Below, piece after piece: positions 1-50,424 of a DNA stretch of 50,424 nucleotides. The stretch is from a bacterium (GTDB lineage: Bacteria; Patescibacteriota; Saccharimonadia; Saccharimonadales; SZUA-47). The translations under genes were made by a program, and so were the position numbers. Under the pieces are notes generated by a model. The model was not told the origin of the DNA. It made no database searches and saw only the letters and a list, made by a program, of their open reading frames with translations. Positions within the stretch are counted from its first letter, which is position 1, and every line of letters begins with the position of its first letter. The stretch lies in the NCBI GenBank assembly GCA_030427365.1, contig JAUHWW010000004.1, positions 1 through 50,424 of the forward strand. The letters are read 5' to 3'.

Positions 1-47
1 CAGTTTGCAGCGACCATTATTTTTCGGTTATTACGCATATGCTTATC

Positions 48-1358
48 TTACCCTTTATCCTCGAGGCATTCAACGCCAGGCAGTTTCTTGCCGCTCATGA
101 GCTCTAAAGACGCGCCGCCACCAGTCGACACATGATTAAACATATCGTTCATACCGCGGCTATCAATATAGGCTGTTGTGTCACCACCCCCGACAATACT
201 GAACGGCACATGTCCGTGCTTACCAATCAGTCCATCTATTACAAATTCCGTGCCATGTGCATACGGGCCGACCTTCCCCTGTACACCCTTGAACTCAGCA
301 ATCCCCATCGTGCCATTCCACACAACCGTCGCCATTTGCTGCATCATGCCAGCAATAAAACTGCCACTGACCGGGCCAATGTCCACAATCTTTTCTGATT
401 TCTTTACTCGCTCTGCAAACACTGACGGCTGACCTGGATACGATTCGATAGAAGCGATTGCGTGCGCTTCCCAATCGACAATGCGAGTTGGCTCAGACTT
501 ATCAATCTCATCAGTCACCACCGCATCTTGCGGCAAATAGAAGGTAAATGAACGCTTCTTCATCTCGGCGCGAGCCCGCTCGATAATATCGTGCGCATCA
601 TTAATTTCTTCGTCGTCTGAAAGGCTCTCGCCGATTTCATTGCCAAGCGCTTTCATAAACGTATTTGCCATAGCACCACCAACAACGACGACGTCCGCTT
701 TCTGTAAAAAGACATCGATGATGTCGATCTTGTCGCTAATTTTTGCACCACCAATGACCGCCATTAACGGTCGCTCCGGATCGTGCATCGCTTTGGTTAT
801 CGTGGCGACTTCTTTCTCGAGTAGCAATCCTGCACACGATGGCAACAACTTGGCTGGGCCCACCACACTGGCATGAGCGCGATGCGCAGCACCAAAACAA
901 TCTTGCACAAATATGTCAGCATTTGTCGCTTCGACAATGGCTTTCGCGAAATTCTCATCACCTGATTTCTCTTCCGCACTATAAAAACGCACGTTCTCGA
1001 GCAAGAGCACATCGCCTGGGTTCATGTCCTTTGCTGCTGTTTTTACCTTTTCACCGATCGTATCTGCCACAAAAGTAACTGGCGCTTTCAGCAGGCTGCT
1101 CAATCGCTTAGCGACTGGCTTCAAACTTTTGGATGGATCGTGACTTTTTGGTCTGCCAAGATGTGACATTACGATGACTTTGCACTTCTGCTGGCGCAGA
1201 TATTCAATCGTTGGCACGCTTTGTGTAATCCGGTAATCACTCGTAATTTCCTGCTTGTCGTCAAGCGGCACGTTGTAGTCGGCGCGTACGAGCACGGTCT
1301 TGCCGTGAAGGTCCATATCATGCACTGTTTTTTTCATAAACCCACCCGCTTGTGACAT
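48..1358 (-). CDS. pgk: Phosphoglycerate kinase
   Basis: VRADYNVP, SHLGRP, LLENVRF, GGAKISDKI, WNGTMG, GGGDT and HVSTGGGASLE motifs; starts immediately after the pyk stop. Confidence 0.98.
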   Translation of the reverse strand: MSQAGGFMKKTVHDMDLHGKTVLVRADYNVPLDDKQEITSDYRITQSVPTIEYLRQQKCKVIVMSHLGRPKSHDPSKSLKPVAKRLSSLLKAPVTFVADTIGEKVKTAAKDMNPGDVLLLENVRFYSAEEKSGDENFAKAIVEATNADIFVQDCFGAAHRAHASVVGPAKLLPSCAGLLLEKEVATITKAMHDPERPLMAVIGGAKISDKIDIIDVFLQKADVVVVGGAMANTFMKALGNEIGESLSDDEEINDAHDIIERARAEMKKRSFTFYLPQDAVVTDEIDKSEPTRIVDWEAHAIASIESYPGQPSVFAERVKKSEKIVDIGPVSGSFIAGMMQQMATVVWNGTMGIAEFKGVQGKVGPYAHGTEFVIDGLIGKHGHVPFSIVGGGDTTAYIDSRGMNDMFNHVSTGGGASLELMSGKKLPGVECLEDKG

Positions 1359-2801
1359 TTAGATAACCCGTACCTTTATTGTGTCCGTTGTGCCGACTAC
1401 GCCTGGATACTGCCCAGAAGCGGTGACAATGCAGTCACCCTTCTTTAGCACCTTACTCTTTTCAAGCCAAGACGTCAGTTTTGTCGCTGCCATTTTGCTA
1501 TCAGGACGTACATATGATTTGATGCCATAGACAATACATAGTTGCTGTGAGACGCGGGGGACACTGGTGACAGCAATAATCGGTTCATCTGGGCGCTTTG
1601 CTGCAATTTCGCGTGCAGTCGCGCCAGATTTGGTTTCGGCCACAATCGCCGTCGCATTCGTGGCTTTTGCCAACTCAACGACGCTTTTTGAGATCGCTTC
1701 CTGACGCGTGAGTTCACGAAGTCCACTGCGCACATGATACTCAACTGACAAGACGTCTTGGTGACTTTCGGTATACGTCAAGATTTTTTTCATCGTTTTT
1801 ACTACTAACGACGGATGCTTGCCGGCGGCCGTCTCTTCGCTTAGCATGACGCAATCAGCACCAATAATCGACGCAGTCGCTACGTCTGAGACTTCGGCGC
1901 GTGTGGGCTCTGTCGCTTCAGTCATGCTAACAAGCATTTGGGTAGCAATTATGACTGGCTTTGCGTGTGCACGGCATAGCCCGACAATTTTACGAGCTTG
2001 AATAGGTACGACTTCAGGACTCGCTTCAACGGCTAAGTCCCCGCGTGCAACCATCACCGCATCAGCTTCTTTGACAATAGCTTCGATATCATCAAGCGCG
2101 GCCTGCGTCTCGACTTTTGCAATCAATTTAGCTTTGCTGTTTAGGTTACGCATTGCACGTTTCATGGCACGAACGTCAGCAGCTGACTGAATAAAGCTCA
2201 TCGCGACGTAGTCGACATCATGTTCACTGCCAAATGCGAGGTCTTCTTTGTCTTTCTGGGTTATGACATCGCCTGCGAAGTCGGTATCAGGCAGGTTGAT
2301 GCCTTTACGGCTAAGGAGTATGCCATCGTTTTCTGCCTTCGCGTGCACGAGACCGTCTTTGACGCTTGTAATCGTTGTAAGCACTTTACCGTCAAACAGC
2401 ATCATCCGTTCGCCTCGTTTGACCTTTTTACTGAGGTCAAATTGCGTTGGGATGTACTGCGCCTCATCTTCTTTCGGATTATATTTAAACGTAAGCTGCT
2501 GCCCTTTTCTAACCGTTATGATGCCGTCACAATCTCCGAGACGAATCTTTGGTCCTTGCAGATCTTGCACGATTGCGACCGGTTTGCCATATTCCTTTGA
2601 AGCTTTTCGAATCCACTTTATCTGTTTCACCCGTTCATCATTTGAGCCATGGCTAAAATTGAGACGAATACCGTTCGCTCCAGATTTGATAATCTCAAGA
2701 ATTTCATCATAGGTATTTGATGCAGGACCAATTGTGGCTAAGATTTTTGTACGCTTAAATGACGCGATAGGCACATTGGGTGCCTTCTCTGTTGTTTTCA
2801 T
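1359..2801 (-). CDS. pyk: Pyruvate kinase
   Basis: RTKILATIGPAS, RLNFSHG, DLQGPKIR, AKVE, MVARGDL, ATQML, PTRAEVSDV and MLSEETA motifs. Confidence 0.98.
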   Translation of the reverse strand: MKTTEKAPNVPIASFKRTKILATIGPASNTYDEILEIIKSGANGIRLNFSHGSNDERVKQIKWIRKASKEYGKPVAIVQDLQGPKIRLGDCDGIITVRKGQQLTFKYNPKEDEAQYIPTQFDLSKKVKRGERMMLFDGKVLTTITSVKDGLVHAKAENDGILLSRKGINLPDTDFAGDVITQKDKEDLAFGSEHDVDYVAMSFIQSAADVRAMKRAMRNLNSKAKLIAKVETQAALDDIEAIVKEADAVMVARGDLAVEASPEVVPIQARKIVGLCRAHAKPVIIATQMLVSMTEATEPTRAEVSDVATASIIGADCVMLSEETAAGKHPSLVVKTMKKILTYTESHQDVLSVEYHVRSGLRELTRQEAISKSVVELAKATNATAIVAETKSGATAREIAAKRPDEPIIAVTSVPRVSQQLCIVYGIKSYVRPDSKMAATKLTSWLEKSKVLKKGDCIVTASGQYPGVVGTTDTIKVRVI

Positions 2802-2887
2802 TGATAGTAGTATAACGGTAATGCTTCTTAAAGGTAAATTTTTTTATGTGAAGCTTACGGAGCTCAGTACTTTTAATTTAACAATAG

Positions 2888-3448
2888 CTATTCCATACTG
2901 TCATTTGCAAGCTGGCTATACACATCACGGAAAGTGCGACTATTCCAACCATGCCAGTATTGGCCATCTCCTTTAAACTGATAAGGAAAAGGGTTATCCA
3001 TGTTTTGTTGTAATCGATCTTTACGATTAATCCCAAATAGTGCTGAAAGAAGCAGCGAACTATGAAAGGAACCATCCACTACTACATTTGTTAGCTTTAT
3101 GATCTCTGCGTAATCTAAATACCGCAAGCTAGAAAAGGCCGGCTGCGCGAAAAATAGCCTTGCTACTCCTTGACCCTCTACGCAAAAGAATTCTGCCGTT
3201 CTGCCAGAGTCAGGGTGTGAGGCTCCAAAATACATTGAGGACTCAATCCGCGTTGGTCTAACCACGCCAAAAGCATCATACATATCATAATTCGTAGAGT
3301 CTTGAGAGCCGTCGAATTCAAGATCTATCCCAACACGCCGCCAATCGATTGGTGACTCATCACTAATTATCGAGAAAAGTTCATCAGTTGCATCAAGCAC
3401 TTCAAAACTACTCTCTGGATTAGTAAAGCTATTCAATGCTTCTGACAT
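2888..3448 (-). CDS. Hypothetical protein (orphan-like, acidic)
   Basis: 186 aa ORF filling the gap between pyk and DHFR; no recognisable motif. Confidence 0.6.
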   Translation of the reverse strand: MSEALNSFTNPESSFEVLDATDELFSIISDESPIDWRRVGIDLEFDGSQDSTNYDMYDAFGVVRPTRIESSMYFGASHPDSGRTAEFFCVEGQGVARLFFAQPAFSSLRYLDYAEIIKLTNVVVDGSFHSSLLLSALFGINRKDRLQQNMDNPFPYQFKGDGQYWHGWNSRTFRDVYSQLANDSME

Positions 3449-3511
3449 ATGGTCAATTTTATCACAAATAATGCATATTGTAATCAGTTATATTACTGTC
3501 ATAATGAAAAT

Positions 3512-4024
3512 ATGAAAATAGTCATGATCGCAGTCGTTAGCAAAGATGGTTTTCTGACGCGCGGGGATGACCCACACCCGAGCTCGTGGGCATCTGAAGA
3601 AGATCGGTTTCACTACTTGAACATGTTGCGTTCACATACTTTGTATCTTATGGGTAGCCGCACATACGAATTTTCGAAGAAGTCCCTGCCTGCCAGTGCG
3701 AAAAAAATTGTCATGTCGCACAAAGCAAATGAAATGCCGCAAACGAGTAATGTCCACTTTTCTGCGGCAGCTTTCGGCGATATCCTCAAGCAATACGAGG
3801 GCTCTCATGACACGCTGCTCGTGTTAGGCGGCGCTAGCATCTACCATCAAATGATCGACCAAGGCTTAATTAATGAAATTCACCTCACAGTTGAGCCGCT
3901 CTTGCTCCACAGTGGCACACGATTATTCGAACATGAGAGCTACTTCGCCCATCACGGATTTCGACTAGTTGAGGAGAAGCAGCTGAACGAAAATGGAACA
4001 AAGCTGGTTATTTATAGAACCTAA
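3512..4024 (+). CDS. folA: Dihydrofolate reductase family protein
   Basis: MIAVVSKDG, LMGSRTYE, VLGGASIY and EIHLTVEP motifs; start moved to ATG 3512, just after a -10-like CATAAT. Confidence 0.85.
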   Translation: MKIVMIAVVSKDGFLTRGDDPHPSSWASEEDRFHYLNMLRSHTLYLMGSRTYEFSKKSLPASAKKIVMSHKANEMPQTSNVHFSAAAFGDILKQYEGSHDTLLVLGGASIYHQMIDQGLINEIHLTVEPLLLHSGTRLFEHESYFAHHGFRLVEEKQLNENGTKLVIYRT

Positions 4025-5187
4025 GTTCTTGCTATTGATCGACGCTCAAAAAACTTCAAGATAATAAACAACAAGATTGTTACCACAATTGTGACATTTG
4101 TCGGCACTTCTATATTTTCGTTCGTTGCAAAAATACCAATCGCGAAAAGCATACCAGCACTTAATAATTTGTCTAATAATGAGTATAGCGACAGTACCGT
4201 TGCTCTCGATGATCCCTCTATCACATCTTGCAAATCAGCCTCTTGAACCACCGCCGTTATGCGATAGAATCGTGTGACAAAAAACAGACCCAATACTTGT
4301 AGCCAAAGCGACTGAGTATAGAGAACGAGAAAAAAGGCCATTAGAATCATTGCAATTGAAATAATGTACTTTCGAAAGAAGGATTCATAATAATCAAGAG
4401 ACCAATATAGAAACGCGCTCGCTATCGTGACACCGGAAATAATAAGCGGCACTACGCGAGGCTCGACCCCGTAATCTCGATAATTAATAACAATAATTTC
4501 AAGCATAGTTGTGAGTGTTCCTGCAATGAGAACACCTTCGTAAAAGCGACGCTTTACAATCGGTGAATTCTTTACCACACGTAATGCTTTGCCTAAAAGC
4601 AGTTCGTTGGTTTTTGAGATACTTGGTGTAGCGGGCAGTGTCAGGCTGAGTAAAAATGAAAATGACACGGCGATAACGGAGAGCACAATCAGCAACTGGT
4701 ACTGCGTTCCAATAATGAAGGTTAATCCGTAGGCGATAACATAGCTAAGCATAGTTGCTGCTTTTATACGCGACGCACTCTTGAGGTACGAGACCTTTTT
4801 GTCTCCTCCGACTGCTTCATATAAGTAGGCCTGTAACGCACCCGAATTGAATGCCTCGCCAATACCCCACACCACAAAACCCATCAAATACCCAGAGAAA
4901 GTTGGTGCAACTAACCATACAGCGAGCCCTGCTGCTTTCAGAAGCTTACCAAGCGCAATTGAGTACTTCTTGCTGAACCGATCGGCAATCATGCCAGTTG
5001 GGACTTCGCTAACAATCTGAGTGATCAACACTGATGCGAGTAATGTGCCGACTCCCGCGGCTGATATACCGGACCTTTCACTGAACATGATGCTATACAG
5101 CGGGTAAATGAGCACGAACTCGCTCATAAATTCAACAGCGATCAGTTTATGGTATACGCTGCTGTAGCGTTCTCTGAATTTTTTCAT
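4021..5187 (-). CDS. MFS transporter
   Basis: About 12 hydrophobic segments; motif A-like EVPTGMIADRFSKK; GEAFNSGALQAYLYE. Confidence 0.9.
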   Translation of the reverse strand: MKKFRERYSSVYHKLIAVEFMSEFVLIYPLYSIMFSERSGISAAGVGTLLASVLITQIVSEVPTGMIADRFSKKYSIALGKLLKAAGLAVWLVAPTFSGYLMGFVVWGIGEAFNSGALQAYLYEAVGGDKKVSYLKSASRIKAATMLSYVIAYGLTFIIGTQYQLLIVLSVIAVSFSFLLSLTLPATPSISKTNELLLGKALRVVKNSPIVKRRFYEGVLIAGTLTTMLEIIVINYRDYGVEPRVVPLIISGVTIASAFLYWSLDYYESFFRKYIISIAMILMAFFLVLYTQSLWLQVLGLFFVTRFYRITAVVQEADLQDVIEGSSRATVLSLYSLLDKLLSAGMLFAIGIFATNENIEVPTNVTIVVTILLFIILKFFERRSIART

Positions 5188-5260
5188 GAATTACTGACCA
5201 TTATAAGATATGTTGATTAATAAATCTACCTCTGTTAAAATAAACTTCCGTATCCGAAGC

Positions 5261-5335
5261 GGTCTCATCGTCTAACGGTTAGGACACCAGGTTTTCATCC
5301 TGGCAATAGGGGTTCGATTCCCCTTGAGATCACCA
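5261..5335 (+). tRNA. tRNA-Glu(TTC)
   Basis: Cloverleaf; anticodon arm CCAGG-TTTTCAT-CCTGG; GGTTCGATTCC T arm; encoded CCA. Confidence 0.97.
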
Positions 5336-5373
5336 ACAAAATACCTCAGCTTTAGCTGGGGTTTTTTGTTGGT
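5332..5373 (+). terminator. Intrinsic terminator-like hairpin after tRNA-Glu
   Basis: ACCAACAAAA-T-ACCTCAGC loop GCTGGGGT-T-TTTTGTTGGT; the stem extends into the tRNA ACCA end. Confidence 0.75.
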
Positions 5374-5519
5374 ATCCAAGAGCAAGCCAACTGCTTGGCT
5401 TGCGTGGGGTCGAACGGGCGCAAGCCTTGTTTGCCAAGAAGGTGGCAAACGGCGCGCCGGGCTCGTGAGCAAATTGCAAAGCAATTTGACTTGTGAGTTG
5501 ATTCCTCTTGAGATCACCA
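5374..5519 (+). repeat. Structured tRNA-Glu satellite ending in a duplicate of the tRNA 3' end
   Basis: 5500-5519 matches tRNA 5316-5335 at 19/20 nt; hairpins GCAAGCCAA/TTGGCTTGC, GTTTGCCA/TGGCAAAC and AAATTGC/GCAATTT. Confidence 0.85.
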
Positions 5520-5587
5520 AACAATGAGTCGAGCTAGTCATGGTGTTTTTTAGTTGGTTTTACAATAGTACGTGATTTTCTTATACT

Positions 5588-5857
5588 TTGACTGTGAAAA
5601 AGAAACAAACTTTACAATCAAATAAAACACTCGAAATAATAGGATGGTATGGGCCGCTGGCATTCATAGTAGGGTTTGCTCTAGTCAGTTTTGGAATGAT
5701 TGAAGGGCGGAGCTATATATTTCAACTTTTGAATTTAACAGGAGGTGTCGCACTAGCCTTAATCTCACTGGCTAAAAATGCCTACCAGCCGGCAGCCTTA
5801 AATATCATTTTGGTAATAATTGCTCTAGTAACCTTAATCGATTTACTCTTATCGTGA
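5588..5857 (+). CDS. Small membrane protein (CBU_0592-like)
   Basis: Three hydrophobic helices; IIGWYG...FQLLNLTG...AYQPAALN pattern. Confidence 0.7.
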   Translation: MTVKKKQTLQSNKTLEIIGWYGPLAFIVGFALVSFGMIEGRSYIFQLLNLTGGVALALISLAKNAYQPAALNIILVIIALVTLIDLLLS

Positions 5858-6531
5858 AGGATAGCATCTATAACAAAGCTGCGTTCATATTCGATATGGA
5901 CGGTACATTGGTTGATAGTGAGCCGGTGGGTCCTAGAACTTTTATTGAGATTTTTAAAAATCGTCAAGTTGATGTTTCTCCTGAAGACATTGAGTCGTTC
6001 ACCCAATCGTGGAGAAGGATTGGTGATTATACACCGCAAGACGAGCTCTTAACTTTCCTAGCCAGAAAATATACTATTAATGATATTGTTAATGACTTTT
6101 ATTCCCTTTATAAAAACAATTTGCAAAAAGCTCATGTTCTTTCTGGGGTGAATGAATTTTTACACACAGCTAAGAAACAAGCAAAAAAACTGGTGGTGGT
6201 CTCTGCAAGCAAGCGTACTCAGATAGAATCAGTTTTGTTGAATAACCAATGGCAGGATTTTTTCGATTTTATTGTTGGAGAAGAAGATGTTAGCGCCCAT
6301 AAGCCAGACCCTGAAGGATATATTTTTGCTATACAAAAGCTAGGCTTAGCTAGCGATGAAGTGGCTATATTTGAAGACTCTAGAAATGGAGTACTTGCAG
6401 CCAAAGCCGCAGGAGCACTAACCGTTGCAGTTAAGGCTGGGGCCTCACCCAATCAAGACATTACAGAGGCAGACGCTACAATTGAAAGCTTTCAAGATCT
6501 GCTCCAGGACGATTCAGACAATTGTGAATGA
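5854..6531 (+). CDS. HAD-family phosphatase (beta-PGM-like)
   Basis: FDMDGTLVDSE, KPDPEGY and FEDSRNGV motifs. Confidence 0.93.
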   Translation: MKDSIYNKAAFIFDMDGTLVDSEPVGPRTFIEIFKNRQVDVSPEDIESFTQSWRRIGDYTPQDELLTFLARKYTINDIVNDFYSLYKNNLQKAHVLSGVNEFLHTAKKQAKKLVVVSASKRTQIESVLLNNQWQDFFDFIVGEEDVSAHKPDPEGYIFAIQKLGLASDEVAIFEDSRNGVLAAKAAGALTVAVKAGASPNQDITEADATIESFQDLLQDDSDNCE

Positions 6532-6564
6532 TGCTGGTGTAAACTTTTTTGATACCATGATGCT

Positions 6565-7137
6565 ATGACACTCAATCCTAAAAAAATTGCAGGATTAGAC
6601 ACTGGCCGTTTGGGATTATGGAACCCAGCCAATCTATTGACGTTTTTCAGACTAATAGCTGGTTTGTTTGCAATACTAGCGTTTGAAGCTGGGTGGGTGA
6701 CACCGACAGCAGCAATCATCATCATAGCGCTGAGCGCGGCTACCGATCTCGATGGGTTTGTTGCGCGGCGACTTAACTGCAGCTCAGCTTTTGGGCAGTT
6801 CCTCGACCCGCTTGTCGACAAATTATTTATCGCTATCGTTGGTGTTTGGTCGCTCTACCGAGTCGGGAGCTTGTGGCCACTTGTGCTTGCACTTGTGGTT
6901 ATTCATCTGCTCATAAGTTTCTATGCTATGCGCAACATAGCCGTCAGTGATATCAAGGGCGAACAGTTCGGTAAAGTCGCTATGGCGGCGACTTTTATGA
7001 GCATGGTATTGACTCTCTATGCGTATAACGCTGTGCCTGAAAACACCTTACTAAAAAACGTCGCCGGCATCAGCCTCGCTCTCGCTTTCGTCCTTGAAGT
7101 AATTAATTACCAGAAAATCACGTCATCAAAGCAGTAG
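6565..7137 (+). CDS. CDP-alcohol phosphatidyltransferase (PgsA-like)
   Basis: ANLLTFFR and DLDGFVARRLNCSSAFGQFLDPLVDK signature. Confidence 0.9.
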   Translation: MTLNPKKIAGLDTGRLGLWNPANLLTFFRLIAGLFAILAFEAGWVTPTAAIIIIALSAATDLDGFVARRLNCSSAFGQFLDPLVDKLFIAIVGVWSLYRVGSLWPLVLALVVIHLLISFYAMRNIAVSDIKGEQFGKVAMAATFMSMVLTLYAYNAVPENTLLKNVAGISLALAFVLEVINYQKITSSKQ

Positions 7138-7139
7138 AT

Positions 7140-7751
7140 TTACGCGTACTTCTTCAGAATATTTGTTACTTGTCGAGCTGCATTCATGTCGCCGCCCTCA
7201 GCTGCGTGCTGAAAGCGCATCGCCAGCCGCAAATCTGTTTTCTCCTGATCTAACTGAGCACGGTAAGATCGCTCTTTCGAACGTAAATCTTTAATGTCCT
7301 GTAAGAGCTGGCGAACTTTCCGCTCTCGCTTGAAAAAGCTTTTTGGATCGACATGCTGCGTGACGACTGCAGATAAACGCTCACTGCGCATATGACGAAG
7401 CTCTCTGTCTTTATTCACAATCGCAGCATGTATATCCTGCACCTTACGAGGCAGTGTGAGGACGTCCTGTTTCAGTTTTTGCAGGCGTGATTGCACGATT
7501 AAAGTTTCCATGTCGTCCTCCTTTTGTTCATTCATTGATTGCAATCGATAACGATCGACGAGCTGCCATTCCTGCATGAGTAGCGCAAAACCCCCGATGG
7601 CTGCATACAGCAGCGCGACGGTGAAAGAAAAGACCAGCGCAGGATGACCGATCGCCAATGTCAGTAGCAGAATGACAAAAGCGACACCAAGCGCAGCCTT
7701 CTCTGTTAGCAGCAAGCCTTCACGGTAACTTGTTATGTAACGTAGTTTCAT
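7140..7751 (-). CDS. Hypothetical membrane protein with C-terminal coiled coil
   Basis: Two N-terminal TM segments, then a charged helical region; GAGGAGG RBS upstream. Confidence 0.75.
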   Translation of the reverse strand: MKLRYITSYREGLLLTEKAALGVAFVILLLTLAIGHPALVFSFTVALLYAAIGGFALLMQEWQLVDRYRLQSMNEQKEDDMETLIVQSRLQKLKQDVLTLPRKVQDIHAAIVNKDRELRHMRSERLSAVVTQHVDPKSFFKRERKVRQLLQDIKDLRSKERSYRAQLDQEKTDLRLAMRFQHAAEGGDMNAARQVTNILKKYA

Positions 7752-7912
7752 GGCTCCTCCTCTCGATTCTTGTACAGTAAAATCATTGAATACACAATAA
7801 ACGCTGCGGGTAGCATAATAATAGGTTGCAGCGCCATCAAAAAAATAACTGCTGCAGCGCCACTAGTGATAATGGCAATTTGCATGTGGTAGTTGGGTGA
7901 AATAATACGCAT
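7748..7912 (-). CDS. Small hydrophobic protein (54 aa, absent from the ORF track)
   Basis: MRIISPNYHMQIAIITSGAAAVIFLMALQPIIMLPAAFIVYSMILLYKNREEEP*; its TGA overlaps the next ATG (ATGA) and its start follows the upstream stop. Confidence 0.6.
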   Translation of the reverse strand: MRIISPNYHMQIAIITSGAAAVIFLMALQPIIMLPAAFIVYSMILLYKNREEEP

Positions 7913-7914
7913 TC

Positions 7915-8295
7915 TTAGCTCCTTGCTGTGTTTAATTTTTCCGCTCTCCGCATATACTCTCCTACTTTCTCTGTCGTCGGAATGATGCGGCTACGACGTT
8001 TACGGCCGCGCGGCAATCCTGTCAACAACAGATAACTTTGCCATTTGTCAGCATCCACTTCCAGCTCTAGATGCTCAAGGTCAACAAGATCTGGCTCATC
8101 CTTAATCGAAAACAAACGAAATACGCCACCACTAAATACTGCAACCATCCGATGCTCTTTTGTTGGTAGCGACAATAGCTCGCCAATCGACGGTGCATGC
8201 ACCCACACATACATCTTCTCCTTCAGCTGCAAGATTTTAACCCCACTCTTTGTTTCACCGAGCTTATAGCGACCTTGTTGTTTCAGGCGGATCAT
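7915..8295 (-). CDS. Hypothetical protein
   Basis: Probable start MIRLKQQG after GGAGG, overlapping the end of the upstream gene. Confidence 0.7.
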   Translation of the reverse strand: MIRLKQQGRYKLGETKSGVKILQLKEKMYVWVHAPSIGELLSLPTKEHRMVAVFSGGVFRLFSIKDEPDLVDLEHLELEVDADKWQSYLLLTGLPRGRKRRSRIIPTTEKVGEYMRRAEKLNTARS

Positions 8296-8761
8296 AATCC
8301 TTCCCTCCATTCTGGTGTTCAATGCAGCGCCGCTCAATATACTTCTGAAAACGCCTCGCAGCCTGAGCATACAGCGTGGTGACTTTAAAATCACCAAGAC
8401 GTGTCTGTAGCGTCACTGAGTAAATTGGACCCATATTAGTAATATCAACGCCCGCCACGACGAAATAGGTGATGTCTTCGGTGTCTTTGAATATTGGTTT
8501 GCAGTCGATGACAATGACCCGGCGATCAGTAGCAACAATCATAATGTGGCCATGATCACTCCGACCAGCAATTGCGCCGCCAATTTTCTCACCGCCATGA
8601 ATAATGTCTGGGAGGTAGTTCGCTTCAGAGCGAGCAAGCTCAATCCAATCTAATCCGACTTCTCGCAGCCGTTTAAAGACATATTGGCGCTTGGCTTCTT
8701 TGCGTTGGTTCGCCGCTAACGTCTGCAAGCGGCGTTGGCTGGTTGTGAGATTGGCTTGCAT
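8264..8761 (-). CDS. Bacterial PH-domain protein
   Basis: GEKIGGAIAG...MIVATDRRVIVID pattern typical of bacterial PH domains. Confidence 0.7.
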   Translation of the reverse strand: MQANLTTSQRRLQTLAANQRKEAKRQYVFKRLREVGLDWIELARSEANYLPDIIHGGEKIGGAIAGRSDHGHIMIVATDRRVIVIDCKPIFKDTEDITYFVVAGVDITNMGPIYSVTLQTRLGDFKVTTLYAQAARRFQKYIERRCIEHQNGGKDYDPPETTRSL

Positions 8762-8809
8762 AGCTATTCCCCTCGCAGCAGTAGTTAATCACTCTCTCAA
8801 GAGGTTGTC

Positions 8810-8825
8810 GTTGATCGAAATCACA
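8810..8825. promoter_or_regulatory. CRP/FNR-type binding box
   Basis: TTGAT-CGAA-ATCAC (reverse strand TGTGA-N6-TCAAC), between the Crp/Fnr gene and the operon starting at 8761. Confidence 0.65.
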
Positions 8826-8842
8826 AAGTTGGAAAATTCGGT

Positions 8843-9487
8843 CTAGGTATTCTGTTCGAATTCACGTTGCAGCGCATCTATGTCGTAAATATGGATCGTC
8901 TGATGGTCGAGGGCGACGAGTTTTTGCTTTTTTAGTTTCTTAAACTCTCGGCTCACAGTTTCCCTGCTGAGGCCGCATAGCTGACCCAATTCATATTCTT
9001 TCATTGGCAACGTTACTTCACTCGCGCCTTGACCGATTCGGTGACTCTGCAGCATTAATTCGTGAAGCACTCTGACATATGCGGATTCACTCATGCTATA
9101 CACCATACGCATCAATACCCCGTCTAAGCCCGACAGCACTCGGCTCAACAAATCTTGCGTGACATCCTGGTTATCAGCTAAAAACCTCAGCACCTCATCA
9201 TGAGGAGCAGCGTGCAAGCGACACTGAGTAACGGCTTCAAAGAAAAAATGATTTGGAGCATGAGTGAGCGCCTGCGTCATTGGGAAAAATGCTGGATGAT
9301 GCAGCGTATTAACGACAATCTCTTCACCACGCTTATCAACAATGTATTGCCGAACGTCGCCGCTCTCAATATAAAACACATAGGATGGTCGCTCATCGGC
9401 GTGAATAATGATCTGCTTTGGATCCCATGATCGCGCGGGATACTTGCTGAAAAAATCTTGGACCTTTTTCTGCACTACTTGGTTCAT
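8843..9487 (-). CDS. Crp/Fnr family transcriptional regulator
   Basis: cNMP-binding-like N domain (YVFYIESGDVRQY) and HTH ELGQLCGLSRETVSRE. Confidence 0.93.
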   Translation of the reverse strand: MNQVVQKKVQDFFSKYPARSWDPKQIIIHADERPSYVFYIESGDVRQYIVDKRGEEIVVNTLHHPAFFPMTQALTHAPNHFFFEAVTQCRLHAAPHDEVLRFLADNQDVTQDLLSRVLSGLDGVLMRMVYSMSESAYVRVLHELMLQSHRIGQGASEVTLPMKEYELGQLCGLSRETVSREFKKLKKQKLVALDHQTIHIYDIDALQREFEQNT

Positions 9488-9529
9488 CGCTATCTCCTTG
9501 CCGCGTCTCTAATGATACTTCTCATTCCA

Positions 9530-10093
9530 CTATACACCCGACGACACCTCGCCCGATTCGCTCGGCAGCAGCTTTAGCCAAAGCTCGCGCAGCAGTTTCG
9601 CATCATCAAGTGCATGATGTTTCCGGTACTTTTTGAGATCAATGCCGAGCTTTTTGTAAGCGTTCGAAGCGCCGGGTTGATCGGGTGCGTATTTGACGGG
9701 ATTTTTACCAAGCGCAAATAAGATGCTGGTCATATCGATCGTCATCCAGCGAAATGGCAGATTCCCAACGCCGAATAGTTTCGTCAAGTAGATGAGGTCA
9801 TAATTATCGACAAATGCGATAGCGTAAGGGTTTGTCTCGCCCAAAAATTCGCGAATTGTTTGAACCGCTTGTTTTGGAGTCAATTTTATTTCTGTCAGCG
9901 TCGGAATAATACGCTCTGCGACCCACTCGCTTACCTCACCATCGTGCTTCAGCTCGAGGTAGAGCTCCGCGCCATCTGATTTCACGAGACCAATTGATAA
10001 CACCTCTCCCACTTCCGGATCAAGGCTGCTGAATTCAGTATCAATAAAAATAATATTCTGAGACTCAAGCGGGGTGAAACTAGTCGAGGCCAT
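9530..10093 (-). CDS. DEDDh 3'-5' exonuclease (RNase AS-like)
   Basis: FIDTEF, SIGLV, YD and HHALDDA motifs. Confidence 0.85.
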   Translation of the reverse strand: MASTSFTPLESQNIIFIDTEFSSLDPEVGEVLSIGLVKSDGAELYLELKHDGEVSEWVAERIIPTLTEIKLTPKQAVQTIREFLGETNPYAIAFVDNYDLIYLTKLFGVGNLPFRWMTIDMTSILFALGKNPVKYAPDQPGASNAYKKLGIDLKKYRKHHALDDAKLLRELWLKLLPSESGEVSSGV

Positions 10094-10331
10094 AGGGGCA
10101 GTATACCCTACGTCGCGTCAGGGCATCGGCAGCGCTAACCCTTGTTTTATGAAAGGGTGCCACGAATCATAGGTTCGTTTTCTCTAAGGCGTGCGCAGGC
10201 GCTCGCTCAAGAATTTGAACGTGATTATTTGTATTTATATGTATTTTGACGTAGCCGTAAACGAGCGGTCAGTCTTTGTTTTTCGCTTTTTTTGTTTTCG
10301 ACTCGCCACGCTCATAATAGCACAGAATTAA

Positions 10332-10370
10332 AAAGCACTTCCCTGCTTGTTCTAAACAGGGAAGTGCTTT
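10332..10370. terminator. Intrinsic terminator downstream of the 10408-12186 gene
   Basis: Perfect 14-bp inverted repeat AAAGCACTTCCCTG/CAGGGAAGTGCTTT with a T-run on the minus strand. Confidence 0.8.
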
Positions 10371-10407
10371 ACTTGGTTTTTGTTTGTCAGTCTAAAGCTA
10401 TCGGATC

Positions 10408-12186
10408 TTACTGCTGCTTGCGGCGAGCGACCATGTTGTGGCCGATTGTGCCAGCTGCGGTCAAGGCTGCGAATGTTGCTGCGATTGAACCTGCACCGGT
10501 GCTTGGAAGAACTGGGTTCTTCTTTACGCCTTTTACTGGCTCTTTACAGTTTTCGTCTTCAGCATCAAGCTCTTTGTCGTATGGGCAGACTTCACGGTCT
10601 TCCTCGAATTCAACCTTGTCCATGCAGTCCTCGTTAGGATCATTCGGATCTGCTTCGACAGTGACGACATCGTCGCCGACGTTGAATCGTACGTCAACTG
10701 TGACGGTGTATTCACCAACAAGTTCATCACTGTAAACGTGTGTTTCCTCGTCGTTCGTTGAAAGCAGTTCATTGCCGTCACCAAAGTTGTAGAGGTAGTC
10801 TTTTACCGTTGCGTTTGACTGCTCGGTCACTACTTCAACTGTGTATGATCGGTCGTCTGAACCGCTGACAGCAGAGACGATGACGTTCTTACAGACATAT
10901 GTAGGTTCTTCTTCCTCTTCTTCGAATGTTACTGTCTTTGCACAGTCTTCATTCGTCTTTCGGTCGCCGTTTGCGAAGAGTACTTCAACTGTTACGTTGT
11001 ACTCACCTGCTTCATCTGTCGTCAGCGTAAAGGTGTTATCTGCAGAGTTTTGCACTTCGTTACCGTTAACGCTGAATGCGTAACCAGTGATATCAGTGCC
11101 ATCAGCCATGCCTTCTGCGTTGAAGACGATTTCTTCACCCACGAGAGCTGTTGTACGGCTAGCTGTCAGCGCCTTACATGCAGTGACGATTTCTTTTTCA
11201 TACTTCACAGTGTGCTTACAATTTCCAGTTACCGCGAGTGCCTCACCATTAAAGGTTGTGTTCACCGTCGCTGTAATTGTCTTCTCACCGTATGAGTCAT
11301 AGGTGTGTGATTCAAGCGGGAAGTCACCAGGCTGTACTGTCTCGGTTTCGCCGTCACCGTAATCAATAACGATGTTGTTTAGCGTCGCATCGTTGAGGTC
11401 ATACGTGACATTCTCAACACGTAGTCTGCGGTCAGTGTACTCTGTCACCACAAGTGATTTACATACTGGTGGAATAAGTTCTGGCTCTTCGACTTCTTCG
11501 ACTACGACTTTTAGGCCAATCCAGACGCGCTGTTCCCAGCAGCCCCAGACCATACCGTCAAGACCATTTGTACCGATTGCTGCGCCGTTACCGACGATGC
11601 TCGCAGGCAAGTTAACAAGTTCGTTTGGCAGGTCAAGGAAAGCTTGAGCTGAATCAGCTACATAACTGAGTTTGAACTTCTTGTCACCACAGTCAATTGT
11701 TGCGCCGTCATTAATATTCATCGCATTCGATGAGCTAATGAAGCCTCGCAAGTCAAATCGATCGCTTTCTTCAGCGTTATCGAGGTCGACTCGTACGCTT
11801 ACGTCTTTTGCAACGCTCGGGCCATTGCCGCCATCGTTACCGCTAACGCTTGCACCGTTGTGCACGTAGAACCAGACATCAAACATATCACCGTTTTCAC
11901 ACACAGTGTCGATGCTGTTTCGGTAAGTAGAAACTGATTCCCCGTCTTCCTTGACGCGTACAAAGTCTGCTTCATTCCCAACAATATCGCTATCACCGCC
12001 ACTAACGTTGTAGTAGACGTTGAATGCAGGCTCACCTGCAGCTGGTGTATCATCACCAACATACGGAATTGATCCAGGATTTACTGCTCCAGCAGATGAA
12101 ACTGCCATGAGCCCTGCTAGAACAAATCCAGCTATAAGGGTTTTCTTTAGAGTCACATGTTGTTTTAGTGCTTGTAGTTTACTCAT
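10408..12186 (-). CDS. Secreted PKD/Ig-repeat surface protein with LPxTG-like anchor
   Basis: Signal peptide; PKD-like IDYGDG and YNFGDG repeats; C-terminal LPSTG, hydrophobic segment and RRK. Confidence 0.85.
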   Translation of the reverse strand: MSKLQALKQHVTLKKTLIAGFVLAGLMAVSSAGAVNPGSIPYVGDDTPAAGEPAFNVYYNVSGGDSDIVGNEADFVRVKEDGESVSTYRNSIDTVCENGDMFDVWFYVHNGASVSGNDGGNGPSVAKDVSVRVDLDNAEESDRFDLRGFISSSNAMNINDGATIDCGDKKFKLSYVADSAQAFLDLPNELVNLPASIVGNGAAIGTNGLDGMVWGCWEQRVWIGLKVVVEEVEEPELIPPVCKSLVVTEYTDRRLRVENVTYDLNDATLNNIVIDYGDGETETVQPGDFPLESHTYDSYGEKTITATVNTTFNGEALAVTGNCKHTVKYEKEIVTACKALTASRTTALVGEEIVFNAEGMADGTDITGYAFSVNGNEVQNSADNTFTLTTDEAGEYNVTVEVLFANGDRKTNEDCAKTVTFEEEEEEPTYVCKNVIVSAVSGSDDRSYTVEVVTEQSNATVKDYLYNFGDGNELLSTNDEETHVYSDELVGEYTVTVDVRFNVGDDVVTVEADPNDPNEDCMDKVEFEEDREVCPYDKELDAEDENCKEPVKGVKKNPVLPSTGAGSIAATFAALTAAGTIGHNMVARRKQQ

Positions 12187-12208
12187 TGTATTCTCCTATT
12201 AATCCTTT

Positions 12209-13774
12209 CTAGCAATCCTGAGCCAATGGGTTACATACGACTGGATCGGTTGTTGGAGTAGTTCCTTTTGGTGCCTCAGTAGTTGGAGGTGGTGGTGGAG
12301 GAGGTGGAGGGGGTGGTGAAGTTGTTGTAGTGGTAGTACTGGTAGTAGTGGTCGTGCCAATAGTAGTCGTTGGAGGAAGTGTCGCAGGTGGAACAGTTGG
12401 TGGAGGAAGTGTTGGTACAGGTGGAACAGTAGGTTCAGCTGGTGTTGTTGGTTCAGTAGGTTCTTCACCCGGTCCACCAGGACCGCCAGGACCAGTTCCA
12501 GGACATCCATCGCCTACTGTTGTTTCACAGCCATCACCGTTGCCACCAGGCTCGCCGCCTGAACCAGGATTTGGAGCATCGTCATCTCCTGAACTTGGTG
12601 CAGCTACATCACCCGGACCTCCAGGGCCACTGCCCGGGCCTTGTGTAGGGTTATTAGTTGGGTTTGTGCCTGTACTTGGAGTGCTGCTCGTACCTGTATT
12701 CGGAGCGGTAGTTGGATTCGTACTGGTTTCATCTGAGCTGCTTCCTGGTGCATCAGTGGTGTTGCCACCATCCAATGTTGTTGATGTAGAGGTTGAAGGG
12801 TCTCCTTCAATAGTTGTCGGAGCAGACGTCTCAACTGAAACCGGTTCACCTAAGTCGATCTTCACGTCAGCACTTGAAGGAAGCTGCTCACCTACTACAT
12901 AGATTTCACCAGTTGCTGGATTGATACGGAAGTTATCTGCAGCCGTTTCGATTGCTGCTTTTTGTGCGTCACTAAGCGGTCCATCAAGATTGAAGCGTAG
13001 TCGGAGCAAATCGACTGCAGCAAGTGTTCGCGACTCTCCAACATAAAAGCTTATAGATCGTACACCTGTCGCTTCATCAGTGTCTTCTGAGCGTTCTCGC
13101 GCTCCAAGAACGGTAACTGGCCCATGAAAGTCTTCGTCAACTACAATTGAACCATTTCGTTGCATTACCTCTACGAGTGCTGCGATGTTTCTAGATTCTG
13201 CGTCTTCATCTGAAGAAAACGTTCTAAACCAGTCTAGAGCACGCTGTGCAGGAGTAACATCGTCGTTTACGACCGGTTGTCCAGCGTCGAGAATAACAGA
13301 TGTCATCCATGCACGCAGTGTAGCGCTATCACAGACTTGAGCTGCCATGTGATCTGAAAGTTCGACTTTACCATCATCTTCATAAGGAAAAAAGATAGCA
13401 TCTTGGGTTCCAAGCGCTTTGACTTCACTCAGCTGTGATACAACACCCTCGCTATCAGCTGAAAGGGTCGTATCATTTTCAGCACAAGCGAGCTCAACAC
13501 GTTCTTTTGGATCAGTTTCAGTAGACTGACTTGCCTCAGGCGCAACAGCCGCTTCAACACCTGGATTTAGTTGTTCAGGCGAAAATGGTTCTGCTGTTGC
13601 AGCCGGAACGGTAGATGTAATACTCGCATCACTATCACCGCCTCCACCAAGAACAGCAGCCAGCGTTATGCCCCCAGCTACTACAGCGCCGATAGTACCA
13701 GCGGGTACTCCCCATCGCTTCATACTTCTTGGTGCTTCAGCTGGACTGGGTGCACCTATAGGTTGACTATTCAT
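12209..13774 (-). CDS. Membrane-anchored protein with Pro/Thr/Gly-rich C-terminal stalk
   Basis: N-terminal TM, acidic central domain, GPGGPG, TLPP repeats, poly-T and poly-P tracts. Confidence 0.8.
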   Translation of the reverse strand: MNSQPIGAPSPAEAPRSMKRWGVPAGTIGAVVAGGITLAAVLGGGGDSDASITSTVPAATAEPFSPEQLNPGVEAAVAPEASQSTETDPKERVELACAENDTTLSADSEGVVSQLSEVKALGTQDAIFFPYEDDGKVELSDHMAAQVCDSATLRAWMTSVILDAGQPVVNDDVTPAQRALDWFRTFSSDEDAESRNIAALVEVMQRNGSIVVDEDFHGPVTVLGARERSEDTDEATGVRSISFYVGESRTLAAVDLLRLRFNLDGPLSDAQKAAIETAADNFRINPATGEIYVVGEQLPSSADVKIDLGEPVSVETSAPTTIEGDPSTSTSTTLDGGNTTDAPGSSSDETSTNPTTAPNTGTSSTPSTGTNPTNNPTQGPGSGPGGPGDVAAPSSGDDDAPNPGSGGEPGGNGDGCETTVGDGCPGTGPGGPGGPGEEPTEPTTPAEPTVPPVPTLPPPTVPPATLPPTTTIGTTTTTSTTTTTTSPPPPPPPPPPPTTEAPKGTTPTTDPVVCNPLAQDC

Positions 13775-13873
13775 GCGAATTAACTCCTTTAATTCTCATT
13801 ATTCTCTCTTATGTATTATATTATATCACACTTGTATATACTATGTCAATATATTTCACAATATAATGCAAGC

Positions 13874-14875
13874 TTATGCACTATACGCTCTTGCAGATGC
13901 TTCCAAGCCTACCACTATATCGCGGATCGGGTCGCTAGAATTTACACTGATTTCAGTACTGAAAACGCCACTTCGATGCATAGCGTCTGTAACGCCGTCT
14001 CGAACTGCTGCTGTCATTTGACGGTAAAGCTCTCTTTGTTTGGCTATCTGCTTCTCTTCCAGCACTCGGCTACCACCCCGTAACCTAATCATCCTCGAGC
14101 CTCTTTCTTCGGTAACAGGGCTCTCATAAGCATCTGCAGCGACAATCTCTAATGGTAGAACCGCGTTCTGCAGCTTCACTCCAGCAATAGCACGGCTCCA
14201 TTCATCGGTTCCATCATCAACAATGATCCCTGCTTCAGTTTTCTTAGCATCAATGTCGTGCCCAAAATCAGATACTGGAATCACTATTGATCCTTTTGCA
14301 TACCCTGCTACGAGATCAAGCATCCCAGCAAGTGATCCATCCTCAATGTCTTTTCCGCTTCCATCAAGCACCTCATCTATGCCATTGAGCATAGATATAA
14401 GCGCATCTTTTGCCCGAATCGGCATCGTAAGAGAGGCTCTACTTTCACCATCAGATATGATTGAACCGACTTTGATGCCTCTTTGCGCAGCATACCCATA
14501 CACCGCAGCGAGTCCATATAGACCAACCTCAGCAGGTGAAATAGTGCCATGTCCACGTTCAATTACACGGTCACTTAAAAAGTCACCAACCACCCAAAAA
14601 TCTGGCTCAACCTGCTTTTTATATTTTTGTGCCTCAAGATCAGCTGGAGTACGTGCTACTCCTGCGATAAGAGGTAATAGATCAATATCTTCAAGCCTGT
14701 CTTCATGGGGATCAAAAGGTCCGTAGCCATCAGGTGTTTTACCAACACCTCTACCGAGATTGAATTGGTCGCTTCCAAGGAACCCCTTAAAGACGCCATC
14801 CATAAAGGACAGGTCTATGTGCTCAACCCTGTCATAGGCAGCTGCGATATTTTCGATATTCACTCTGTGTGACAT
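13874..14875 (-). CDS. DUF58-like protein (MoxR partner), divergent
   Basis: Directly follows MoxR; G-rich N region, IPVSDF motif, size about 330 aa. Confidence 0.6.
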   Translation of the reverse strand: MSHRVNIENIAAAYDRVEHIDLSFMDGVFKGFLGSDQFNLGRGVGKTPDGYGPFDPHEDRLEDIDLLPLIAGVARTPADLEAQKYKKQVEPDFWVVGDFLSDRVIERGHGTISPAEVGLYGLAAVYGYAAQRGIKVGSIISDGESRASLTMPIRAKDALISMLNGIDEVLDGSGKDIEDGSLAGMLDLVAGYAKGSIVIPVSDFGHDIDAKKTEAGIIVDDGTDEWSRAIAGVKLQNAVLPLEIVAADAYESPVTEERGSRMIRLRGGSRVLEEKQIAKQRELYRQMTAAVRDGVTDAMHRSGVFSTEISVNSSDPIRDIVVGLEASARAYSA

Positions 14876-14897
14876 TAGTAACGTCCAATGTACCTTA

Positions 14898-16007
14898 TTA
14901 CAGTGCTTTTTCTAGGATACGTTCGGTCACCTGCTGGATGTTAACTTTATTTGAACCAACCTGCGCCTTAGCTTCCAGGGACATCCTATGCGGAAGAGCA
15001 TATCGTGCAGCGATATATACTGCATCGCGATCTGCACCAGTTCCCTTGACCATACCAACCGCCGTAGTGAGGCCTGCGAGCACAAACAATAAACGGTTAC
15101 CATCAGCGCCAATATCTAGCACTCGCTTCTTCTTATCATCATCGCTGTCGTTGCTCCCTTCTTCTCTTCTGCGGAGTGACCTTGTCGTTTCAACGACATT
15201 GTGTATGTGCCCCATGACATCGCTGTCATTAACTGTATTCAATCCCTCGTATCCAACGTAGTCCCGTGCAGCTTGGTATCTATCTAGTGATAATGCTGTA
15301 TGGTCTATTTTTCTCTCGTCTTTACGTTCCGGCTCTTCACCACGGATTCGATGATAGTACATTTCAAGTGCTTTCTGTTGATCGGCTCTTGTTCGTAGCT
15401 CAGGAAGTTCAGCGCTTATAGAAAAACGGTCTAATTGAGCTGGAGGCAATGGATATGACCCAAGTCGTGGATCAGTTTCATTCATTGTACCGAATACTGT
15501 GCGGTAACCGTTAGCTTGATGGACATTCCCGTTGGGATCGTGGACTTTACCTTCTGCCAAAAATTCCATGAAACCAGACTGAGTACTCGGCATGGCTCGA
15601 CTCACTTCGTCGAGATGCACGAAATCGGCTAAGAAAATTCCTTTTGGATAGAAGATGGTTTTATAACCGTTACCATCATCGGCTATAACGGTTTCAAGTG
15701 TCGGATCAAGTGCACGAGTATTTTCAGTTAACTGGTATCTATACCCTGTTGAATCTGGGATAGCTTCTGCAAGTGCCTCTATGAGTCGAGTTTTATTCGT
15801 ACCGTGTGTACCGTATAGCAGGCCTGTCGCATGCTCTCCATCAAAACCGCTTGTCAAACACGTTGCGGCGATAATTGTTGGTATGTCAGAATCTGTCGGA
15901 AGCACCATCATGTTAGCTATAGATGCTTCAAGCGCCTTACCTGTTTCAATAGTGTCCGTTTTCATCTGGGCACGTACGCCCGCATTTAGTCCTGCTATGT
16001 TACTCAT
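14898..16007 (-). CDS. MoxR-family AAA+ ATPase, divergent
   Basis: LLYGTHGTNKT, HLDEVSRAMPSTQS, GTMN, YPLPPAQLDRF and ALPHRM motifs. Confidence 0.88.
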   Translation of the reverse strand: MSNIAGLNAGVRAQMKTDTIETGKALEASIANMMVLPTDSDIPTIIAATCLTSGFDGEHATGLLYGTHGTNKTRLIEALAEAIPDSTGYRYQLTENTRALDPTLETVIADDGNGYKTIFYPKGIFLADFVHLDEVSRAMPSTQSGFMEFLAEGKVHDPNGNVHQANGYRTVFGTMNETDPRLGSYPLPPAQLDRFSISAELPELRTRADQQKALEMYYHRIRGEEPERKDERKIDHTALSLDRYQAARDYVGYEGLNTVNDSDVMGHIHNVVETTRSLRRREEGSNDSDDDKKKRVLDIGADGNRLLFVLAGLTTAVGMVKGTGADRDAVYIAARYALPHRMSLEAKAQVGSNKVNIQQVTERILEKAL

Positions 16008-16018
16008 ATTAATCTCCT

Positions 16019-17227
16019 TTAAGCTTTCTCAACTTTATTACGGTTTGGAACTAACTTCCTTAAACGTTGCATCATCATCAATAAACTAATCGTCACAAGC
16101 CCCGATGCTGCTGTAATCGGCAGCAAGTTATCCTGCTTTGTCTCAGGCCTGGTGAATTCCAACTGACGGCTGCGGCTAACATTGGTCACACTCGAGTCAA
16201 CGAATGCATCCACGAATCTTTGCTCTAATTCTGCAGTCGTGTCAGCTATTTCAAGATTGTTTGGGTCAAGATTAAGAGCCTCGCTAGAAATACCAGATTC
16301 TCTTGGCTCTGAGAACTCAAGAATCTGATAAGTCCCGTCAGGCGTTCCAACAAGCACTTCATCAACAGCGACGTCACCAGTGGCGTTTAGATCTACTCCT
16401 GCAGCGCTTACATTACCATCGGTAAAGAGCGTGACACGCCGTGCAGACGTATCATTAGGATTCGCTGTTTCACTAGACTCGAGAGTAATTGCTTGGTCAA
16501 TACCGTCTGCTATCTCCTCGTCTGTAGGCACAACGTTCGTAACATCAAGGCCACTATCGCTTAACTGCTCAAAGTCACCATCAAAAAGTGTCACGGCAGT
16601 ACCCTCTCCTGCAACACCGATAACTCGAATGGAACCGACGGAACCGACGGCAGATAGCGTTTGAGCGGCTGACTGCATGGCATCAGCAACTGCTTGCGCG
16701 CGAGGCACAAACTGTCCTGTTACTTCATCATAAATGTCTTCTGTGTACGTCATGCCGTCCGTGAGATCAATGACAACGGTATGCGTCGCATTTGGATTAG
16801 GAATCTCAATATCATTGGTGATGTCTACTGACACAGACGGCGGTTGTATCACATTTACGGGCTGAGCCGCCATGCCAGCAACACCTAGAGTTAGGCCGGT
16901 AGCTCCGACGATTGGTGCACTGTACTTTTTAAGAAACGAAGGACGGCTCTGAGCTGCTTCGTTGGTTGAAACCTCTAAAAGTCTCTGTTGCGTAGACTCA
17001 ATTCCGCCCAAGTCATCAGTCGTTGTATCTTTACGATTCCTAAGAGCACCAACTCCTAGCACAATCGCAGATCCAATAAGAACACCCGCACCAACATATC
17101 CTGCTCTTTCAGGGGTTAAGAGTTCATCCGGCAGCGAAAAATATCGATCCACAAGTGTATGTCGATCTAATACTGGGAGAGGTATCTCACCCGATGTTTG
17201 CTGAGGGAGTGAATGAAACGCATTCAT
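16019..17227 (-). CDS. Membrane-anchored VWA-like protein
   Basis: Two N-terminal TMs, VVIDLTDGM (degenerate MIDAS), TLFTDG, VLVGT and a C-terminal TM; adjacent to MoxR. Confidence 0.65.
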   Translation of the reverse strand: MNAFHSLPQQTSGEIPLPVLDRHTLVDRYFSLPDELLTPERAGYVGAGVLIGSAIVLGVGALRNRKDTTTDDLGGIESTQQRLLEVSTNEAAQSRPSFLKKYSAPIVGATGLTLGVAGMAAQPVNVIQPPSVSVDITNDIEIPNPNATHTVVIDLTDGMTYTEDIYDEVTGQFVPRAQAVADAMQSAAQTLSAVGSVGSIRVIGVAGEGTAVTLFDGDFEQLSDSGLDVTNVVPTDEEIADGIDQAITLESSETANPNDTSARRVTLFTDGNVSAAGVDLNATGDVAVDEVLVGTPDGTYQILEFSEPRESGISSEALNLDPNNLEIADTTAELEQRFVDAFVDSSVTNVSRSRQLEFTRPETKQDNLLPITAASGLVTISLLMMMQRLRKLVPNRNKVEKA

Positions 17228-17284
17228 AATATTATTGTATCACAGATTTGCATTAAATGCAAGCATTAGCTTTAAATTATGTAC

Positions 17285-18331
17285 CTAGTTATTCAGTTCT
17301 TCAGAGGTGATTCGATCAAAGGTAGTAACCTGGATTTTATTACCATTGGTAACAACCTGCATGTCGTCACTGTTGCTGGGTATGTTTTCATTCACCTCTT
17401 CAGAAGGTGTATCATTGTCCATCTCCGTTTTTTGAGAATTGTCCTGGAAATAATTATCGGCAACGAAGAAAGAAACTGCCAAAAGACTACCGGCTCCGAC
17501 CGTATAGGCAGCCGCTCTACCAACTGCTTTCGCGACACGTCTTTTTCCGGGTTTTTTATCGTCAACCTTTTCTTCACTGTCTGCGACTTCTTCTGGTTTA
17601 TCGTAACTCCTAACATCTACAAGTGGTTTTGAAGTTGCTAGCGCAGCGCCCTGTGCTATAGCGGGAACAGGATTTTCTACATCCTTCGATGTATCAGTCT
17701 CTTCGATGCTTTCAGCTCTTGAAGTTTCAATAGGGTCTAAATCTATAGTGTTATCGCTTTTACGGCCAAAAAACCTTCTCAAGCGCTTGAAGATACCGCC
17801 TTTGGTTTTTTGACCTTCTGCGTCATTTACAGCGATGTCAGCCATAGTTAGTGGTTCGCTGTCCTCATTGTTTCCATCATCATCTGAATCATCGGCGGGG
17901 TTTTCTGGCACGGACGCAGGCTCAACTTCTTCATCATCTGCATTCTCATCAAATAGTCCTCTACCAGCCACGCTCTGAATCCACTCACCGAGTGGTGTGC
18001 GAAAGTCGGATATGTCAAGGGGTGCGACTACATCATCGTTGTTTGCCTCTGGTGCATCACTGATCATGTCTTCGTAATTGACAGGCTCGACTTCAACAAG
18101 GCCTTTGAGTGCTCGAGAGCCTAGTAGTGGAAGCTTATACGAGTTACCCTCGTTTATAAACTCTGACGAAGTCGTTAGATATTCATCGTTGTAGCCGTAG
18201 TCTTGGACGACAGCATCCCGAGAGATGTGTACCTTTTTTTCATCTTCATTTAGACCATAGTAGTGCACAGCACCGTTACTATAGCGCTGCTGAATAATAC
18301 TCTTGTAGGTCTCGACACTACCTTCATTCAT
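17285..18331 (-). CDS. Hypothetical acidic protein with one C-proximal TM
   Basis: 348 aa ORF, D/E-rich, with a hydrophobic segment preceded by KKPGKRR. Confidence 0.75.
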   Translation of the reverse strand: MNEGSVETYKSIIQQRYSNGAVHYYGLNEDEKKVHISRDAVVQDYGYNDEYLTTSSEFINEGNSYKLPLLGSRALKGLVEVEPVNYEDMISDAPEANNDDVVAPLDISDFRTPLGEWIQSVAGRGLFDENADDEEVEPASVPENPADDSDDDGNNEDSEPLTMADIAVNDAEGQKTKGGIFKRLRRFFGRKSDNTIDLDPIETSRAESIEETDTSKDVENPVPAIAQGAALATSKPLVDVRSYDKPEEVADSEEKVDDKKPGKRRVAKAVGRAAAYTVGAGSLLAVSFFVADNYFQDNSQKTEMDNDTPSEEVNENIPSNSDDMQVVTNGNKIQVTTFDRITSEELNN

Positions 18332-18378
18332 AGATTATATTCTATCACAGAATTGTAATTTATGCAAGTATTAGCGTC

Positions 18379-20580
18379 TTATTTGTCCTCGGTGAGGACC
18401 TTCTTTTTGGGGAAGCTAAAGCCAAACGTGCTACCCTTGCCCTCTTTACTGTTGAAAATAATTGAGCCGCCAGAGGTTACAATGATTTTCTTTGCCATAA
18501 ACAGACCAATCCCCGTGCCATCTGGGCGGGCTTTACGGGCATTTTCTGCCCGGTAAAACTTCGTAAATAGCTTGTGCTGCTCGTTTTTGGGCACACCGAT
18601 GCCGCTATCAACGACGGTGAACTCCACACTTTTCGGCGTCTCCTTGAGCGTGACAGTTATTTTTCCGTCTTGCGGTGTGTAATACAGCGCATTATCGACA
18701 AAGTTCATGACCACCTGGCGAATTTTCATGTCATCGAGCTCAAGAATTGGGAAGTTTTTCGGCTTTTTGTACGAGAGTGTGATGTTTTTCGCTGCCGCGC
18801 CTTCTTCGAGCTGTTTTAGCTCTGACTCGACAAGTTCAGCCAAATCCACCGGCTTGGTCTCAATAATGAATTTACCGGTGCGCAAACGCGAGATATTGAG
18901 CAGATCAGATATCAGATACACCATACGCTGTGAGCTAAAATACGCCTGGCCGAGCATTTTCTTCTGCGTGGGCGTAATCTCGCCGGCATCACCTTCAAGC
19001 ACCATGGAGATATAGCCTTTTATGGACGTAAGTGGCGTGCGCAGCTGGTGCGAGGCCATCGATACGAACTCGTCTTTCGCAACATCAAGTGCTTTGAGCT
19101 TTTCGTTATTGTCTTTTAACTCTTTGGTAGCGGTATCAATCTTTCTCTGCAGCGTGACGTTAAACTGCTCAATTTCTTCCAGTTTCAACGCGTTTTCAAT
19201 GGCTAGCACGAGCTCGTTTGAGATAATTTCAAGCAGTTTTAGGTCTTCAGCGGTGTATATCTCACCTGATTGTTTAGGACCAAGTAACATATAACCGACA
19301 CCAGCTACTTTCAATGACTCTGTCGTAACAAGCCGGCCGAGTATTTCGATATCGTTATCATTCAAAATTCCTTTGAGAATAAGCTCTTCGCCCGTATCAT
19401 TTTCGTTGCTCACAGAGTAAATCTTGTGACTCAATTGCGGCGTAATCTGACGGATTTTCTCTAAATTGCCCTCTGATATCTTTTTCTTATCATCAGTCGC
19501 AACATAGCGACTTGGGAAATATGCTGTTTCGCGGATATAAAATCCACAATACGATGTTTTGATGTTCTGCTGAATGATGTGGGTGGATTTCTCCAGTATT
19601 GACTCAACATCAACATCTGCAACCAGCGTTTCATTGAGCTCATCGAGCAGCTCCTGTGCACTATACGAATCGCGATAAAACAACCTGTTTGTCAGCTTGT
19701 CAAAGAATAGCTTCATCGGCCGGAACATGAGACCTGATATGACTGCAAGGGTTGCAAACGCTAGTCGCTGCAGCGCCGTCAAGTTTGTGCCAAGAGTGTC
19801 AGTGCCACTGAGGATGAAAATAAGCGCTGAATATGCCAACAGAAGCGCGACAATAGCGCCGACATATGCAGACGCCCTGGCGACGGCCGTTTTTATGTCA
19901 AACAGTTGGTGGCGGGCGATGGAGTTTGTGACCAAGAAGATATAAAACAGCGTAAAAATAGGTCCAAGCCAGATGAACGCTGAGGTGCCAAGCAATGGCA
20001 AGCCAAGGTTGGAAACTAGAGCCAAAGCGCTGCTTAAAATTGCAGCGTATAGCAGAGATTGGAGGTGCTTTCTATCAACTCCTTTCGACTGCTTCATGTG
20101 TCGATAAAGAATGATATAGGATAGACCGAAGTATACCGAGAAATAAAGTGAGTAGATGGTGAACGGAAGAACATTAACGGTAAATAATAAAATGTCTCCG
20201 CTATAGTCTACTGAGCTTATCAGCCAGTCGTTCTTCAAAAATAGGGGCAGCGCAAGAATGAGGACCGGTAAAGCCAGTGCTGCGTCGACGACATTATTGG
20301 CAGGTTTGTGGGTTTTGAACGTTTTAGCAAACAACAATAAAAAGTACGCCGTGAACATTGGAGCAATGAAGAAAAGCTTGCTTCCGACTGATACTGCCGC
20401 TTCTGAACTAGCGGCTAATAGTATGCCGTCTCCGAAAGCCCAGAGAACATTACAGAGAATAGCGGCAACAAACAGCAAGTTCTCACGTGCTTTGAGCGCG
20501 CGCGAGAACAGTACAAACACCAACCCGAAGTTGATGAGTGCCACAAAGAACAATATCCAGGATTGCAGAGGTATACTCAT
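18379..20580 (-). CDS. Sensor histidine kinase with N-terminal 7TM-type sensor and GAF-like region
   Basis: About 9 TM segments; H-box FVSMASHQLRTPLT, N-box NFVDNALYY, DSGIG, FTKFYR and GTGIGL. Confidence 0.95.
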   Translation of the reverse strand: MSIPLQSWILFFVALINFGLVFVLFSRALKARENLLFVAAILCNVLWAFGDGILLAASSEAAVSVGSKLFFIAPMFTAYFLLLFAKTFKTHKPANNVVDAALALPVLILALPLFLKNDWLISSVDYSGDILLFTVNVLPFTIYSLYFSVYFGLSYIILYRHMKQSKGVDRKHLQSLLYAAILSSALALVSNLGLPLLGTSAFIWLGPIFTLFYIFLVTNSIARHQLFDIKTAVARASAYVGAIVALLLAYSALIFILSGTDTLGTNLTALQRLAFATLAVISGLMFRPMKLFFDKLTNRLFYRDSYSAQELLDELNETLVADVDVESILEKSTHIIQQNIKTSYCGFYIRETAYFPSRYVATDDKKKISEGNLEKIRQITPQLSHKIYSVSNENDTGEELILKGILNDNDIEILGRLVTTESLKVAGVGYMLLGPKQSGEIYTAEDLKLLEIISNELVLAIENALKLEEIEQFNVTLQRKIDTATKELKDNNEKLKALDVAKDEFVSMASHQLRTPLTSIKGYISMVLEGDAGEITPTQKKMLGQAYFSSQRMVYLISDLLNISRLRTGKFIIETKPVDLAELVESELKQLEEGAAAKNITLSYKKPKNFPILELDDMKIRQVVMNFVDNALYYTPQDGKITVTLKETPKSVEFTVVDSGIGVPKNEQHKLFTKFYRAENARKARPDGTGIGLFMAKKIIVTSGGSIIFNSKEGKGSTFGFSFPKKKVLTEDK

Positions 20581-20622
20581 AGGGCTTATGGTTATCAGTA
20601 TGCCACAGAAGTTAGAATATTA

Positions 20623-21849
20623 TTAGTCGTTAAGTTGGCCGTGACTCTGATATTCAGCAGTGGTAAAACCGATTTTCTCAAAAAGTTCGCCGATTTTCTC
20701 AACGTCTTCATCTGTTACGCGCTTTGTAAGAGCAAGATCGGGTCGATCAAAGTAGGCGATTGCAGAAACTTCTGCTTCACACCCCCAGATATCGTACTCG
20801 TGATGCAGGCCGTGTGGTCCGTAGGAGTACTGTTGCCTTCTTGTCACGATATGCTGATTCGAGGTGTCTTTGCCGATGACCCAGATCAGTTCACCGCCAC
20901 CGTCAATCACTGCCTGACGCTCAAAGCTGCCTGGCTGACTATCATCGACGATAACTTTACCTGCTAAATCAACGCCATCTACCCCCACTGGTGTCGTGAC
21001 AGCGCTTACAATCAGTTCTGACTTTTTTAATAAATCTTTGCTTGAGGTAACAAGTGTCACTTTCTTTCCGAAACTTTGGATTTTTTTGCGTGCTTTTTGA
21101 GCCTTTTTTTGCCTGACATCATACAGAAGGAACTCTGCCTCAGGGTATGCAACAGCAAGTGTGGTCATTGCGGCCAAGCCTATTGAGCCTCCACCACCGA
21201 GAAACCCGATTTTTACATTATTCCTTCCGTTAAAGCGGTCGTTAATGACACTTTCGACTGTTTTCTTTATAAAGTAGGTCGTGCCTGCATGCCCAGTTGT
21301 GGTAATAACGTCTGCTTTAATCTTTTTTCCGAACTTTGTAATACCCGGCAAAGTGGCACCGAGGCCAACATACTCTACGCCAAAAGCCCTTTTTGTGAAT
21401 GATACGGCTTCGTTTATTCGCTTTGTTGCCGCTCGCAGCAGCAAGAGTTTGTTGCGGTAATCTTTTACCATATCGTTAAAAATTGGCACAAAGATCAACA
21501 CCCCTGATGACGGCTCGCCGGGTGACCCATACATTTCAATCCGGAATGGGGGCAGGCTAATCAGAACGCGGTAGGCATCTGCCACATTGAGATGTCTTAA
21601 AGCGGGCAAAAGCTCGTACACTTCCTCCCAAAATTCCGTATTAAATCGTGAGGCGCGTGTCGGAATCAGAAACGCGAATTTCACTCTTTCAATGACACGA
21701 GGTGTTTCGTACTCGTCACATAATTCATTCACATACGAACGTGTTCGTACAAGATCATCCTTTATGATGTCGGTCTTTGACTCATCGAGCTTGCTAAGAA
21801 CTTTAAGTGCGGCATTGCGGTCGTAACGATAAGTGTATGTTTTCTTCAT
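20623..21849 (-). CDS. NAD(P)-dependent oxidoreductase resembling the acyl-ACP reductase/COG5322 family
   Basis: GLGATLP, TTGH, Rossmann GGGGSIG, IVDDSQP and WGCEAE (Cys in a catalytic-like position). Confidence 0.6.
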   Translation of the reverse strand: MKKTYTYRYDRNAALKVLSKLDESKTDIIKDDLVRTRSYVNELCDEYETPRVIERVKFAFLIPTRASRFNTEFWEEVYELLPALRHLNVADAYRVLISLPPFRIEMYGSPGEPSSGVLIFVPIFNDMVKDYRNKLLLLRAATKRINEAVSFTKRAFGVEYVGLGATLPGITKFGKKIKADVITTTGHAGTTYFIKKTVESVINDRFNGRNNVKIGFLGGGGSIGLAAMTTLAVAYPEAEFLLYDVRQKKAQKARKKIQSFGKKVTLVTSSKDLLKKSELIVSAVTTPVGVDGVDLAGKVIVDDSQPGSFERQAVIDGGGELIWVIGKDTSNQHIVTRRQQYSYGPHGLHHEYDIWGCEAEVSAIAYFDRPDLALTKRVTDEDVEKIGELFEKIGFTTAEYQSHGQLND

Positions 21850-21889
21850 TTGTGTTTGGGCGACTCTTTATAGATAATACACGCGAGAC

Positions 21890-22516
21890 ATGAAACACAC
21901 AAAAAGTTTACTAGCCTGGCAATACATCCGATTTGCAGGCATTCTCACTGTCCTTGTCACGAAGTTTTTGATGCCACTTTTCCGGAAATGTGAGTACGAC
22001 ATCAGTATCGATGGCGTCAACAAAAAAACTTCGCCGATTATCATCGTGGCAAATCATCAAACACTGCTTGATTCCCCGATGGTGTTCGCGGCGATGCCAA
22101 TCAGAAAAATATGGCACCTCTCGCCGGTAAAATTCATGACTTACGACGTGTACTACAACAGCAAGTATAAGCCGTTCCTCTACAGCACGGGCTGTTATCC
22201 GACACACGGTGAAGGGCTCACAGGAGTCGAGGGCGGCGTCTACTACGCAGAGCATGGCTATAGCTCCTTTATTTATCCAGAGGGTCGCCGCACCGACCCA
22301 AAAAAGCGAGGCAAAGCCTTTCCGGGTGTTGTCCGCATGCTTGATAGAGTGCCAAATGCACAGCTTTTACTTTGTTTTATCGACTGGGAGCCTCGCACGA
22401 GTCGCTTTTCTCGTCCAAAAGTACGCGTTATTTGGCGTCTTGCAGACGAAACTGTTGATCGAACTGATCCCGAGGCAATTATGAATAAAATTTATGCTTT
22501 AGGTACGGTAGAATAA
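21890..22516 (+). CDS. Lysophospholipid acyltransferase family (PlsC-like)
   Basis: NHQTLLD (HX4D) and IYPEGRR motifs. Confidence 0.88.
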   Translation: MKHTKSLLAWQYIRFAGILTVLVTKFLMPLFRKCEYDISIDGVNKKTSPIIIVANHQTLLDSPMVFAAMPIRKIWHLSPVKFMTYDVYYNSKYKPFLYSTGCYPTHGEGLTGVEGGVYYAEHGYSSFIYPEGRRTDPKKRGKAFPGVVRMLDRVPNAQLLLCFIDWEPRTSRFSRPKVRVIWRLADETVDRTDPEAIMNKIYALGTVE

Positions 22517-22520
22517 GAGT

Positions 22521-22883
22521 ATGGCTAAAATTGCAATCATTGAAGACGACCTGGCTATTAGCCAGATGTACCGGGTGAAGTTCGAGGGTGAAGGATACAC
22601 TGTCGATACTGCAGAAAACGGCATCTTGGGTCTCAAGCTTGTTGAGGACATGAAGCCGGATATCGTACTACTCGATCTGATGATGCCTGAGATGGATGGC
22701 GAAGAAATGCTCAAAAAACTACGTGACACCGACTGGGGCAAAGATATCAAGGTGATTATCCTTACAAACGTTGGTGAAAGCGAAGCACCGCCAAGCATAA
22801 AAGAGCTTGGTGTGGAGGCGTTCATTCTTAAGGCAAATATGACTCCTCGGCAAGTCGCTGAACTTGTCAAAGAACATCTCTAA
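22521..22883 (+). CDS. Single-domain response regulator
   Basis: IIEDD, LLDLMMPEMDG, ILTN and FILK receiver motifs. Confidence 0.95.
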   Translation: MAKIAIIEDDLAISQMYRVKFEGEGYTVDTAENGILGLKLVEDMKPDIVLLDLMMPEMDGEEMLKKLRDTDWGKDIKVIILTNVGESEAPPSIKELGVEAFILKANMTPRQVAELVKEHL

Positions 22884-22927
22884 GCTAGCGAGCGCAAACA
22901 ACGGGCAATAGCGTATACTTTAGCGGT

Positions 22928-24283
22928 ATGGTTGGAACTTCGTTTACCTTTAATTCGACTCAGTGGTCAGATGATCGCCGCATGTGCACGTTTACGTATG
23001 ATTTACACACCGATGAGCAGCAATTTACGTTGAACGAAACTATTACGTTCCCCGAGGAAATGCATGACACGCCACTCGTGCAGCGACTGACTCGAGCACT
23101 CCACTTGGCACTCGGCATTAGTTACTACAAATCGTTTGTGTCACCGCGGATCAGCCATCCGTATGCAATGGACGATAGTGAAGCTGCATTCTGGAATAGC
23201 GTCTATGTGAACGGGCTCGGCGAATTTTTGCTTAAGAATAATTTGAATGCAGACGTGCTAGCTCGTTTTGAAGCGCAAGATGGCATTACCCTTCCCGATG
23301 CAACAGCGAAGCTCGACGTATCGAAAGCCCTCCTCGGGATTGGCGGAGGTAAAGATTCGATTGTTGCCGGAGAGCTACTGAAATCACTGGATATCGATCT
23401 TACTGGCTTCGTACTTGCTACCGGCGAGCAGCGTGGCCAAACAGAATCAGTCGCTCGTGTCATGGGGATCGACTTGCATGCAATCGAGCGACGAATTGAC
23501 CGGCAGATTATTGAGATAAATACCCTTGAGGGCGCTTACAACGGACACGTGCCGATATCGCTTATTTTTGCATTGTGCGGATGCATGCTGGCAGCACAAT
23601 CTGGCAGCGGAAATGTGGTCGTTGCGAATGAAGCAAGTGCAAGCCTCCCGCAAGCGATGCATGATGGGCAACCGATTAATCATCAGTGGAGTAAGTCGCT
23701 TGAATTCGAACGATTGTTCCAGGAATTTATCACTACTCAAATAGCAAATGACCTGCATTATTTTAGTGCGATTCGGCCGCTTACCTCTCTCGGCGTTATG
23801 CAGATTTTCTCTGAATATAAGCAGTATTTTGATGTATTCACTAGTGACAATAGTCTTTTCAAGCTCGAACCCGGTGAGCGTGATCATCCCCGATGGTCAC
23901 TTGATAGCCCAAAGAGTCTGAGTAGCTACATATTGCTGGCACCGTTTGTGAGCGATGATGAGCTCATACATATTTTTGGCCGGAATTTCCTCGACGAAGA
24001 CAGACTACAGGAGCTATTTATTTCCCTACTTGGTCGATCGAGTCGCCAAGTGCTTGACTGCGTTGGTACACCAGACGAATTACTCTTCAGTTTGCAGCTG
24101 CTTGAGCGCGATGGACGATTTACAGATAGCGCACTGATGAAGCGTGCTCGGGATGAAGGGTTGTTTAAGGACATTAGTAAAGTTGGCATGCAGCCGAAGC
24201 TGCTTGATGAGCAGGCGTTTCCTGAGAGTATTGCTGACGCATTAACTCAACGTATCGAAAACATGGTGGAAAATGATGTTTAG
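22928..24283 (+). CDS. murL: MurL-like UDP-MurNAc-L-Ala-L-Glu epimerase
   Basis: GISYYK, GLGEF, GGGKDS, NGHVP, ANEASA, NHQWSKS and CVG motifs; overlaps the downstream murD-type gene. Confidence 0.8.
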   Translation: MVGTSFTFNSTQWSDDRRMCTFTYDLHTDEQQFTLNETITFPEEMHDTPLVQRLTRALHLALGISYYKSFVSPRISHPYAMDDSEAAFWNSVYVNGLGEFLLKNNLNADVLARFEAQDGITLPDATAKLDVSKALLGIGGGKDSIVAGELLKSLDIDLTGFVLATGEQRGQTESVARVMGIDLHAIERRIDRQIIEINTLEGAYNGHVPISLIFALCGCMLAAQSGSGNVVVANEASASLPQAMHDGQPINHQWSKSLEFERLFQEFITTQIANDLHYFSAIRPLTSLGVMQIFSEYKQYFDVFTSDNSLFKLEPGERDHPRWSLDSPKSLSSYILLAPFVSDDELIHIFGRNFLDEDRLQELFISLLGRSSRQVLDCVGTPDELLFSLQLLERDGRFTDSALMKRARDEGLFKDISKVGMQPKLLDEQAFPESIADALTQRIENMVENDV

Positions 24284-25550
24284 CTTACCGTTTTTTGACA
24301 ACAAGAAAGTTATTTTTATTGGACGAGGTAAAGAATGGCTGAGTTTTGAGCAATTCGCAAAAACGTATTTACAGCTTGCATCCATAGAGTCAGTGTTCAT
24401 TGATGACGACAATAAACAGCGCACGATCGATGAATTGCAAGAAAAATCTGATGACGGAGCAATTATCGTTAAAACGGCTGGCTATCCAGGTAGTGGCCTG
24501 CCCTTTCCTTACACGACGCCGACGCGTGTGTTTTTTGACTGCGTCACGCAGCTAGGTGCGACAACAATCGGCGTGACTGGAACGAAAGGAAAAACAACCA
24601 CTTCTTCGCTGATCGCACATATCCTGAAAACTGCACAAATTGGTAATATCCGATTATGCGGCAATATCGGTGATCCGATGCTCGATGCTCTCGAAGATGC
24701 AACGAAAAACAGTATATTCGTTGTAGAGCTTTCGAGTTTTCAGCTCACAGAATTACGCACCAGTCCAAACGTCGCGGTGCTCACAAATCTATTTCACGAT
24801 CACATTGACTATCACGGTGACAAAGAGACCTATTGGGAAGCGAAGCACAATATCATGCGGTTCATGGACAAAAATGGCGTGTTTATCTATAACCCGCAGG
24901 TCGCCGAAGCTGCTGAGCAATGGGTAAGTGAAAGCCCCGCACGCTGCATTGCAATTGACCAAGAAGAGCCGGTACCGATTTTTGCGAAGGCGAAGTTAAT
25001 CGGCGATCACAACCGCATAAATTACCTTATGGCCCGTGAGGTCACGCGATTATTCGACGTAGCTGGTGATGTCACCCAGCAAGCCCTACTGAGCTTCGAA
25101 CCAGTTCGTCACCGACTGCAAACGGTTCGTGAAGTGAATGGCGTGACCTTTGTCGATGACGCAATCGGCTCAAATCCTGAAGCGACCGTTGCTGGTCTGC
25201 ACGCTCTCATCAAAAACCAAGCACCGATTGGCTGCGTTTTCTTGGGTGGGAACGATCGCGGGTACGATTTTTCAGAACTGGTAAAATTGCTCTACCGTGT
25301 CGGCGTGCCAAAACTTGTCTTATTCCCAGACACTGGTGAGATTATTAAGAATCAACTACCAGAAACATACAAGCCCGATATTTTCGAAACTCGTGATATG
25401 GAAGAGGCGGTCAAATGGGCTGCTAAAGAAACGCCTAGTGGCAGTATTTGCCTATTGTCGACCGCCGCACCAAGCACTGTCATATGGTCAAGCTTCGAAG
25501 AAAAGGGCGCTCTATTTCAGGAAGCGGTAAATAATCTGTCAACGTTCTAA
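24273..25550 (+). CDS. murD: MurD-type ligase (probably the L-Glu-adding MurD2)
   Basis: GVTGTKGKTTT, GNIG, VELSSFQL, DHIDYH, HRLQ and FEEKG motifs; coupled to murL. Confidence 0.88.
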   Translation: MMFSLPFFDNKKVIFIGRGKEWLSFEQFAKTYLQLASIESVFIDDDNKQRTIDELQEKSDDGAIIVKTAGYPGSGLPFPYTTPTRVFFDCVTQLGATTIGVTGTKGKTTTSSLIAHILKTAQIGNIRLCGNIGDPMLDALEDATKNSIFVVELSSFQLTELRTSPNVAVLTNLFHDHIDYHGDKETYWEAKHNIMRFMDKNGVFIYNPQVAEAAEQWVSESPARCIAIDQEEPVPIFAKAKLIGDHNRINYLMAREVTRLFDVAGDVTQQALLSFEPVRHRLQTVREVNGVTFVDDAIGSNPEATVAGLHALIKNQAPIGCVFLGGNDRGYDFSELVKLLYRVGVPKLVLFPDTGEIIKNQLPETYKPDIFETRDMEEAVKWAAKETPSGSICLLSTAAPSTVIWSSFEEKGALFQEAVNNLSTF

Positions 25551-25577
25551 ATATCTTAAAAAGAAACACGCAATGGG

Positions 25578-26387
25578 TTACTCGACCGTATTGCGTGCAG
25601 CTGTGATGACGTTCTCGAATAAAGCGGCAACGGTAAGAGGTCCTACGCCGCCTTTTATCGGTGTCATCGTGACGGCGGGCATCTCACGAACATCCTGAGC
25701 AACATCACCAACGAGTCCGTTGCTGTCGGTGGCAACACCGGCATCAACGATAACTGCATCGGCCTTCACCATATCAGCCGTGATTAGCCCAGGAACGCCA
25801 GTGGCAGAAATAATGACGTCAGCAGTCTGCAGCATATCTTCGATGTCTGAAGTAGATTTATCAACTACTGTTGGATTCAGGTCAGATGAACGCAGTAACT
25901 TTTCTAATGGCTTACCAACTAAGCGACCATTGCCGACGATAACAATATTCTTGCCGCGCAAATCAATGTTGTAGCCGGCAAGTAGCCAGTTAATTGCCAT
26001 TGGTGTCGGAGCGTCAAAGTCTGTTTTGCTTGCAAGCCCGTCAACGTCTTTATGAGCCACTACACTGTTAAGGATCTCATCTGTTTGCGTCCTATCAGGC
26101 AATGGAATCTGGACGATAATACCGTGCATTGATTCGTCGTCATTGAGTTTCTTTATTAGCTCAGATGCTTCAGTCTGCTGTATATCATGTACTACTACCT
26201 CAACCTGAATGTCCTCACCGTATCCCTGCTTGATGCGCATATAACTGTCGACGATTGGATCAGGATTGGTACGGATAATTGCCAACTTCGGCACGATATT
26301 CCACTGCTGGCGCAACCCACGAACGGCCTTCGCCTGGCGTTCTTTGATAAATCCAGCGAGCTCAGCACCGTTCAGTTCACGTTTCAT
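25578..26387 (-). CDS. folD: Methylenetetrahydrofolate dehydrogenase/cyclohydrolase
   Basis: GIIVQIPLP, KDVDG, GRLVGKPL, VDAG and TPIKGGVGPLT motifs. Confidence 0.95.
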   Translation of the reverse strand: MKRELNGAELAGFIKERQAKAVRGLRQQWNIVPKLAIIRTNPDPIVDSYMRIKQGYGEDIQVEVVVHDIQQTEASELIKKLNDDESMHGIIVQIPLPDRTQTDEILNSVVAHKDVDGLASKTDFDAPTPMAINWLLAGYNIDLRGKNIVIVGNGRLVGKPLEKLLRSSDLNPTVVDKSTSDIEDMLQTADVIISATGVPGLITADMVKADAVIVDAGVATDSNGLVGDVAQDVREMPAVTMTPIKGGVGPLTVAALFENVITAARNTVE

Positions 26388-26440
26388 ATCGTCCTATTCT
26401 AGCATTCTTCTCTGTTTCTATGCTAAAATTAGCCAACCAC

Positions 26441-26515
26441 GCGCCTGTGGTGAAATGGATATCACAATGGTCTTCGGAACCATTATTCGGGGTTCGAATC
26501 CCTGCGGGCGCACCA
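26441..26515 (+). tRNA. tRNA-Arg(TCG)
   Basis: Anticodon arm ATGGT-CTTCGGA-ACCAT; GGTTCGAATCC; encoded CCA. Confidence 0.95.
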
Positions 26516-26519
26516 CATT

Positions 26520-26548
26520 AATCGACCAAGGGGTCGATTTTAATTTTT
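26520..26548. terminator. Hairpin terminator between tRNA-Arg and the convergent gene
   Basis: AATCGACC-AAGG-GGTCGATT followed by T-rich sequence. Confidence 0.6.
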
Positions 26549-27313
26549 CTGGGGGCCTGGAAAGAATGCGTTAGTTTGCTTTTTATACTGCTCGTACTCT
26601 TTATCACCTTCGTAACGTTTTTCGAGCATCGGAATTCCTGAAATTCCGATTATCAAGTAGGTGATGGTTAGCGGGCCAATGACAGCAAGGTACCAAAAGT
26701 CATACGGCAACGTCAGCAGCAAGAAGCCCCACCAAAGCGACACCTCGCCAAAATAGTTCGGATGGCGGGTGTATTTCCACAGTCCACTGCGCATAATTGA
26801 ATTCTTCTTTGATTTCGTAAATAGAATAAATCGGCGAAGCTGATAATCACCAACCGCTTCAAAGAAAAATCCTGTTGCCCAAATTGCCAAGCCAAGCCAG
26901 TTATACCACGACATTTCATTGTTGAGACCATTGAAAAAGAAAATAATCGGCGCCGCAACAAGTAGCATAAACGCGCCTTGCGATAAAAACACGTTTGTAA
27001 AAGCTTGCAGCCGTTTATACTTCCAGCCTTCGCGCATTTGCACATATCTTTTATCTTCTTTGCTTTTCTTATGACGGTCGGCAATGTGCATTGCGAGTCG
27101 CAAGCCCCAAGCCGTGACAGTCAGTAGTATCAACGTTGTTTTCAAAGATGATTCGGCGCTGGTATACACAAAAAGGCTCCAGGCAATCGTTACGAAGCCG
27201 AGGCCCCAGGCGATATCAGCGATGTCGTTGCGTTCCCGCAGTTGCGCAACCACATACCACGCAGTCATGTAAACAAGTACGGCGCCGGCAGCGACAAGGA
27301 TTAGCTCACCCAT
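26540..27313 (-). CDS. DUF1295 / steroid 5-alpha-reductase-like membrane protein
   Basis: DIAWG, WGLRL, EDKRY, GLWKYTRHPNYFGE and FFP motifs. Confidence 0.9.
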   Translation of the reverse strand: MGELILVAAGAVLVYMTAWYVVAQLRERNDIADIAWGLGFVTIAWSLFVYTSAESSLKTTLILLTVTAWGLRLAMHIADRHKKSKEDKRYVQMREGWKYKRLQAFTNVFLSQGAFMLLVAAPIIFFFNGLNNEMSWYNWLGLAIWATGFFFEAVGDYQLRRFILFTKSKKNSIMRSGLWKYTRHPNYFGEVSLWWGFLLLTLPYDFWYLAVIGPLTITYLIIGISGIPMLEKRYEGDKEYEQYKKQTNAFFPGPQKN

Positions 27314-27711
27314 TGCGCAATATAATACCCTATGGTTGCGACAGACGACGTGAGGACAACACCCCAGGCGATATCAATTGGAACGATTGGAAACGGCCAG
27401 TTTTTGATGACCGCCAAGTTAGTCAGTTCATACGTCGCATAGGCAAGCCCACCAAACAATGCACCGTTTAACGCAGCTTTTCCGACCGAGCCTTCTTCGA
27501 TAGCTGGCAGCACTGCAAAGTAAATGATCCCGAAGATGTAGAACAGATAGAACACACCAGCTGCAGACCAATTTGGCGTCTTTGCTAGGAACGAGCCGAG
27601 ATATTTGTCATAAATACCCTTCCCGATAACCCCTAGCCAGAGCAGATCAACCAGAAAGAACACTGGCACCGTTAATAGATAGGTGTAGATTATTTGTGTC
27701 GTTGTAAGCAT
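27301..27711 (-). CDS. DUF2177 family membrane protein
   Basis: DLLWLG, YATYELTNLA and DIAWG motifs. Confidence 0.88.
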   Translation of the reverse strand: MLTTTQIIYTYLLTVPVFFLVDLLWLGVIGKGIYDKYLGSFLAKTPNWSAAGVFYLFYIFGIIYFAVLPAIEEGSVGKAALNGALFGGLAYATYELTNLAVIKNWPFPIVPIDIAWGVVLTSSVATIGYYIAQWVS

Positions 27712-27825
27712 AGGCTTATCCTACAAGCTGCCTTATAAAAAAATTGTGAAAAATATTGCAGTTTACAGCAGTTGCGGCTGAGGCGATGACGGGTTATGAT
27801 GATGGAAGCATAAGAAGGAGCAACC

Positions 27826-28242
27826 ATGAAACATCGAAGCGTCGCAGCCGTCATTGTATTAACCCTAGTCACATTCGGCATTTACGGCATTGTCTGGCAA
27901 GTAAAGACGAAAAATGAAATGAACCGCCTCGGCGCAAATATCCCAACGGCATGGCTCATCATCGTTCCAATCGCTAACATCTACTGGCTTTGGAAGTACT
28001 GTGAAGGTGTCGAGAAAGTGACCAATCAGAAAGTTTCCGGCATTCTTGCCTTTGTCTTGTTTTGGCTCGTTGGTATTGTCGGTATGGCAATTGTTCAAAA
28101 TGAGTTCAATCAAGTTGGAGAAGGTCAACCCCAGGCAATGCAACCGCAAGGCGCCCCTGCTCCAACCCAACCAGCTGAACCAGCAGTGGCTGCCACAACG
28201 CCTGCAGACACGCAGCCGACTGATCAACAGCCACAAGCGTAG
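27826..28242 (+). CDS. DUF4234-like membrane protein
   Basis: LTLVTFGIYGIVW...QNEFN pattern; AGGAG RBS. Confidence 0.8.
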   Translation: MKHRSVAAVIVLTLVTFGIYGIVWQVKTKNEMNRLGANIPTAWLIIVPIANIYWLWKYCEGVEKVTNQKVSGILAFVLFWLVGIVGMAIVQNEFNQVGEGQPQAMQPQGAPAPTQPAEPAVAATTPADTQPTDQQPQA

Positions 28243-28244
28243 TT

Positions 28245-28664
28245 ATGACGCAGCGAAACAGCACTGACGTTGCTCTGTACACGGTCTTGACGCTCAGTAT
28301 TTACTTGCTTTTTTGGCTGAACGACATCAGAAATGAGATAAATGAACAGGCAGAAGACAGCACCATCCCGACTATGTGGTGGTTTATCGTGCCATTTGGA
28401 TCCTTCTGGTGGATGTGGCATTTTTCTAGGGAGCTCGAGCGCGTGAGCGAGCAGCGCATCGCCTATACTGATACGTTTCTATTGTTTTTACTGCTTTCTT
28501 TAGGTGGAAACCTTTTCTTTCAATTCAGCTCGTATTTTGACTCTTTCAGCTCGTTCATCTCGGTGTTTGTGATTGAAGCAGTGTTGAGCACTACGCTGCT
28601 TGCTATCTTTCCGTACGTCACGCAAAACCGAATCAACGCACTTTCTGGCGATTCGCAGACTTGA
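28245..28664 (+). CDS. DUF4234-like membrane protein (paralogue)
   Basis: TVLTLSIYLLFW...IPTMWWFIVP...QNRIN, similar to the preceding gene. Confidence 0.7.
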   Translation: MTQRNSTDVALYTVLTLSIYLLFWLNDIRNEINEQAEDSTIPTMWWFIVPFGSFWWMWHFSRELERVSEQRIAYTDTFLLFLLLSLGGNLFFQFSSYFDSFSSFISVFVIEAVLSTTLLAIFPYVTQNRINALSGDSQT

Positions 28665-28716
28665 TTTTTTGCCTCAACAGAGGTAGAATTGCATTTACGT
28701 TTCGTAAAAACGAGGC

Positions 28717-28793
28717 GGGCCATTAGCTCAGCTGGTTAGAGCATCGGCCTCTTAAGCCGAGTGTCCTGGGTTCGAGTCCCAGATGGCCCTCCA
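28717..28793 (+). tRNA. tRNA-Lys(CTT)
   Basis: Anticodon arm TCGGC-CTCTTAA-GCCGA; GGTTCGAGTCC; encoded CCA. Confidence 0.97.
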
Positions 28794-28864
28794 ATCAAAT
28801 AAGCTCCCTCGTGGGGCTTTTCTGATTGGAACTATTAACTAGGCTTGAACCCAGGTGTCCTGGG

Positions 28865-28950
28865 TGAAAACTGCCAGTGGAAGTTTGCAAGGAAATCTTC
28901 ACCTGAAAGTTTGCTTTCATGGCAGAAGTTTCGGGGTCGCCAAAGGTGAC
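28865..28950 (+). repeat. Three-hairpin tRNA-associated element, Lys copy (86 nt)
   Basis: Flanked by GTGTCCTGGG (28855-28864) and CGAGTCCCAGACGGCCCT (28951-28968), i.e. a tRNA-Lys 3' duplicate with the T-loop TT replaced. Confidence 0.88.
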
Positions 28951-28973
28951 CGAGTCCCAGACGGCCCTTCTTG

Positions 28974-29006
28974 CAAAAAAGCTCCTTGGAGACAAGGAGC
29001 TTTTTG
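28974..29006. terminator. Bidirectional intrinsic terminator
   Basis: AAAAAGCTCCTTG-GAGA-CAAGGAGCTTTTT. Confidence 0.85.
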
Positions 29007-29021
29007 TAATTTGACGCGAAA

Positions 29022-29483
29022 CTATTTTTTGCTAGCGTCCATATTTTCTTTCAGGAGCCAGCCACTGCCAGCAGTCATAACTGCTGATCCAAGAAGGCTA
29101 AGCCAGTAGCCAATATCGATGCTAACGACACCAATGCCATCTGTATCAGGGTAATCGATAAGCACCATGAGAAAAGCCAGCGCACTCACGCCAACCGCAA
29201 GATACAGCATATTCTTCTTGTCTTGGTTGAACACATTCAGCCCTGCAATCACTGCAACTGCAAGCAAGATAACTGGGAATACACCATTGGCGTCAAATCC
29301 ATTCGCCGAGTAGTTCAGTGCGCTGCCAAATAGTCCTCCGCCGTCTCCTACATCAACTGATACCCATGGTAAAAACATACCGATGAGTAATGCAATCGCA
29401 CCACCAACAAGCAGCATTAGTTTTTTGTCTTTTTTTACATCTTCGAGCGCCTTTGCAGCGTCAAATCCTTGTTTCTTCGCCAT
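29022..29483 (-). CDS. Hypothetical 4-TM membrane protein
   Basis: FLPWVS...NGF...IGYWL pattern; GAGGAGG RBS before MAKKQ. Confidence 0.8.
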   Translation of the reverse strand: MAKKQGFDAAKALEDVKKDKKLMLLVGGAIALLIGMFLPWVSVDVGDGGGLFGSALNYSANGFDANGVFPVILLAVAVIAGLNVFNQDKKNMLYLAVGVSALAFLMVLIDYPDTDGIGVVSIDIGYWLSLLGSAVMTAGSGWLLKENMDASKK

Positions 29484-29543
29484 ACGTGTCCTCCTCAAGA
29501 CCTTATGGACTGATTGTACCCCGCTTTTTCACTTGAAAGCAAG

Positions 29544-30791
29544 CTAGTCTCTTACGAGCAGGCGCCGAAGGTTAGCAATGAGGTACAGTGAGCCAGTAAT
29601 CACTTTCACGCCTTCTTTACGCTGCAATGCCTTTAGGGCAGCGTTTTGGTCCTCAAAAATTTCTACATTACTTATGCCGTGCTTCTGTGCGCTCTTGGCG
29701 AGATCTCTGGGATCAGTTGCACTAAACGGGGCATCTTGCACGCCTTGAAAGCACGTGACAAGCAATGATGCGCACAGTGGCTGCAGCACCTCCATCACGC
29801 CATCCATATCTTTTCCTTGCTTCATAGCAATCAAAAAGTGAGCCTGTTTGCCTGGAAATTTTGCCTTAAAACTTTCCGCAAACACTTGCATCTTTTGCTG
29901 ATTATGCGCGCCGTCGAGGATGAGTGGCCCATTGTGAGTCTCGATTAGCTCCATTCGGCCGGGCACCTTTAGCTGCTTCGTGTCAAACAAAACGAGTTCA
30001 AACCCATCACGATCAGCTATGTGCTGACAAGCTGCTTTCGCGAGTGCGAGATTACGCTGCTGAAACAGTTCAACGTTAGCATTACCGTCGAGTTTTTGTG
30101 GCTCGATTACGTGCAGCGTTGCATCAACATTTTCCGCGCGTGACCAAAACACATCTAACACCTCTTCTGGCTGCTGATGAGTGAAGGCCACGTTGCCTGA
30201 GTGCATAATGCCGGCTTTCTGGCGTGCTATCTCCGGCAACGTTATACCAAGGATCTCTGTATGATCGAACCCAATATCAGTGAGCACACACACTTTGTCC
30301 GCTCTTGAAACGACATTGGTGCTATCAAGTTTGCCGCCCAGACCAGTTTCTAAAACCACATAATCAACAGCCTCATGCATGCTCACCCAAAGTACGAACA
30401 CAATAAACAACTCAAAATAGCTGGGTTTTTCTTTGTCGATATCAATGAGCCGCAAAAACTTGTTGAGATACTCGCAGAATAGGTCCTCATTGATCGGCTG
30501 CCCTTCGATTTGCAGACGCTCACGAACATCAGACAGGTGGGGTGATACGGTGAGCACCGTTTTCTTACCACTTGCTCGTAGAAATGCGTCAACATAATAC
30601 GCTGTCGATGTTTTACCAGATGTTCCCGCAATGTGCACCGCGCGCACCTTCTCGTGCGGATTACCGACGGCTTTTAGTAGCGGCCACATACGATCAAGCG
30701 TCAACCCATCGCTCATATAGAGTTTTGAATTCGGCAAAAGGCTTCGAAAAAATTCTTCCGCTTCGGCAACTGTGCTTATCGATGACGCCAT
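29544..30791 (-). CDS. folC: Folylpolyglutamate synthase/dihydrofolate synthase
   Basis: HIAGTSGKTST, SPHL, ETGLGGKLDSTNV, DHTEILG, LDGAHN and TGSLY motifs. Confidence 0.93.
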   Translation of the reverse strand: MASSISTVAEAEEFFRSLLPNSKLYMSDGLTLDRMWPLLKAVGNPHEKVRAVHIAGTSGKTSTAYYVDAFLRASGKKTVLTVSPHLSDVRERLQIEGQPINEDLFCEYLNKFLRLIDIDKEKPSYFELFIVFVLWVSMHEAVDYVVLETGLGGKLDSTNVVSRADKVCVLTDIGFDHTEILGITLPEIARQKAGIMHSGNVAFTHQQPEEVLDVFWSRAENVDATLHVIEPQKLDGNANVELFQQRNLALAKAACQHIADRDGFELVLFDTKQLKVPGRMELIETHNGPLILDGAHNQQKMQVFAESFKAKFPGKQAHFLIAMKQGKDMDGVMEVLQPLCASLLVTCFQGVQDAPFSATDPRDLAKSAQKHGISNVEIFEDQNAALKALQRKEGVKVITGSLYLIANLRRLLVRD

Positions 30792-30798
30792 GATGTTC

Positions 30799-32268
30799 CT
30801 ATAACAGGGGTGCTGTTATGCGGGCGATACTCTCAAGTAGTTTTTTTCGAAATGGACGCTCAGCCCAGATTTTTTCTGTAATGTGACGCGATTTCTTCAG
30901 ATATGCTTGTTCAATAGCTGCCAGTTCCTGTACTTCTTTGTGGCCATAGACGATGACGTTAAGCTCTAAATCAAGTGCAAACGAGCGAACATCAAGATTG
31001 CTCGAGCCGATAACGGCAATACTGTCATCAATAATCAACTGTTTGTTATGTAAAAAAGCTGGCTTTTTATAATGATAAATATGCACCCCTGCGCTGAGAA
31101 GCTCTTCATAAAAAGAGCGTTGAGCATAGCCAGCTAAGGTTTTGTCGATGATTTCTGAGTTAATTAATGTCACTTCAACACCTCGCTGAGCGGCAGTTGT
31201 TAGTGCGTCTAGAAACGCATCATCGGGGATAAAATACGGGACCACGATACCAATTCGCTCACGCGCTGCATAAATCATCGAGGTGTAGAAGCGCAGATTG
31301 TTTTCCTCAATGTGGCTCGGACCACTTGGCAAAACCTGCAATAGTGCATCACCCGCCTTATCCGGCAGATCATCGTCTTCAACTAATTCTAGGAGTGGAT
31401 CCTGTGTCTCCTGATACCAGTCTGCACGGAACACATTGTTGAGCTGCCATACTGCTGGTCCAGCAATCTGCGCTGTCAACTCTTCATATCGTAAATCATC
31501 ACCGCGATGATAACTATCGCGAATGATATTCTGCGATCCGGTAAAGGCAACCTCACCATCGATGACAATGATTTTCCTATGATTGCGCAGATCGGGACGT
31601 GTGAAGTCTTTCCCGGGCAGCAAAGACAGCGGAATCATATGTCGCACTTCGATATTGTTTCTACTAAAGAACGTGATCATGTCCTTATAACCTGGGTAAC
31701 GGCGACAGACGAGCTTATCGATGAGCACCCGCACTTTTACGCCACGCGCACTTGCATGCCCAAGCGCCTTGAATACTGGCTCGGTTGCCGTATCTTTCGT
31801 CATGATGAAATATTCGAGATGAATGTACTTCTGAGCTTTTCCGATTTCGTTAGCAATAGTCTCAAGACTTTGCTTGTAGCCGGTGACGAAAGTGATGTCA
31901 TTGCCGGCCATTGGCGGCAAACCGCCCAGCTGCGTCGCGAGATGGCTCAACGTCTTGGCACTATCACTATCGGGTTCAGCAATAACGCCCTTGCTACCAC
32001 GCAAATCGTCAAGTTCTTTACGCGTCAGTCGATCTGTTTCACGCTGACGGGCGCGGCGCACCTTCGGCAATTTTGGGTCGGCAAACATAAAAAACAGTAG
32101 GCTGCCAATACTCGGAAGTAGCATGACTAAAAGCAGCCACGCGTTCGCTGCCGCTAACGTCCGCCCGCGACGCGGCACAATATAGAGCATCACAAGGCGA
32201 ATCATCCATTCAAAACCAAACCAGAAATAAAGGGCAATTTGCCACGTATTCGATGCTGCTTCTTCCAC
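30799..32268 (-). CDS. cls: Cardiolipin synthase
   Basis: Two N-terminal TMs; two HKD motifs (NHRKIIVID, LHNKQLIID); GSSNLDVRS. Confidence 0.93.
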   Translation of the reverse strand: MEEAASNTWQIALYFWFGFEWMIRLVMLYIVPRRGRTLAAANAWLLLVMLLPSIGSLLFFMFADPKLPKVRRARQRETDRLTRKELDDLRGSKGVIAEPDSDSAKTLSHLATQLGGLPPMAGNDITFVTGYKQSLETIANEIGKAQKYIHLEYFIMTKDTATEPVFKALGHASARGVKVRVLIDKLVCRRYPGYKDMITFFSRNNIEVRHMIPLSLLPGKDFTRPDLRNHRKIIVIDGEVAFTGSQNIIRDSYHRGDDLRYEELTAQIAGPAVWQLNNVFRADWYQETQDPLLELVEDDDLPDKAGDALLQVLPSGPSHIEENNLRFYTSMIYAARERIGIVVPYFIPDDAFLDALTTAAQRGVEVTLINSEIIDKTLAGYAQRSFYEELLSAGVHIYHYKKPAFLHNKQLIIDDSIAVIGSSNLDVRSFALDLELNVIVYGHKEVQELAAIEQAYLKKSRHITEKIWAERPFRKKLLESIARITAPLL

Positions 32269-32329
32269 TTATGTACTCCCTTTAGGATGCAATCCCAAGC
32301 CTACCATGACTTCACCTGAAATAGCTACC

Positions 32330-32923
32330 TCAGGAATTCTTCTTGCGATGTTTCGACGTACCACTACCCAGCTGACGTGGCTGTTTGTTGGCTTGTGCGG
32401 TGCGGTGCTTCTCTGCCTCTTCGATTGTTCGTGACAGCACATCAACGACCGTTCGTGCATGCTCAATACTCATACCGACTCGAGCGGCGGCAACTGGCTG
32501 CCCATTTACGCCAGCTCCCTGCATGAAATTCATAATGACGCCGTAATTATTGACCATCACTTGCAGCAAATCCGTGTATACAACAGGTTGTGACGCCGCA
32601 TTCGCATGCTGAACACTGTCGATAATGACGTTGCCGATATCGTCACTAGAAAACACACTCTCCAGCGACTGCATGCCGTGATAGCCAGCGAGCTTCCAAA
32701 GTTTATCAGCCGTTTCATCGCTTACGTCAAAATGCTGGATGAGCAAGAATAAGATGTCCTCACTTGGTCGCTCGACACCATTTTCATAGGCTTTGAGCGT
32801 CGATTCTTGAATCTCAACCGCACCAGACACCTCAGCCGGCGTGCGCGACTGCTGGGCACGAAGTTGCTTCAGTGCTTGACCGAAGTCAGCATATGGCGTT
32901 TTATTACTTGAATTACTTCCCAT
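32330..32923 (-). CDS. XRE-type HTH protein with DUF3467-like C-terminal domain
   Basis: FGQALKQLR...YENGVERPS HTH; C-terminal PVVYTD...VIMNFMQ...ARVGMSIEHA. Confidence 0.75.
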   Translation of the reverse strand: MGSNSSNKTPYADFGQALKQLRAQQSRTPAEVSGAVEIQESTLKAYENGVERPSEDILFLLIQHFDVSDETADKLWKLAGYHGMQSLESVFSSDDIGNVIIDSVQHANAASQPVVYTDLLQVMVNNYGVIMNFMQGAGVNGQPVAAARVGMSIEHARTVVDVLSRTIEEAEKHRTAQANKQPRQLGSGTSKHRKKNS

Positions 32924-32991
32924 GTAGACTCCTATTTTACCGCAGCCATCCCTGTCATAACAAGCCAATTCACGCTATACTGCATGTTCAT

Positions 32992-34047
32992 ATGAGCACA
33001 CAGATCCAGACGAACGTTGCGCTAGCACCGTATACCAGTTTTGGCGTGGGCGGTAATGCAGAAAAGTTTGCCAATCCGCAATCCGCAGATGAACTCATCA
33101 CCCTGCTCAAAGAACACCGCAGCGAGCAGATTTCGCTACTTGGCTATGGTAGCAATGCGCTTATTTCTGATGAAGGGGTGCCCGGGTTAACGATATTGCT
33201 GCGAAGCTCACATATCGAAGTTAACGGCGATGAAATTATCGCAGATAGCGGCGTATGGTGGGATGACGTCGTAACGACAGCCATAAAGAATGACCTGTGG
33301 GGCATCGAGTTGCTTAGCAAAGTACCAGGTAGCCTCGGAGCCGCTTTGTATATCAACATTGCTGCGTACGGTCAAACAATCGGGCCTCGCGTCAAGTGGA
33401 TCGATGTGTGGGACAGTGACACGCATGAGGTCCGCAGACTTGAAGCAAGCGCACTGACATGGTCATACAAGCAGTCGGTATTCCAGCAACCAGAAATGAA
33501 AAAATTGCTTATCGTCCGAGCGTGCCTTCACCTGTCACGCCAAAAAACTGATGAACTAACGTATCAAAAAGCACTCGACATCGCCGAAGAAAAACACCTC
33601 AACCCAGATGATTTGGTAGAGCGACGCGACATTGTCATAGAAGCGCGCAGACGCGCAGGCTCGTTATGGCATCCAAGTGACACATCAGCGCGCACTGCAG
33701 GTTCGTTTTTCCGTAATCCGCTCGTTACTGCCGAGCAGGCGGATGCAATTATCGCTCACGACGAATCGGGACTTGCAGCCGACGTCATTCGCAAGATGAA
33801 CCAAGCGCATGGCGGTGATGCACTACGCGTATCGGCCGCTCACGTTATGCTTGCTGCCGGGTTTCAGCGCGGTCAAATACTACATGATCACGTTCGTCTG
33901 CATGAGAAAAACCTCCTGAAACTTGAGACATTGCCGGGCGCAAAAGCCAGAGAAGTATATGAAGCGATGCGGCACATCCAAAAACAGGTCAAGGATACCC
34001 TCGGTATCGACCTTGAGCCAGAAGTGAAGTTGCTTGGGAAGTTCTAG
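32992..34047 (+). CDS. murB: UDP-N-acetylenolpyruvoylglucosamine reductase
   Basis: LAPYTSFGVGG, LGYGSN, PGSLG, AGSFFRNP and LEPEV motifs; start at ATG 32992 after TATACT. Confidence 0.93.
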   Translation: MSTQIQTNVALAPYTSFGVGGNAEKFANPQSADELITLLKEHRSEQISLLGYGSNALISDEGVPGLTILLRSSHIEVNGDEIIADSGVWWDDVVTTAIKNDLWGIELLSKVPGSLGAALYINIAAYGQTIGPRVKWIDVWDSDTHEVRRLEASALTWSYKQSVFQQPEMKKLLIVRACLHLSRQKTDELTYQKALDIAEEKHLNPDDLVERRDIVIEARRRAGSLWHPSDTSARTAGSFFRNPLVTAEQADAIIAHDESGLAADVIRKMNQAHGGDALRVSAAHVMLAAGFQRGQILHDHVRLHEKNLLKLETLPGAKAREVYEAMRHIQKQVKDTLGIDLEPEVKLLGKF

Positions 34048-34048
34048 C

Positions 34049-34726
34049 ATGAGAAAAGTATGGGAACAGACGCTCTCTCATATTCGTCAGCACTACCAGG
34101 CGATTTTCGTGCTTATCATGGCGACGTTTTTCATTCTTCTCGCTGCAAATTTTGTCATTGTTGGCCGCGAAAACTCCCGTGTATTTAGTCTCTCTGAGAG
34201 TGACGGCATTGCTGCACTAGACGACATCCGCATCGGTATCGTATTCGGCGGCGGTGTGCACTATGGACAGCCATTGCCACTGCTGACAGACCGGCTCGAA
34301 ACAGCAAAGAAGCTGCTCGATAACGGAACGGTAGACAAGCTCTTACTCTCAGGTGATAACCGAGAGGTGAGCTACAATGAGCCGCTTGCGATGATGGATT
34401 ATCTCATTGATAGGTTGCAAGTTGACCCATCCAAGCTTCAACCGGATTTCGCCGGACGAAGCACCTATGAAACATGCGAACGCGCTAAAAAAGTATTTAG
34501 CATTGACCGCGCCATATTGATTACCGAGTCAACCCACCTCCCACGCGCCATTTATTTATGCCGCCACTTCGACATTAACGCGTTCGGCGTAAGTAGCGAT
34601 GGAGAATCATCGTCCGGACCAAAAGTCGGCCAGTGTTGGCGTGAAGTCTGGGCCCGCTCGAAAGCCATTTTCAACGCATACGTTATCGGCGAAGACACGG
34701 TTTTAGGCGAGCAGATTGAGCTTTAG
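34049..34726 (+). CDS. SanA/YdcF (DUF218) family protein
   Basis: LLSGDN, YNEP, DFAGRSTYETCERAK, HLPRA and RE motifs. Confidence 0.9.
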   Translation: MRKVWEQTLSHIRQHYQAIFVLIMATFFILLAANFVIVGRENSRVFSLSESDGIAALDDIRIGIVFGGGVHYGQPLPLLTDRLETAKKLLDNGTVDKLLLSGDNREVSYNEPLAMMDYLIDRLQVDPSKLQPDFAGRSTYETCERAKKVFSIDRAILITESTHLPRAIYLCRHFDINAFGVSSDGESSSGPKVGQCWREVWARSKAIFNAYVIGEDTVLGEQIEL

Positions 34727-35247
34727 ATAAGTACTTTGAAAACCGGCAGCGGTGGTCTAAAACGTAAATCAAGCTGGTCAGTATCCGTGTCTCTTATTGC
34801 GGAAAGTCCAAGATGCGAGAAGTCTTGCTCTGGGTTACCGACTGTATATTCTTGGCCACCTTCGCCTTCAACCAGGTCAAAATAAAAACTTCCGTCTAAA
34901 CCGCCTCTGCCGAACCCATCAATTTGCCCAGCTCGACAAAGAGTATTTACTAAATCCCGCTTAGACTGGTCTAACTCGCTCGCCTCAGGACGGATGCCAA
35001 CAGGTACGACACCGAATGAACACCCCGTTAGGGATATCGGAAATTGAATAGTATCCGCTATTTCTATCCTGGGCGATCCGGACGTGAAAAAATCTGCTCG
35101 AAGATAAAACCCATCATTCACCTCAATGTATAGAGGATAGTGGCGCAGGTATCTACTAAATCCTCCCATCGAAGAAGGTTTCCACATAAAATGCTTCGTC
35201 AGGGGTTCAAGCTCTACCTGAGCTATTTCTTCTGCTGGATTAGCCAT
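34723..35247 (-). CDS. Hypothetical protein
   Basis: 174 aa ORF with no recognisable motif. Confidence 0.6.
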   Translation of the reverse strand: MANPAEEIAQVELEPLTKHFMWKPSSMGGFSRYLRHYPLYIEVNDGFYLRADFFTSGSPRIEIADTIQFPISLTGCSFGVVPVGIRPEASELDQSKRDLVNTLCRAGQIDGFGRGGLDGSFYFDLVEGEGGQEYTVGNPEQDFSHLGLSAIRDTDTDQLDLRFRPPLPVFKVLI

Positions 35248-35312
35248 GCAAGAAGGATAGATCTAATTAATGACCGATGCAAGCGTGAGCAGAATCGCGC
35301 TAAAACAAGTAG

Positions 35313-36590
35313 CTAGTTAGGTAATGGGAAGTCTTTGGTAAATTTCGTGATTTCTTTGTGGAGGTTCTTCAAATGCTTTTCATCGTCAGCGTGCTGCACT
35401 GCTTCGTCGATCCAGGCCGCGATCTGCTTCATTTCTTCTTCCGCCATGCCACGGGTGGTGAGCGCAGGCGTGCCAAGACGAATGCCTGACGGGTCAAAAG
35501 GGCTGCGCGGATCAAATGGAATGGTGTTTTTATTGACCGTAATGCCGGCTGTGCTTAGCGCTGATTCGGCTTCACGCCCCGAAAGACCCTTGCTATTCAT
35601 GTCAACAACCATAAGGTGCGTATCGGTTCCACCAGTAACGAGCTCAAAGCCTCTCGCTAGTAATTCTTCACTAAGCACTTTGGCGTTCTTGGCTACCTGA
35701 TGACCGTACTCTTTGAACTCTGGCTGCAAGGCCTGCTTCAACATCACCGCGATACCGGCTGTCTGGTGGTTGTGCGGACCACCCTGCAAGCCAGGAATGA
35801 TTGCGCGGTCAAGCAGCGTCGGGATATTCTCCTTAGTTTTCTCAACTTTTTTAAGCGGCGTCGAAGGGTTGCCATTGGCAAGAAGCAATGCACCGCGCGG
35901 GCCACGCAGCCCTTTGTGCGTCGTGCTCATCACGACATCAGCGATGCCAACCGGCGACGGATGATCGCCGCTCACCACTAAGGCGCTGATGTGTGAAATG
36001 TCGGCCAACAAGAACGAACCTACTTCGTCGGCTATTTCTCTCAGTTTTTGCCAATCAACAATGCGAGGGTACGCAGTGTAGCCACCAACAATAAGCTTCG
36101 GCTTATGCTCACGTGCCATCTTTGCTACTTCTTCATAGTCGATAAATCCGCTTTTATCTGTCTGATACTGCACCGAGTTATAAAGCGTCCCCGAAAAGTT
36201 CACTTTCAGTCCGTGTGTCATATGGCCGCCATAGAATAAATGCAATCCAAGCACGGTGTCGCCTGGTTCGAGCAAGGCAAAATACACCGCCTGATTAGCT
36301 GGTGAGCCTGAGTAGGCCTGCACGTTGGCGTGATCAACTCCGAACAGTTCTTTTGCTCTGGCAATCGCAATGCGCTCGACTTCATCAACAAATTCACAGC
36401 CGCCGTAATAACGGCCTCCCGGGTAGCCCTCAGAATATTTGTCAGTTAACCGACTGCCCAATACATCAAGTACGGCCTGTGAGGTGTGATTCTCGCTTGG
36501 AATCATTTCCAGGCCATCTGCCTGCCTTTTGGCCTCTTTTTTTGCTAACTCTTGGATTTCTTCATCTTTGATGAATGGAAAATCTTTCAT
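35313..36590 (-). CDS. glyA: Serine hydroxymethyltransferase
   Basis: MIPSEN, KYSEGYPGGRYYGG, GGHMTHG, STTHKGLRGPRG and SGIRLGTPA motifs. Confidence 0.98.
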   Translation of the reverse strand: MKDFPFIKDEEIQELAKKEAKRQADGLEMIPSENHTSQAVLDVLGSRLTDKYSEGYPGGRYYGGCEFVDEVERIAIARAKELFGVDHANVQAYSGSPANQAVYFALLEPGDTVLGLHLFYGGHMTHGLKVNFSGTLYNSVQYQTDKSGFIDYEEVAKMAREHKPKLIVGGYTAYPRIVDWQKLREIADEVGSFLLADISHISALVVSGDHPSPVGIADVVMSTTHKGLRGPRGALLLANGNPSTPLKKVEKTKENIPTLLDRAIIPGLQGGPHNHQTAGIAVMLKQALQPEFKEYGHQVAKNAKVLSEELLARGFELVTGGTDTHLMVVDMNSKGLSGREAESALSTAGITVNKNTIPFDPRSPFDPSGIRLGTPALTTRGMAEEEMKQIAAWIDEAVQHADDEKHLKNLHKEITKFTKDFPLPN

Positions 36591-36636
36591 AGTGTAACCC
36601 TCTCGTTTTCAGCATTAGTTCACTTCTACTTTGTAG

Positions 36637-36661
36637 CTAATTGCAAATTTCTTGCAATTAG
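36637..36661. promoter_or_regulatory. Perfect inverted repeat, candidate operator
   Basis: CTAATTGCAA-ATTTC-TTGCAATTAG between divergent glyA and HTH-murA. Confidence 0.4.
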
Positions 36662-36821
36662 AATTGTCTTGAAAGTATACGTGAAGCTAGATCATGGGGT
36701 TCAGTATACGCCAGCTGTTTCTATGCTCCTAGCGTAGAAAACACAATGAAACTTACAATATATGCATTTCGTGATATATTTTTGCATAATTATCGTTTAT
36801 TTAGTGCTATACTTGTTGCTT

Positions 36822-38357
36822 ATGGATACAAAAGACACTTCTCAAACTAATGCCCGCCTTGGCGGTCTGATATCAGAAATTCGACAGATTCGTGGACTAA
36901 CTCAGAGTGAGTTTGCTCGTCAACTTGGCACCTCTCAATCAGCTGTTAACCGCATTGAAAAAGGCAAGCAGAACTTGTCTTTGGATATGCTTGGACGCAT
37001 TAGCGAAGTCTTGGAAAAACCCCTCATTGCTGTTGGCAATCAAGGAGTTAACCTCAAGATAGAAGGCGGGCGTGAACTCTCTGGTGAGATTACTCTTAAG
37101 ACCAGCAAAAATGCCGCCGTTGGATTGCTCTGCGCAAGCCTCCTTAACCACGGCAAGACGACGTTCAAAAATTTTCCACGTATCGAAGAAGTATTTCGTA
37201 TCATTGAAGTGCTTGAGAGCATCGGCGTCAAAGTGCGCTGGCTGCCTGGCAACGACTTAGAAATCAAGCGGCCGGTAAAACTAAAGATGGATCAGCTTGA
37301 CGGTAAAGCAGCGCGAAAAACGCGCTCAGTACTCATGATGATTGGTCCGCTGGCAAAAGAACTATCGGATTTCAAAATTCCCTACGCTGGTGGTTGTAAA
37401 TTAGGTGAACGCTCGGTCAAACCACACCTGTATGGACTCGAGGAATTCGGCGTTGATATCGTCGCCAAGGATCGCTACTACCATGTGCAGACGAACTATC
37501 AACAGCCAGAGCATCTCGTCATGTACGAATCAGGCGATACGGTTACCGAAAACGTTCTTATGGCAGCCGCATATACGCAAAAAACGACACTGCAGTTTGC
37601 GAGTGCAAACTATATGGTGCAGGACGTTTGTGGCTACCTGGAAGCACTTGGCGTGAAAATCGAGGGTCGCGGCAACACAACCATGACTATTCACGGCGTC
37701 AAAAAACAGATAAAAAAAGATATTGTGTACGCGCCGGCAGAAGATCCGATCGAAGCAATGTTCTTTGTCTCAACGGCTTTGACAACCAATTCTGAAATAA
37801 CTATCAAGCGCGTGCCGATTGATTTTATGGCACTCGAGCTCCTAAAGCTGGAAAAGATGGGTGCTCGCTTTACCATCAGCAAACGCTACAAAGCTAAGAA
37901 TGGCTTTACTGACCTGGTTGATGTGACCGTGCACAAGCATGATGGCCAACTCAAAGCGCCAACCGGAAAAGTCTATTCACGGCCTTACCCGGGTCTCAAC
38001 ATGGATAACTTGCCTTACTTCGTCCCTATTGCGGCGGTAAGCCGCGGCCGCACCCTGATCCATGACTGGTCATTTGAGAACCGCGCAATTTACTACACCG
38101 AGCTCACCAAAATCGGAGCGAATATTGACTTAGCCGATCGTCACCGCGTCTATATTTCTGGACCGACATCGTTCAGGGCAGCCGACCTTGCGTGCCCTCC
38201 AGCGCTCAGGCCAGCAAGCTTACTGCTTATTGGTATGATGGCTGCCAAAGGCACATCTATGCTGCGAAATGTCTACACGATTAACCGCGGTTATGAGGAT
38301 ATTGCCAAGCGCCTTAACTCACTCGGCGCAAATATCGAAGTGGTGCACGATCTTTAA
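36822..38357 (+). CDS. murA: XRE-HTH fused UDP-N-acetylglucosamine 1-carboxyvinyltransferase
   Basis: N-terminal HTH (LTQSEFARQLGTSQSAVNRIEKG); SKNA, GGCKLGER, DPIEA, PYPG and RGYE motifs. Confidence 0.93.
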   Translation: MDTKDTSQTNARLGGLISEIRQIRGLTQSEFARQLGTSQSAVNRIEKGKQNLSLDMLGRISEVLEKPLIAVGNQGVNLKIEGGRELSGEITLKTSKNAAVGLLCASLLNHGKTTFKNFPRIEEVFRIIEVLESIGVKVRWLPGNDLEIKRPVKLKMDQLDGKAARKTRSVLMMIGPLAKELSDFKIPYAGGCKLGERSVKPHLYGLEEFGVDIVAKDRYYHVQTNYQQPEHLVMYESGDTVTENVLMAAAYTQKTTLQFASANYMVQDVCGYLEALGVKIEGRGNTTMTIHGVKKQIKKDIVYAPAEDPIEAMFFVSTALTTNSEITIKRVPIDFMALELLKLEKMGARFTISKRYKAKNGFTDLVDVTVHKHDGQLKAPTGKVYSRPYPGLNMDNLPYFVPIAAVSRGRTLIHDWSFENRAIYYTELTKIGANIDLADRHRVYISGPTSFRAADLACPPALRPASLLLIGMMAAKGTSMLRNVYTINRGYEDIAKRLNSLGANIEVVHDL

Positions 38358-38923
38358 GCATCAGCTTGCAGGCGAGCAATAATTTCCTTGATCTGCGCTT
38401 CTATGTCTCCGGCGCCATCGACTTTGATAACGCTATATCCCTCGTTCTCAAAAGATACGTAGTCACGCGTAAATCTATCAAAGTGCTCTGACGGCACGTC
38501 GTGCCCTCCGCCCGCGGCGCGCTCTGCTACGCGCTGCTTTGCTAGTTCTGCGTCAATCTCCACCTCAACGACAAGAAGCGGCAGTGATTTACCGTGTTGC
38601 TTGGCATGATTGGTAAGATTACGAATCGTTTTCTGAAACCCATCAAGATTGGTAAACGCTTGATTCCAGATGATAATCTGATTATTTTCAATCCCCTCGT
38701 GAGCTTGCCGGCGCAAAAATCGGTATGGGTAGAATTTTTCATCAACCCCTTCAGAACGCAGCTCCTCGACCATCGTTTTGTACGACTGACTTTCATAATC
38801 AATCGCATCAGGGTCAAGGACAACGCAAGCAGCAATACCGAGTCGTTCAGCAAGAATCTCGGTAACATACGATTTGCCACTGCCTGGTATGCCGCGCACT
38901 AAAATAAGGTATGGTTTCGTCAT
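38354..38923 (-). CDS. P-loop NTPase/kinase (AAA_33 / zeta-toxin-like)
   Basis: RGIPGSGKS Walker A; RVAERAAGGGHDVP lid motif. Confidence 0.8.
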   Translation of the reverse strand: MTKPYLILVRGIPGSGKSYVTEILAERLGIAACVVLDPDAIDYESQSYKTMVEELRSEGVDEKFYPYRFLRRQAHEGIENNQIIIWNQAFTNLDGFQKTIRNLTNHAKQHGKSLPLLVVEVEIDAELAKQRVAERAAGGGHDVPSEHFDRFTRDYVSFENEGYSVIKVDGAGDIEAQIKEIIARLQADA

Positions 38924-38990
38924 AATTACCATTAAATAGTACCATTGCCTGTGCTAAAGTACCTGCTAGACTAACCAAAACGGAAGCATT

Positions 38991-40016
38991 ATGATTGAAG
39001 ACGCTTTTTTCACAGATCAAGTCGCTCGTTCTTTACTGCTCGGGATGCTCGGCTTTCTTTTAGCCATGACCCTGACGCCAATCTATACCTACTTCGCCTA
39101 CCGTTACGGATTCTGGAAGAAAAAGCGCACACATGACGCGCAAGGCAAAGAGCTAAAAGTCATGAAGAAGCTCAGCGTGCGCAAGCGGCGCGTCCCGACG
39201 ATGGCTGGCGTTATCATGCTCGTTTCTGCAGTATTTATTACGCTACTCTTCAACCTAAGTCGCGAGCAAACGTGGCTACCGCTTGCAGCACTTGTTGGCG
39301 GCGGAATAGTCGGCTTGCTTGATGACATCATCAACGTTCGCGGCGATGGCACGGGCGTGGCTGGACTGCGAGCGCCGATTAAATTCTTTATGATAACGGC
39401 CGTCGCCAGTGCAGCTGCGTGGTTTTTCTATTACAAACTTGGCTATACCACGGTTCACGTCGCATATCTCGGCGACGTGAGTTTAGGTGTGTTTATCATT
39501 CCACTCTTTATCCTTGCCGTTGTTAGTACTGGTAATGCGGTGAATATCAGTGATGGACTCGACGGGCTGGCGGGTGGTCTACTACTGACAGCATATGGCG
39601 CTTTTGGGCTCATTGCACTGCTGCAAGGTAACTACGGTATCGCTGGCTTTTGCTTCACTGTTTGCGGCACCTTGCTTAGCTACATGTGGTTCAACATCCC
39701 CCCTGCTCGCTTTTTCATGGGCGACGTTGGATCGTTTTCGCTCGGCACGGCTCTCGGCGTCGTGGCAATGCTAACGGATACGCTCGTGTTGCTGCCGATC
39801 ATCGGCTTCGTGTTCGTCGTTGAAGCCGGCTCTTCAATGTTGCAATTGCTGTCGAAGAAGTACCGAGATGGGAAAAAGATTTTCCGCGTTGCGCCTATTC
39901 ATTATCACTTTGAAGCAGGCGGCTGGCCTCGCACAAAGGTGACCATGCGTTTTTGGCTGATTGGCCTTTGCTTTGCCGTTATTGGCGTTACTGTCGCCCT
40001 CACCGGCGGCTATTGA
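38991..40016 (+). CDS. mraY: Phospho-N-acetylmuramoyl-pentapeptide transferase
   Basis: VPTMAG, GLLDD, NAVNISDGLDGL, FMGDVGS and APIHYHFE motifs. Confidence 0.96.
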   Translation: MIEDAFFTDQVARSLLLGMLGFLLAMTLTPIYTYFAYRYGFWKKKRTHDAQGKELKVMKKLSVRKRRVPTMAGVIMLVSAVFITLLFNLSREQTWLPLAALVGGGIVGLLDDIINVRGDGTGVAGLRAPIKFFMITAVASAAAWFFYYKLGYTTVHVAYLGDVSLGVFIIPLFILAVVSTGNAVNISDGLDGLAGGLLLTAYGAFGLIALLQGNYGIAGFCFTVCGTLLSYMWFNIPPARFFMGDVGSFSLGTALGVVAMLTDTLVLLPIIGFVFVVEAGSSMLQLLSKKYRDGKKIFRVAPIHYHFEAGGWPRTKVTMRFWLIGLCFAVIGVTVALTGGY

Positions 40017-41305
40017 GCAGCGATCGCTTTCTTAACCTCAGCGATTTCATCCCAAGGCTTATCACCGCCCACGCGCGGGATAGTTGTCTCATGACCTTTG
40101 CCTAGCAAGGCAACCACATCACCTTTTTTTGCAATTGATACCGCTCTCGTAATTGCTGCTTCGCGGGCTTCGATTTCTTCAACTTCCCCGCCAAAACTGG
40201 CAACTTCAGCGATACCTTTTTTGATGTCTTGATTAATATCGCTCACCTTTTCGTCATACACCGTATCTTCAGTCAGAATAATGTGATCAGCGAAAGTAGC
40301 TGCTATGCGTCCAAACGGCGCTCTAATGCTATGATCACGATTCCCGTAGCCGCCAAACACAGCGATTACCTTTCCGTCTGTATGTTTCCGTAAGTCAGAC
40401 AAAACAAGTTCAAACGCGTCTGGTGTGTGGGCAAAATCAACCAATACATGCGCGCCATTTTTGGTCTCGAAACGCTCCATCCGGCCTTTCACTCCCTCGA
40501 AAGAATCAAGTGCCTTCGTCGCCTCAGCTAACCCGATACCTTCTTGCAACGCGCAGCCTATTGCTGCCAGTGCATTCTCCACGTTGAACGTGCCTGTTAG
40601 ACGTAGTTTTGCAGGTGCAGCTTCGCCCTGATAGTGAACATTGAACGACGTGACGCCATTTTTTTCAATGATGTTCTCACCCCATACGTCTCCTGAATTG
40701 ATGCCGTAGGTCAGTCGCTGCTGCTCATCAATTGGTGCTTGCATCATCTTGCTGTGCTCGTCGCTTTCGACAAACACGCCCCAGCCACCGCGCTTGCCGA
40801 TCATTTCAAACAACCCACGTTTTGCTGCAGCGTACCGATCCATTGTCCCAAAATAATCTAAATGATCATGACTTAGGTTGGTAAAAACGCCTCCGATATA
40901 GCGAATAAAAGCCAAACGATGCTGGACGACGGCGTGCGCACTTGACTCAACTACGAGGTATTCGTCTGCAGACCTTTCGACTTCTTTTATGCGCCGGTAC
41001 AGGTTCATCGGCGTTTCGGTTGTAAGCGTTGACGTGTTGGCGTGCACTCTTCCTCCCCAAAATGCATTCGTCGTACTAAAGTAAGCTGTTTTTCTGCCGA
41101 CCTTATTGAAAATATGCCCAACCATCGCAGTAACCGTCGACTTGCCGGAAGTGCCTGTGACACCGATGATCTTCAATGTTCTTCCTGGAAAACCCAAGAC
41201 GACGTTCGCCGTCAGCGTTTCAAGGTAGTGGTACGCGTTCGCGATGCTGCGACGGGTAGACTTTGGTAGTAGCATTTTTAAAGCTTTTTTAAACTTTTTA
41301 TACAT
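40010..41305 (-). CDS. murE: UDP-MurNAc-tripeptide synthetase
   Basis: GVTGTSGKST, TTE, ESSAH, TNLSHDHLDY, VDFAHTPD and GKGHE motifs; start after TATAAT. Confidence 0.92.
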   Translation of the reverse strand: MYKKFKKALKMLLPKSTRRSIANAYHYLETLTANVVLGFPGRTLKIIGVTGTSGKSTVTAMVGHIFNKVGRKTAYFSTTNAFWGGRVHANTSTLTTETPMNLYRRIKEVERSADEYLVVESSAHAVVQHRLAFIRYIGGVFTNLSHDHLDYFGTMDRYAAAKRGLFEMIGKRGGWGVFVESDEHSKMMQAPIDEQQRLTYGINSGDVWGENIIEKNGVTSFNVHYQGEAAPAKLRLTGTFNVENALAAIGCALQEGIGLAEATKALDSFEGVKGRMERFETKNGAHVLVDFAHTPDAFELVLSDLRKHTDGKVIAVFGGYGNRDHSIRAPFGRIAATFADHIILTEDTVYDEKVSDINQDIKKGIAEVASFGGEVEEIEAREAAITRAVSIAKKGDVVALLGKGHETTIPRVGGDKPWDEIAEVKKAIAAQ

Positions 41306-41426
41306 GCCTGCCATTATACCGGTTTGTGCATTTCCGGAAACCGCAATATCTGGTATAATCAACCCCTGTTACTATCACTGTAGCTCCCCGATAAAAGAGA
41401 GCATACTTTTTTTCGGAACGAGCGAG

Positions 41427-41494
41427 AAATTTTGTTTGAGGCAAATGCCAGGCAAAAAGTATCGTCTTTGCCTGGCCTAGCACAAACAAAATTT
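41427..41494. other. Long inverted repeat upstream of tRNA-Gly
   Basis: AAATTTTGTTTG...GCCAGGCAAA / TTTGCCTGGC...CAAACAAAATTT. Confidence 0.7.
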
Positions 41495-41497
41495 TGA

Positions 41498-41572
41498 GCG
41501 GGTGTGGTATAACGTTTATTATTCCTGCCTTCCAAGCAGGCGACGCGGGTTAGACTCCCGCCACCCGCACCA
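41498..41572 (+). tRNA. tRNA-Gly(TCC) with non-canonical D/T loops
   Basis: Anticodon arm CCTGC-CTTCCAA-GCAGG; acceptor GCGGGTG/CACCCGC; CCA; T-loop TTAGACT. Confidence 0.9.
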
Positions 41573-41601
41573 CATGTTACTTGCAGTACCTTAGCTAGCA
41601 C

Positions 41602-41626
41602 GCCCTGGTAGCTCAGCGGATTAGAG
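41602..41626 (+). repeat. Exact duplicate of tRNA-Arg(TCT) nt 1-25
   Basis: GCCCTGGTAGCTCAGCGGATTAGAG is identical to 41783-41807. Confidence 0.95.
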
Positions 41627-41713
41627 TGAGGGATGCCTATGGCATGCCGCAAGGAGACTTTCCTCATCAATCTATGATTGATTGAGCGAAATCTCGGGGT
41701 CGCGGAACGTGGC
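41627..41713 (+). repeat. Three-hairpin tRNA-associated element, Arg copy (87 nt)
   Basis: TGA-GGGATGCC/GGCATGCC-GCAAG-GAGACTTTC...GAAATCTC-GGGGTCGC-GGAAC-GTGGC; tRNA sequence GCGGG resumes after it. Confidence 0.85.
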
Positions 41714-41782
41714 GCGGGTTTCCCGCTGCTCGGACCAAACCCATTCACACAATTTAACAACAAATGGTTCCTTAATTGATAC

Positions 41783-41859
41783 GCCCTGGTAGCTCAGCGG
41801 ATTAGAGCAGCGGGCTTCTATCCCGCGTGTCGGGGGTTCGACTCCCTCCCAGGGTACCA
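41783..41859 (+). tRNA. tRNA-Arg(TCT)
   Basis: Anticodon arm GCGGG-CTTCTAT-CCCGC; GGTTCGACTCC; CCA. Confidence 0.96.
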
Positions 41860-41867
41860 ATTTAGAT

Positions 41868-41943
41868 GGCGGGTGTAGTTCAACGGTTAGAACGTCGGGT
41901 TGTGGTTCCGAAGACGGGAGTTCGATTCTCCTCACTCGCCCCA
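41868..41943 (+). tRNA. tRNA-His(GTG)
   Basis: Anticodon arm TCGGG-TTGTGGT-TCCGA; encoded G-1 and C73; CCA. Confidence 0.96.
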
Positions 41944-41946
41944 AAT

Positions 41947-41977
41947 AAAATCAGCTGCAAGGCTGATTTTAATTTTT
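41947..41977 (+). terminator. Terminator after the Gly-Arg-His tRNA cluster
   Basis: AAAATCAGCT-GCA-AGGCTGATTTT-type hairpin followed by T-rich sequence. Confidence 0.7.
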
Positions 41978-42033
41978 CAATGGTTATCCACTTGTTTTCA
42001 CAGAGCTGCTTTGCGATACTAAGCACAAGAATT

Positions 42034-42519
42034 ATGAGTCAAGAAGAAATTGATATTTTCCTACAAGTCGTTGTTGCCGTCTGTATGGGTGGAATCATCG
42101 GCATCGAGCGTGAGTTGTCTAAAAAACCAGCTGGCATTCGGACGCACATGTTTGTCGCAGGAGCAGCAGCACTCGTCATGGGTATCAGCACGCTGCTTAT
42201 CCACGACTTTGCCAATGATTTTGGCTCAGTGCAGTCTGACCCTGTGCGTGTTATAGAGGCGGTTATCGTTGGCATCAGCTTTATCGGCGCAGGCACTGTA
42301 TTAAAGAGCGAGAAGTCCCATAATGTTTACTACCTCACAACGGCGGCGTCTATCCTATTTGCAGCCGCAATCGGCATCACTGTTGGCCTAGAACGCTACT
42401 GGCTTGCACTGTGTCTTACAGGGCTCGTCGTGCTCACAAACTTAGCTGTTGGAAACCTCGAGCTAAAATATCTCGGGAAAAAAGAACACCATACCGATGA
42501 TGTTCACCCGCAGAACTAG
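42034..42519 (+). CDS. MgtC/SapB family protein
   Basis: GIERE, AGIRTH, GISFIGAG and LTTAAS motifs; start at ATG 42034. Confidence 0.93.
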   Translation: MSQEEIDIFLQVVVAVCMGGIIGIERELSKKPAGIRTHMFVAGAAALVMGISTLLIHDFANDFGSVQSDPVRVIEAVIVGISFIGAGTVLKSEKSHNVYYLTTAASILFAAAIGITVGLERYWLALCLTGLVVLTNLAVGNLELKYLGKKEHHTDDVHPQN

Positions 42520-42526
42520 ATAATGC

Positions 42527-43057
42527 TTAGGTGATTATTCTTTCGAGCACAGTTCCGAGTGTGTAGGCAATAAGCGCTGCTGCAACACCGAGTCCAAGAG
42601 TTTCAAGCACAGACTTTGCCTTATCAACTCCTGTTACGACAGCTCTCAAATAGCCGATACCTGCGAATGCCGCGAGCGTTAAGAATATCGAGTATATGAG
42701 TGCATTATCGCCGAGCTGTAATTCAAACATATAATCGGCAATGTAGATGACTAGTGGGACAAACCCAATGACAACAAAGGAAATAAACGTTGCAATTGAA
42801 GCCCCGAGTGGCGACTCTTGTTCTGCGGTATCCTTACTTTTTTTTGCTTCGAGCTGCTGATCGGCTTTTTCGCTAAGATACGCGCCAACCGCCATCGAGA
42901 ACCCGTCAGCGAAAACATTTGCTAACCCCAAAATCAGTATCACTTGACTGCTAAAGTTAGCCCCGGCAGCGCCAGTCACGATCGCGAAGGTCGTCACCGC
43001 ACCATCCATGCCGCCATAAACGAACTCACGCAGGTTGCTCTCAATTCTCCCAGTCAT
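42527..43057 (-). CDS. VIT1/CCC1 family Fe/Mn transporter
   Basis: VYGGMDGAVTTF and GLANVFADGFSMAVGAYLS motifs. Confidence 0.93.
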   Translation of the reverse strand: MTGRIESNLREFVYGGMDGAVTTFAIVTGAAGANFSSQVILILGLANVFADGFSMAVGAYLSEKADQQLEAKKSKDTAEQESPLGASIATFISFVVIGFVPLVIYIADYMFELQLGDNALIYSIFLTLAAFAGIGYLRAVVTGVDKAKSVLETLGLGVAAALIAYTLGTVLERIIT

Positions 43058-43086
43058 ACCTTTTAGTATCGCAGACGATAGACGGC

Positions 43087-43740
43087 TCAGGCAAGTGAGT
43101 TTATGAATATGACGGTAAAGAGTGGCGTAAATAGGTTGTCAGACCCGTATGGTGAGCTGTTCTCAAGGACAGTCGCAACTGCTGGCAACAACACCAGCAT
43201 CGCAAGCATGTTATTTTCAATTGTTTCTTGTCCGCCGATACCCCAGGCAATAGCGATTGATACGTACACTAGAGCAATATAGGCGACAGTGCCTGCGATA
43301 CTTTTTCGGAGGTTTTTCTTGCCAAAAACGTAATAGCTGTTGCTGCCGCCCCAGAACCGTCCTACAACCGCGGCGCCGCCATCAGCAAGCGCCATTAGTA
43401 AGATAGCCAGGGTGAACACCCAGGGCTCACGCGTAAGCAACGCGCAAAAAGCCATAGAAAGGGCAAAGAACAACTCGCCGTAAGTTCGCCGCTTTACCGC
43501 GTAAATCGCGTGAATGAGGCCAGTTGTACGCGAATAAATGAGCACGTTAAATCCGACCAAACTAAGCAGGAATATCACCTCAAGCGGGATGTAGTGCGGC
43601 CAAAATGCCATCCACATGCCCGCCAAAATATGTATAAATTTGCGTGCACGCTCGCCTTTCACAACACCTTTACGCCATAGTGCTTCTGAAATTAGCAAGA
43701 CGAGGCCAACCGGCAACAAGGCAATGAGAAGTTTTAACAC
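43087..43740 (-). CDS. Polyprenol/phytol kinase-like membrane protein (CTP-dependent family)
   Basis: RKFIHI, ADGGAAVVGR, KSIAG and GSDNL motifs. Confidence 0.85.
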   Translation of the reverse strand: MLKLLIALLPVGLVLLISEALWRKGVVKGERARKFIHILAGMWMAFWPHYIPLEVIFLLSLVGFNVLIYSRTTGLIHAIYAVKRRTYGELFFALSMAFCALLTREPWVFTLAILLMALADGGAAVVGRFWGGSNSYYVFGKKNLRKSIAGTVAYIALVYVSIAIAWGIGGQETIENNMLAMLVLLPAVATVLENSSPYGSDNLFTPLFTVIFINSLA

Positions 43741-43802
43741 AATGCATCGATTATAACACTGGTAACACCAGCAGATCTGCGGTATAATCGTCTGAGTAAT
43801 TT

Positions 43803-43827
43803 CGGGGTGTAGCTCAGTTGGCTAGAG
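43803..43827 (+). repeat. Exact duplicate of tRNA-Pro nt 1-25
   Basis: CGGGGTGTAGCTCAGTTGGCTAGAG is identical to 43972-43996; both are preceded by ATTT; TATAAT at 43783. Confidence 0.95.
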
Positions 43828-43914
43828 TGAGAGCCGTCGGTGACGGGTCGCAAGGGAACCCACTCTTGAAAACTTGTTTTTCAAAGATGTGGTGACGGGG
43901 TCGCCGGAGGTGAC
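43828..43914 (+). repeat. Three-hairpin tRNA-associated element, Pro 5' copy (87 nt)
   Basis: TGA-GAGCCGTC/GACGGGTC-GCAAG-...TGAAAA-CTTG-TTTTTCA...-GGGGTCGC-CGGAG-GTGAC; tRNA sequence CGCGGTTTGG resumes at 43915. Confidence 0.88.
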
Positions 43915-43971
43915 CGCGGTTTGGCCCAAACCTGACCGAAATGTCACTAAACTAATTTACAATTTATATTT

Positions 43972-44048
43972 CGGGGTGTAGCTCAGTTGGCTAGAGTGCG
44001 CGGTTTGGGACCGTGAGGTCGGAGGTTCAAGTCCTCTCACCCCGACCA
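43972..44048 (+). tRNA. tRNA-Pro(TGG)
   Basis: Anticodon arm CGCGG-TTTGGGA-CCGTG; GGTTCAAGTCC; CCA. Confidence 0.97.
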
Positions 44049-44119
44049 AATAAAGATCCGTCCGTTTGGACGGTTTTTTATTTGGTTTCTGAGGGATGAG
44101 ATGGGCTTGAACCGTTAGG

Positions 44120-44209
44120 TGAGAAGTGCCATAAGCGCACTTCGCAAGAGAATCTTTCAGCTATGAAACTTGTTTCATGCTTGAAAGTTCTGGGCCCGCA
44201 GAATGTGGG
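44120..44209 (+). repeat. Three-hairpin element, Pro 3' copy a (90 nt)
   Basis: TGA-GAAGTGC/GCACTTC-GCAAG-AGAATCTTTCAG...TTGAAAGTTCT-GGGCCCGC-AGAAT-GTGGG; followed by an exact 21-nt tRNA-Pro 3' end (44210-44230). Confidence 0.88.
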
Positions 44210-44315
44210 CAAGTCCTCTCACCCCGACCAAAGAAAAGAGTCGTCCAAATGGACGGCTTTTTTCTTTGATTAGAGGTAGGATTTGTAGCTCAAACCTCAC
44301 GGAGTGAGTCGGAGG

Positions 44316-44413
44316 TGAGGAGTGCTGCGTCTAGCACTCCGGAAACCCGGAAGCAGATTTTGAACTTGCTTCAAAGTCTTTTGAGGGCGGGGCGGGACTC
44401 GGCTGAATCCGCC
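44316..44413 (+). repeat. Three-hairpin element, Pro 3' copy b (divergent)
   Basis: Preceded by tRNA-like GTGAGTCGGAGG; TGA-GGAGTGCT/AGCACTCC-GGAAA-...TTTGAA-CTTGC-TTCAAA...-GGGGCGGG/TCCGCC. Confidence 0.6.
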
Positions 44414-44435
44414 AGCTGGCAGATCACCGAGATCG

Positions 44436-44521
44436 TGACAAAGTCCGGTGGCATTCTGCAAGGCAATCTTCTTCATCAAACTTACTGGATTGAACGAAGT
44501 TGCGGGGTCGCTGAAAGTGAC
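44436..44521 (+). repeat. Three-hairpin element, Pro 3' copy c (86 nt)
   Basis: TGA...GCAAG-GCAATCTTC...GAAGTTGC-GGGGTCGC-TGAAA-GTGAC, followed by degenerate tRNA-Pro end CAAGTCC...CCCCGACCA (44522-44543). Confidence 0.85.
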
Positions 44522-44545
44522 CAAGTCCAGTATGCCCCGACCAAT

Positions 44546-44575
44546 AAAAAATGACCGTACCCATGGTCATTTTTT
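44546..44575. terminator. Bidirectional terminator
   Basis: AAAAAATGACCGT-ACCC-ATGGTCATTTTTT. Confidence 0.8.
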
Positions 44576-44593
44576 AGTATCGCTATGTGCTAC

Positions 44594-45055
44594 TTACTGT
44601 TCACTACTCTGAGTATCTTCAACCTCAGGCTGCGTTGCCTGTTCTTCTTGCGACTGGCGAAGCTGATCGGTGTTAACAATTGGTGCGATATTTATGATCT
44701 TCGTCTCGCTGGCACGATAAATAATAGCGCGCTGGGGATACAGAACCAGGTAATCACCGGCCTGGATGTTCTCATAAAAATCAGGGTTACTCTGCTTTAA
44801 AATCTCTGGATCTTCGACGCGAGCGACGGTTGGGTTTTCATCAGATAGCAATAATACCTGACCGAGACTGCCCACTACTTGCTGTGTTTCTTCAAGATTT
44901 CGTTGCTCGACAGCTTCAGTTGAATCTTCTCTCGCCTCTTGAGCCTCATTCCAGTAATAAACAGCTGCGAATAATGACCCAGCGACGATGACAAAGGCAA
45001 CAAGCCAAACCCAAACATGATTTTTAGATGTTTTTTGCTGTGGTTGTGTTTCCAT
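44594..45055 (-). CDS. Hypothetical single-TM protein
   Basis: N-terminal TM; PTVARVED...PDFYENIQAGDYLVLYP..AIIYR region. Confidence 0.8.
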   Translation of the reverse strand: METQPQQKTSKNHVWVWLVAFVIVAGSLFAAVYYWNEAQEAREDSTEAVEQRNLEETQQVVGSLGQVLLLSDENPTVARVEDPEILKQSNPDFYENIQAGDYLVLYPQRAIIYRASETKIINIAPIVNTDQLRQSQEEQATQPEVEDTQSSEQ

Positions 45056-45094
45056 TACTTCCCCTACTTATGTATACGTTAGCAGTATTGTACC

Positions 45095-46465
45095 TTATTT
45101 TGCTTCTGTCTGCTGACTGTTTTCGTACTCCATAAGCTGCCTTCCTCGGCGATAGGTTACGATACTAAAAGGCAGCAGCAGGAGCAGAAGATATGCACGC
45201 TCCCACGAGATATCAGATCCCGGGCCTCTCACAACACTCACGCTGAAGTACCGCGTAAGGTTGCAATCGCCCTGGACAAAACGCACGCTACCGTTGTAGC
45301 TACCTTCCTCTAAATAGCGATGCTGGTACGTTCTTGGGCGGGTTGCATCGTGATCAAATCGTTCATCAATGCTATCATCGCCCCACTGGATTGTAGCTAC
45401 CCCATCGCCGCTTGTTTGCAGCACATCGATTGGTACAGGCTCCCCGACCGATAGTTCCCAAAAACGATACTGGCTCAACGTAAACAACTGTTCATTACAT
45501 GCTGAGTTGATTCTAGTAAATGATAACGATAAGCTTCGTGACAGTACGCTGCACTCTCCATCAATACACGCTTCAAACGTCAGTGTGACCGGGCTATAGC
45601 GTGCCGTATACACAAACGACCATTTGCCGTTTGCATCTGCGATAATTGACCCATACTCTTGTCCATCTTCGTAGATAATTATCTGTGCATTGGGCAGCGA
45701 ACGCCCGCTTACAACGACTGAGTCACCATCGATTGTGCTTCCGTCCTCCGGACTCTCAGGAGTTGGTGGCGGCAAAACAACGGTTGGCGACGGCGTAAAA
45801 TCAGGCTGTTCAGCTGATGCATCCGCCGCAATGGTAAATGACTGCAGCTTAGAAAAGTTGCTCTCTGATCCCCCTTGCGCCACTTTTACTTTTGCCGTGT
45901 AGGCGCCTGGATTTAACGATGCAGCGGCTAAACGAAATTCAAAATAACCGTTAATACTGCTAGTAGTCGATCGCGTCTGAAGAGGAGAAAGTTCTAATGT
46001 CAACGGCGCATTAGGCAAACTGTAGCCACTTAAAACAACGTCACCAGTAGAAATCGTTGCAGCAGAACGTCGGCTAAGAGTCGGGGGCAACAAGAAATCG
46101 ATGGAGGTTGTTTGCTGCGGCGTAACACTCAGCTGACGGCTGACTCGCTGTGAAGTAACCGACTCCTGATCGTCGAACTGGGCTGAGACTGTCTTTACTC
46201 CAGGCGAACTAACAAAATTCGATGAAAAATACCCATTACTATCAGCAAGAACTGATGCTTTCAAGTTTGAACCGCTAAACACCTGCACCAGCGCATTGGG
46301 AGCCGCGTAACCAGTTGCTTCGATCCTCGTTTCCGGTATCGTCAGCTGCACAGGCTTGGATATCGTAGACGCGCTTGCAATCGATGGCAACGTTAACACA
46401 CATATAAAAGAAAACGCGATTGATACCCTTAGCACACGTTGCAACTGTACCCAGGCCCTACCCAC
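45095..46465 (-). CDS. Secreted Ig-like (Big)/PKD repeat protein with C-terminal TM
   Basis: Three repeats of the G-x-x-x-PNA...ADxNG-x-F/W pattern; WGDD PKD-like motif. Confidence 0.8.
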   Translation of the reverse strand: MGRAWVQLQRVLRVSIAFSFICVLTLPSIASASTISKPVQLTIPETRIEATGYAAPNALVQVFSGSNLKASVLADSNGYFSSNFVSSPGVKTVSAQFDDQESVTSQRVSRQLSVTPQQTTSIDFLLPPTLSRRSAATISTGDVVLSGYSLPNAPLTLELSPLQTRSTTSSINGYFEFRLAAASLNPGAYTAKVKVAQGGSESNFSKLQSFTIAADASAEQPDFTPSPTVVLPPPTPESPEDGSTIDGDSVVVSGRSLPNAQIIIYEDGQEYGSIIADANGKWSFVYTARYSPVTLTFEACIDGECSVLSRSLSLSFTRINSACNEQLFTLSQYRFWELSVGEPVPIDVLQTSGDGVATIQWGDDSIDERFDHDATRPRTYQHRYLEEGSYNGSVRFVQGDCNLTRYFSVSVVRGPGSDISWERAYLLLLLLPFSIVTYRRGRQLMEYENSQQTEAK

Positions 46466-46476
46466 AAACGTTCCTG

Positions 46477-47445
46477 CTACTCCTTCGGCTGGTCTTTACC
46501 GCGCAGGGCGTTGGCAGCTCGCTTCAGTCTATCGTTGAACTTTACCATAACGAAAATAATGATGCCGACCAGAAGAACAATCGGCACAATTGTTTGCCAT
46601 GGAATAAACGTCACACTCGTTGTCGCAACTCTAATTTCATCATTTTCACCATATACAAGGCTTAATGTTGCGGTGTAGCGACCAATCTGGAAGCCTTCTG
46701 GCTGCCATTCTGTTGTGAGTTGCCTGATAGAACTAGGCAAGACATTACGCCGCTCCACGTCGAGTTCGGCAACCTGGCTGCCGAACATGTTTTCAATTGT
46801 GATTTTTGCCGTTGGCTTAAAGTGAACATTGCCAGTGTTTTCAATACGTGAGTAGAACTGCACACTATCTTCGTTCGAATACACCGATTTTTCTGCTCGA
46901 AACTCTGCAATCTCAGCCGTTTCTGTCGTATCGCCTGCAATACGTACGAGTATTACCGGGGCAATCTCTTGACTTACGAGTGCATTCGCTGTGTCGTTTT
47001 CTGGCGGTACTGTTTGGAACACCACCGACCCAAAATGGCTGCCTGGCTCAGCTGTTTCTGGCACACTAATCGCCACTTCATAATCCTGCGTTTTTCCTGG
47101 TTCGATAGCGACAGATTCGCTGGGCGACACCACTATCCAATCTGCAAGCGAAAAATCAGTATCATCAACGGTCAGGTCAACAGCACCTTCCTCCCCACGC
47201 GGAGTGAAATTCTTTGGCGTGGTGACAACCTCAATTGAGCCGGCAGAAGCATTGGTTAAACGAAAGGTGTTCCTAATAGTCTCGCCGGGGTTCGCCGTTA
47301 CATCCAAGAGTTGTGGTGAAATACCAAGAGATACCGTATCTTGCGCATCAGTTTGCGCCGTAACCAAACGTAGCGGCAACAAACTAGCTGCAATAAGCAG
47401 CGAGGCAACTGCCCACCGCACAGTGCGATTTAATACTCTCCCCAT
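46477..47445 (-). CDS. DUF916-like (WxL-partner) protein with C-terminal TM
   Basis: GISP, LADWI, VPETAEPGSHFG, ENTGNVH, VLP and GRY motifs. Confidence 0.8.
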   Translation of the reverse strand: MGRVLNRTVRWAVASLLIAASLLPLRLVTAQTDAQDTVSLGISPQLLDVTANPGETIRNTFRLTNASAGSIEVVTTPKNFTPRGEEGAVDLTVDDTDFSLADWIVVSPSESVAIEPGKTQDYEVAISVPETAEPGSHFGSVVFQTVPPENDTANALVSQEIAPVILVRIAGDTTETAEIAEFRAEKSVYSNEDSVQFYSRIENTGNVHFKPTAKITIENMFGSQVAELDVERRNVLPSSIRQLTTEWQPEGFQIGRYTATLSLVYGENDEIRVATTSVTFIPWQTIVPIVLLVGIIIFVMVKFNDRLKRAANALRGKDQPKE

Positions 47446-47537
47446 ATATACCCTCTAGTCTAACCCGTTTACAGTCACCGGTGCAAGTTGACCATTAACT
47501 CTCAAAAAACAGTCACACGCGTAGGCGCATAGCCTTT

Positions 47538-48599
47538 TTAGTAAACGGAGGCAACTGTGTAAATGATCGTGGTTTGATACGTTCCAGCTGGCGTCGTCGT
47601 TGCAACTCCGACTTGATGTCCGACTCGTGTTGTCTCGGTACCGCTCGTTGCGGCGGTGTTATCGATAACCGGCTCGTTACTGGTAGTGAATCCAGCCCAG
47701 TTTGGACCACCGTTTGTAAACCGATCAGCGGTACCTGTTGTTAGTGAGCCGTCTTCTGTTGTGTAGCCCCATGATTCAGTCCCTGCTGCAGAAAACGCCG
47801 TTGGCGCGGCGTTTGTGCCTGTATGGTTCGCAATCGTGTCTGAGCCGTTACTCAAATCGCCGGTGTGACGAATGTAGACGGTGTAACCGTTTGTTGCATT
47901 TGTCGACACGTTGATGTCGTGTGCTGAGATACCATTTGCTGCAAAGGTAACGGCGTTACCGAAATCAATACCTGATGCAGTTGAATCGGCAGTTGTAGTG
48001 GCTCCGTTGACTAATTGAGACGCTGCGACCGAAGAACACGTGAACGTCAGAGTTGGGTCAATTGTCAGCTGTACCAATTCACCATTTTTGAAAACATATG
48101 CGACTGTTTGCTGGTCGACTTCATTGCCGCCCGTGCAAGAACTGTCGGTATAGCTGGTAAAGATTGCGTAATACGTTGTGCCTTCTGTTGCACCATTCGT
48201 GATGCCGCCAAACACAAAGTTACCGCTCGCATTTGGTGCTTCGTTTGTCGTGTTGTGAGTTAGCTCCAAAAGGCCGTTCGTTGTGGCATCAAGCGTCCAC
48301 TGACCAGTCGTAATCACTGTTGAACTCACGAGTGAAGCACCGGTGCTCGTACCAACTGCGGATCCGCTCCCGTCTGCTGCAGTGTTCAACTGCAACTGAA
48401 TACACGCGACAGGTGTTGCTGTCGTGAAGTTCTGCGCATCAAACGTATACGTGACGTTTGTCTGTGACGTACGTGGGTCAGAAAGCGTCAGCGAACTGTT
48501 AGTCAGTGCTCCAACTGGAATGGCAGGCAATACAAAGGCTGCTAGCAAGCCAGCAATGGCGATAATAGTTGTTAATTGCTTCGCGAGTACTTTTGTCAT
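47538..48599 (-). CDS. Secreted Thr/Ser-rich WxL-like surface protein
   Basis: Signal peptide; IDPTLTF, VSTNATNGY and terminal TPAGTYQTTIIYTV; GGAG RBS. Confidence 0.75.
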   Translation of the reverse strand: MTKVLAKQLTTIIAIAGLLAAFVLPAIPVGALTNSSLTLSDPRTSQTNVTYTFDAQNFTTATPVACIQLQLNTAADGSGSAVGTSTGASLVSSTVITTGQWTLDATTNGLLELTHNTTNEAPNASGNFVFGGITNGATEGTTYYAIFTSYTDSSCTGGNEVDQQTVAYVFKNGELVQLTIDPTLTFTCSSVAASQLVNGATTTADSTASGIDFGNAVTFAANGISAHDINVSTNATNGYTVYIRHTGDLSNGSDTIANHTGTNAAPTAFSAAGTESWGYTTEDGSLTTGTADRFTNGGPNWAGFTTSNEPVIDNTAATSGTETTRVGHQVGVATTTPAGTYQTTIIYTVASVY

Positions 48600-48712
48600 G
48601 TGTGTTTCTCCTAATTCTAAATTCCACCGGGAGCATACTAAACAAGTAATGCGCCCTTGTTTACCGTTAATAGTAGCTTATGCTTGTTTCAAGCGCAAGC
48701 TCTTTCCTGACG

Positions 48713-49642
48713 CTATCTTGTGGATACGGTCAATTCTTTGTACGCGCGTTTGATCCTCATGCGGTTGTGATAACTAAATGCAACCGCCCATACAATGAGC
48801 CCCGTCTGTAAAATTCTCGAAAGAGACGGTCCCACGAGCAGTGATTCTGCTGTCGACACCACTTGTTGTGAACGACTGCCACCTGTCAGATGCAGCCGTA
48901 CATCGTACCTGCCGCTCGCTAGTTCAGGCAACGGGAACGAAAAGATTCTCTCCGTTCCCGGAAGCAAGACCGCGGCCTGCAATGGTACGGTTATCTCATA
49001 ATCACTGTGCCGTTTTTTGAGCTTCACTTGAGGTGTTACAAGATTGTGCACATTCCCCGTGTTATGCACGCGAATGTCAACAACTTGGCCGATTGCTTGA
49101 TTTGCATAGAATGGAAATATGTGGCCGTCATCGGGCAGCGAAATTTGCTCGTTAATTTCACCTGGAACAGTCACAAGTACAGGAACGGTAATTTCTGGGA
49201 ATACCAGCCCAGCGCTGATCTGATTCGGCGACTCCAGTGCAAGAGACCGTAAGCTAAGCTGCGCGTAATAGCCGCCTGCCGCAGCTGAGAATGGAACCGT
49301 AACCGAAAATGTCAACTTCTTTGTCTCACCAGGTGCATATATCTCGGTGTCACTAGACACATCAATCCACTCACTTACATCGAAGCGTGTTATGACGCGA
49401 TCCTCAATCAAGGTACCTTCGATAATTGCCGCTTGCGGCTCAATACTAATTGGCAGTGCTTGCAGGCTACGATTCGTTATTTGCAGCGTTTTCTCGACAC
49501 GCTCACCAGCTGCGGCTGGTGCGTCGATAATTGCTGGTGAAACAGATAGCTCTATTTCAGGTTCTTGGGCAGAGACGCGAGCAGAACTGCAACATACAGC
49601 AGTAAGCAGACCTACTAGAACGAGTGACAACAAAACCTTCAT
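48713..49642 (-). CDS. Second DUF916-like protein
   Basis: SVSP, VSEWI, VPFSAAAGGYY, HNTGNVH, LLPG and GRY motifs; C-terminal TM. Confidence 0.75.
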   Translation of the reverse strand: MKVLLSLVLVGLLTAVCCSSARVSAQEPEIELSVSPAIIDAPAAAGERVEKTLQITNRSLQALPISIEPQAAIIEGTLIEDRVITRFDVSEWIDVSSDTEIYAPGETKKLTFSVTVPFSAAAGGYYAQLSLRSLALESPNQISAGLVFPEITVPVLVTVPGEINEQISLPDDGHIFPFYANQAIGQVVDIRVHNTGNVHNLVTPQVKLKKRHSDYEITVPLQAAVLLPGTERIFSFPLPELASGRYDVRLHLTGGSRSQQVVSTAESLLVGPSLSRILQTGLIVWAVAFSYHNRMRIKRAYKELTVSTR

Positions 49643-49660
49643 ATATTCCAGCTTACTACG

Positions 49661-50424
49661 CTAGTAACGAGCTGTCGCCTGAAATATGAGCGTTGTTTGA
49701 TAGGTGCCTTCCTCCTGTCCTGCGTCAGTCGTCACACGATGAGTTATCGTAAATTGCTCATTAGAAATAGGACTTCCGCTGACAGGACCAAGATTATCAG
49801 CCACTACATCACCAATACCGGTTGTGGCGAAGGGTGCAAAGCACGGCCCGCCGGTGCCGCCACCTGGACATGTTGCGGCATTGAACTTATTCACCCCGCC
49901 GACTAACGTGTCGCTTGATGTATAGCCCCATCCAGTATCGCCAGGCTCCCAGGTATCAGGCGCGGCGTACGTTCCTCCATCGAAGCCGCCGATCGTATCC
50001 AGCAGGGCGTTTTCGAGGCTGCCAGTAGCATACGCTCGAACTTCATAGCCATTACGGGCATTTGTACTAGTCGTTAGCACAGATGTTTTTGTGTCAGTAA
50101 AGCCGTTCCCGGGGTTCAGATTGCTGAACTCGATTCCCCCGCTGCTCGTCGAAGTCGAGAACGTTATAGTCGGTGCAACCTGCTGACCATCACTCGTTAC
50201 AATCGTCTGATTTCCCGCAACATCTGTCACACGCAAACTCACATAGTACACCGTGCTTGTTTCAAGAGTGAGGGGGTTAGCCAGCATACTCGTCGACGCG
50301 CCCACATTCGTCCAGTTTGCTACATCGACACCGCCAGGAGACGTCCCTATTGCATATTCATACGTCACAGAACAATCAGTCAGCGACCATTTACACTCCA
50401 GATACTCCCACAAACTTTCTCGCT
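49661..50424 (-). CDS. Large surface protein, 3' part (FN3-like plus WxL-like C domain); 5' end probably outside the window
   Basis: YEYAIGTSPGG...YYVSLRVTDVAGN, then PTITF, TSTNARNGY and GTYQTTLIFQATARY, paralogous to 47538-48599. Confidence 0.75.
   Translation of the reverse strand, partial: RESLWEYLECKWSLTDCSVTYEYAIGTSPGGVDVANWTNVGASTSMLANPLTLETSTVYYVSLRVTDVAGNQTIVTSDGQQVAPTITFSTSTSSGGIEFSNLNPGNGFTDTKTSVLTTSTNARNGYEVRAYATGSLENALLDTIGGFDGGTYAAPDTWEPGDTGWGYTSSDTLVGGVNKFNAATCPGGGTGGPCFAPFATTGIGDVVADNLGPVSGSPISNEQFTITHRVTTDAGQEEGTYQTTLIFQATARY

Follow-up and report, generated by a model that had tools for sequence, protein, structure and literature searches.

Genomic islands and prophages integrate into the 3' part of tRNA genes through tyrosine-integrase att sites, and REP/REPIN and miniature IS200/IS605-type elements are moved by HUH single-strand transposases. 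Rearrangements in which a segment is reversed, namely, fold-back inversions and duplication/inverted-triplication/duplication rearrangements, are described for yeast and human genomes in the consulted parts of three reports (PMC7467729, PMC3907307, and PMC4352052). Full-text searches, within the parts of the papers that they return, brought up no description of elements like those reported here in Saccharibacteria or Patescibacteria.

Here, we describe a structured sequence of about 87 nt with three helices and no encoded protein (Element E, or E) that is located in partial copies of neighboring tRNAs, accompanied by fold-back (inverted) segments of the same tRNA. The window, which is the whole stretch of 50,424 nucleotides analyzed, contains five copies of E that score 78 to 100 bits with the covariance model R1 (Table 1). 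The observation of fold-back tRNA copies is confirmed. We put the probability at roughly 0.5 that these segments belong, as a fixed part, to a stereotyped DNA-level scar, produced by a mechanism that we infer when E, as a small mobile element, inserts into Saccharibacteria tRNA genes. This arrangement, which recurs in about a hundred related species, suggests that DNA can enter essential genes by an undescribed route that does not destroy them.

Table 1. Features of the E units and their tRNA genes in the window
Feature	Position	Strand	Evidence or remark
Inverted tRNA-Glu 3'-arm pieces TGGTATCCAAG and GGGGTCGAAC, split by an inserted hairpin	5370..5415	+	175/1000 shuffles
Different, unclassified element at the same position as E (tRNA-Glu)	5416..5499	+	sequence; no R1 match
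tRNA-Lys(CTT), intact gene	28717..28793	+	ARAGORN; Rfam tRNA 70.7 bits
tRNA-Lys terminator hairpin	28801..28819	+	terminator scan, sequence
Inverted (antisense) copy of the uninterrupted tRNA-Lys T-arm site, reverse complement of tRNA positions 49-60	28844..28855	+	score 19, 16/1000 shuffles
Turn TGT and short direct arm GTGTCCTGG	28855..28863	+	9-nt match ending at tRNA position 53
Element E copy 1 (3' type), GTT of the T loop replaced	28864..28950	+	covariance model R1, 99.8 bits; junctions
Long direct arm, tRNA-Lys from C56 toward the 3' end, one mismatch, CCA lost	28951..28968	+	
Second terminator-like hairpin closing the Lys unit	28975..29005	+	sequence; hairpin in predicted fold
Long direct arm, tRNA-Arg(TCT) positions 1-24, 5' type unit	41602..41625	+	compared with 41783-41859
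Element E copy 2 (5' type), GCA between D stem and anticodon stem replaced	41626..41713	+	R1 91.2 bits
Short direct arm GCGGG, turn TTT, inverted copy CCCGCTGCTC	41714..41731	+	score 20, 3/1000 shuffles
tRNA-Arg(TCT), intact gene	41783..41859	+	ARAGORN; Rfam
Long direct arm, tRNA-Pro positions 1-24	43803..43826	+	28-nt match; plus 5 nt of leader, 43798-43802
Element E copy 3 (5' type), GTG replaced	43827..43914	+	R1 91.4 bits
Short direct arm CGCGGTTTGG, center C, inverted CCAAACC	43915..43932	+	score 16, 42/1000 shuffles; 1-nt-center palindrome
Promoter-like site in the spacer directly upstream of intact tRNA-Pro	43941..43970	+	ATGTCA-18-TATATT, 9/12, consensus match only
tRNA-Pro(TGG), intact gene	43972..44048	+	ARAGORN; Rfam
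tRNA-Pro bidirectional terminator hairpin	44058..44073	+	terminator scan
Inverted copy, tRNA-Pro positions 53-72, GGGATGAGATGGGCTTGAACC	44093..44113	+	score 25, 1/1000 shuffles
Element E copy 4 (3' type, last helix divergent)	44119..44209	+	R1 78.1 bits
Long direct arm, tRNA-Pro 3' end from C56 through CCA	44210..44230	+	then terminator copy, 44242-44255
Inverted copy, tRNA-Pro positions 40-64, second 3' unit	44278..44302	+	score 25, 0/1000 shuffles
Degenerate or variant E-like element	44315..44408	+	R1 only 11.7 bits, E 0.41
Element E copy 5	44435..44521	+	R1 88.7 bits

At tRNA-Lys, the terminator palindrome reaches outward to TCCAATCA (28790-28797) and TGATTGGA (28823-28830), and the inverted copy that follows mirrors the real T loop across the terminator center with a register difference of 0. 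The short direct arm GTGTCCTGG is identical to tRNA-Lys as far as the insertion site, and the long direct arm on the other side of E begins at tRNA position 57 in linear numbering. In the unit upstream of tRNA-Arg(TCT), CCCGCTGCTC is the reverse complement of tRNA positions 23-32, replaced nucleotides included. Downstream of tRNA-Pro, a second 3' unit that the initial annotation had not listed carries an additional inverted copy (44278-44302), followed by the direct arm GTGAGTCGGAG (44304-44314). Downstream of E copy 5 lie a tRNA-Pro 3' end that has diverged (44522-44544) and then a terminator-like hairpin; this copy has neither a left arm nor an inverted copy of its own (spacer score of 11, reached by 534/1000 shuffles). 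The element linked to tRNA-Glu is followed by a copy of the tRNA-Glu 3' end (5500-5519). The strings and coordinates quoted earlier for these fold-backs are all present in the sequence, among them CCCAGG-TGT-CCTGGG at 28850-28864, GGTTTGG-C-CCAAACC at 43918-43932, GCGGG-TTT-CCCGCTGCTC at 41714-41731, and the tRNA-Pro string GGGATGAGATGGGCTTGAACC at 44093-44113.

E has the layout GTGA ... GCAAGG ... CGGGGTCGC-N5-GTGAC, with ends that are direct (GTGA ... GTGAC), a hairpin near each end, and a third helix in the center. Matches to R1 were found in 114/121 fetched loci (75/80 and 39/41), nearly all from Saccharibacteria, and at least 96 assemblies carry E, as counted from the accession prefixes among the matches listed with one assembly per prefix. 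The genome scan used a strict pattern that fixes part of helix 3 and biases the sample, and the copies counted here are those among the matches listed. Within the helices, 95.8% of the cells were paired and 30 of 35 pairs displayed changes on both sides, values that none of 500 shuffles reached. The 87-nt core is a good candidate for a previously unknown structured motif, of either RNA or single-stranded DNA. Mismatches inside E were G-U in 64 cases and A-C in 45 when the pair fixed by the search pattern was left out, a difference too weak to choose between RNA and DNA. With Rfam 15 at gathering thresholds, only tRNA passed in the window; at E values up to 10, the region 43700-44700 gave nothing relevant to E; and phage and plasmid collections gave no match to E copy 1 with blastn in distant mode.

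Vertical inheritance of E at each tRNA was rejected because the copies do not cluster by tRNA: the closest relative of a copy was found at the same tRNA and on the same side in 6/80 cases, with 2.7 expected by chance. Among 25 pairs of copies from different assemblies with at least 90% identity, 21 were located at different tRNAs, and judging from this distribution, E is mobile. The similarity was 0.72 within assemblies (13 pairs) and 0.74 between them, so these 13 pairs give no sign of a recent burst. E is one of several unrelated structured cores with the same architecture, the others being the GGTTTTGC ... GCGATA family and the Glu-linked element of the window. E partly resembles the REP and IS200/IS605 miniatures: it is small and encodes no protein, a hairpin lies near each end, a GT-rich tetranucleotide is conserved at the 5' end, terminal inverted repeats and target duplication are absent, and the strand bias is strong. 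It differs from them in that no conserved left target tetranucleotide is kept and three target bases are lost, in its third, central helix, and in targeting tRNA genes. MITEs are also unlike E, which has no terminal inverted repeats and where three bases are lost rather than duplicated.

E is linked to tRNA genes. Of 129 pattern matches, 103 were located at most 400 nt from a tRNA on the same strand, with a strand bias of 103 to 2, and 41 of these 103 copies lay upstream of the tRNA. Two loci, L029 and L044, may represent targets other than tRNAs. Exactly 3 nt were replaced by E in 74 of 78 scorable cases, and the site has the form RR|GNK|C, where the bars enclose the three replaced bases; across 61 unique sites, G was present at +1 in all 61, C at +4 in 52, and a purine at each of -1 and -2 in 59. 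Sites were found in the D loop, the D/anticodon boundary, the anticodon loop, the variable loop, and the T loop. The units are about 150 to 230 nt long and contain no ORF. In 3' units, the outward arm extends to the tRNA end and the terminator, with up to 60 or more identical nucleotides, and in 5' units, it extends to the tRNA start and a few leader bases, with -10-like boxes preceding the intact gene. The arm that faces the working gene measures only 4 to 12 nt and turns directly into the reverse complement of the uninterrupted site. At two loci (L014 and L079), E is located in the antisense strand of a tRNA-Phe copy and follows the same rules, which indicates that the target is DNA. A single plain insertion, with no duplication, was seen; it interrupts a full-length tRNA-Ala(GGC) (L061). 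One spare copy (L109) carries two E insertions.

Several of these properties resemble those of tRNA islands, where the target is also a tRNA, the displaced part is duplicated so that a complete tRNA remains, and direct repeats extend from the T loop past the 3' end. The units might thus be worn attL/attR remnants of integrase-driven islands at the tRNA 3' end, with E as the island terminus. The direct repeat of 3' units, which runs from the T loop through the terminator, is att-like; the flanks of one locus contain a tyrosine recombinase gene and those of another a serine recombinase gene (L001 and L035); and at L080, the displaced 3' half differs from the resident tRNA. However, islands use one fixed crossover in the 3' half, while E units occupy several sites, upstream ones included, and the exact replacement of three bases, the inverted copy of the intact site, the absence of cargo, the absence of an integrase from the window, and the covarying helices of E all speak against such remnants, as does the count of recombinase genes, which make up only 2 of 150 ORFs scanned. 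We consider an origin from islands very improbable.

To evaluate the inverted copies, the spacer was aligned locally to the reverse complement of the cognate tRNA and the score was compared with those of 1,000 dinucleotide shuffles. In the window, the score was reached by 16/1000 shuffles for the Lys 3' unit, 1/1000 and 0/1000 for the first and second Pro 3' units, and 3/1000 for the Arg-TCT 5' unit (41722-41731), so the inverted matches there are better than those of shuffled flanks. Two matches were weak: the Pro 5' match (43925-43932) was reached by 42/1000 shuffles, and the Glu 3' match by 175/1000, which is not significant alone because the match is split by a hairpin. None of six control flanks in the window (the downstream flanks of Arg-TCG, His, and Gly, where there is no unit, and the upstream flanks of Lys, Glu, and Arg-TCG) had an inverted match, with 850 to 1,000 of the 1,000 shuffles reaching the score. 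In related genomes, at most 5 of 100 shuffles reached the score in 41/49 3' units and 23/36 5' units, the remaining 8 and 13 being no better than shuffles, and the cognate spacers also outscored noncognate tRNAs. Nor were such matches equally common at tRNAs lacking E: with comparison tRNAs taken from the same loci, a score of at least 20 was seen in 32/48 E-bearing 3' spacers and 4/47 spacers without E, and in 9/36 5' units versus 5/71 without E (Mann-Whitney P values of 4e-10 and 3e-8 for 3' and 5', respectively).

A more trivial explanation would be that the inverted matches arise by chance or from palindromic terminators in general together with the self-complementary T arm of tRNAs. Part of what was first read as inverted copy does belong to terminators: the inverted core is real, but the outer strings TGATTGGA, TTTATTTGGT, and TTTTGTTGGT are the descending arm of a terminator palindrome. 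Such palindromes reach at least 1 nt into the tRNA 3' end at 18/29 E-less versus 38/40 E-bearing tRNAs and at least 3 nt at 11/29 versus 28/40, and the weak Glu and Pro 5' matches in the window also fit this explanation. Against it stand the margins over shuffles and noncognate tRNAs, the strong excess over E-less tRNAs, and the position of the matches, which are in register and centered on the insertion site, leaving the explanation with hardly any weight. From these alignments, the E-specific part is a core of approximately 15 to 25 nt centered on the insertion site. The core covers -8 to +8 around the site in 29 to 31 of 34 3' units, while outside it, the 3' inverted copy has diverged with its length kept, and the tRNA 3' end is reached by sequence in 4/34. 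The 3 nt that E replaces are present in the inverted copy in 29/34 3' units and 13 to 19 of 21 5' units, and it was therefore copied from an uninterrupted strand.

The direct-inverted-direct geometry proposed for the window holds and generalizes, with an intact tRNA part, an inverted copy, and an element-bearing direct copy following one another. In 3' units, the inverted copy mirrors the 3' part of the tRNA over its full length about the center of the terminator loop, with a register difference of at most 2 nt in 22/27, and the second junction, the fold-back center, is located 7 to 14 nt from E (median, 10). The junction palindrome had a center of 0 to 2 nt in 15/28 detected 3' junctions and 8/19 5' junctions, and a clear palindrome was absent in 11/39 3' units and 14/33 5' units. 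In 5' units, the inverted part is only about 8 to 20 nt and is followed by unrelated spacer, without a long inverted copy or a second palindromic turning point, and one mechanism may not fit both types. The units and the fold-back and inverted-triplication rearrangements, as far as these are described in the consulted parts of the reports, share the direct-inverted-direct order, and in both the junctions coincide with palindromes or short inverted repeats whose spacer is very short or absent. They differ from those descriptions in comprising tens of bases rather than kilobases, in being bacterial and recurring at one class of genes, and in being coupled to a specific insert 7 to 14 nt away that only one arm bears.

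With respect to mechanism, the initial annotation had pointed to hairpin-primed or template-switch synthesis. A strand-switch or hairpin-type DNA event fits the units, but simple hairpin-primed copying of the E-bearing strand does not, as it would lack the replaced 3 nt. In the scar reading that we favor, the first step would be entry of E, as DNA, into the tRNA gene, probably affecting a single strand or a single sister copy. A strand switch or hairpin event at a distance of roughly one helical turn would then draw on the complementary strand, which is still intact. The terminator palindrome could then serve as the second turning point, giving the order of intact part, inverted copy, and E-bearing part, with the net effect that a complete tRNA gene would be regenerated beside the interrupted copy. 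We propose that only events that regenerate the gene survive because small genomes need each tRNA gene. Such a filter agrees with the single plain insertion (L061), with the two insertions in a spare copy (L109), and with the -10-like boxes that precede the gene in 5' units. The inverted copy would be a by-product of insertion and not a regulator.

It had also been suggested that the antisense segment could pair with the pre-tRNA T arm and modulate processing. In a fuller form of this idea, pairing would involve the T arm plus the 3' end within read-through transcripts and would tune RNase P or 3' processing. Such pairing is thermodynamically possible as far as prediction goes: in the minimum free energy fold of tRNA-Lys with its trailer and inverted copy, the T arm pairs with the inverted core (-63.2 kcal/mol; z score of -4.6). 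A role in processing is nevertheless unsupported, given that the segment lies beyond the intrinsic terminator of the tRNA itself, that divergence has affected the portion expected to pair with the acceptor stem, and that mismatches in the fold-back stem, 17 G-U and 19 A-C with both scored alike, include no excess of G-U. In addition, 5' units have a promoter-like box between the antisense part and the tRNA, and tRNAs without E have no such segment and presumably mature normally. We find modulation of processing very improbable, and RNA-level selection on the fold-back stem was rejected on the same mismatch counts.

The inverted core is better kept than the acceptor-stem part, which could mean selection on the core and not neutral decay. 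One possibility is that the core is kept as structure, forming one continuous helix together with both arms of tRNA origin. E would project from this helix at a three-way junction and so have a closing stem, as RNA or single-stranded DNA, in any tRNA context. That the core spans both sides of the site while the remaining inverted copy has diverged with its length kept, that the junction stem is located on whichever side faces the intact gene, and that the predicted fold of the unit is more stable than those of shuffles (z score of -5.0) are consistent with this. However, the stem can be located on either side of E and so lacks a fixed position in its fold, a clear stem is absent in 25/72 units, and the stem mismatches are as unbiased for this role as for processing. 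Moreover, many junction palindromes have a center of 0 to 2 nt, unlike a selected hairpin loop, and the minimum free energy fold of the window unit does not cleanly recover the consensus helices of E. We regard a kept structure as rather unlikely.

Searches with Pfam gave no transposase, integrase, or reverse transcriptase among the 56 ORFs of the window and no recurrent family, these three included, among 150 of 213 flank ORFs, and no HUH (TnpA/RAYT) gene was seen in the 50-kb window or in the scanned ORFs of the flanks of at most 2 kb. No intermediate, pair of empty and filled alleles, or enzyme was seen in the sequences analyzed. A bolder version of the scar reading, which we offer tentatively and hold to be rather doubtful, is that E defines a new mobile-element class whose members home to essential tRNA genes and make up for the damage they cause with the help of undescribed, shared trans-acting machinery. 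E would enter a single strand of the tRNA gene where an RR|GNK|C site is exposed. At a distance of one helical turn, a strand-switch or hairpin step would use the undamaged complementary strand as template, so that a working gene is rebuilt next to the interrupted one, and a small closed intermediate, either circular or with hairpin ends, may take part. The shared architecture of unrelated cores would point to such common machinery, which may act on DNA from other cells, since near-identical E copies are found at different tRNAs in different species.

If true, these bacteria, which are very small and host dependent, carry widespread protein-less elements that enter single-copy essential genes and leave them working. 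Bacteria would then have a new route, marked by a precise and repeatable scar, by which DNA is inserted and genes are duplicated locally, and fold-back synthesis tied to one sequence would have a natural example.

Like group I and archaeal-type tRNA introns, E is a structured insert in a tRNA, often in a loop and in tRNA orientation, and an intron reading was examined. No Rfam intron model matched E, and when E was removed in silico, ARAGORN called a tRNA spanning the site in only 8/119 copies, whereby the reading was rejected. Excision of E would not restore the tRNA, which would still lack 3 nt, and the majority of copies are also truncated; the eight calls came mostly from 5' units with near-complete left arms, and the tRNA-Ala gene at L061 was the only clean interrupted gene.

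For 18 further loci without a tRNA call, Rfam returned only truncated tRNAs, and the apparently tRNA-less loci are mostly contigs that end inside a unit; at L003, L081, and L112, the tRNAs are cut by the contig end. That contigs end at E units indicates that the units break assemblies, and E units can also confuse tRNA annotation in Saccharibacteria genomes.

The strings and coordinates that the initial annotation had reported as fold-back tRNA copies were all found in the window sequence. The order is direct, inverted, direct: an intact tRNA gene, a reverse-complement segment of the same tRNA, and a partial copy of it carrying E, a structured insert of about 87 nt, as at tRNA-Lys (see the table). 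Each spacer between insert and working gene was aligned to its cognate tRNA in reverse complement, and the score was compared with those of 1000 dinucleotide shuffles. The observed score was reached by 16 shuffles at the 3′ unit of tRNA-Lys, by 1 and 0 at the tRNA-Pro units 3′a and 3′b, by 3 at the 5′ unit of tRNA-Arg-TCT, by 42 at the 5′ unit of tRNA-Pro and by 175 at the 3′ unit of tRNA-Glu; six control flanks (3′ of Arg-TCG, His and Gly; 5′ of Lys, Glu and Arg-TCG) gave 850-1000. Across related genomes, at most 5 of 100 shuffles reached the score in 41 of 49 3′ units and 23 of 36 5′ units, in a set where one window unit was paired with the wrong tRNA, and spacers matched their cognate tRNA better than non-cognate ones. 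On the 3′ side, an inverted match scoring at least 20 was present at 32/48 E-bearing versus 4/47 E-less tRNAs of the same loci, and on the 5′ side at 9/36 versus 5/71; the few high-scoring E-less controls contain other inserted elements. The initial annotation had allowed that the matches might be no better than those of shuffled flanks, or equally common at tRNAs lacking E, and these comparisons therefore speak against both.

Coordinates of features in the window and in loci (L numbers) fetched from related genomes by the E pattern scan
Feature	Sequence	Position	Strand	Description
tRNA-Lys	window	28717-28793	+	intact gene
tRNA-Lys terminator	window	28801-28819		from terminator scan
Inverted copy CTTGAACCCAGG	window	28844-28855		reverse complement of tRNA-Lys positions 49-60
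Turn TGT into GTGTCCTGG	window			direct copy of tRNA-Lys up to the T loop, abutting E directly
E at tRNA-Lys unit	window	28864-28950		87-nt insert
Rest of tRNA-Lys	window	28951-28968		direct copy, then second terminator-like hairpin
Variant E-like element	window	44315-44408		degenerate; own inverted copy and short direct arm
Glu-linked core	window	5416-5499		unrelated to E
Fusion gene	window	36762-38357	+	N-terminal helix-turn-helix domain, EPSP-synthase/MurA-type domain
Small ORF	window	38354-38932	-	Zeta-toxin / AAA_33 kinase-like domains
E	L029	63-150		short fold-back alongside
E	L044	1977-2065		short fold-back alongside
E in tRNA-Ala(GGC)	L061	1978-2062		D/anticodon boundary
Partial tRNA-Pro copy	L109	278-465		two E insertions
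E, opposite orientation	L014, L079	about 1978-2065		in tRNA-Phe copy
E with tRNA-Pro 3′ half	L080	around 1978-2064		displaced half after E
Other core	L032			downstream of tRNA-Ser(GCT)
Other core	L050			downstream of tRNA-Arg(TCG)
Other core	L058			downstream of tRNA-Ser(GCT)
Other core	L048			downstream of tRNA-Gln(CTG)

The sequence hosting E is always a copy of the neighboring tRNA. Among the matches listed, 103 of 129 lay within 400 nt of a same-strand tRNA. These comprised 62 of the 3′ type, located downstream of the tRNA at a usual distance of 65-85 nt, and 41 of the 5′ type, located upstream, mostly by 40-70 nt; many different isotypes adjoined E. Two of the 129 had an opposite-strand tRNA alongside, two were remote from any tRNA, and 22 were at loci without a tRNA call, where several contigs end inside a unit. 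E replaces exactly three bases in 74 of the 78 cases that could be scored: the left arm of the copy stops at tRNA position X, and X+4 is the first position of the right arm. The replaced triplet was the T-loop GTT in 47 cases; insertions also fell in the anticodon and variable loops, in the D loop and at the D/anticodon boundary. The consensus of the 61 unique sites was two purines, the replaced triplet GNK and then C, with G at +1 in all 61 and C at +4 in 52, and the +4 base of the target closes hairpin 3 of E. The arm towards the working gene is short (4-12 nt) and the one away from it long, running in the 3′ type to the tRNA end and through the terminator with up to 60 or more identical bases, and beginning in the 5′ type a few bases ahead of the tRNA start. 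The copies in L029 and L044 had no recognizable tRNA or Rfam RNA nearby and may represent non-tRNA targets. Contigs often end inside or next to E units, as in L003, L081 and L112, and a run of N follows a repeated unit in L075; short-read assemblies of Saccharibacteria seem to break at such repeats.

The fold-back geometry is tied to the insertion site, and the inverted copy derives from an uninterrupted template. In 3′ units the inverted match is centered on the insertion site, with positions -8 to +8 covered in 29-31 of 34 units; the three bases that E replaces are present in 29/34, and the tRNA 3′ end is reached, by sequence, in only 4/34. The main rival reading is that this conserved inverted core has a structural role. 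In 22 of 27 3′ units, the inverted copy mirrors the position of the real T loop about the center of the terminator hairpin to within 2 nt. The 3′ part of the tRNA thus makes up, with the terminator and the inverted copy, a single long palindrome in which the acceptor-stem part of the copy has diverged through substitutions with its length preserved. The outer strings quoted in the initial annotation are present but are the terminator palindrome itself, which is also frequent at E-less tRNAs: it extends at least 1 nt into the tRNA end in 18/29 E-less versus 38/40 E-bearing cases, and at least 3 nt in 11/29 versus 28/40. E and the second turning point are 7-14 nt apart (median, 10), and this point is often a palindrome with almost no center. 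Of the junctions detected, 15 of 28 in 3′ units and 8 of 19 in 5′ units had a spacer of 0-2 nt; 11 of 39 3′ units and 14 of 33 5′ units lacked a clear junction. The inverted part of 5′ units spans only about 8-20 nt, and the spacer that follows it often has a -10-like box ahead of the working gene.

Hairpin-primed or template-switch synthesis had been suggested as the origin of these units. Template switching is compatible with our data, but simple hairpin-primed copying of a strand that carries E is not, because E is absent from the inverted copy. We propose that E would enter one strand or one copy of the tRNA gene and that, about one helical turn from E, a strand switch or hairpin event would make use of the intact complementary strand, the terminator palindrome probably providing the second turning point in 3′ units. 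A complete tRNA gene would thereby be kept, and selection would remove plain insertions in essential tRNAs. In L014 and L079, the only opposite-orientation cases among about 105 of the matches listed, a tRNA-Phe copy has E in its antisense strand: E takes the place of GGA, the next base is C, and the short arm and fold-back face the working gene. These cases follow the rules of sense insertions, which argues that the target is DNA and not tRNA molecules. The further suggestion that the antisense segment modulates pre-tRNA processing finds no support: pairing with it is predicted in a read-through transcript, but the segment lies after a terminator, its acceptor part is decayed, and mismatches in the junction stem comprise 17 G-U versus 19 A-C.

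Small, hairpin-ended forms are typical of REP or IS200/IS605-type elements, and E shares this form. Like integrase-driven islands, E units leave the tRNA regenerated. The same junction geometry appears in fold-back rearrangements, as presented in excerpts of three reports (PMC7467729, PMC3907307, and PMC4352052), and partial texts returned by a literature search contained no description of such units. The units do not pass as islands, MITEs or introns when judged by the features that define these.

Comparison of the copies fits movement of E between tRNA loci and between lineages. In 6 of 80 cases, the nearest relative at another locus shared both the tRNA and the side, mean identity was 0.75 at the same and 0.74 at different tRNAs, and 21 of the 25 pairs at least 90% identical between assemblies were at different tRNAs. 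Strict vertical descent was rejected, as copies are not grouped by tRNA, and a recent within-genome burst fits poorly, since copies within an assembly are no more alike (0.72 versus 0.74 between assemblies, with only 13 within-assembly pairs). No transposase, integrase or reverse transcriptase was found in the window. No protein family recurred in the flanks, where 150 of 213 ORFs were scanned, and phage and plasmid collections gave no match to E.

Three helices with 35 pairs make up the fold of the five window copies of E, and in these copies alone 22 of the pairs change on both sides. The consensus order is GTGA, hairpin 1, GCAAGG, a long bipartite helix 2, CGGG and hairpin 3 (GTCGC-N5-GTGAC), and no family in Rfam 15 matched it. 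R1, the covariance model built for E, scored these copies at 78-100 bits (its E-values are rough); the next-best match was the variant element at tRNA-Pro, with 11.7 bits. This element lies between two canonical units; tRNA-Pro thus has a single 5′ unit and a stack of three 3′ units. One strict exact-pattern scan of species-representative genomes yielded at least 121 loci, and among the matches listed R1 confirmed E in 75 of the first 80 and 39 of the other 41, the remaining 7 being chance pattern matches in non-CPR genomes. Confirmed loci among these matches were mostly labeled Saccharibacteria, Saccharimonadales, Saccharimonas or Patescibacteria, the rest including "bacterium" and "uncultured bacterium." E is genuine in L086, a MAG labeled Burkholderiaceae (89 bits), and L011, labeled Parcubacteria (88 bits), which may reflect mis-binning or a broader range of hosts. 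Over 86 R1 matches, 95.8% of helix cells were paired and 30 of 35 pairs changed on both sides, in an alignment fitted to R1 and with part of helix 3 fixed by the search pattern; 0 of 500 shuffles and no slid register approached this level of pairing.

Several loci are instructive. The L061 tRNA-Ala is full length with a G3-U70 pair; it has neither a duplicate nor an inverted copy, and the 4 kb of this locus yielded no other tRNA call. Either a dispensable tRNA was knocked out recently, or the case hints that E can be removed from RNA. In L109, a spare tRNA-Pro copy has E at a D-arm site and an anticodon-loop site, and ARAGORN mistakes part of it for a 95-nt tRNA-Thr. The displaced tRNA-Pro half in L080 is clearly unlike the resident tRNA-Pro and resembles the tRNA-Pro(GGG) found in other species, as though a foreign allele had taken the place of the working gene. 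Whole units occur in tandem in L062, L075, L023 and the window Pro cluster. Unrelated cores, in the window and in four other loci, share the order inverted T-arm copy, core, direct copy of the tRNA 3′ end and terminator. One recurrent core opens with a GGTTTTGC...GCAAAAC hairpin and has GCGATA at its end, and the Glu-linked window core is of a further, distinct kind. Because unrelated cores occupy the same architecture, this suggests that several element families use a shared mechanism.

The window has a G+C content of 47%, seven tRNA genes, all on the + strand, and housekeeping genes for phosphoglycerate kinase, pyruvate kinase, Mur ligases and SHMT. Its relatives found via E are nearly all metagenome-assembled genomes labeled Candidatus Saccharibacteria or Saccharimonadales. 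The helix-turn-helix/EPSP fusion recurs in L025 and L040, and L042 encodes the EPSP domain alone. The small kinase-like ORF lies amid cell-wall genes, and the window contains four Mur-ligase paralogues.

Follow-up and report, generated by a model that had tools for sequence, protein, structure and literature searches.

The locus analyzed here raises the question of what resides in the broken tRNA copies that accompany several of its intact tRNA genes. An earlier note on the window (the whole 50,424-nt stretch of contig JAUHWW010000004.1, from a 0.94-Mb genome termed G000) had described a family of three-hairpin sequences inserted into partial tRNA duplicates and had proposed either a structured RNA, perhaps a ribozyme, or a non-autonomous mobile element. 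In this report, we found that the observation is real and that its interpretation is partly supported.

Results

Element copies and their tRNA-derived surroundings

A covariance model built from 15 copies (R1) places five clear copies of the element where they had been reported, all on the + strand, with scores of 72.8-92.6 bits (E = 7e-14 to 2e-18). The element is ~87 nt long and folds, on the tRNA sense strand, into three hairpins (P1-P3) with conserved linkers between them; the layout TGA-P1-GCAAG-P2-GGG-P3 and the stem variants quoted earlier are legible directly in the sequence. The GCAAG linker, claimed to be nearly invariant, occurs in only 11 of the 15 aligned copies, the others having GGAAAC (2), GTAAG (1) and TCAAG (1). 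Further, the looser sixth copy at 44316-44413 is not a degenerate one and has no R1 score at E<=1. It is instead a longer sister element, E2 (~124 nt, about 44316..44439, +), which shares 74-76% identity with two other copies in the same genome (C5:20893 and C8:1998) and 62% with one copy in a relative.

Copy 1 (28865..28951, +; 92.6 bits) is located in the T-loop of a tRNA-Lys 3' fragment. It is preceded by the intact tRNA-Lys(ctt) (28717..28793, +; ARAGORN; Rfam tRNA, 70.7 bits), the terminator-like hairpin of that gene (28801..28819, +), a stretch read as a decayed antisense copy of the tRNA's 3' third (tgattgg...ggcttgaacccag; 28823..28854, +; 13/15 when aligned locally with the reverse-complemented 3' end of tRNA-Lys), and a sense stub made up of the variable region and the 5' strand of the T-stem (28855..28864, +; 11/11, including the T of TGA). 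A copy of the tRNA-Lys 3' tail (28952..28969, +; 17/18 to tRNA positions 57-74) and, after it, a second terminator-like hairpin complete the arrangement.

Two other copies occupy 5' fragments. Copy 2 (41627..41714, +; 83.8 bits) follows the D-stem in a duplicate of positions 1-25 of tRNA-Arg(tct) (41602..41626, +; 25/25). By reading, an anticodon-stem stub, a 3-nt closing loop and antisense remains of the 5' end of tRNA-Arg come next (41714..41742, +), ahead of the intact gene (41783..41859, +; ARAGORN). Copy 3 (43828..43915, +; 87.3 bits) likewise follows the D-stem in a duplicate of positions 1-27 of tRNA-Pro(tgg) (43803..43829, +; 27/27), which is preceded by four leader bases. Here, a stub hairpin (ggtttgg/ccaaacc) and the antisense remnant ccgaaat (43916..43942, +; by reading) are succeeded by a promoter-like site (43941-43970) and the intact tRNA-Pro(tgg) (43972..44048, +; ARAGORN).

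Behind the terminator-like hairpin of tRNA-Pro (44058..44073, +) are two stacked units. The first consists of a decayed antisense duplicate of the 3' end of tRNA-Pro with a short sense stub (44081..44119, +; by reading, antisense match 13/15), copy 4 at the T-loop position (44120..44210, +; 72.8 bits), and a tRNA-Pro 3' tail (44210..44230, +; 21/21) with a homologous terminator. The stretch at 44081..44119 forms a long inverted repeat with the tRNA-Pro end, and this repeat surfaces as a chance row in Rfam. The second unit holds another antisense piece and sense stub (44263..44315, +; by reading), E2, copy 5 (44436..44522, +; 80.2 bits), the start of which overlaps the final four bases of E2, and a tail followed by a terminator-like hairpin (44523..44544, +; by reading). 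The assertion that every copy lies in a duplicate of the adjacent tRNA thus stands for the Lys, Arg and two Pro fragments; copy 5 has a tail that resembles tRNA-Pro but is not identical to the resident tRNA-Pro(tgg).

Residence beside intact tRNAs extends beyond the window. Among 61 copies, 41 have a tRNA within 300 nt on the same strand, one has a tRNA on the opposite strand, and for the other 19 the retrieved sequence contains no tRNA; the intact, co-oriented tRNA is 40-90 nt from the copy. In local alignments, the 5' arms match their cognate tRNAs at 172 of 175 positions over 11 units and the 3' tails at 426 of 442 over 23 units, one of the latter having been paired with the wrong tRNA. The points at which the element interrupts these partial copies are the T-loop, the D-loop and the position following the D-stem; in tRNA-Phe fragments, it follows the D-stem in G000 and is found in the D-loop in a relative (G010). 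The order within a unit is sense tRNA arm, element, short stub, tight turn and antisense tRNA piece. This larger unit with its antisense piece had gone unnoticed in the earlier note. The units depend on the element family, because an element-free genome (G038) has a pseudo-3' unit at only 1-2 of 20 tRNA loci.

Fold and covariation

Compensatory changes occur at 25 of 31 predicted pairs among the 15 copies from the window's genome. In an alignment of 61 copies (60 distinct rows) from six genomes, which was fitted to the model and is therefore biased towards structure, 94.1% of cells pair, versus 66.6% in 500 shuffles and 32-53% in slid controls; 28 of the 31 pairs change on both sides. Mutual information retrieves these helices only. 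Pairing is strongly supported and far above chance, and the surmise that the fold, along with its conserved linkers, is under selection is supported. The suggestion of a ribozyme found no pointer: no ribozyme family was matched, and the element family has no conserved junction core.

Could the hairpins work as single-stranded DNA, e.g. as a recombination or priming site, and not as RNA? The three-hairpin layout is strand-specific, 3' units are located behind terminators, and G.U pairs are rare (about 1.7% of cells) apart from one conserved position in P3 (44 of the 57 distinct rows having letters at both positions). However, the third hairpin of orthologous copies drifts via G.T-type pairs, and three or four of these would make a 6-bp stem less stable in DNA; HUH or integron-type enzymes were not found; and no rationale at the level of DNA is known for the placement with respect to tRNAs. 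We consider a DNA signal highly improbable.

Distribution

The R1 search yielded 16 strong copies (E<=1e-8) in G000 and found copies in 46 of 61 related genomes, at 2-22 per genome; in the other 15, including both genomes of one same-family genus, no element was found. A phylum-wide sample of 150 other genomes comprised six from this order and 144 from elsewhere in the phylum. The only match was in one of the six; none of the 144 gave one. A gathering-threshold Rfam scan of the whole window returned seven tRNAs and nothing else, and a permissive scan of 43750-44600 gave only tRNA and chance-level rows, in agreement with the earlier failure to recognize a named family. A pattern search of IMG/VR and blastn searches of phage and plasmid collections gave no match. 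The element is previously uncatalogued, has no Rfam match and, in the genomes sampled, is restricted to one order of tiny-genome bacteria.

Turnover and constraint

The proposed mobility is borne out by nested copies, by filled and empty sites between congeners, and by near-identical copies at different tRNAs. Five nested copies were found, two being duplicates of each other; all follow the CGGG of another copy's P3, the remainder of which comes after the insert, so that the third hairpin of the outer copy is disrupted. The window's whole Arg 5' unit is missing in two relatives (G001 and G002), where tRNA-Gly and tRNA-Arg are 9 nt apart, and a Ser 5' unit of G003 is missing in G029, where the orthologous promoter region directly precedes the tRNA. 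The Arg/Ser pair is arranged differently in all four species examined from a genus of five. Copies at different tRNAs in the same genome can be 97.8% and 100% identical. Most copies are old, their mean pairwise identity being 60%. The window's units are unchanged in related strains from two other studies, so nothing indicates that the element is active at this locus today.

Resident copies are also constrained. Between G003 and G006, orthologous copies share 88.5% and 89.8% identity beside a terminator spacer so scrambled that about half of its columns match by eye, which demonstrates constraint on their sequence. One stem carries a triple compensatory swap, and another has only wobble-compatible changes. 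These observations also speak for a rival reading, in which the element belongs to tRNA transcription units as a non-coding RNA module that the host retains and that duplication has spread incidentally. Such a module would be made in the tRNA leaders of 5' units, from the tRNA promoter, or in the read-through trailers of 3' units. It would influence processing or stability in cis, or bind a protein in trans. Its strict co-orientation with tRNAs, the original tRNA promoter upstream of 5' units, the stability of units across related strains, the conserved loops and linkers (including the A..CUUG..U apical loop of P2), and the 85-90% identity reached by copies at different tRNAs in different genera are all compatible with such a role. 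Nevertheless, 15 relatives lack a detectable element, only a subset of tRNAs carries it, and the choice differs among species of one genus. Moreover, nesting breaks the outer copy's third hairpin, unrelated inserts fill the equivalent place at other tRNAs, no promoter-like site was called in 3' units, and wobble pairs outside the conserved G.U are no more frequent than A.C mismatches (29 each). We rate a host module as rather unlikely.

Searches for a mobilizing enzyme

G000, at 99.35% completeness, yielded no mobilizing enzyme. Searches for a reverse transcriptase (RVT_1), a splicing endonuclease (tRNA_int_endo), RtcB and rve gave no match, and neither a DDE transposase nor a dedicated integrase was found; one Xer-like tyrosine recombinase is present. 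The sole Y1_Tnp match (13 bits) was rejected as a sugar nucleotidyltransferase. The HUH/Y1 transposase or reverse transcriptase envisaged as a partner is accordingly not in evidence in this genome. Among the 61 relatives, reverse transcriptases (11 genomes) and large serine recombinases (44) are not distributed in step with the element.

Another possibility is that small integrative elements or gene cassettes recombined with tRNA genes and left their ends behind as the units, the identical tRNA arm being the att core and the element the adjoining arm region. Direct repeats of tRNA ends flank the units. Tandem stacks of units follow tRNA-Pro, Leu and Glu, and one precedes tRNA-Trp in G003. One or two accessory genes can lie between the tRNA and the distal element-bearing tail (e.g. 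C6, C5 and C17; one such gene is patchy, in 5 of 61 genomes), and many copies are 100-300 nt from contig ends. As in integrative elements, 3' units bring their own terminator and 5' units a -10-like box. Against this, most genomes have a single Xer-like recombinase only, and the phage, plasmid and IMG/VR searches were negative. A single integrase was seen near a copy, in G039; its tRNA fragment is of the ordinary attR type, free of insert or antisense piece, with the element unit placed beyond it. The 11.6 kb between two copies in G010 hold housekeeping genes; and the supposed core, the T-loop, is interrupted by the element, not flanked by it. This origin strikes us as quite improbable.

More doubtful still is an RNA-level, intron-like or ribozyme element that would gain access to exposed tRNA loops, at the D-loop/T-loop elbow and at position 26, by reverse splicing or ligation, and would return to DNA via cDNA. 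Its insertion sites are indeed solvent-exposed loops of folded tRNA, nested copies resemble twintrons, and the sense-strand fold is conserved. Yet a reverse transcriptase, a splicing endonuclease and RtcB were not found in G000, and no ribozyme family matched in Rfam. The pseudo-copies contain promoter and terminator DNA foreign to mature tRNA, and no full-length interrupted tRNA gene was seen; a candidate in G003 turned out to be stacked 5' units.

Discussion

The evidence establishes that the family exists, how it folds, which sites it occupies, that it turns over and that the sequence of its resident copies is constrained. We propose, with about an even chance of being right, that it is a new, lineage-restricted, structure-dependent and non-autonomous tRNA-loop insertion element with a ~87-nt form and a ~124-nt sister form. 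The element would enter loop or hinge sites of tRNA-gene sequence (T-loop 54/56, D-loop, position 25/26) or the look-alike CGGG^TCGCC in its own third hairpin, and would persist only where the same event leaves an intact tRNA alongside. That event, probably a single step, would yield a unit of gene-identical long tRNA arm, element, short stub, tight turn and antisense piece. The likeliest routes are a template switch during replication and recombination via the identical tRNA arm. Either would draw on functions of the host or on a trans-acting factor that has escaped notice; a dedicated enzyme was found neither in the element nor among the resident genes. The fold would be required in RNA or in single-stranded DNA, where it would serve propagation or else a role of the transcribed tRNA leader or trailer; conservation of the resident copies fits a host function and a selfish one equally well.

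Several facts weigh against this proposal: the failure to find an enzyme in G000, the failure of reverse transcriptases and serine recombinases to track the element, the age of most copies and the absence of any sign of current activity here. Further, an antisense piece and a 100% identical tRNA tail beside diverged terminators have no demonstrated mechanism. The "targeting" claimed at the outset covers only part of the picture: simple insertion does not explain the larger unit with its antisense piece and its terminator or promoter-like box.

Known systems share parts of this picture. REP/REPIN sequences, which come with a RAYT transposase, are short, multi-copy, intergenic hairpin elements, non-autonomous and long-kept, often near terminators behind genes. 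The present element is like them in being short, multi-copy, hairpin-forming, intergenic, long-kept and non-autonomous; unlike them, it has no RAYT/Y1 gene that we could find, comprises three hairpins with conserved linkers and not a palindrome doublet, and is bound to tRNA sequence and partial tRNA duplication. BOX, RUP, Correia and ERIC are structured bacterial MITE-like repeats, similar in size class, copy number, non-coding nature and folding potential in transcripts. Our element differs in having neither terminal inverted repeats nor short target duplications, in helices that diverge strongly yet still pair, and in its tRNA-loop specificity.

In Thermoproteales archaea, non-canonical tRNA introns have been proposed to transpose between tRNA positions; they interrupt functional genes and are excised by the splicing endonuclease at a bulge-helix-bulge motif. 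They too are short inserts at the D-arm, T-arm and other non-anticodon positions with kin at different tRNAs, whereas the present host is bacterial, its endonuclease and RtcB were not found, and only fragments are interrupted.

Integrative elements that target tRNA genes use Williams-type sublocations in the T-loop or anticodon loop. Tandem stacking, intervening accessory genes, tRNA-end direct repeats and a restored intact tRNA are common to our units and to such elements with their att remnants (cf. PMC1762012). In contrast, our units have no integrase nearby and carry their insert inside the T-loop of the displaced fragment. They also include a piece of antisense tRNA, and their fold covaries in the manner of RNA; the ordinary attR of G039 looks different.

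Finally, inverted triplications that arise through replication template switching (ODIRA; PMC11790251) offer a parallel. ODIRA in general and our units have in common the sense-antisense-sense order of the duplicated segment and the turnarounds at hairpins. In our units, however, the second turnaround is not at a pre-existing inverted repeat, and the events are on a scale of tens of bases, recur at many tRNAs and always carry the same foreign 87-nt insert.

Copies and Fold of the Element

The window contains seven tRNA genes and, on the + strand, all five of the clear copies claimed in the earlier note for an element of about 87 nt (28865-28951, 41627-41714, 43828-43915, 44120-44210 and 44436-44522); each can be aligned over its entire length. 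A nhmmer profile made from these five matched the genome of the window, G000 (935,495 bases in 40 contigs, 99.35% complete), at 17 places with E<0.01. With an alignment of 15 full copies, RNAalifold predicted three hairpins (P1, P2 and P3) with compensatory changes in 25 of 31 pairs, and U1-A and G2-C pairs lengthen the first hairpin up to its linker. The covariance model based on this same alignment, R1, returned 19 matches in G000 at E<=1, of which 16 stood at E<=1e-8. In a larger alignment of 61 copies from six genomes, which is biased towards structure because it was fitted to the model, 94.1% of cells were paired, as against 66.6% on shuffling and 32-53% when the partners were slid, and 28 of the 31 pairs changed on both sides. 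The independent RNAalifold result and a mutual-information ranking agree with this pairing, and the three lines together support the earlier claim of covariation with conserved linkers. No tertiary pairs or pseudoknot were seen by mutual information. One G.U pair in P3 is retained in 44 of the 57 distinct rows that have letters at both positions, and the conserved bases are scattered across the linkers and the apical loop of P2. The element begins with TGA and ends with GTGRYC, with no inverted ends.

The looser sixth copy proposed earlier is indeed a related structured element, but it belongs to a separate, longer sister family (E2; about 44316-44439) with at least two further members in G000 and one in a relative. 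E2 has in common with the element the TGA start, the first hairpin, a GNRA-like linker, a CUUG-capped second hairpin and a CGTGAC end; it differs in an additional helix in its third domain.

Association with tRNA Genes

Every interrupted tRNA copy is a fragment beside an intact gene, as the earlier note had it. A same-strand tRNA lies within 300 nt of 41 of the 61 copies, mostly at 41-93 nt; one copy has an opposite-strand tRNA, and the stretch examined holds no tRNA for 19, some of these at contig ends. The units come in two mirror-image kinds. In the 3' kind, the intact tRNA and its terminator are followed by the tRNA's 3' third in a decayed antisense copy, then by a tight turn of 2-4 nt and a sense stub made of the variable region and the 5' strand of the T-stem; the element then replaces T-loop position 55, and the tail from C56 to CCA leads to a second, homologous terminator. 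In the 5' kind, the original promoter region comes first, then an arm with tRNA positions 1 to about 25 (1-18 or 1-53 in some), after which stands the element. A short sense stub and a tight turn lead from there to an antisense remnant, and a spacer that ends in a -10-like box separates this remnant from the intact tRNA.

The long tRNA arm beside the element hardly differs from the gene. In local alignments, which flatter identity, the 3' tails match the cognate tRNA at 426 of 442 positions (23 units, one of them assigned to the wrong tRNA) and the 5' arms at 172 of 175 (11 units); the antisense pieces match at just 371 of 454, and the duplicated terminators have diverged. A terminator scan backs the terminators after tRNAs. 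A promoter scan called a promoter-like site inside a 5' unit, before the real tRNA-Pro, and none in the 3' units.

Tandem units stand behind tRNA-Pro, tRNA-Leu(taa) and tRNA-Glu(ctc) of G000, and ahead of tRNA-Trp in the related genome G003. The latter locus had been a candidate for an interrupted functional gene and was rejected, as it consists of stacked 5' units. Some units enclose one or two accessory genes. Between two units of G000, a 216-aa protein with no Pfam match is encoded (contig C6:21524-22171; 360-1010 of stretch L004); its gene, which was found in only five of 61 relatives, one of them from another family at 65% identity, has the look of an accessory one. Directly upstream of tRNA-Lys(ctt) (window 27826-28664), two small DUF4234 proteins are encoded side by side. 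The tail behind the fifth copy (window 44523-44544) resembles a tRNA-Pro 3' end that differs from the resident tRNA-Pro(tgg), and may derive from a Pro isoacceptor since lost; the tRNA-Pro(ggg) of the relative G006 carries an element copy.

The same unit type occurs in G000 with unrelated hairpin inserts in the pseudo-T-loop, at tRNA-Glu(ttc), Ser(gct), Thr(tgt), Gln(ttg) and Phe. Behind tRNA-Glu(ttc), a unit at window 5336-5520 has the terminator, antisense piece and sense stub, then an insert unlike the element, some 100 nt long and with several hairpins, in the pseudo-T-loop, and then a copy of the tRNA tail matching at 19 of 20 nt (95%). The downstream pseudo-3' copies of the other four (C10:105000-105210, C2:3385-3510, C8:2246-2400 and C5:12644-12800, respectively) carry a short, unrelated hairpin of 20-50 nt as their T-loop insert. 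In G038, a genome free of the element, any pseudo-3' unit was found at only 1-2 of the 20 tRNA loci examined; what the units accompany is therefore the element families, not tRNA genes in general. No tRNA-Asn turned up in G000 with either ARAGORN (41 genes) or the Rfam tRNA model (40 matches), for all the genome's 99.35% completeness, and its tRNA-Leu(tag) appears on two contigs, C20 and C21. The units may break assemblies at tRNAs, and the element probably accounts for many of the contig breaks found at tRNAs in this order.

Mobility and Turnover

At five loci in two genomes (two of the loci being mutual duplicates), a complete copy is nested inside another copy, always behind the CGGG that precedes the outer third hairpin, with the remainder of that hairpin after it. 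The nesting site, CGGGGTCGCC, is similar to the T-arm site, GGGGTTCG. Insert position within fragments of one tRNA type varies between genomes; in tRNA-Phe fragments, for example, the insert follows the D-stem in G000 and lies in the D-loop in the relative G010. Where the window has a 210-nt unit between tRNA-Gly and tRNA-Arg(tct), two relatives (G001 and G002) have 9 nt. Likewise, at tRNA-Ser(cga), the orthologous promoter region abuts the gene in G029, an empty site, and G003 has pseudo-arm, element, stub hairpin and spacer, a filled one. At the Arg(gcg)/Ser(cga) pair, the arrangement differs in each of the four species compared, out of five in that genus.

Copies at different tRNAs within one genome reach 97.8% (G003) and 100% (G010) identity, against a mean of 60% over all copy pairs. 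In a tree of 56 copies, which are too short for a decisive tree, genomes and tRNA types are intermixed. Contigs from four DNA runs of two other studies, in which rare variants are invisible, showed no unit-sized gain or loss over 28300-45300, and the window's units are without length change in the related strains of those studies. Two near-identical double copies in G010 had suggested an island between them; this was rejected because the intervening 11.6 kb holds housekeeping-type genes (murA, glyA and murB). Beside a murA-like gene of G010 there lies an intergenic, perfect tandem repeat of the 7-nt unit TTAGTAG, about 100 nt long (4345-4470 of stretch L028).

Constraint on Resident Copies

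For two units, the orthologs in G003 and G006, genomes of different genera, were set side by side. Their elements are 88.5% and 89.8% identical, and the stub and turn preceding them show few differences or none; the terminator that separates the unit from the tRNA, itself identical, is scrambled, and changes in the terminator stem compensate each other. One pair has three fully compensated pair differences in the first hairpin. In the other, all differences in the third hairpin retain G-C, G.U or U.G on the + strand, which argues for pairing as RNA, or at least in the sense strand. A reading of the element as a DNA signal fails at least one of the features tested. Copies at non-homologous sites in different genera are still up to 85-90% identical, and therefore the sequence itself is held, not the fold alone.

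The main rival to a mobile element, and a plausible one, is that the leader or trailer RNA would serve the host; the conservation of resident copies fits either reading. Against strong selection on every copy counts the finding that wobble pairs, the conserved G.U excluded, are no commoner than A.C mismatches (29 of each), which points to plain decay in many copies. Mobility and a host function may go together, for instance if a mobile element is tolerated or domesticated in place.

Distribution and Candidate Enzymes

R1 has matches in 46 of 61 related genomes, at 2-22 per genome (44 of 59 without the unpublished G009 and G021). These include 28 of 30 same-family genomes, G000 excluded, and many other families of the order; at E<=0.001 the 61 genomes gave 441 matches. 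The nearest clusters of related proteins tentatively suggest Candidatus Saccharimonadota as the lineage, and a search for related loci with the window's Mur ligase had a distant Caldisericum record as its sole result. A phylum-wide sample of 150 other genomes, 6 of the same order and 144 of other orders, gave a match in one, from the same order, and in none of the 144. A search of IMG/VR with one degenerate pattern that fits only 12 of the 61 known copies and a blastn search of phage and plasmid collections with one copy gave no match; both are weak searches for so short and divergent an element.

Of the co-occurring enzyme genes that the earlier note listed for checking, HUH/Y1 transposase and reverse transcriptase did not turn up in G000, where neither RVT_1, rve nor a credible Y1 transposase was found; the sole PF01797 match (13 bits) is an NTP_transferase protein. 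The tRNA splicing endonuclease (PF01974) and RtcB (PF01139) were not found there either. Reverse transcriptases (11 of 61 genomes), serine recombinases (Resolvase; 44 of 61) and extra integrases (Phage_integrase counts in the 61 genomes) do not track with the element; for example, the element matches number 18 in G003 and 15 in G006 (E<=0.01), two genomes without a serine recombinase. Most of the 61 genomes have a single Xer-like recombinase; that of G000, a tyrosine recombinase, is far from every copy. The one large serine recombinase of G000 is beside tRNA-Gln(ctg). Its gene converges on this tRNA and abuts the 3' end, both in G000 (C38:600-2260) and in G010 (C1:780360-781980); in these two genera it probably marks an integrated element at that tRNA.

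The units resemble att remnants of a tRNA-integrating element in that a direct repeat of the tRNA end flanks inserted DNA, but they differ in having no integrase at the unit end. The integrative-element reading fails at least one tested feature. The sole integrase close to a copy (0.3 kb, in G039) belongs to a prophage-like insertion. As attR this insertion has a tRNA fragment of the ordinary, uninterrupted sort; the element unit is situated beyond attR, and the integration is a separate one. This region (L049, G039 C2:97000-110000) encodes a tyrosine integrase, an Mrr-type nuclease and a C1q-domain protein, has weak capsid-related matches, and is integrated beside a tRNA-Gln-like 3' fragment.

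Interpretation

The reading that best fits the data is a small, non-autonomous element, with selection acting on its sense-strand fold. Thus, of the options offered in the earlier note, a structured noncoding RNA or ribozyme and a non-autonomous mobile element, the selected fold stands and the mobile element fits best; no ribozyme family was matched. We envisage that the element would enter loop or hinge positions of tRNA-gene sequence, and that every event would duplicate the adjoining tRNA arm and restore a functional gene equipped with its own signals. Replication that switches template or primes from a fold-back would be expected to leave the sense-antisense-sense order and tight turns as its signature; recombination through the arm would fit the perfect arm repeats equally well. 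Neither route explains the constant carriage of the same 87 nt.

A bolder proposal is a new class of mobile element without a protein of its own, in which the RNA or single-stranded DNA fold would direct copy-insertion into the D-loop/T-loop elbow and hinge of tRNA-gene sequence, the same event rebuilding an intact, promoter- or terminator-equipped tRNA alongside. We regard this as improbable. If true, the target would never be lost, since the tRNA is rebuilt in the same event, and the element would therefore be tolerated, even kept, in genomes of less than 1 Mb.

Little repetitive or mobile DNA would be expected in such ultra-small episymbiotic bacteria. With 16 copies per 0.94 Mb, the element and its tRNA-derived units are among the commonest non-coding features of G000. 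Within a genus the element shows turnover, yet where retained it is conserved, and a large share of tRNA genes have had their leaders and trailers reshaped by it. The element presents a compact, covariation-rich RNA fold to which no function is assigned, and possibly a new means by which tRNA genes can be exploited yet left intact. Annotation of these genomes would gain from a covariance model for the element, which would also flag pseudo-tRNA fragments.

Comparison with Known Families

Rfam 15 has no match to the element: the whole window at the gathering threshold gave only the seven tRNAs, and 43750-44600 at E<=10 gave, besides the tRNA, rows at chance level that do not fit the element. Hammerhead, hairpin, twister, twister-sister, hatchet and pistol ribozymes had no match in either scan. 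Nor was a description of the element found by full-text searches of the literature outside subscription journals and supplements.

An intron-or-ribozyme reading fails at least one tested feature. Archaeal-type, protein-spliced tRNA introns interrupt functional tRNA genes and are accompanied by a splicing endonuclease and ligase, whereas the element interrupts fragments only, in a genome without PF01974 and PF01139 matches. Group I and II introns have a catalytic core of at least 200 nt, group II with a domain V and usually a reverse transcriptase; the element differs in its 87 nt, the lack of an Rfam intron match and the lack of RVT_1 in G000.

Among mobile families, REPs and REPINs have a cognate RAYT (Y1 HUH) gene in the genome, unlike the element, given what the lone PF01797 match proved to be. 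MITEs have terminal inverted repeats and a short target-site duplication, but the element has no inverted ends and its flanking tRNA repeats measure 20-52 nt, on one side only. Integron attC sites and gene cassettes come with an IntI integrase and an attC fold with R''/R' core sites. PATEs and omega-RNA scaffolds derived from IS200/IS605 have TnpA (Y1) or TnpB in the genome, and Y1 was not found in G000. We can place in no known family an element that combines specificity for tRNA loops with an RNA-type covarying fold and with a partial tRNA duplication that is obligatory and includes an antisense piece. In kind, the element belongs with the small structured bacterial repeats and with tRNA-associated mobile DNA.

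Follow-up and report, generated by a model that had tools for sequence, protein, structure and literature searches.

Genomic islands and prophages that integrate at tRNA genes are placed there by tyrosine integrases, with the crossover in the anticodon loop or the T-loop, and the incoming element carries a tRNA end. Recombination sites formed by folded single strands are represented by integron attC, a single bulged hairpin with the cores RYYYAAC...GTTRRRY, and by the attP(+) hairpin of CTX phage, which is used by Xer. Miniature IS200/IS605 elements and REP/RAYT sequences are small non-coding repeats with terminal hairpins that cause no target duplication, and mobile archaeal tRNA introns have reportedly spread to many non-canonical tRNA positions. 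No class of recombinase is known to act at five or more different tRNA positions or to leave 2 nt missing. An archaeal model of tRNA gene disruption by mobile DNA comes from Caldiarchaeum, where a tRNA-Thr fragment is described that lies 1.8 kb ahead of the gene and is separated from it by an insert encoding a recombinase (PMC3293823).

The window analyzed here is a whole stretch of 50,424 nt from contig JAUHWW010000004.1 (assembly GCA_030427365.1) of a bacterium in the order Saccharimonadales. Beside its tRNA-Lys, tRNA-Arg and tRNA-Pro genes are units with a common layout, in which inserted DNA lies on one side of an intact tRNA and, at the far side of the insert, the displaced original tRNA end adjoins a non-coding module of about 86–88 nt and three helices. 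The features of these loci are as follows.

28717..28793, + strand: intact tRNA-Lys(ctt)
28794..28864, + strand: terminator, inverted T-arm copy CTTGAACCCAGG, turn and inner arm GTGTCCTGGG (z = 3.7)
28865..28950, + strand: type A module Lys3 (93.4 bits)
28951..29010, + strand: displaced tRNA-Lys 3′ fragment with its terminator, starting CGAGTCCCAGACGGCCC (1 mismatch, CCA lost)
41498..41572, + strand: tRNA-Gly(tcc), which has tRNA-Arg 9 nt downstream in both same-genus genomes (the empty site)
41602..41626, + strand: displaced 5′ fragment of tRNA-Arg(tct), 25/25 identity to tRNA positions 1–25
41627..41713, + strand: type A module Arg5, 87-nt core TGAGGG...GTGGC with three helices (84.8 bits)
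41714..41782, + strand: Arg5 inner arm, GCGGG plus a probable anticodon-stem remnant with a 3-nt loop, and spacer upstream of the intact tRNA-Arg
41783..41859, + strand: intact tRNA-Arg(tct)
43803..43827, + strand: displaced 5′ fragment of tRNA-Pro(tgg), 25/25 identity
43828..43914, + strand: type A module Pro5 (87.9 bits)
43915..43971, + strand: Pro5 inner arm CGCGGTTTGG (10/10 to tRNA positions 28–37) and spacer
43972..44048, + strand: intact tRNA-Pro(tgg)
44049..44119, + strand: terminator hairpin (44058–44073), copy of the 3′ part of tRNA-Pro, inverted and imperfect (GGGATGAGATGGGCTTGAACC; z = 4.0), and short inner arm AGG
44120..44209, + strand: type A module Pro3a, preceded by ...TTAGG (73.7 bits)
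44210..44230, + strand: displaced 3′ fragment of tRNA-Pro, positions 56–76, 21/21 to the tRNA-Pro 3′ end
44316..44434, + strand: type B module, a longer relative, GTGAG..CGGAAAC..GGGACTCGGCTGA..CACCGAGATCGTGAC
44435..44521, + strand: type A module Pro3b2, abutting the type B module end or nested in it (81 bits)
44522..44575, + strand: older, decayed tRNA-Pro 3′ fragment CAAGTCCAGTATGCCCCGACCA and third terminator

A TATAAT region upstream of the displaced 5′ fragment of tRNA-Pro is similar to the native promoter at the empty tRNA-Pro locus of the same-genus genome G001, a promoter-like site lies in the Pro5 spacer ahead of the intact tRNA-Pro, and a second terminator, at 44242–44255, follows the displaced 3′ fragment. 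All four junctions given in the preliminary description were found in the window sequence. The missing dinucleotide is CA for Arg, TG for Pro 5′, TT for Pro 3′a and TT for Lys, and no target-site duplication is present at any of the four. The junction described there (a G, two missing tRNA bases, then TGA...GTGRC) would follow from displacement of the original end onto the module. The duplications themselves are real and not an assembly artefact, as contigs from two other studies span the arrangement (X5 records 17 and 18; X6 records 24 and 25).

Because an intact tRNA, inserted DNA and a displaced original end occur together and units are added successively, the overall layout is that of tRNA-gene integration. 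As in the islands of tyrosine integrases, the insert supplies a copy of the tRNA end that keeps the gene intact, a direct repeat on the far side represents the displaced original end, several inserts can build up in tandem at one tRNA, and the T-loop is favored. Those islands differ from the present units, which measure about 170–250 bp (0.6–1 kb with a small ORF) and contain no integrase; in which the homology is broken by an 88-nt module with exactly 2 nt missing, so that an inner arm of about 11 nt and an outer arm are split by the module in place of an uninterrupted identity block; and which use both the 5′ and 3′ ends, five or more positions, and non-tRNA targets too. The arrangement had been judged unlike classical integrase att sites; this is true of the 2-nt gap, of the variety of positions and of the missing integrase gene, but the judgement passes over the layout as a whole. 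With the Caldiarchaeum tRNA-Thr case, the locus shares a 5′ tRNA fragment that precedes an intact gene and is separated from it by mobile DNA; there the insert is 1.8 kb long and encodes a recombinase, and the outcome is an intron-containing tRNA (PMC3293823), whereas here the host is a bacterium, no recombinase is present and the working tRNA has no intron.

The junctions were surveyed in 142 copies confirmed with a covariance model, 82 of which came from loci chosen by sequence pattern and so represent one subfamily; both flanks could be read against the neighboring tRNA in 77, with the model's first G and last base treated as flank. Exactly 2 nt are replaced in 72 of these 77 copies (the remaining five replace 1, 3, 9, 36 and 36 nt), the preceding tRNA base is G in 72/72 of the copies with a 2-nt replacement, and the following base is C in 55, T in 14, G in 2 and A in 1, which is far beyond chance expectation. 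The replacement of two bases after a G, originally read from the window, holds well beyond it, and a junction so precise and recurrent is not the product of slippage. The 77 copies are located in the T-loop (57), on the 3′ side of the D-stem or at position 26 (9), in the D-loop (4), in the anticodon loop (4) and in the variable loop (3); non-tRNA hairpins and a site within the module itself are additional targets, and the copies are spread over 28 tRNA species. A restriction to two tRNA positions is therefore true of the window alone. The pairing of T-loop sites with downstream 3′ fragments and of D-arm sites with upstream 5′ fragments survives as a tendency but not as a rule, since 12 of the 57 copies in the T-loop are joined to a 5′ fragment and precede the tRNA. 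The sites have a sequence context in common, roughly RG/NN/C (compare GG/TT/CRA of the T-loop; slashes enclose the replaced bases), and the structural guidance proposed earlier is not supported by the junctions. Module orientation is always that of the tRNA fragment.

The module is an abundant, well-supported structured motif without an Rfam family. Only 7 tRNAs in the window pass the gathering scores of Rfam 15, nothing credible was found over the modules at 43780–44580 at E up to 10, and seven module loci outside tRNA contexts gave tRNA matches only. The consensus begins GTGAG and finishes GTGAC; paired cells reach 96.5% in 123 copies, compared with 72.2% in shuffles and 30–47% with the partners slid, and double-change cells number 781 versus 196, so that covariation is very strong. 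A G.U pair is retained in 99 of 116 distinct copies, and the alternation of CGCAAG with CGGAAACG appears, in our reading, to preserve a GNRA-type loop. The window's genome has 17–19 copies. Among 41 related genomes, the module is found in 30, and the named records that contain it are almost all from Saccharibacteria. The outer tRNA-derived arms extend from perfect copies to decayed ones: the outer 3′ arm is identical to the tRNA in 31 of 66 cases and has 2–12 mismatches in 25 of 66, the outer 5′ arm is identical in 21 of 42 units, and the inner arms are short (medians 11–12 nt).

The comparison of empty and filled sites in relatives that the preliminary description had called for was informative, as same-genus genomes show empty sites, a newer unit beside the tRNA and a fossil tRNA end. 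The spacing between tRNA-Gly and tRNA-Arg is 210 nt in the window and 9 nt in both same-genus genomes and in one contig of runs X3 and X4; the whole spacer differs between the filled and empty sites, and the gain at this locus may represent homologous exchange with a relative and not a primary insertion. At the tRNA-Pro locus of G001, units are absent altogether; its promoter may be orthologous to that of the window, judging from a short similarity and an inverted neighborhood. The Lys3 unit is also present in G002, where a different insert of approximately 190 nt lies between tRNA-Lys and the orthologous unit, which is consequently distal to the newer one, and where the displaced tRNA-Lys 3′ end is still joined to its old terminator. 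In G001, the distal fragment is a tRNA-Lys 3′ end of the G000/G002 type, and the intact tRNA-Lys of G001 differs from it. In G010, an identical 90-nt module is inserted at the same point (CGGG/CT/CGCC) of two different outer modules with no host duplication around it, an arrangement that we take as recent movement. In G018, a relative that lacks the module (0 copies in the 1.05 Mb read), extra tRNA fragments are absent too, which suggests that modules and fragments are coupled; the only two hits of the fragment search are two Thr tRNAs matching each other.

The best explanation for these arrangements, which we hold tentatively and at somewhat short of an even chance, is that they represent very small integrating elements, non-coding and directed at tRNA genes on the DNA level, for which no enzyme candidate was found. 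In this scheme, a unit consists of a replacement copy of the shorter tRNA end (either a 3′ end plus terminator or a 5′ end plus promoter) and, at the opposite end, the structured module of about 88 nt with about 11 nt of tRNA sequence on its inner side. Insertion would restore a whole tRNA, now with the element's copy of that end, and would leave the original end outside the element, joined directly to the module. New units enter beside the intact tRNA, and older ones are pushed outward and decay there; modules can also land without duplication in non-essential targets, other modules included. Most probably the module is folded as RNA and serves in cis as the site that is recognized, or at which the reaction takes place, during joining. 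The make-up of the units, the junction rule, the module structure, the empty and filled sites, the stepwise addition of units and the fossil ends are observed, whereas a free or circular form, of which none was seen, like the strand and chemistry of the joining and the enzyme concerned, is something that we infer.

Several described systems were considered as the source of such an activity. The genome encodes one tyrosine recombinase (PF00589), on contig C35, which carries no module, and one large serine recombinase. Homologues of the latter occur in 22 of the 41 genomes, module-free ones included, and the gene adjoins a tRNA 3′ end, not module sites, in 12/12 loci examined; a serine-integrase element was rejected because this recombinase does not follow the module and because the crossover dinucleotide is lost here. 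No protein partner or recombinase that tracks the module across genomes was found. The module resembles attC and attP(+) in being a non-coding site with conserved structure rather than sequence and strand-specific folding, in precise insertion without duplication, and in forming cassette arrays that sometimes have one small ORF. The arrays here differ from those of integrons in lying at tRNA genes, not beside an integrase gene and attI, and in the loss of two target bases, and an integron cassette was rejected since no GTTRRRY or RYYYAAC cores were seen and the module has three helices, not one imperfect hairpin. The GTGA start recalls the GT[AG]G of REPs, whereas the module copies, unlike IS200/IS605 miniatures and REPs, are highly divergent from one another and show compensatory changes. 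The IS200/IS605 family was set aside because TnpB and Y1 transposase (PF07282 and PF01797) gave 0 matches each in the 99%-complete genome, with control genomes positive, and because the target is not a fixed tetra- or pentanucleotide, only the G being constant, with 2 nt lost. An IS110-type element with a bridge RNA was discarded on 0 matches to the DEDD transposase (PF01548) in the genome. The earlier contrast with DDE transposition holds, as neither terminal inverted repeats nor target duplications are found at the junctions read; a DDE miniature inverted-repeat element would also not account for the 2-nt loss or for ends (TGAGAA... and ...GGTGAC) that are not mutual inverted repeats.

An alternative that we consider unlikely is that the units are scars of larger tRNA-integrated mobile elements (phages, plasmids or islands) after interior deletion, with only the two ends left and the module being an end-proximal RNA gene or arm conserved in that element family. 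Integrating elements do occur at tRNA genes here, as the serine recombinase loci illustrate, and some units have 0.6–1 kb of cargo with small ORFs, one of which is weakly like the DUF6036 nucleotidyltransferase family (23.4 bits, below the cut-off of 23.6); the cargo ORFs checked have no recombinase domain. Several unrelated insert types also occupy the same T-loop place, namely type B, the insert at 5408–5497, and the inserts of G001 and G002. Nevertheless, no full-length element bounded by module and tRNA fragment was seen; only 10 of 115 tRNA-linked copies are at least 200 nt from the tRNA, with a longest gap of 1056 nt; the nested identical G010 copies are bare modules; and the same module occurs at five tRNA positions.

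The conservation of the module across genera could equally reflect a host function, which counts against integrating elements. The module would then be a non-coding RNA of the host, or one domesticated by it, presented on scaffolds derived from tRNAs whose promoter or terminator it borrows, its copies being kept by selection and not by mobility, a possibility that we regard as improbable. Structure and compensatory changes conserved across families of the order, 2–22 copies in genomes of less than 1.2 Mb, and the constant orientation relative to the tRNA fragment are consistent with it, as is the position of the module after the promoter-bearing fragment in 5′ units and before the terminator in 3′ units; in addition, 33 of 63 3′ units contain an antisense version of the 3′ part of the tRNA that pairs with the fragment, compared with 4 of 63 for the sense control. 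However, an exact 2-nt junction at many sites calls for a mechanism and not for selection, the module is absent from 11 of the 41 relatives, 2 of the same family among them, and same-genus genomes differ in their units locus by locus. Moreover, the fragments decay, that of G001 does not follow its tRNA, and no protein partner tracks the module.

A more radical form of the integrating-element reading, which we hold to be doubtful, is a protein-free mobile element, in which folded RNA or single-stranded DNA would direct or catalyze a joining reaction that follows a G and removes the two bases behind it, using universal host functions only, and a spare tRNA end would let it survive in essential single-copy tRNA genes. 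If true, DNA would be inserted here by a chemistry for which no transposon, intron or integrase system is known to offer a precedent.

Insertion at the RNA level, in which tRNA transcripts would receive module RNA at exposed sites through a reaction like reverse splicing or through cleavage and ligation, and the chimera would be copied to DNA and recombined beside the gene, seems very unlikely. In its favor, the observed targets are unpaired in the folded RNA or adjoin unpaired stretches (loops of tRNAs and of hairpins, and the variable region), the G.U pair and GNRA-type loop are structured-RNA features, and the spread reported for mobile archaeal tRNA introns offers a parallel, in that one family of short inserts occupies many positions, those in the D-arm, variable and T-loop regions included. 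Those introns reside in working genes and are removed by the splicing endonuclease, whereas the hosts here are truncated copies, and bulge-helix-bulge introns were rejected on 0 matches in the genome to the splicing endonuclease (PF01974) and RtcB-type ligase (PF01139) profiles. Reverse transcriptase (PF00078) likewise has 0 matches, and this, the lack of an Rfam intron match, the length of only 88 nt, the 2 missing nt and the truncated hosts speak against group I/II introns. Furthermore, the units hold promoters, terminators and ORFs outside any tRNA transcript, the sites at positions 25/26 and 38/39 are partly within stems, and removal of the module cannot restore a tRNA that lacks 2 nt. Finally, enzyme-free template switching during replication at terminator/T-arm palindromes, which would triplicate the tRNA end in direct-inverted-direct order and leave the module as mere filler, would suit the order within 3′ units (tRNA end, terminator, inverted copy, turn, direct copy) and the loop of the second Pro terminator, which we read as flipped relative to the first, but it cannot explain why the insert is constant, its ends are exact and 2 nt are always the gap, an inverted copy occurs in only 1 of 22 5′ units, and G018 has no such triplications, so that, given the junction statistics, it is extremely improbable as the sole cause.

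Saccharibacteria have genomes under about 1.2 Mb with single-copy tRNA genes, yet accommodate up to about 20 units; mobile DNA can thus settle in essential genes while its host stays alive, and the data point to a mode of DNA addition, so far undescribed, that leaves such genes functional. The exact junction rule, a G followed by the loss of 2 nt, constrains any enzyme or ribozyme that may be proposed, and joining, if it proves to be RNA-directed or self-catalyzed, could provide a new activity of use as a tool for inserting DNA at specific sites. Sites that are empty, filled or stacked are ready markers of strain history in a group rich in uncultured members.

The type B module of the window (44316..44434) is preceded by GTCGGAGG, which corresponds to the 5′ strand of the tRNA-Pro T-stem, and further type B copies are located at C8:2015-2087 and C5:20908-21010.

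Seven tRNA genes were identified in the window using ARAGORN, three of which, encoding tRNA-Arg(tct), tRNA-Pro(tgg) and tRNA-Lys(ctt), are accompanied by extra partial copies.

Extra tRNA fragments in the window
41602–41626: tRNA-Arg 5′ fragment, exact repeat of tRNA-Arg positions 1–25
43803–43827: tRNA-Pro 5′ fragment, exact repeat of tRNA-Pro positions 1–25
44210–44230: tRNA-Pro 3′ fragment, exact repeat of tRNA-Pro positions 56–76
From 28951: tRNA-Lys 3′ fragment, repeat of tRNA-Lys positions 56–73 with one change

All four fragments abut the same kind of insert (hereafter, the module), which is 86–90 nt in length with the core TGA...GTGRC, and short tRNA stretches are found on its far side: GCGGG (Arg), CGCGGTTTGG (Pro 5′), AGG (Pro 3′) and GTGTCCTGGG (Lys). 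Comparison with the intact genes showed that exactly two bases are lost at each junction (CA, TG, TT and TT, respectively), as the preliminary description had it. The duplications could have been an assembly artefact; this was excluded because contigs of two other studies (X5 records 17 and 18; X6 records 24 and 25) span the Arg and Pro loci in full and differ from the window at 0–16 positions.

A profile of the five window copies (nhmmer) detected 17 modules in the 935-kb genome to which the window belongs (G000); with 15 copies as the basis of a covariance model, 19 were detected. Three helices were predicted by RNAalifold, with compensatory changes in 25 of 31 pairs among the 15 copies. In an alignment of 123 copies from many genomes, which was fitted to the covariance model and is thereby biased toward the structure, 96.5% of cells pair compared with 72.2% in 500 shuffles, none of which reached the observed value; with slid partners, only 30–47% of cells pair, and double-change cells number 781 against 196 expected. 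One G·U pair in the last helix is retained in 99 of 116 distinct rows, indicating that one particular strand folds. The segments GUGA, GCAAGG and CGGGG are unpaired and near-invariant, and a minority of copies carry CGGAAACG in place of CGCAAGG; both alternatives were read as GNRA-type loops. Because of the strand-specific fold, the G·U pair and the GNRA-type loop, we think that the module may act as an RNA in cis. No Rfam family matched the module in searches of the window and of loci outside tRNA contexts.

The junctions of 142 model-confirmed copies (18 from the window's own genome, 42 from related genomes and 82 from loci found with a sequence pattern), chosen after setting aside the weakest or overlapping matches and one locus of an unpublished genome (L029), were scored against same-strand tRNAs called within 1.5 kb. 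A tRNA match was present on at least one flank in 115 copies and on neither in 27. Both flanks were readable at the junction in 77 copies, and in 72 of these 2 nt are replaced; the tRNA base preceding the insert is G in 72/72, the lost dinucleotide is TT in 45, GT in 16, TG and CG in four each, and CA, GG and GC in one each, and the first base after the lost pair is C (55), T (14), G (2) or A (1). In the five exceptions, 1, 3, 9, 36 and 36 nt are replaced; both 36-nt cases resemble a fusion of one D-loop and one T-loop junction, as recombination between the modules of a double-module copy would produce. A pseudo-tRNA-Pro of a related genome (G022) carries two modules, one at position 26 and one in the T-loop, and the tRNA sequence between them is intact.

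The replacement of 2 nt after a G, claimed from the window alone, is therefore a rule, but its restriction to two tRNA positions did not hold, since five tRNA regions are used in the copies readable on both flanks: the T-loop (57), the 3′ side of the D-stem or position 26 (9), the D-loop (4), the anticodon loop (4) and the variable loop (3). The host tRNAs comprise 28 species. One Leu copy is interrupted in the anticodon loop and one Val copy in the variable loop. It had also been proposed that T-loop insertions lie downstream of the tRNA and D-arm insertions upstream; all nine D-stem copies are upstream, but 12 of the 57 T-loop copies are also upstream (45 being downstream), so that the pairing of site and side is only a tendency. 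The duplicated side of the tRNA is usually the shorter one.

Modules are also hosted by hairpins other than tRNAs, where the host sequence is again present uninterrupted alongside, and in the complete genome of a relative (G010) an identical 90-nt module lies at CGGG/CT/CGCC within two different modules, again with 2 nt replaced (slashes enclose the replaced bases). The context common to the sites is roughly RG/NN/C, the nearest being the GG/TT/CRA of the T-loop. Among working RNAs, the RNase P RNA (contig C11) has no module. A hairpin (..CTAGAGGGGGTGGGCACCGCTAGAG.. followed by ATTACACCCTTCAACCCAC) is conserved in several genomes (C1:9922–10090 of G000, loci L001/L035; L046; L058), with a module-interrupted partial copy just upstream; it had no match in Rfam. 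A further host, CTTGGTAGCGGG/TT/CGCCC, was observed at C23:54500–54760 of G000 (minus strand, L031), at L024/L047 and at the end of contig C36, where the module lies in a partial copy and an intact copy adjoins. In two genera the region that follows the module at this host (AGGA...GGGGAATAGCGAACC...) is conserved; it is possibly an RNA that lacks annotation.

The covariance model matched 30 of 41 related genomes, a tally that takes in two unpublished ones (G009 and G021), with 2–22 copies each; the carriers include 22/24 genomes of the same family and 7/16 from other families of the order. A strict sequence pattern searched in one genome per prokaryotic species matched at least 120 stretches, of which 80 were listed. 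Among these listed matches, the model confirmed 71, labelled Saccharibacteria, Saccharimonadales, Saccharimonas or Saccharimonadia (60), unlabelled (nine), Parcubacteria (one) or Burkholderiaceae (one), and nine in other phyla were model-negative, a number about as expected by chance. The distribution therefore places the window in this small-genome bacterial group. The modules at the loci labelled Burkholderiaceae (L260) and Parcubacteria (L194) are full-scoring, at 88.8 and 94.2 bits, and may reflect mis-binning or a wider range.

Units made up of tRNA fragment and module were of 3′ and 5′ kinds. A 3′ unit consists, in order, of the intact tRNA, a terminator, in many cases an imperfect inverted copy of the 3′ part of the tRNA, a short turn, approximately 11 nt of tRNA sequence up to G53 (the inner arm), the module, tRNA positions 56–76 (the outer arm) and a second terminator. 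The sequence upstream of the 3′ modules was considered as a decayed remainder of the tRNA, a reading that was rejected, as it fits better as the inverted copy, which is significant (z ≥ 3) in 33/63 units compared with 4/63 in a sense control. A looser test in the 110 nt downstream of tRNAs gave a weaker signal (1/5 in G000 and 0/2 in G034, a distant module-bearing relative). The inverted copy pairs with the tRNA fragment in RNAfold predictions, so that the module would become a branch of a long hairpin. In a 5′ unit, a promoter region with tRNA positions 1–25 is followed by the module, 9–29 nt of the following tRNA sequence, an unrelated spacer and the intact tRNA; an inverted copy was expected here as well but was found in only 1/22. 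Inner arms are short with abrupt ends, and outer arms reach the tRNA end and further, as in tRNA-Phe, where 26 nt of upstream sequence is also repeated. Some outer arms are identical to the tRNA and others are heavily decayed (3′ arms, 31/66 identical and 10/66 with one mismatch; 5′ arms, 21/42 identical).

Empty and filled sites in close relatives, a comparison that the preliminary description had proposed, were found at the Gly–Arg and Pro loci. Between the tRNA-Gly and tRNA-Arg genes there are 210 nt in the window, compared with 9 nt in two genomes of the same genus (G001 and G002) and in a higher-coverage contig of sequencing runs X3 and X4. The tRNA-Pro locus of G001 is bare, with a promoter, the tRNA, one terminator and no covariance-model match; its promoter resembles the one preceding the outer 5′ fragment in the window and not that of the intact gene, although the match is short and the neighbourhood is inverted. 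In G002, an orthologue of the window's Lys unit, with the same module start but truncated, lies farther out behind a different insert of approximately 190 nt, and a tRNA 3′ fragment is still on the old terminator; new DNA therefore came in at the intact tRNA and the old end moved outward. The intact tRNA-Lys of G001 has many substitutions relative to its counterparts in G000 and G002, yet the distal fragment has the G000/G002 sequence; this fragment is thus a fossil of an earlier gene and was not kept matched to the working tRNA. The module-free genome G018 has no extra tRNA fragments in the 1.05 Mb analysed, its two matches being two Thr tRNAs that match one another, and G000 and G034 have many, most of which adjoin modules.

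The layout, the accretion and the fossils fit integration at tRNA genes. Incoming DNA would bring its own duplicate of whichever tRNA end is shorter, together with the promoter or terminator belonging to that end, and would carry the module at its opposite end; the displaced original end would slowly decay. If a small circular form crossed over once within its outer arm, exactly the observed layout would result, whereas a crossover in its inner arm would be lost through destruction of the tRNA. The exact module–tRNA junction has been made repeatedly at many sites and in 28 tRNA species, which requires a precise reaction.

Islands that target tRNA genes have the same layout as the units, but they carry an integrase, show an identity block without interruption and are kilobases long. 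The other closest known systems are an archaeal case of a tRNA fragment with a mobile element (PMC3293823), the folded single-strand sites of the integron attC type, which are comparable in their conserved structure and cassettes, and the miniature repeats of the IS200/IS605 type. At least one defining feature of each of these four systems was looked for and was absent here. Full-text literature searches turned up no account of this motif or of Saccharibacteria units that contain tRNA fragments. The units were filed as a new form of tRNA-targeting mobile DNA, and a joining step of a new kind is a real possibility.

Family searches of the window's own genome gave no matches for TnpB, reverse transcriptase, Y1 transposase, IS110 transposase, splicing endonuclease or RtcB; its one tyrosine recombinase is on a module-free contig. 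One large serine recombinase (549 aa; C38:582–2231, L317) abuts the 3′ end of tRNA-Gln(ctg), and in 12/12 homologous loci of relatives (including L319–L329) the end of the recombinase gene is closely followed by a gene for tRNA-Gln, -Gly, -Trp, -Asn, -Thr or -Glu, with a short NATAGA-like motif after CCA in six. These loci are a separate family of tRNA-integrating elements, and the recombinase was rejected as the enzyme of the module, being sporadic (22/41 genomes, module-free ones included) and having a different site, the tRNA 3′ end. In a presence/absence screen of G018 against G034 (0.80 Mb), the 1078 crude ORFs called in G000 included 67 that matched G034 but not G018. Three candidates were profiled across the 41 genomes, two of them the most enzyme-like of these 67; a DEAD-box helicase (36/41) and RNase HII (35/41), both present in module-free genomes, were rejected as partners. 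A GIY-YIG-like gene adjoining the module copy on contig C7 is a weak match (20.4 bits; cut-off, 22.6). ARAGORN identified 41 tRNAs in the own genome, none of them tRNA-Asn, and no tmRNA match exceeded the Rfam cut-off there, with weak matches at C5:10772–11282.

In some units, small ORFs occupy the stretch from the tRNA to the module: two following tRNA-Glu(ctc) (243 and 216 aa), one following tRNA-Trp (154–169 aa) and one in G010 (189 aa, with a weak DUF6036 match). The motif GCTTATGCTTG(C/G) recurs directly after tRNA 3′ ends or fragments, ahead of cargo ORFs, and could serve the inserted units as a promoter element.

Occurrences of GCTTATGCTTG(C/G)
C6 of G000, from 20417: after tRNA-Glu(ctc)
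After the 3′ fragment of tRNA-Glu(ctc)
C17: after the tRNA-Trp 3′ fragment

At 44338–44458 of the window, contigs of X3 and X4 omit 119 nt of the distal Pro unit, between its type B module (a longer relative) and its type A module (the kind described above); their depth is about 17–18, compared with about 6 for the window's organism, so that a relative present in those samples has one module there. A third kind of insert (approximately 90 nt, CGAACGGGCGCAAGCC...CTTGTGAG), without a match to the type A model, was observed at 5336–5530, downstream of tRNA-Glu(ttc), where it lies in a T-loop copy; behind it come a 3′ fragment of the same tRNA and then a second terminator. A repeat of approximately 50 nt (GAGCTTTAGGGGGTGTGGTGCAGTTTTTGAATTTAGTTCAAAAAC...) adjoins two module units of G000 in opposite orientations (C26:18440–18500 and C5:14950–15010).

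Follow-up and report, generated by a model that had tools for sequence, protein, structure and literature searches.

How does a tRNA gene come to be surrounded by broken copies of itself, each split by a small hairpin-rich element? The question is raised by the locus of tRNA-Pro(TGG) in a tiny Saccharibacteria genome. The window, which is the whole 50,424-nucleotide stretch of DNA that we analyzed, contains an array centred on this gene at positions 43783-44580, flanked by two genes. The array consists of the tRNA gene, one upstream 5' pseudo-copy, three downstream 3'-end copies (one exact, one deleted away and one degenerate), three terminator hairpins and four element copies (E1 to E4), all on the plus strand, and every broken tRNA-Pro copy at the locus is split by an element. 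A preliminary description, made from the letters of the sequence, had reported a TATAAT, the 5' duplicate, the intact tRNA-Pro, the three hairpins and the 3'-end copies, and all were found where it had placed them. Its view that these roughly 800 bp hold no credible coding sequence also held, as the longest open reading frames in the array (79 and 75 amino acids) overlap the structured elements and have no Pfam match. The 23-nt and 31-nt exact repeats described below, which lie within 951 nt, cannot be chance.

The TATAAT hexamer (43783-43788) stands 15 nt ahead of the pseudo-tRNA 5' end. In G013, a genome of the same genus that lacks the upstream unit, TATAAT lies 12 nt ahead of the real tRNA-Pro; thus, judging from sequence, the hexamer is likely the -10 element of the original tRNA-Pro promoter. 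The 5' part of the pseudo-tRNA (43799-43827) comprises 5 leader nucleotides, the acceptor 5' strand and the D arm to ..TAGAG. It belongs to a 31-nt exact duplicate of the tRNA-Pro 5' part (43799-43829 = 43968-43998), and its D loop carries a G>A change in other strains. A further 10 nt are exact beyond E1 (43915-43924 = 43999-44008), which places E1 within a duplicated stretch of 41 nt. E1 (43828-43914) is a short-type, three-hairpin element at the junction of the D stem and anticodon stem, scoring 86.9 bits against the family covariance model R1 with 28 of 31 model pairs formed. The remainder of the pseudo-tRNA (43915-43942; repeat D12) contains the exact 10-nt anticodon-stem piece and a decayed 3'-acceptor-like end, and this spacer is 80% identical to its G005 counterpart. 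Just 5' of the intact tRNA, a promoter-like site (43941-43970) was picked up by a consensus scan at 9 of 12 matches, as a pattern match only. The intact tRNA-Pro(TGG) itself (43972-44048) was identified by ARAGORN and by Rfam (RF00005, 63.5 bits). E1 would be co-transcribed with it.

Terminator 1 (44045-44086), with the stem CCGTCC/GGACGG and a T run, was recovered as inverted repeat I3 (19-nt arms, 89%), by a terminator scan and by folding; the ACCA end of the tRNA forms part of its extended stem. Unit 2 begins with a 5' arm (44087-44119) that resembles the reverse complement of the tRNA 3' end and is also present in G002 and G008. This arm is predicted to pair with 44210-44232 in a fold of -78.5 kcal/mol (z -6.7). 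E2 (44120-44210), a short-type element in the T-loop position (R1, 72.5 bits), belongs to a subfamily with longer first and second hairpins. It is 85% identical to a copy behind tRNA-Arg(GCG) and clusters with the tRNA-Pro units of G007 and G008. There follow an exact 23-nt copy of the tRNA-Pro 3' end, running from the 3' part of the T loop to CCA plus 2 nt (44210-44232 = 44028-44050), and terminator 2 (44229-44268 as inverted repeat I4; 44233-44272 in the comparison with other genomes), an older tRNA-Pro terminator that is 71-73% like terminator 1, in keeping with the earlier description of the two hairpins as related.

In the 5' arm of unit 3 (44278-44315; inverted repeat I2, 80%), a decayed reverse complement of tRNA nucleotides ~39-64 is followed by a turn and then by the forward variable loop and T-stem 5' strand; cleaner versions of this arm occur in G008, G015, G007 and G014. 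E3 (44316-44439), also in the T-loop position, is a long-type element of 124 nt (nhmmer E 3e-30) with relatives at 75-88% identity in G004, G007, G008, G010 and G014. Its right junction, AAAGTCC, continues directly into the first-hairpin loop of E4 (44436-44521), a short-type element (R1, 79.9 bits) with a defective first hairpin (6 of 10 pairs formed, with 14 of 15 in the second and 6 of 6 in the third). E3 and E4 are joined through a deletion. The array closes with a degenerate copy of the tRNA-Pro 3' end (44522-44548; 67% over 27 nt, in register) and terminator 3 (44545-44576; inverted repeat I8), a perfect 12-bp stem followed by a T run. The preliminary description had counted four element copies, two of them distal. 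All four are genuine family members and both distal ones are present, but E3 is of a different type and is fused to a damaged E4.

The short form of the element (E1, E2 and E4) measures 86 nt and has three hairpins; the longer variant measures 114-124 nt. The three short copies fall within R1 (72-87 bits; 26-28 of 31 pairs formed) and lie after a G, the sequence just before the junction reading ..GAG or ..AGG. R1 matches 17 sites in the genome under study, where the element is found at more than 10 different tRNAs. It also matches 29 of the 31 genomes of the same family, the exceptions being G020 and G021, and 85 of 151 sampled genomes of the order. Copy number per genome ranges from 0 to 22, with 66 of the 151 lacking an R1 match, and within a single genus it is 2 in one case versus 14-16 in others. 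Across 100 distinct copies, pairing holds in 97.8% of pair cells, versus 76.7% in shuffles. Double changes occur at 28 of 31 pairs, and the 576 compensatory cells, versus 141, were reached by none of 500 shuffles. One G-U pair is retained in 93 of the 100 copies. The consensus fold consists of three separate hairpins, is strand-specific and has RNA-type CUUG and GNRA-like loops; a pseudoknot between the P2 loop and linker was dropped, as no covariation was seen by eye. No family in Rfam 15 matches the element: only tRNAs reach the gathering score in the window, and between 43700 and 44650 nothing credible, and no intron family, appeared among the matches at E up to 10. No description of it turned up in literature searches on pseudo-tRNAs in Saccharibacteria and on a T-loop insertion element. 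With 100 distinct copies, covariation at 28 of 31 pairs and no Rfam match, this element makes a strong candidate for a new family of RNA or DNA structures. The copies in this genome are old, with the most similar pair 85% identical and a median of 61%.

The element has a consistent target. A G lies directly 5' of it in 130 of 134 units, which are distributed over the T loop (84), the D arm or its junction (22), the anticodon loop of tRNA-Pro(GGG) type (8) and other sites (20). It almost always lies within tRNA-shaped sequence, with exceptions in non-tRNA DNA and inside another element. At T-loop sites it parts the T loop from the 5' strand of the T stem, and at least 4 of the 5 T-stem pairs around it survive in 63 of 77 units. 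The ends of the element, TGAGA.. and ..GTGAC, are not inverted repeats; about 2 target bases are replaced and there is no target duplication. The junction sequences do not fit an integron-like crossover between G and TT, an IS91 target (GTTC/CTTG) or IS200/605-type ends. The pseudo-copies that host the element have decayed acceptor ends, and their anticodon loops are repeatedly shortened to three bases with the stem kept.

Three observations bear on how the element arrives. A partial tRNA-Leu(CAA) copy is empty in the genome under study (G000); in L104, where the flanks are collinear, it contains an element of 88 nt. G004 has a short element lying within a long one. A full-length pseudo-tRNA-Pro in G029 holds two elements, and G022 shows the left junction of one of them together with the right junction of the other. 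Taken together, the empty and filled orthologous site, the nested copy and the doubly hit pseudo-tRNA indicate that this is a discrete insertion element. At the tRNA-Leu(CAA) site, the direction of the difference, insertion versus clean loss, is read from the T-loop-like sequence at the empty site.

The preliminary description had further proposed polar accretion, with the newest unit nearest the tRNA, giving a chronological record. In G005 and G029, from two other genera, the terminator immediately downstream of tRNA-Pro shares 82% identity with terminator 2; E2 and terminator 1 therefore sit between the tRNA and an older terminator. Similarly, an 8-kb serine-recombinase element in G022 lies between tRNA-Pro and an older terminator-plus-unit. 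These two cases argue that new material enters next to the tRNA. The 3'-end copy is exact proximally and decayed distally, as first noticed, and the same polarity is seen at all three multi-unit loci of the genome (Pro, Leu-TAA and Glu-CTC). Across 11 orthologous tRNA-Pro loci, the unit sets and unit number differ, with none to four element copies. A phylogeny of element copies, which had been suggested as a check, places the four local elements in separate clades of the family, alongside copies from other genomes and other tRNAs.

Closely related strains gave a different picture. Across four metagenome runs made on other samples, a single contig covers the whole stretch; it differs at 11 bases but shows neither an indel nor a joint. 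At strain level, the locus is static. Ten of these 11 differences fall within the array, four of them within E3, and since the first hairpin of E4 is also broken, the distal units look like relics. The upstream unit is found at the same junction in seven genera; it is old or recurrent, and is a tandem pseudo-tRNA, not an accreted 3' unit. Polar accretion is thus partly supported: the position of terminator 2, G022, the polar decay and the varying unit sets speak for it, but no structural change separates near-identical strains, and seven genera share the upstream unit. Any chronological record is blurred by the E3/E4 deletion, by an inversion in G013 and G014, and by exchange of elements between conserved flanks, as between G000 and G005 (element 69% and spacer 80% identical).

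We searched for enzymes that might mobilize the element. The genome encodes no reverse transcriptase, Y1 transposase or IS110 transposase that we could find, and no integrase lies within or beside the array. Its recombinases are one conserved Xer-like tyrosine recombinase and one large serine recombinase, on contigs C35 and C38. A tyrosine recombinase is present in all 22 genomes of the family that are at least 90% complete, most of which have only the one conserved copy. The large serine recombinase was rejected as the origin of the element, as its presence does not track element counts among the 31 genomes and the unit in G022 predates the recombinase element. We kept it as one source of the tRNA-end repeats; relatives carry serine-recombinase elements at tRNA-Pro. 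RAYT-like genes occur in 46 of the 151 genomes of the order, and in a cross-tally the element is present in 37 of these 46 versus 48 of the other 105. They were rejected as mobilizer, since the REPs beside them bear no relation to the element, all 8 loci are free of it within 1.3 kb and G000 has none of these genes.

The best explanation, to which we assign about an even chance, is that tRNA-Pro is an integration and duplication hotspot whose degenerate tRNA copies were each hit by a structure-defined insertion element. The hotspot would have gathered degenerate copies of its own tRNA, one as an upstream tandem pseudo-tRNA and at least three as displaced downstream 3' parts, each of which would have come with its own terminator. 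New material would enter beside the intact tRNA and older units would be pushed outward, as at other tRNA-anchored islands. The small, protein-less element would then have struck each degenerate copy, going in after a G at a loop or junction of tRNA-shaped sequence, replacing about 2 bases and making neither terminal inverted repeats nor a target duplication. Insertion into a single essential tRNA would be lethal; only insertions in spare copies would survive, which would explain why the element always lies beside an intact tRNA. Mobility would be supplied in trans by an enzyme acting on one DNA strand or on RNA. The anatomy of the array, the family with its structure and target rule, the variable occupancy, the empty and filled site and the nested copy are observed; the order of events, the mobility and the co-transcription of E1 with the tRNA are inferred. 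A bolder form of the idea, which we regard as speculative and rather unlikely, is that the 86-nt element represents a novel type of mobile nucleic acid, protein-less and defined by its fold, that inserts after G into tRNA-shaped loops of DNA or RNA and leaves the target unduplicated. Its own chemistry, with cleavage and ligation like a ribozyme's and later fixation in DNA, could drive the movement, or it could commandeer a host enzyme whose substrate is tRNA or single-stranded DNA. In reduced genomes its only refuge would be the spare tRNA fragments left by island traffic.

Several observations stand against the hotspot explanation. No mobilizing enzyme was found in the genome, no target duplication or inverted ends mark a known transposition chemistry, near-identical strains show no insertion polymorphism and viral contigs yielded no match to the third-hairpin (P3) motif. 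Furthermore, nearly all of the old copies keep their pairing, which dead selfish copies should not do and which points to selection on each copy; those at the E1 junction in seven genera keep their structure through compensatory changes (16 of 29 pairs). These last points would be expected if the units were host-useful RNAs, a possible but doubtful alternative, in which a tRNA-derived scaffold (5' or 3' part, anticodon loop removed) carries the three-hairpin module. Such a unit would be transcribed together with the tRNA or next to it and matured by the enzymes that process tRNA ends, and would act as a small RNA or in cis on the processing, stability or termination of the tRNA operon. The strand-specific structure with its conserved G-U pair and RNA-type loops, the location of E1 between TATAAT and tRNA, the trimmed anticodon loops on retained stems and the E2 unit, which folds far better than shuffles, are consistent with this. 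However, the distribution of the element is patchy, the array changes faster than its flanks, the downstream units are positioned behind strong terminators and the E1 leader folds no better than shuffles (z -1.2). The idea that the units, as RNA, generally form a cloverleaf or a long closing helix was also rejected: among 86 T-loop units, runs of at least 7 between 5' arm and 3' end occur in 12.8% versus 10.1% of controls, which is no enrichment, and such a helix is confined to the E2 unit.

We consider it unlikely that element and tRNA fragment together form a recombination site, attC-like or Xer-dependent, folded in one DNA strand. A host or visiting recombinase would use it to move cassettes that lack an integrase into and out of the T loop, and the array would be a stack of empty sites. 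Units do bound cargo open reading frames behind tRNA-Glu(CTC) and tRNA-Gly(GCC), a conserved structure with diverse sequence recalls attC, tRNA-end sequences alternate in orientation around the terminators, a tyrosine recombinase is available throughout the near-complete genomes of the family, and integrases are known to cross over at T loops (PMC1762012). Yet a fixed att architecture does not predict an element that is found at D arms and anticodon loops as well, and in non-tRNA DNA and within another element, nor one that separates the T-stem 5' strand from the T loop instead of adjoining a complete core site. Moreover, repeats of only ~10 nt of the tRNA end, apart from the element, mark the boundaries of the cargo cassettes in G022 and on C6, and the element-free G020 and G021 hold the same recombinase. 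Tandem duplication on the spot, or slippage in replication, of a single tRNA-plus-element unit, with nothing imported, would account for direct tRNA-end repeats and two related terminators within 800 bp. It is highly improbable, being contradicted by the divergence of the copies: the four elements are only 51-70% identical and so are not local duplicates of one another, they comprise two length classes in separate clades shared with other genomes and tRNAs, and units of the same subfamilies stand at tRNA-Pro in other genera.

Saccharibacteria have genomes below 1 Mb with few recognizable mobile elements. Up to 22 element copies per genome, together with the stacks of tRNA fragments, mark tRNA genes as main sites of genome flux in them. 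The target rule, a G and then the loop of a tRNA-like fold, is unusual. If mobile, the element shows how a selfish element survives in a minimal genome without an enzyme of its own; if functional, it adds to tRNA operon biology a layer that has gone unrecognized in a major uncultured lineage. In both cases, the element and the stacks account for many assembly breaks beside tRNAs in these metagenome-assembled genomes.

Parts of this locus recall several known systems. Bacterial group I introns occur in tRNA anticodon loops. Archaeal bulge-helix-bulge introns lie at non-canonical tRNA positions (PMC4090602). Like such introns, the element is a short insert at the D arm, anticodon loop or T loop with signs of spread between tRNAs. 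Unlike them, its host copies are dead, with broken acceptor ends and truncated anticodon loops, beside an intact intron-less gene; no Rfam intron family matches, and splicing is neither needed nor implied. An integron attC site folds into one imperfect hairpin that bears R and L boxes, and it requires the IntI integrase. The element shares with attC a conserved structure over variable sequence, strand-specific folding and a place at cassette boundaries in an array anchored at a fixed site, but it has three hairpins, no IntI and sites inside tRNA loops. As with REP/BIME sequences and MITEs, it is short, multi-copy, protein-less, hairpin-forming and intergenic, with copy number variable among relatives. 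It differs in having neither terminal inverted repeats nor target duplication, in its three covarying hairpins instead of one palindrome and in its tRNA-shaped target; there is no Y1_Tnp in G000, and the RAYT-like genes of the order carry their own, unrelated REPs at 8 of 8 loci.

In the accretion of integrative elements, recombinase-less DNA with att-like repeats piles up in tandem at a tRNA gene. Cis-mobilizable elements and attL-attR remnants thus resemble the array in this tandem accumulation, but the repeats here carry an inserted 86-nt structured module that is also found away from att-like repeats. In known tRNA-anchored stacks (bioRxiv 10.1101/2020.12.28.424599; PMC4383910), newer elements lie next to the tRNA, with older ones pushed outward and decaying. 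Compared with these islands, the array lacks integrase and cargo, its units span no more than 160-290 bp, a conserved structured element interrupts every partial tRNA and there is an upstream 5' pseudo-copy too; tycheposon integrases are tRNA-specific, whereas the same element occurs here at more than 10 different tRNAs of one genome. Nevertheless, as in Islander-type islands and the tycheposons of Prochlorococcus, partial copies of the 3' end of an intact tRNA lie behind it, here as direct repeats of 23 nt (exact) and 27 nt (degenerate). The stacked elements would be newer beside the tRNA, serine-recombinase elements occupy tRNA-Pro in relatives, and occupancy varies over the 11 loci with turnover highest near the tRNA, with which the position of terminator 2 agrees, although near-identical strains are invariant.

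The tRNA-Pro(TGG) gene (43972-44048) is located in the window, contig C28 of a 935 kb genome in 40 contigs that the labels of related records assign to Saccharibacteria (order Saccharimonadales), between genes for a 217-aa membrane protein on the left (43087-43740, minus strand) and a 153-aa protein on the right (44594-45055, minus strand). The longest ORFs between these genes, of 79 and 75 aa, lie over structured repeats and are without a Pfam match, in agreement with the preliminary description, which saw no credible coding sequence here. Every repeat that it named was found. These are an exact 31-nt duplicate of the tRNA 5' part (43799-43829), which resumes for 10 nt (43915-43924) beyond the first element, E1; an exact 23-nt duplicate of the tRNA 3' end (44210-44232); a degenerate copy of that end (44522-44548, 67% over 27 nt); and three hairpins with T runs, terminators 1 to 3 (44045-44086, 44229-44268 and 44545-44576). 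E1, E2 and E4 are of a short, 86-nt type and E3 is of a 124-nt long type. E3 and E4 are joined through a deletion, and the first hairpin of E4 retains 6 of its 10 pairs. We refer to an element with the degenerate tRNA pieces around it as a unit. The E2 unit is predicted to fold into a long helix of the 5' arm and the tRNA-end copy that encloses three hairpins (z -6.7); unlike in this unit, a closing helix around the element is not a general feature.

BLAST and profile searches revealed that the ~86-nt sequence recurs beside many other tRNAs of the genome. Fifteen copies align as three hairpins (P1, P2 and P3), with compensatory double changes at 25 of 31 predicted pairs. A covariance model of the short element, R1, has 17 matches in this genome, 2-22 in each of 29 of the 31 family genomes (a count that takes in the unpublished G011 and G012), and matches in 85 of the 151 genomes of a sample spanning the order. 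In a motif scan of a single genome from each species, 80 loci were listed; their labels are almost all Saccharibacteria or Saccharimonadales, and 77 of these loci contain the full element. In an alignment of 102 copies (100 distinct), 97.8% of pair cells hold a pair, compared with 76.7% for shuffles, and double changes occur at 28 of 31 pairs, with 576 compensatory cells against 141, a level reached by 0 of 500 shuffles. These figures carry two cautions: the alignment was itself fitted to R1, and the conservation of P3 is overstated because 77 loci were selected by a P3 motif. Slid controls were 33-45% paired, and one G-U pair is retained in 93 of 100 copies. The element matches no family in Rfam 15. 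The longer variant to which E3 belongs is present three times in this genome and has relatives in five further genomes of the family.

Several loci point to discrete insertion of the element. Behind the intact tRNA-Leu(CAA) gene, this genome has an uninterrupted partial copy of the tRNA, which in another species holds an 88-nt T-loop element; with that element taken out, the flanks are collinear. The closed genome G004 has a short element (L181:4212-4296) nested within a long-type element (L181:4140-4334), where it follows GG and replaces two bases. Upstream of the real gene in G029 is a full-length pseudo-tRNA-Pro with two elements, the first at the D junction and the second in the T loop. 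The upstream unit of G022 combines the first element's left junction with the second's right junction, the outcome that recombination between two such elements would give.

The insertion site was compared across 134 unique units, taken from this genome, its family and the species scan; two of them are from G011 and G012. A G precedes the element in 130. In 84 units the element is in the T loop, where it separates the T-stem 5' strand from the 3' part of the loop; in 22 it is in the D arm or D/anticodon junction, and in 8 it is in the anticodon loop of copies of the tRNA-Pro(GGG) type. The remaining 20 were classed as other; by eye, about eight are in non-tRNA DNA and five are assignable to the T-loop, D or anticodon classes. 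At least four of five T-stem pairs around the element are intact in 63 of 77 units, and 35 of the 84 T-loop units have CCA at the offset expected. About two target bases are exchanged for the element, and the junctions have neither target duplication nor inverted ends. The tRNA copies holding elements are dead: their acceptor ends have decayed and their anticodon loops are trimmed to three bases. Two further units of the same family in the window lie upstream of tRNA-Arg(TCT) (41601-41760; D junction, anticodon loop trimmed to TTT) and downstream of tRNA-Lys(CTT) (28794-28970; T loop). At two loci (L097 and L040) the element is within a reverse-complement tRNA-Phe 3' half, still preceded by GGG; thus, element and tRNA fragment do not have a fixed relative orientation. 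Other module types occupy the T loop of partial 3' tRNA copies behind tRNA-Glu(TTC) (window 5336-5525) and behind tRNA-Pro in G002 and G008 (L047, L055), and some have P1 in common with the 86-nt family.

Unit sets vary among 11 orthologous tRNA-Pro loci. Within the genus, G013 has no units and G014 at least one downstream; these are the other two genomes of the genus, and in both (L049 and L044) the segment carrying tRNA-Pro lies in inverted orientation with respect to the 217-aa gene. Units are upstream only in G016, G018 and G022. G015 has none upstream and one downstream, G005 has one on each side, and G007 has one upstream and two downstream, followed by a second tRNA-Pro and another unit. 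G008 has two downstream units on a contig that stops at the tRNA-Pro 5' end, placing the upstream side out of view. In G029, the two-element pseudo-tRNA is accompanied by a downstream element fragment only, up to the record end, and in G002 the corresponding T-loop position holds a module of another type. The upstream unit occupies one same junction in seven genera, with compensatory changes at 16 of 29 pairs. Between this genome and G005 its spacer is 80% identical and its element 69%, which suggests that elements have been exchanged inside a conserved frame, or that selection acts on structure. Many tRNAs have a long structured leader on their 5' side, in the window (~41354-41497) and, on other contigs, ahead of tRNA-Arg(GCG) and tRNA-Glu(CTC). 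Such a leader opens with a tRNA-5'-like TGTAGCTC piece and includes a hairpin with a CUUG loop; similar leaders precede tRNA-Pro in G007, G015, G018 and G022.

The preliminary description read the array as polar accretion, with the newest unit nearest the tRNA and the order of units a chronological record. Terminator 2 is 82% identical to the terminator immediately 3' of tRNA-Pro in G005 and G029, placing the E2 unit and terminator 1 as insertions between the tRNA and an older terminator. At the G022 locus, tRNA-Pro is separated from an older block of remnant, terminator and unit by an 8-kb element that carries a large serine recombinase. The predicted polarity of decay holds, as the 3'-end copy is exact proximally and decayed distally at all three multi-unit loci of this genome. 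Local duplication of units was rejected, since the four elements are just 51-70% identical and are placed in different clades by a tree whose support is weak owing to the short alignment. Taken together with the varied orthologous loci, these comparisons favour import beside the tRNA over local duplication as the probable way in which the locus grew. The accretion claim stands in part; it is limited by the shared upstream unit, and the chronology is blurred by the E3/E4 deletion. The strain differences in unit number and order that had been looked for did not appear, as array structure is unchanged in four runs from other samples. One contig covers 43000-45100 with 11 substitutions, 0 indels and 0 joints, and three more runs cover it piecewise with the same changes, indicating that the array is fixed in the species-level population. 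Ten of the 11 substitutions fall within 43820-44585, four of them in E3, against none in 740 compared nt of the left gene. This indicates that much of the array evolves like unconstrained DNA.

Searches for tyrosine and serine recombinases, reverse transcriptases, Y1 and IS110 transposases and RAYTs gave no nameable candidate for a mobilising enzyme. The single tyrosine recombinase of this genome has a similar-score copy in 25 of 31 family genomes, including the two that are element-free. The single large serine recombinase (contig C38, L057:582-2231) overlaps tRNA-Gln(CTG) (L057:2154-2227, opposite strand) at the 3' end of its gene, and the presence of such recombinases (17 of 31 genomes) is not in step with element counts. 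Convergent genes of this kind overlap the 3' end of tRNA-Gln(CTG) in this genome and G004 and of tRNA-Pro in G020 and G022 (loci in relatives, L179, L180 and L181); an attachment site inside the 3' end of the recombinase gene is suggested. Genes for reverse transcriptase, Y1 transposase and IS110 transposase are absent from this genome. RAYT-like genes (~204 aa, HUH and Tyr motifs) are found in 46 of the 151 order genomes and are absent here. At the loci in relatives (L182-L189) each has REP-like palindromes of its own on its flanks, and these are unrelated to the 86-nt element. Pfam-negative cargo ORFs of 243, 216, 289 and 255 aa (L001, C6:20200-22700; L011, C5:18600-21300) sit between tRNA-Glu(CTC) or tRNA-Gly(GCC) and units ending in that tRNA's 3' end, with a ~10-nt tRNA-end remnant and a terminator ahead of the unit.

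Our preferred reading, on which we are evenly divided, is that the tRNA-Pro hotspot stacks degenerate copies of its own tRNA, the newest downstream unit lying closest to the gene, and that the 86-nt family is a separate, structure-defined insertion element, which would persist only where tRNA-shaped sequence is spare. The chief difficulty is that pairing persists in copies that are old and divergent. This fits dead selfish copies less well than it fits units that serve as a functional RNA, a possibility that we consider rather unlikely, or as a recombination site, which seems to us quite improbable. The three readings are mutually compatible.

A full-text literature search found no description of the 86-nt element. 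The stacking of units resembles that of tRNA-anchored islands and tycheposons (bioRxiv 10.1101/2020.12.28.424599; PMC4383910; PMC1762012). Such islands carry no element inside the tRNA fragment, and their integrases are tRNA-specific.
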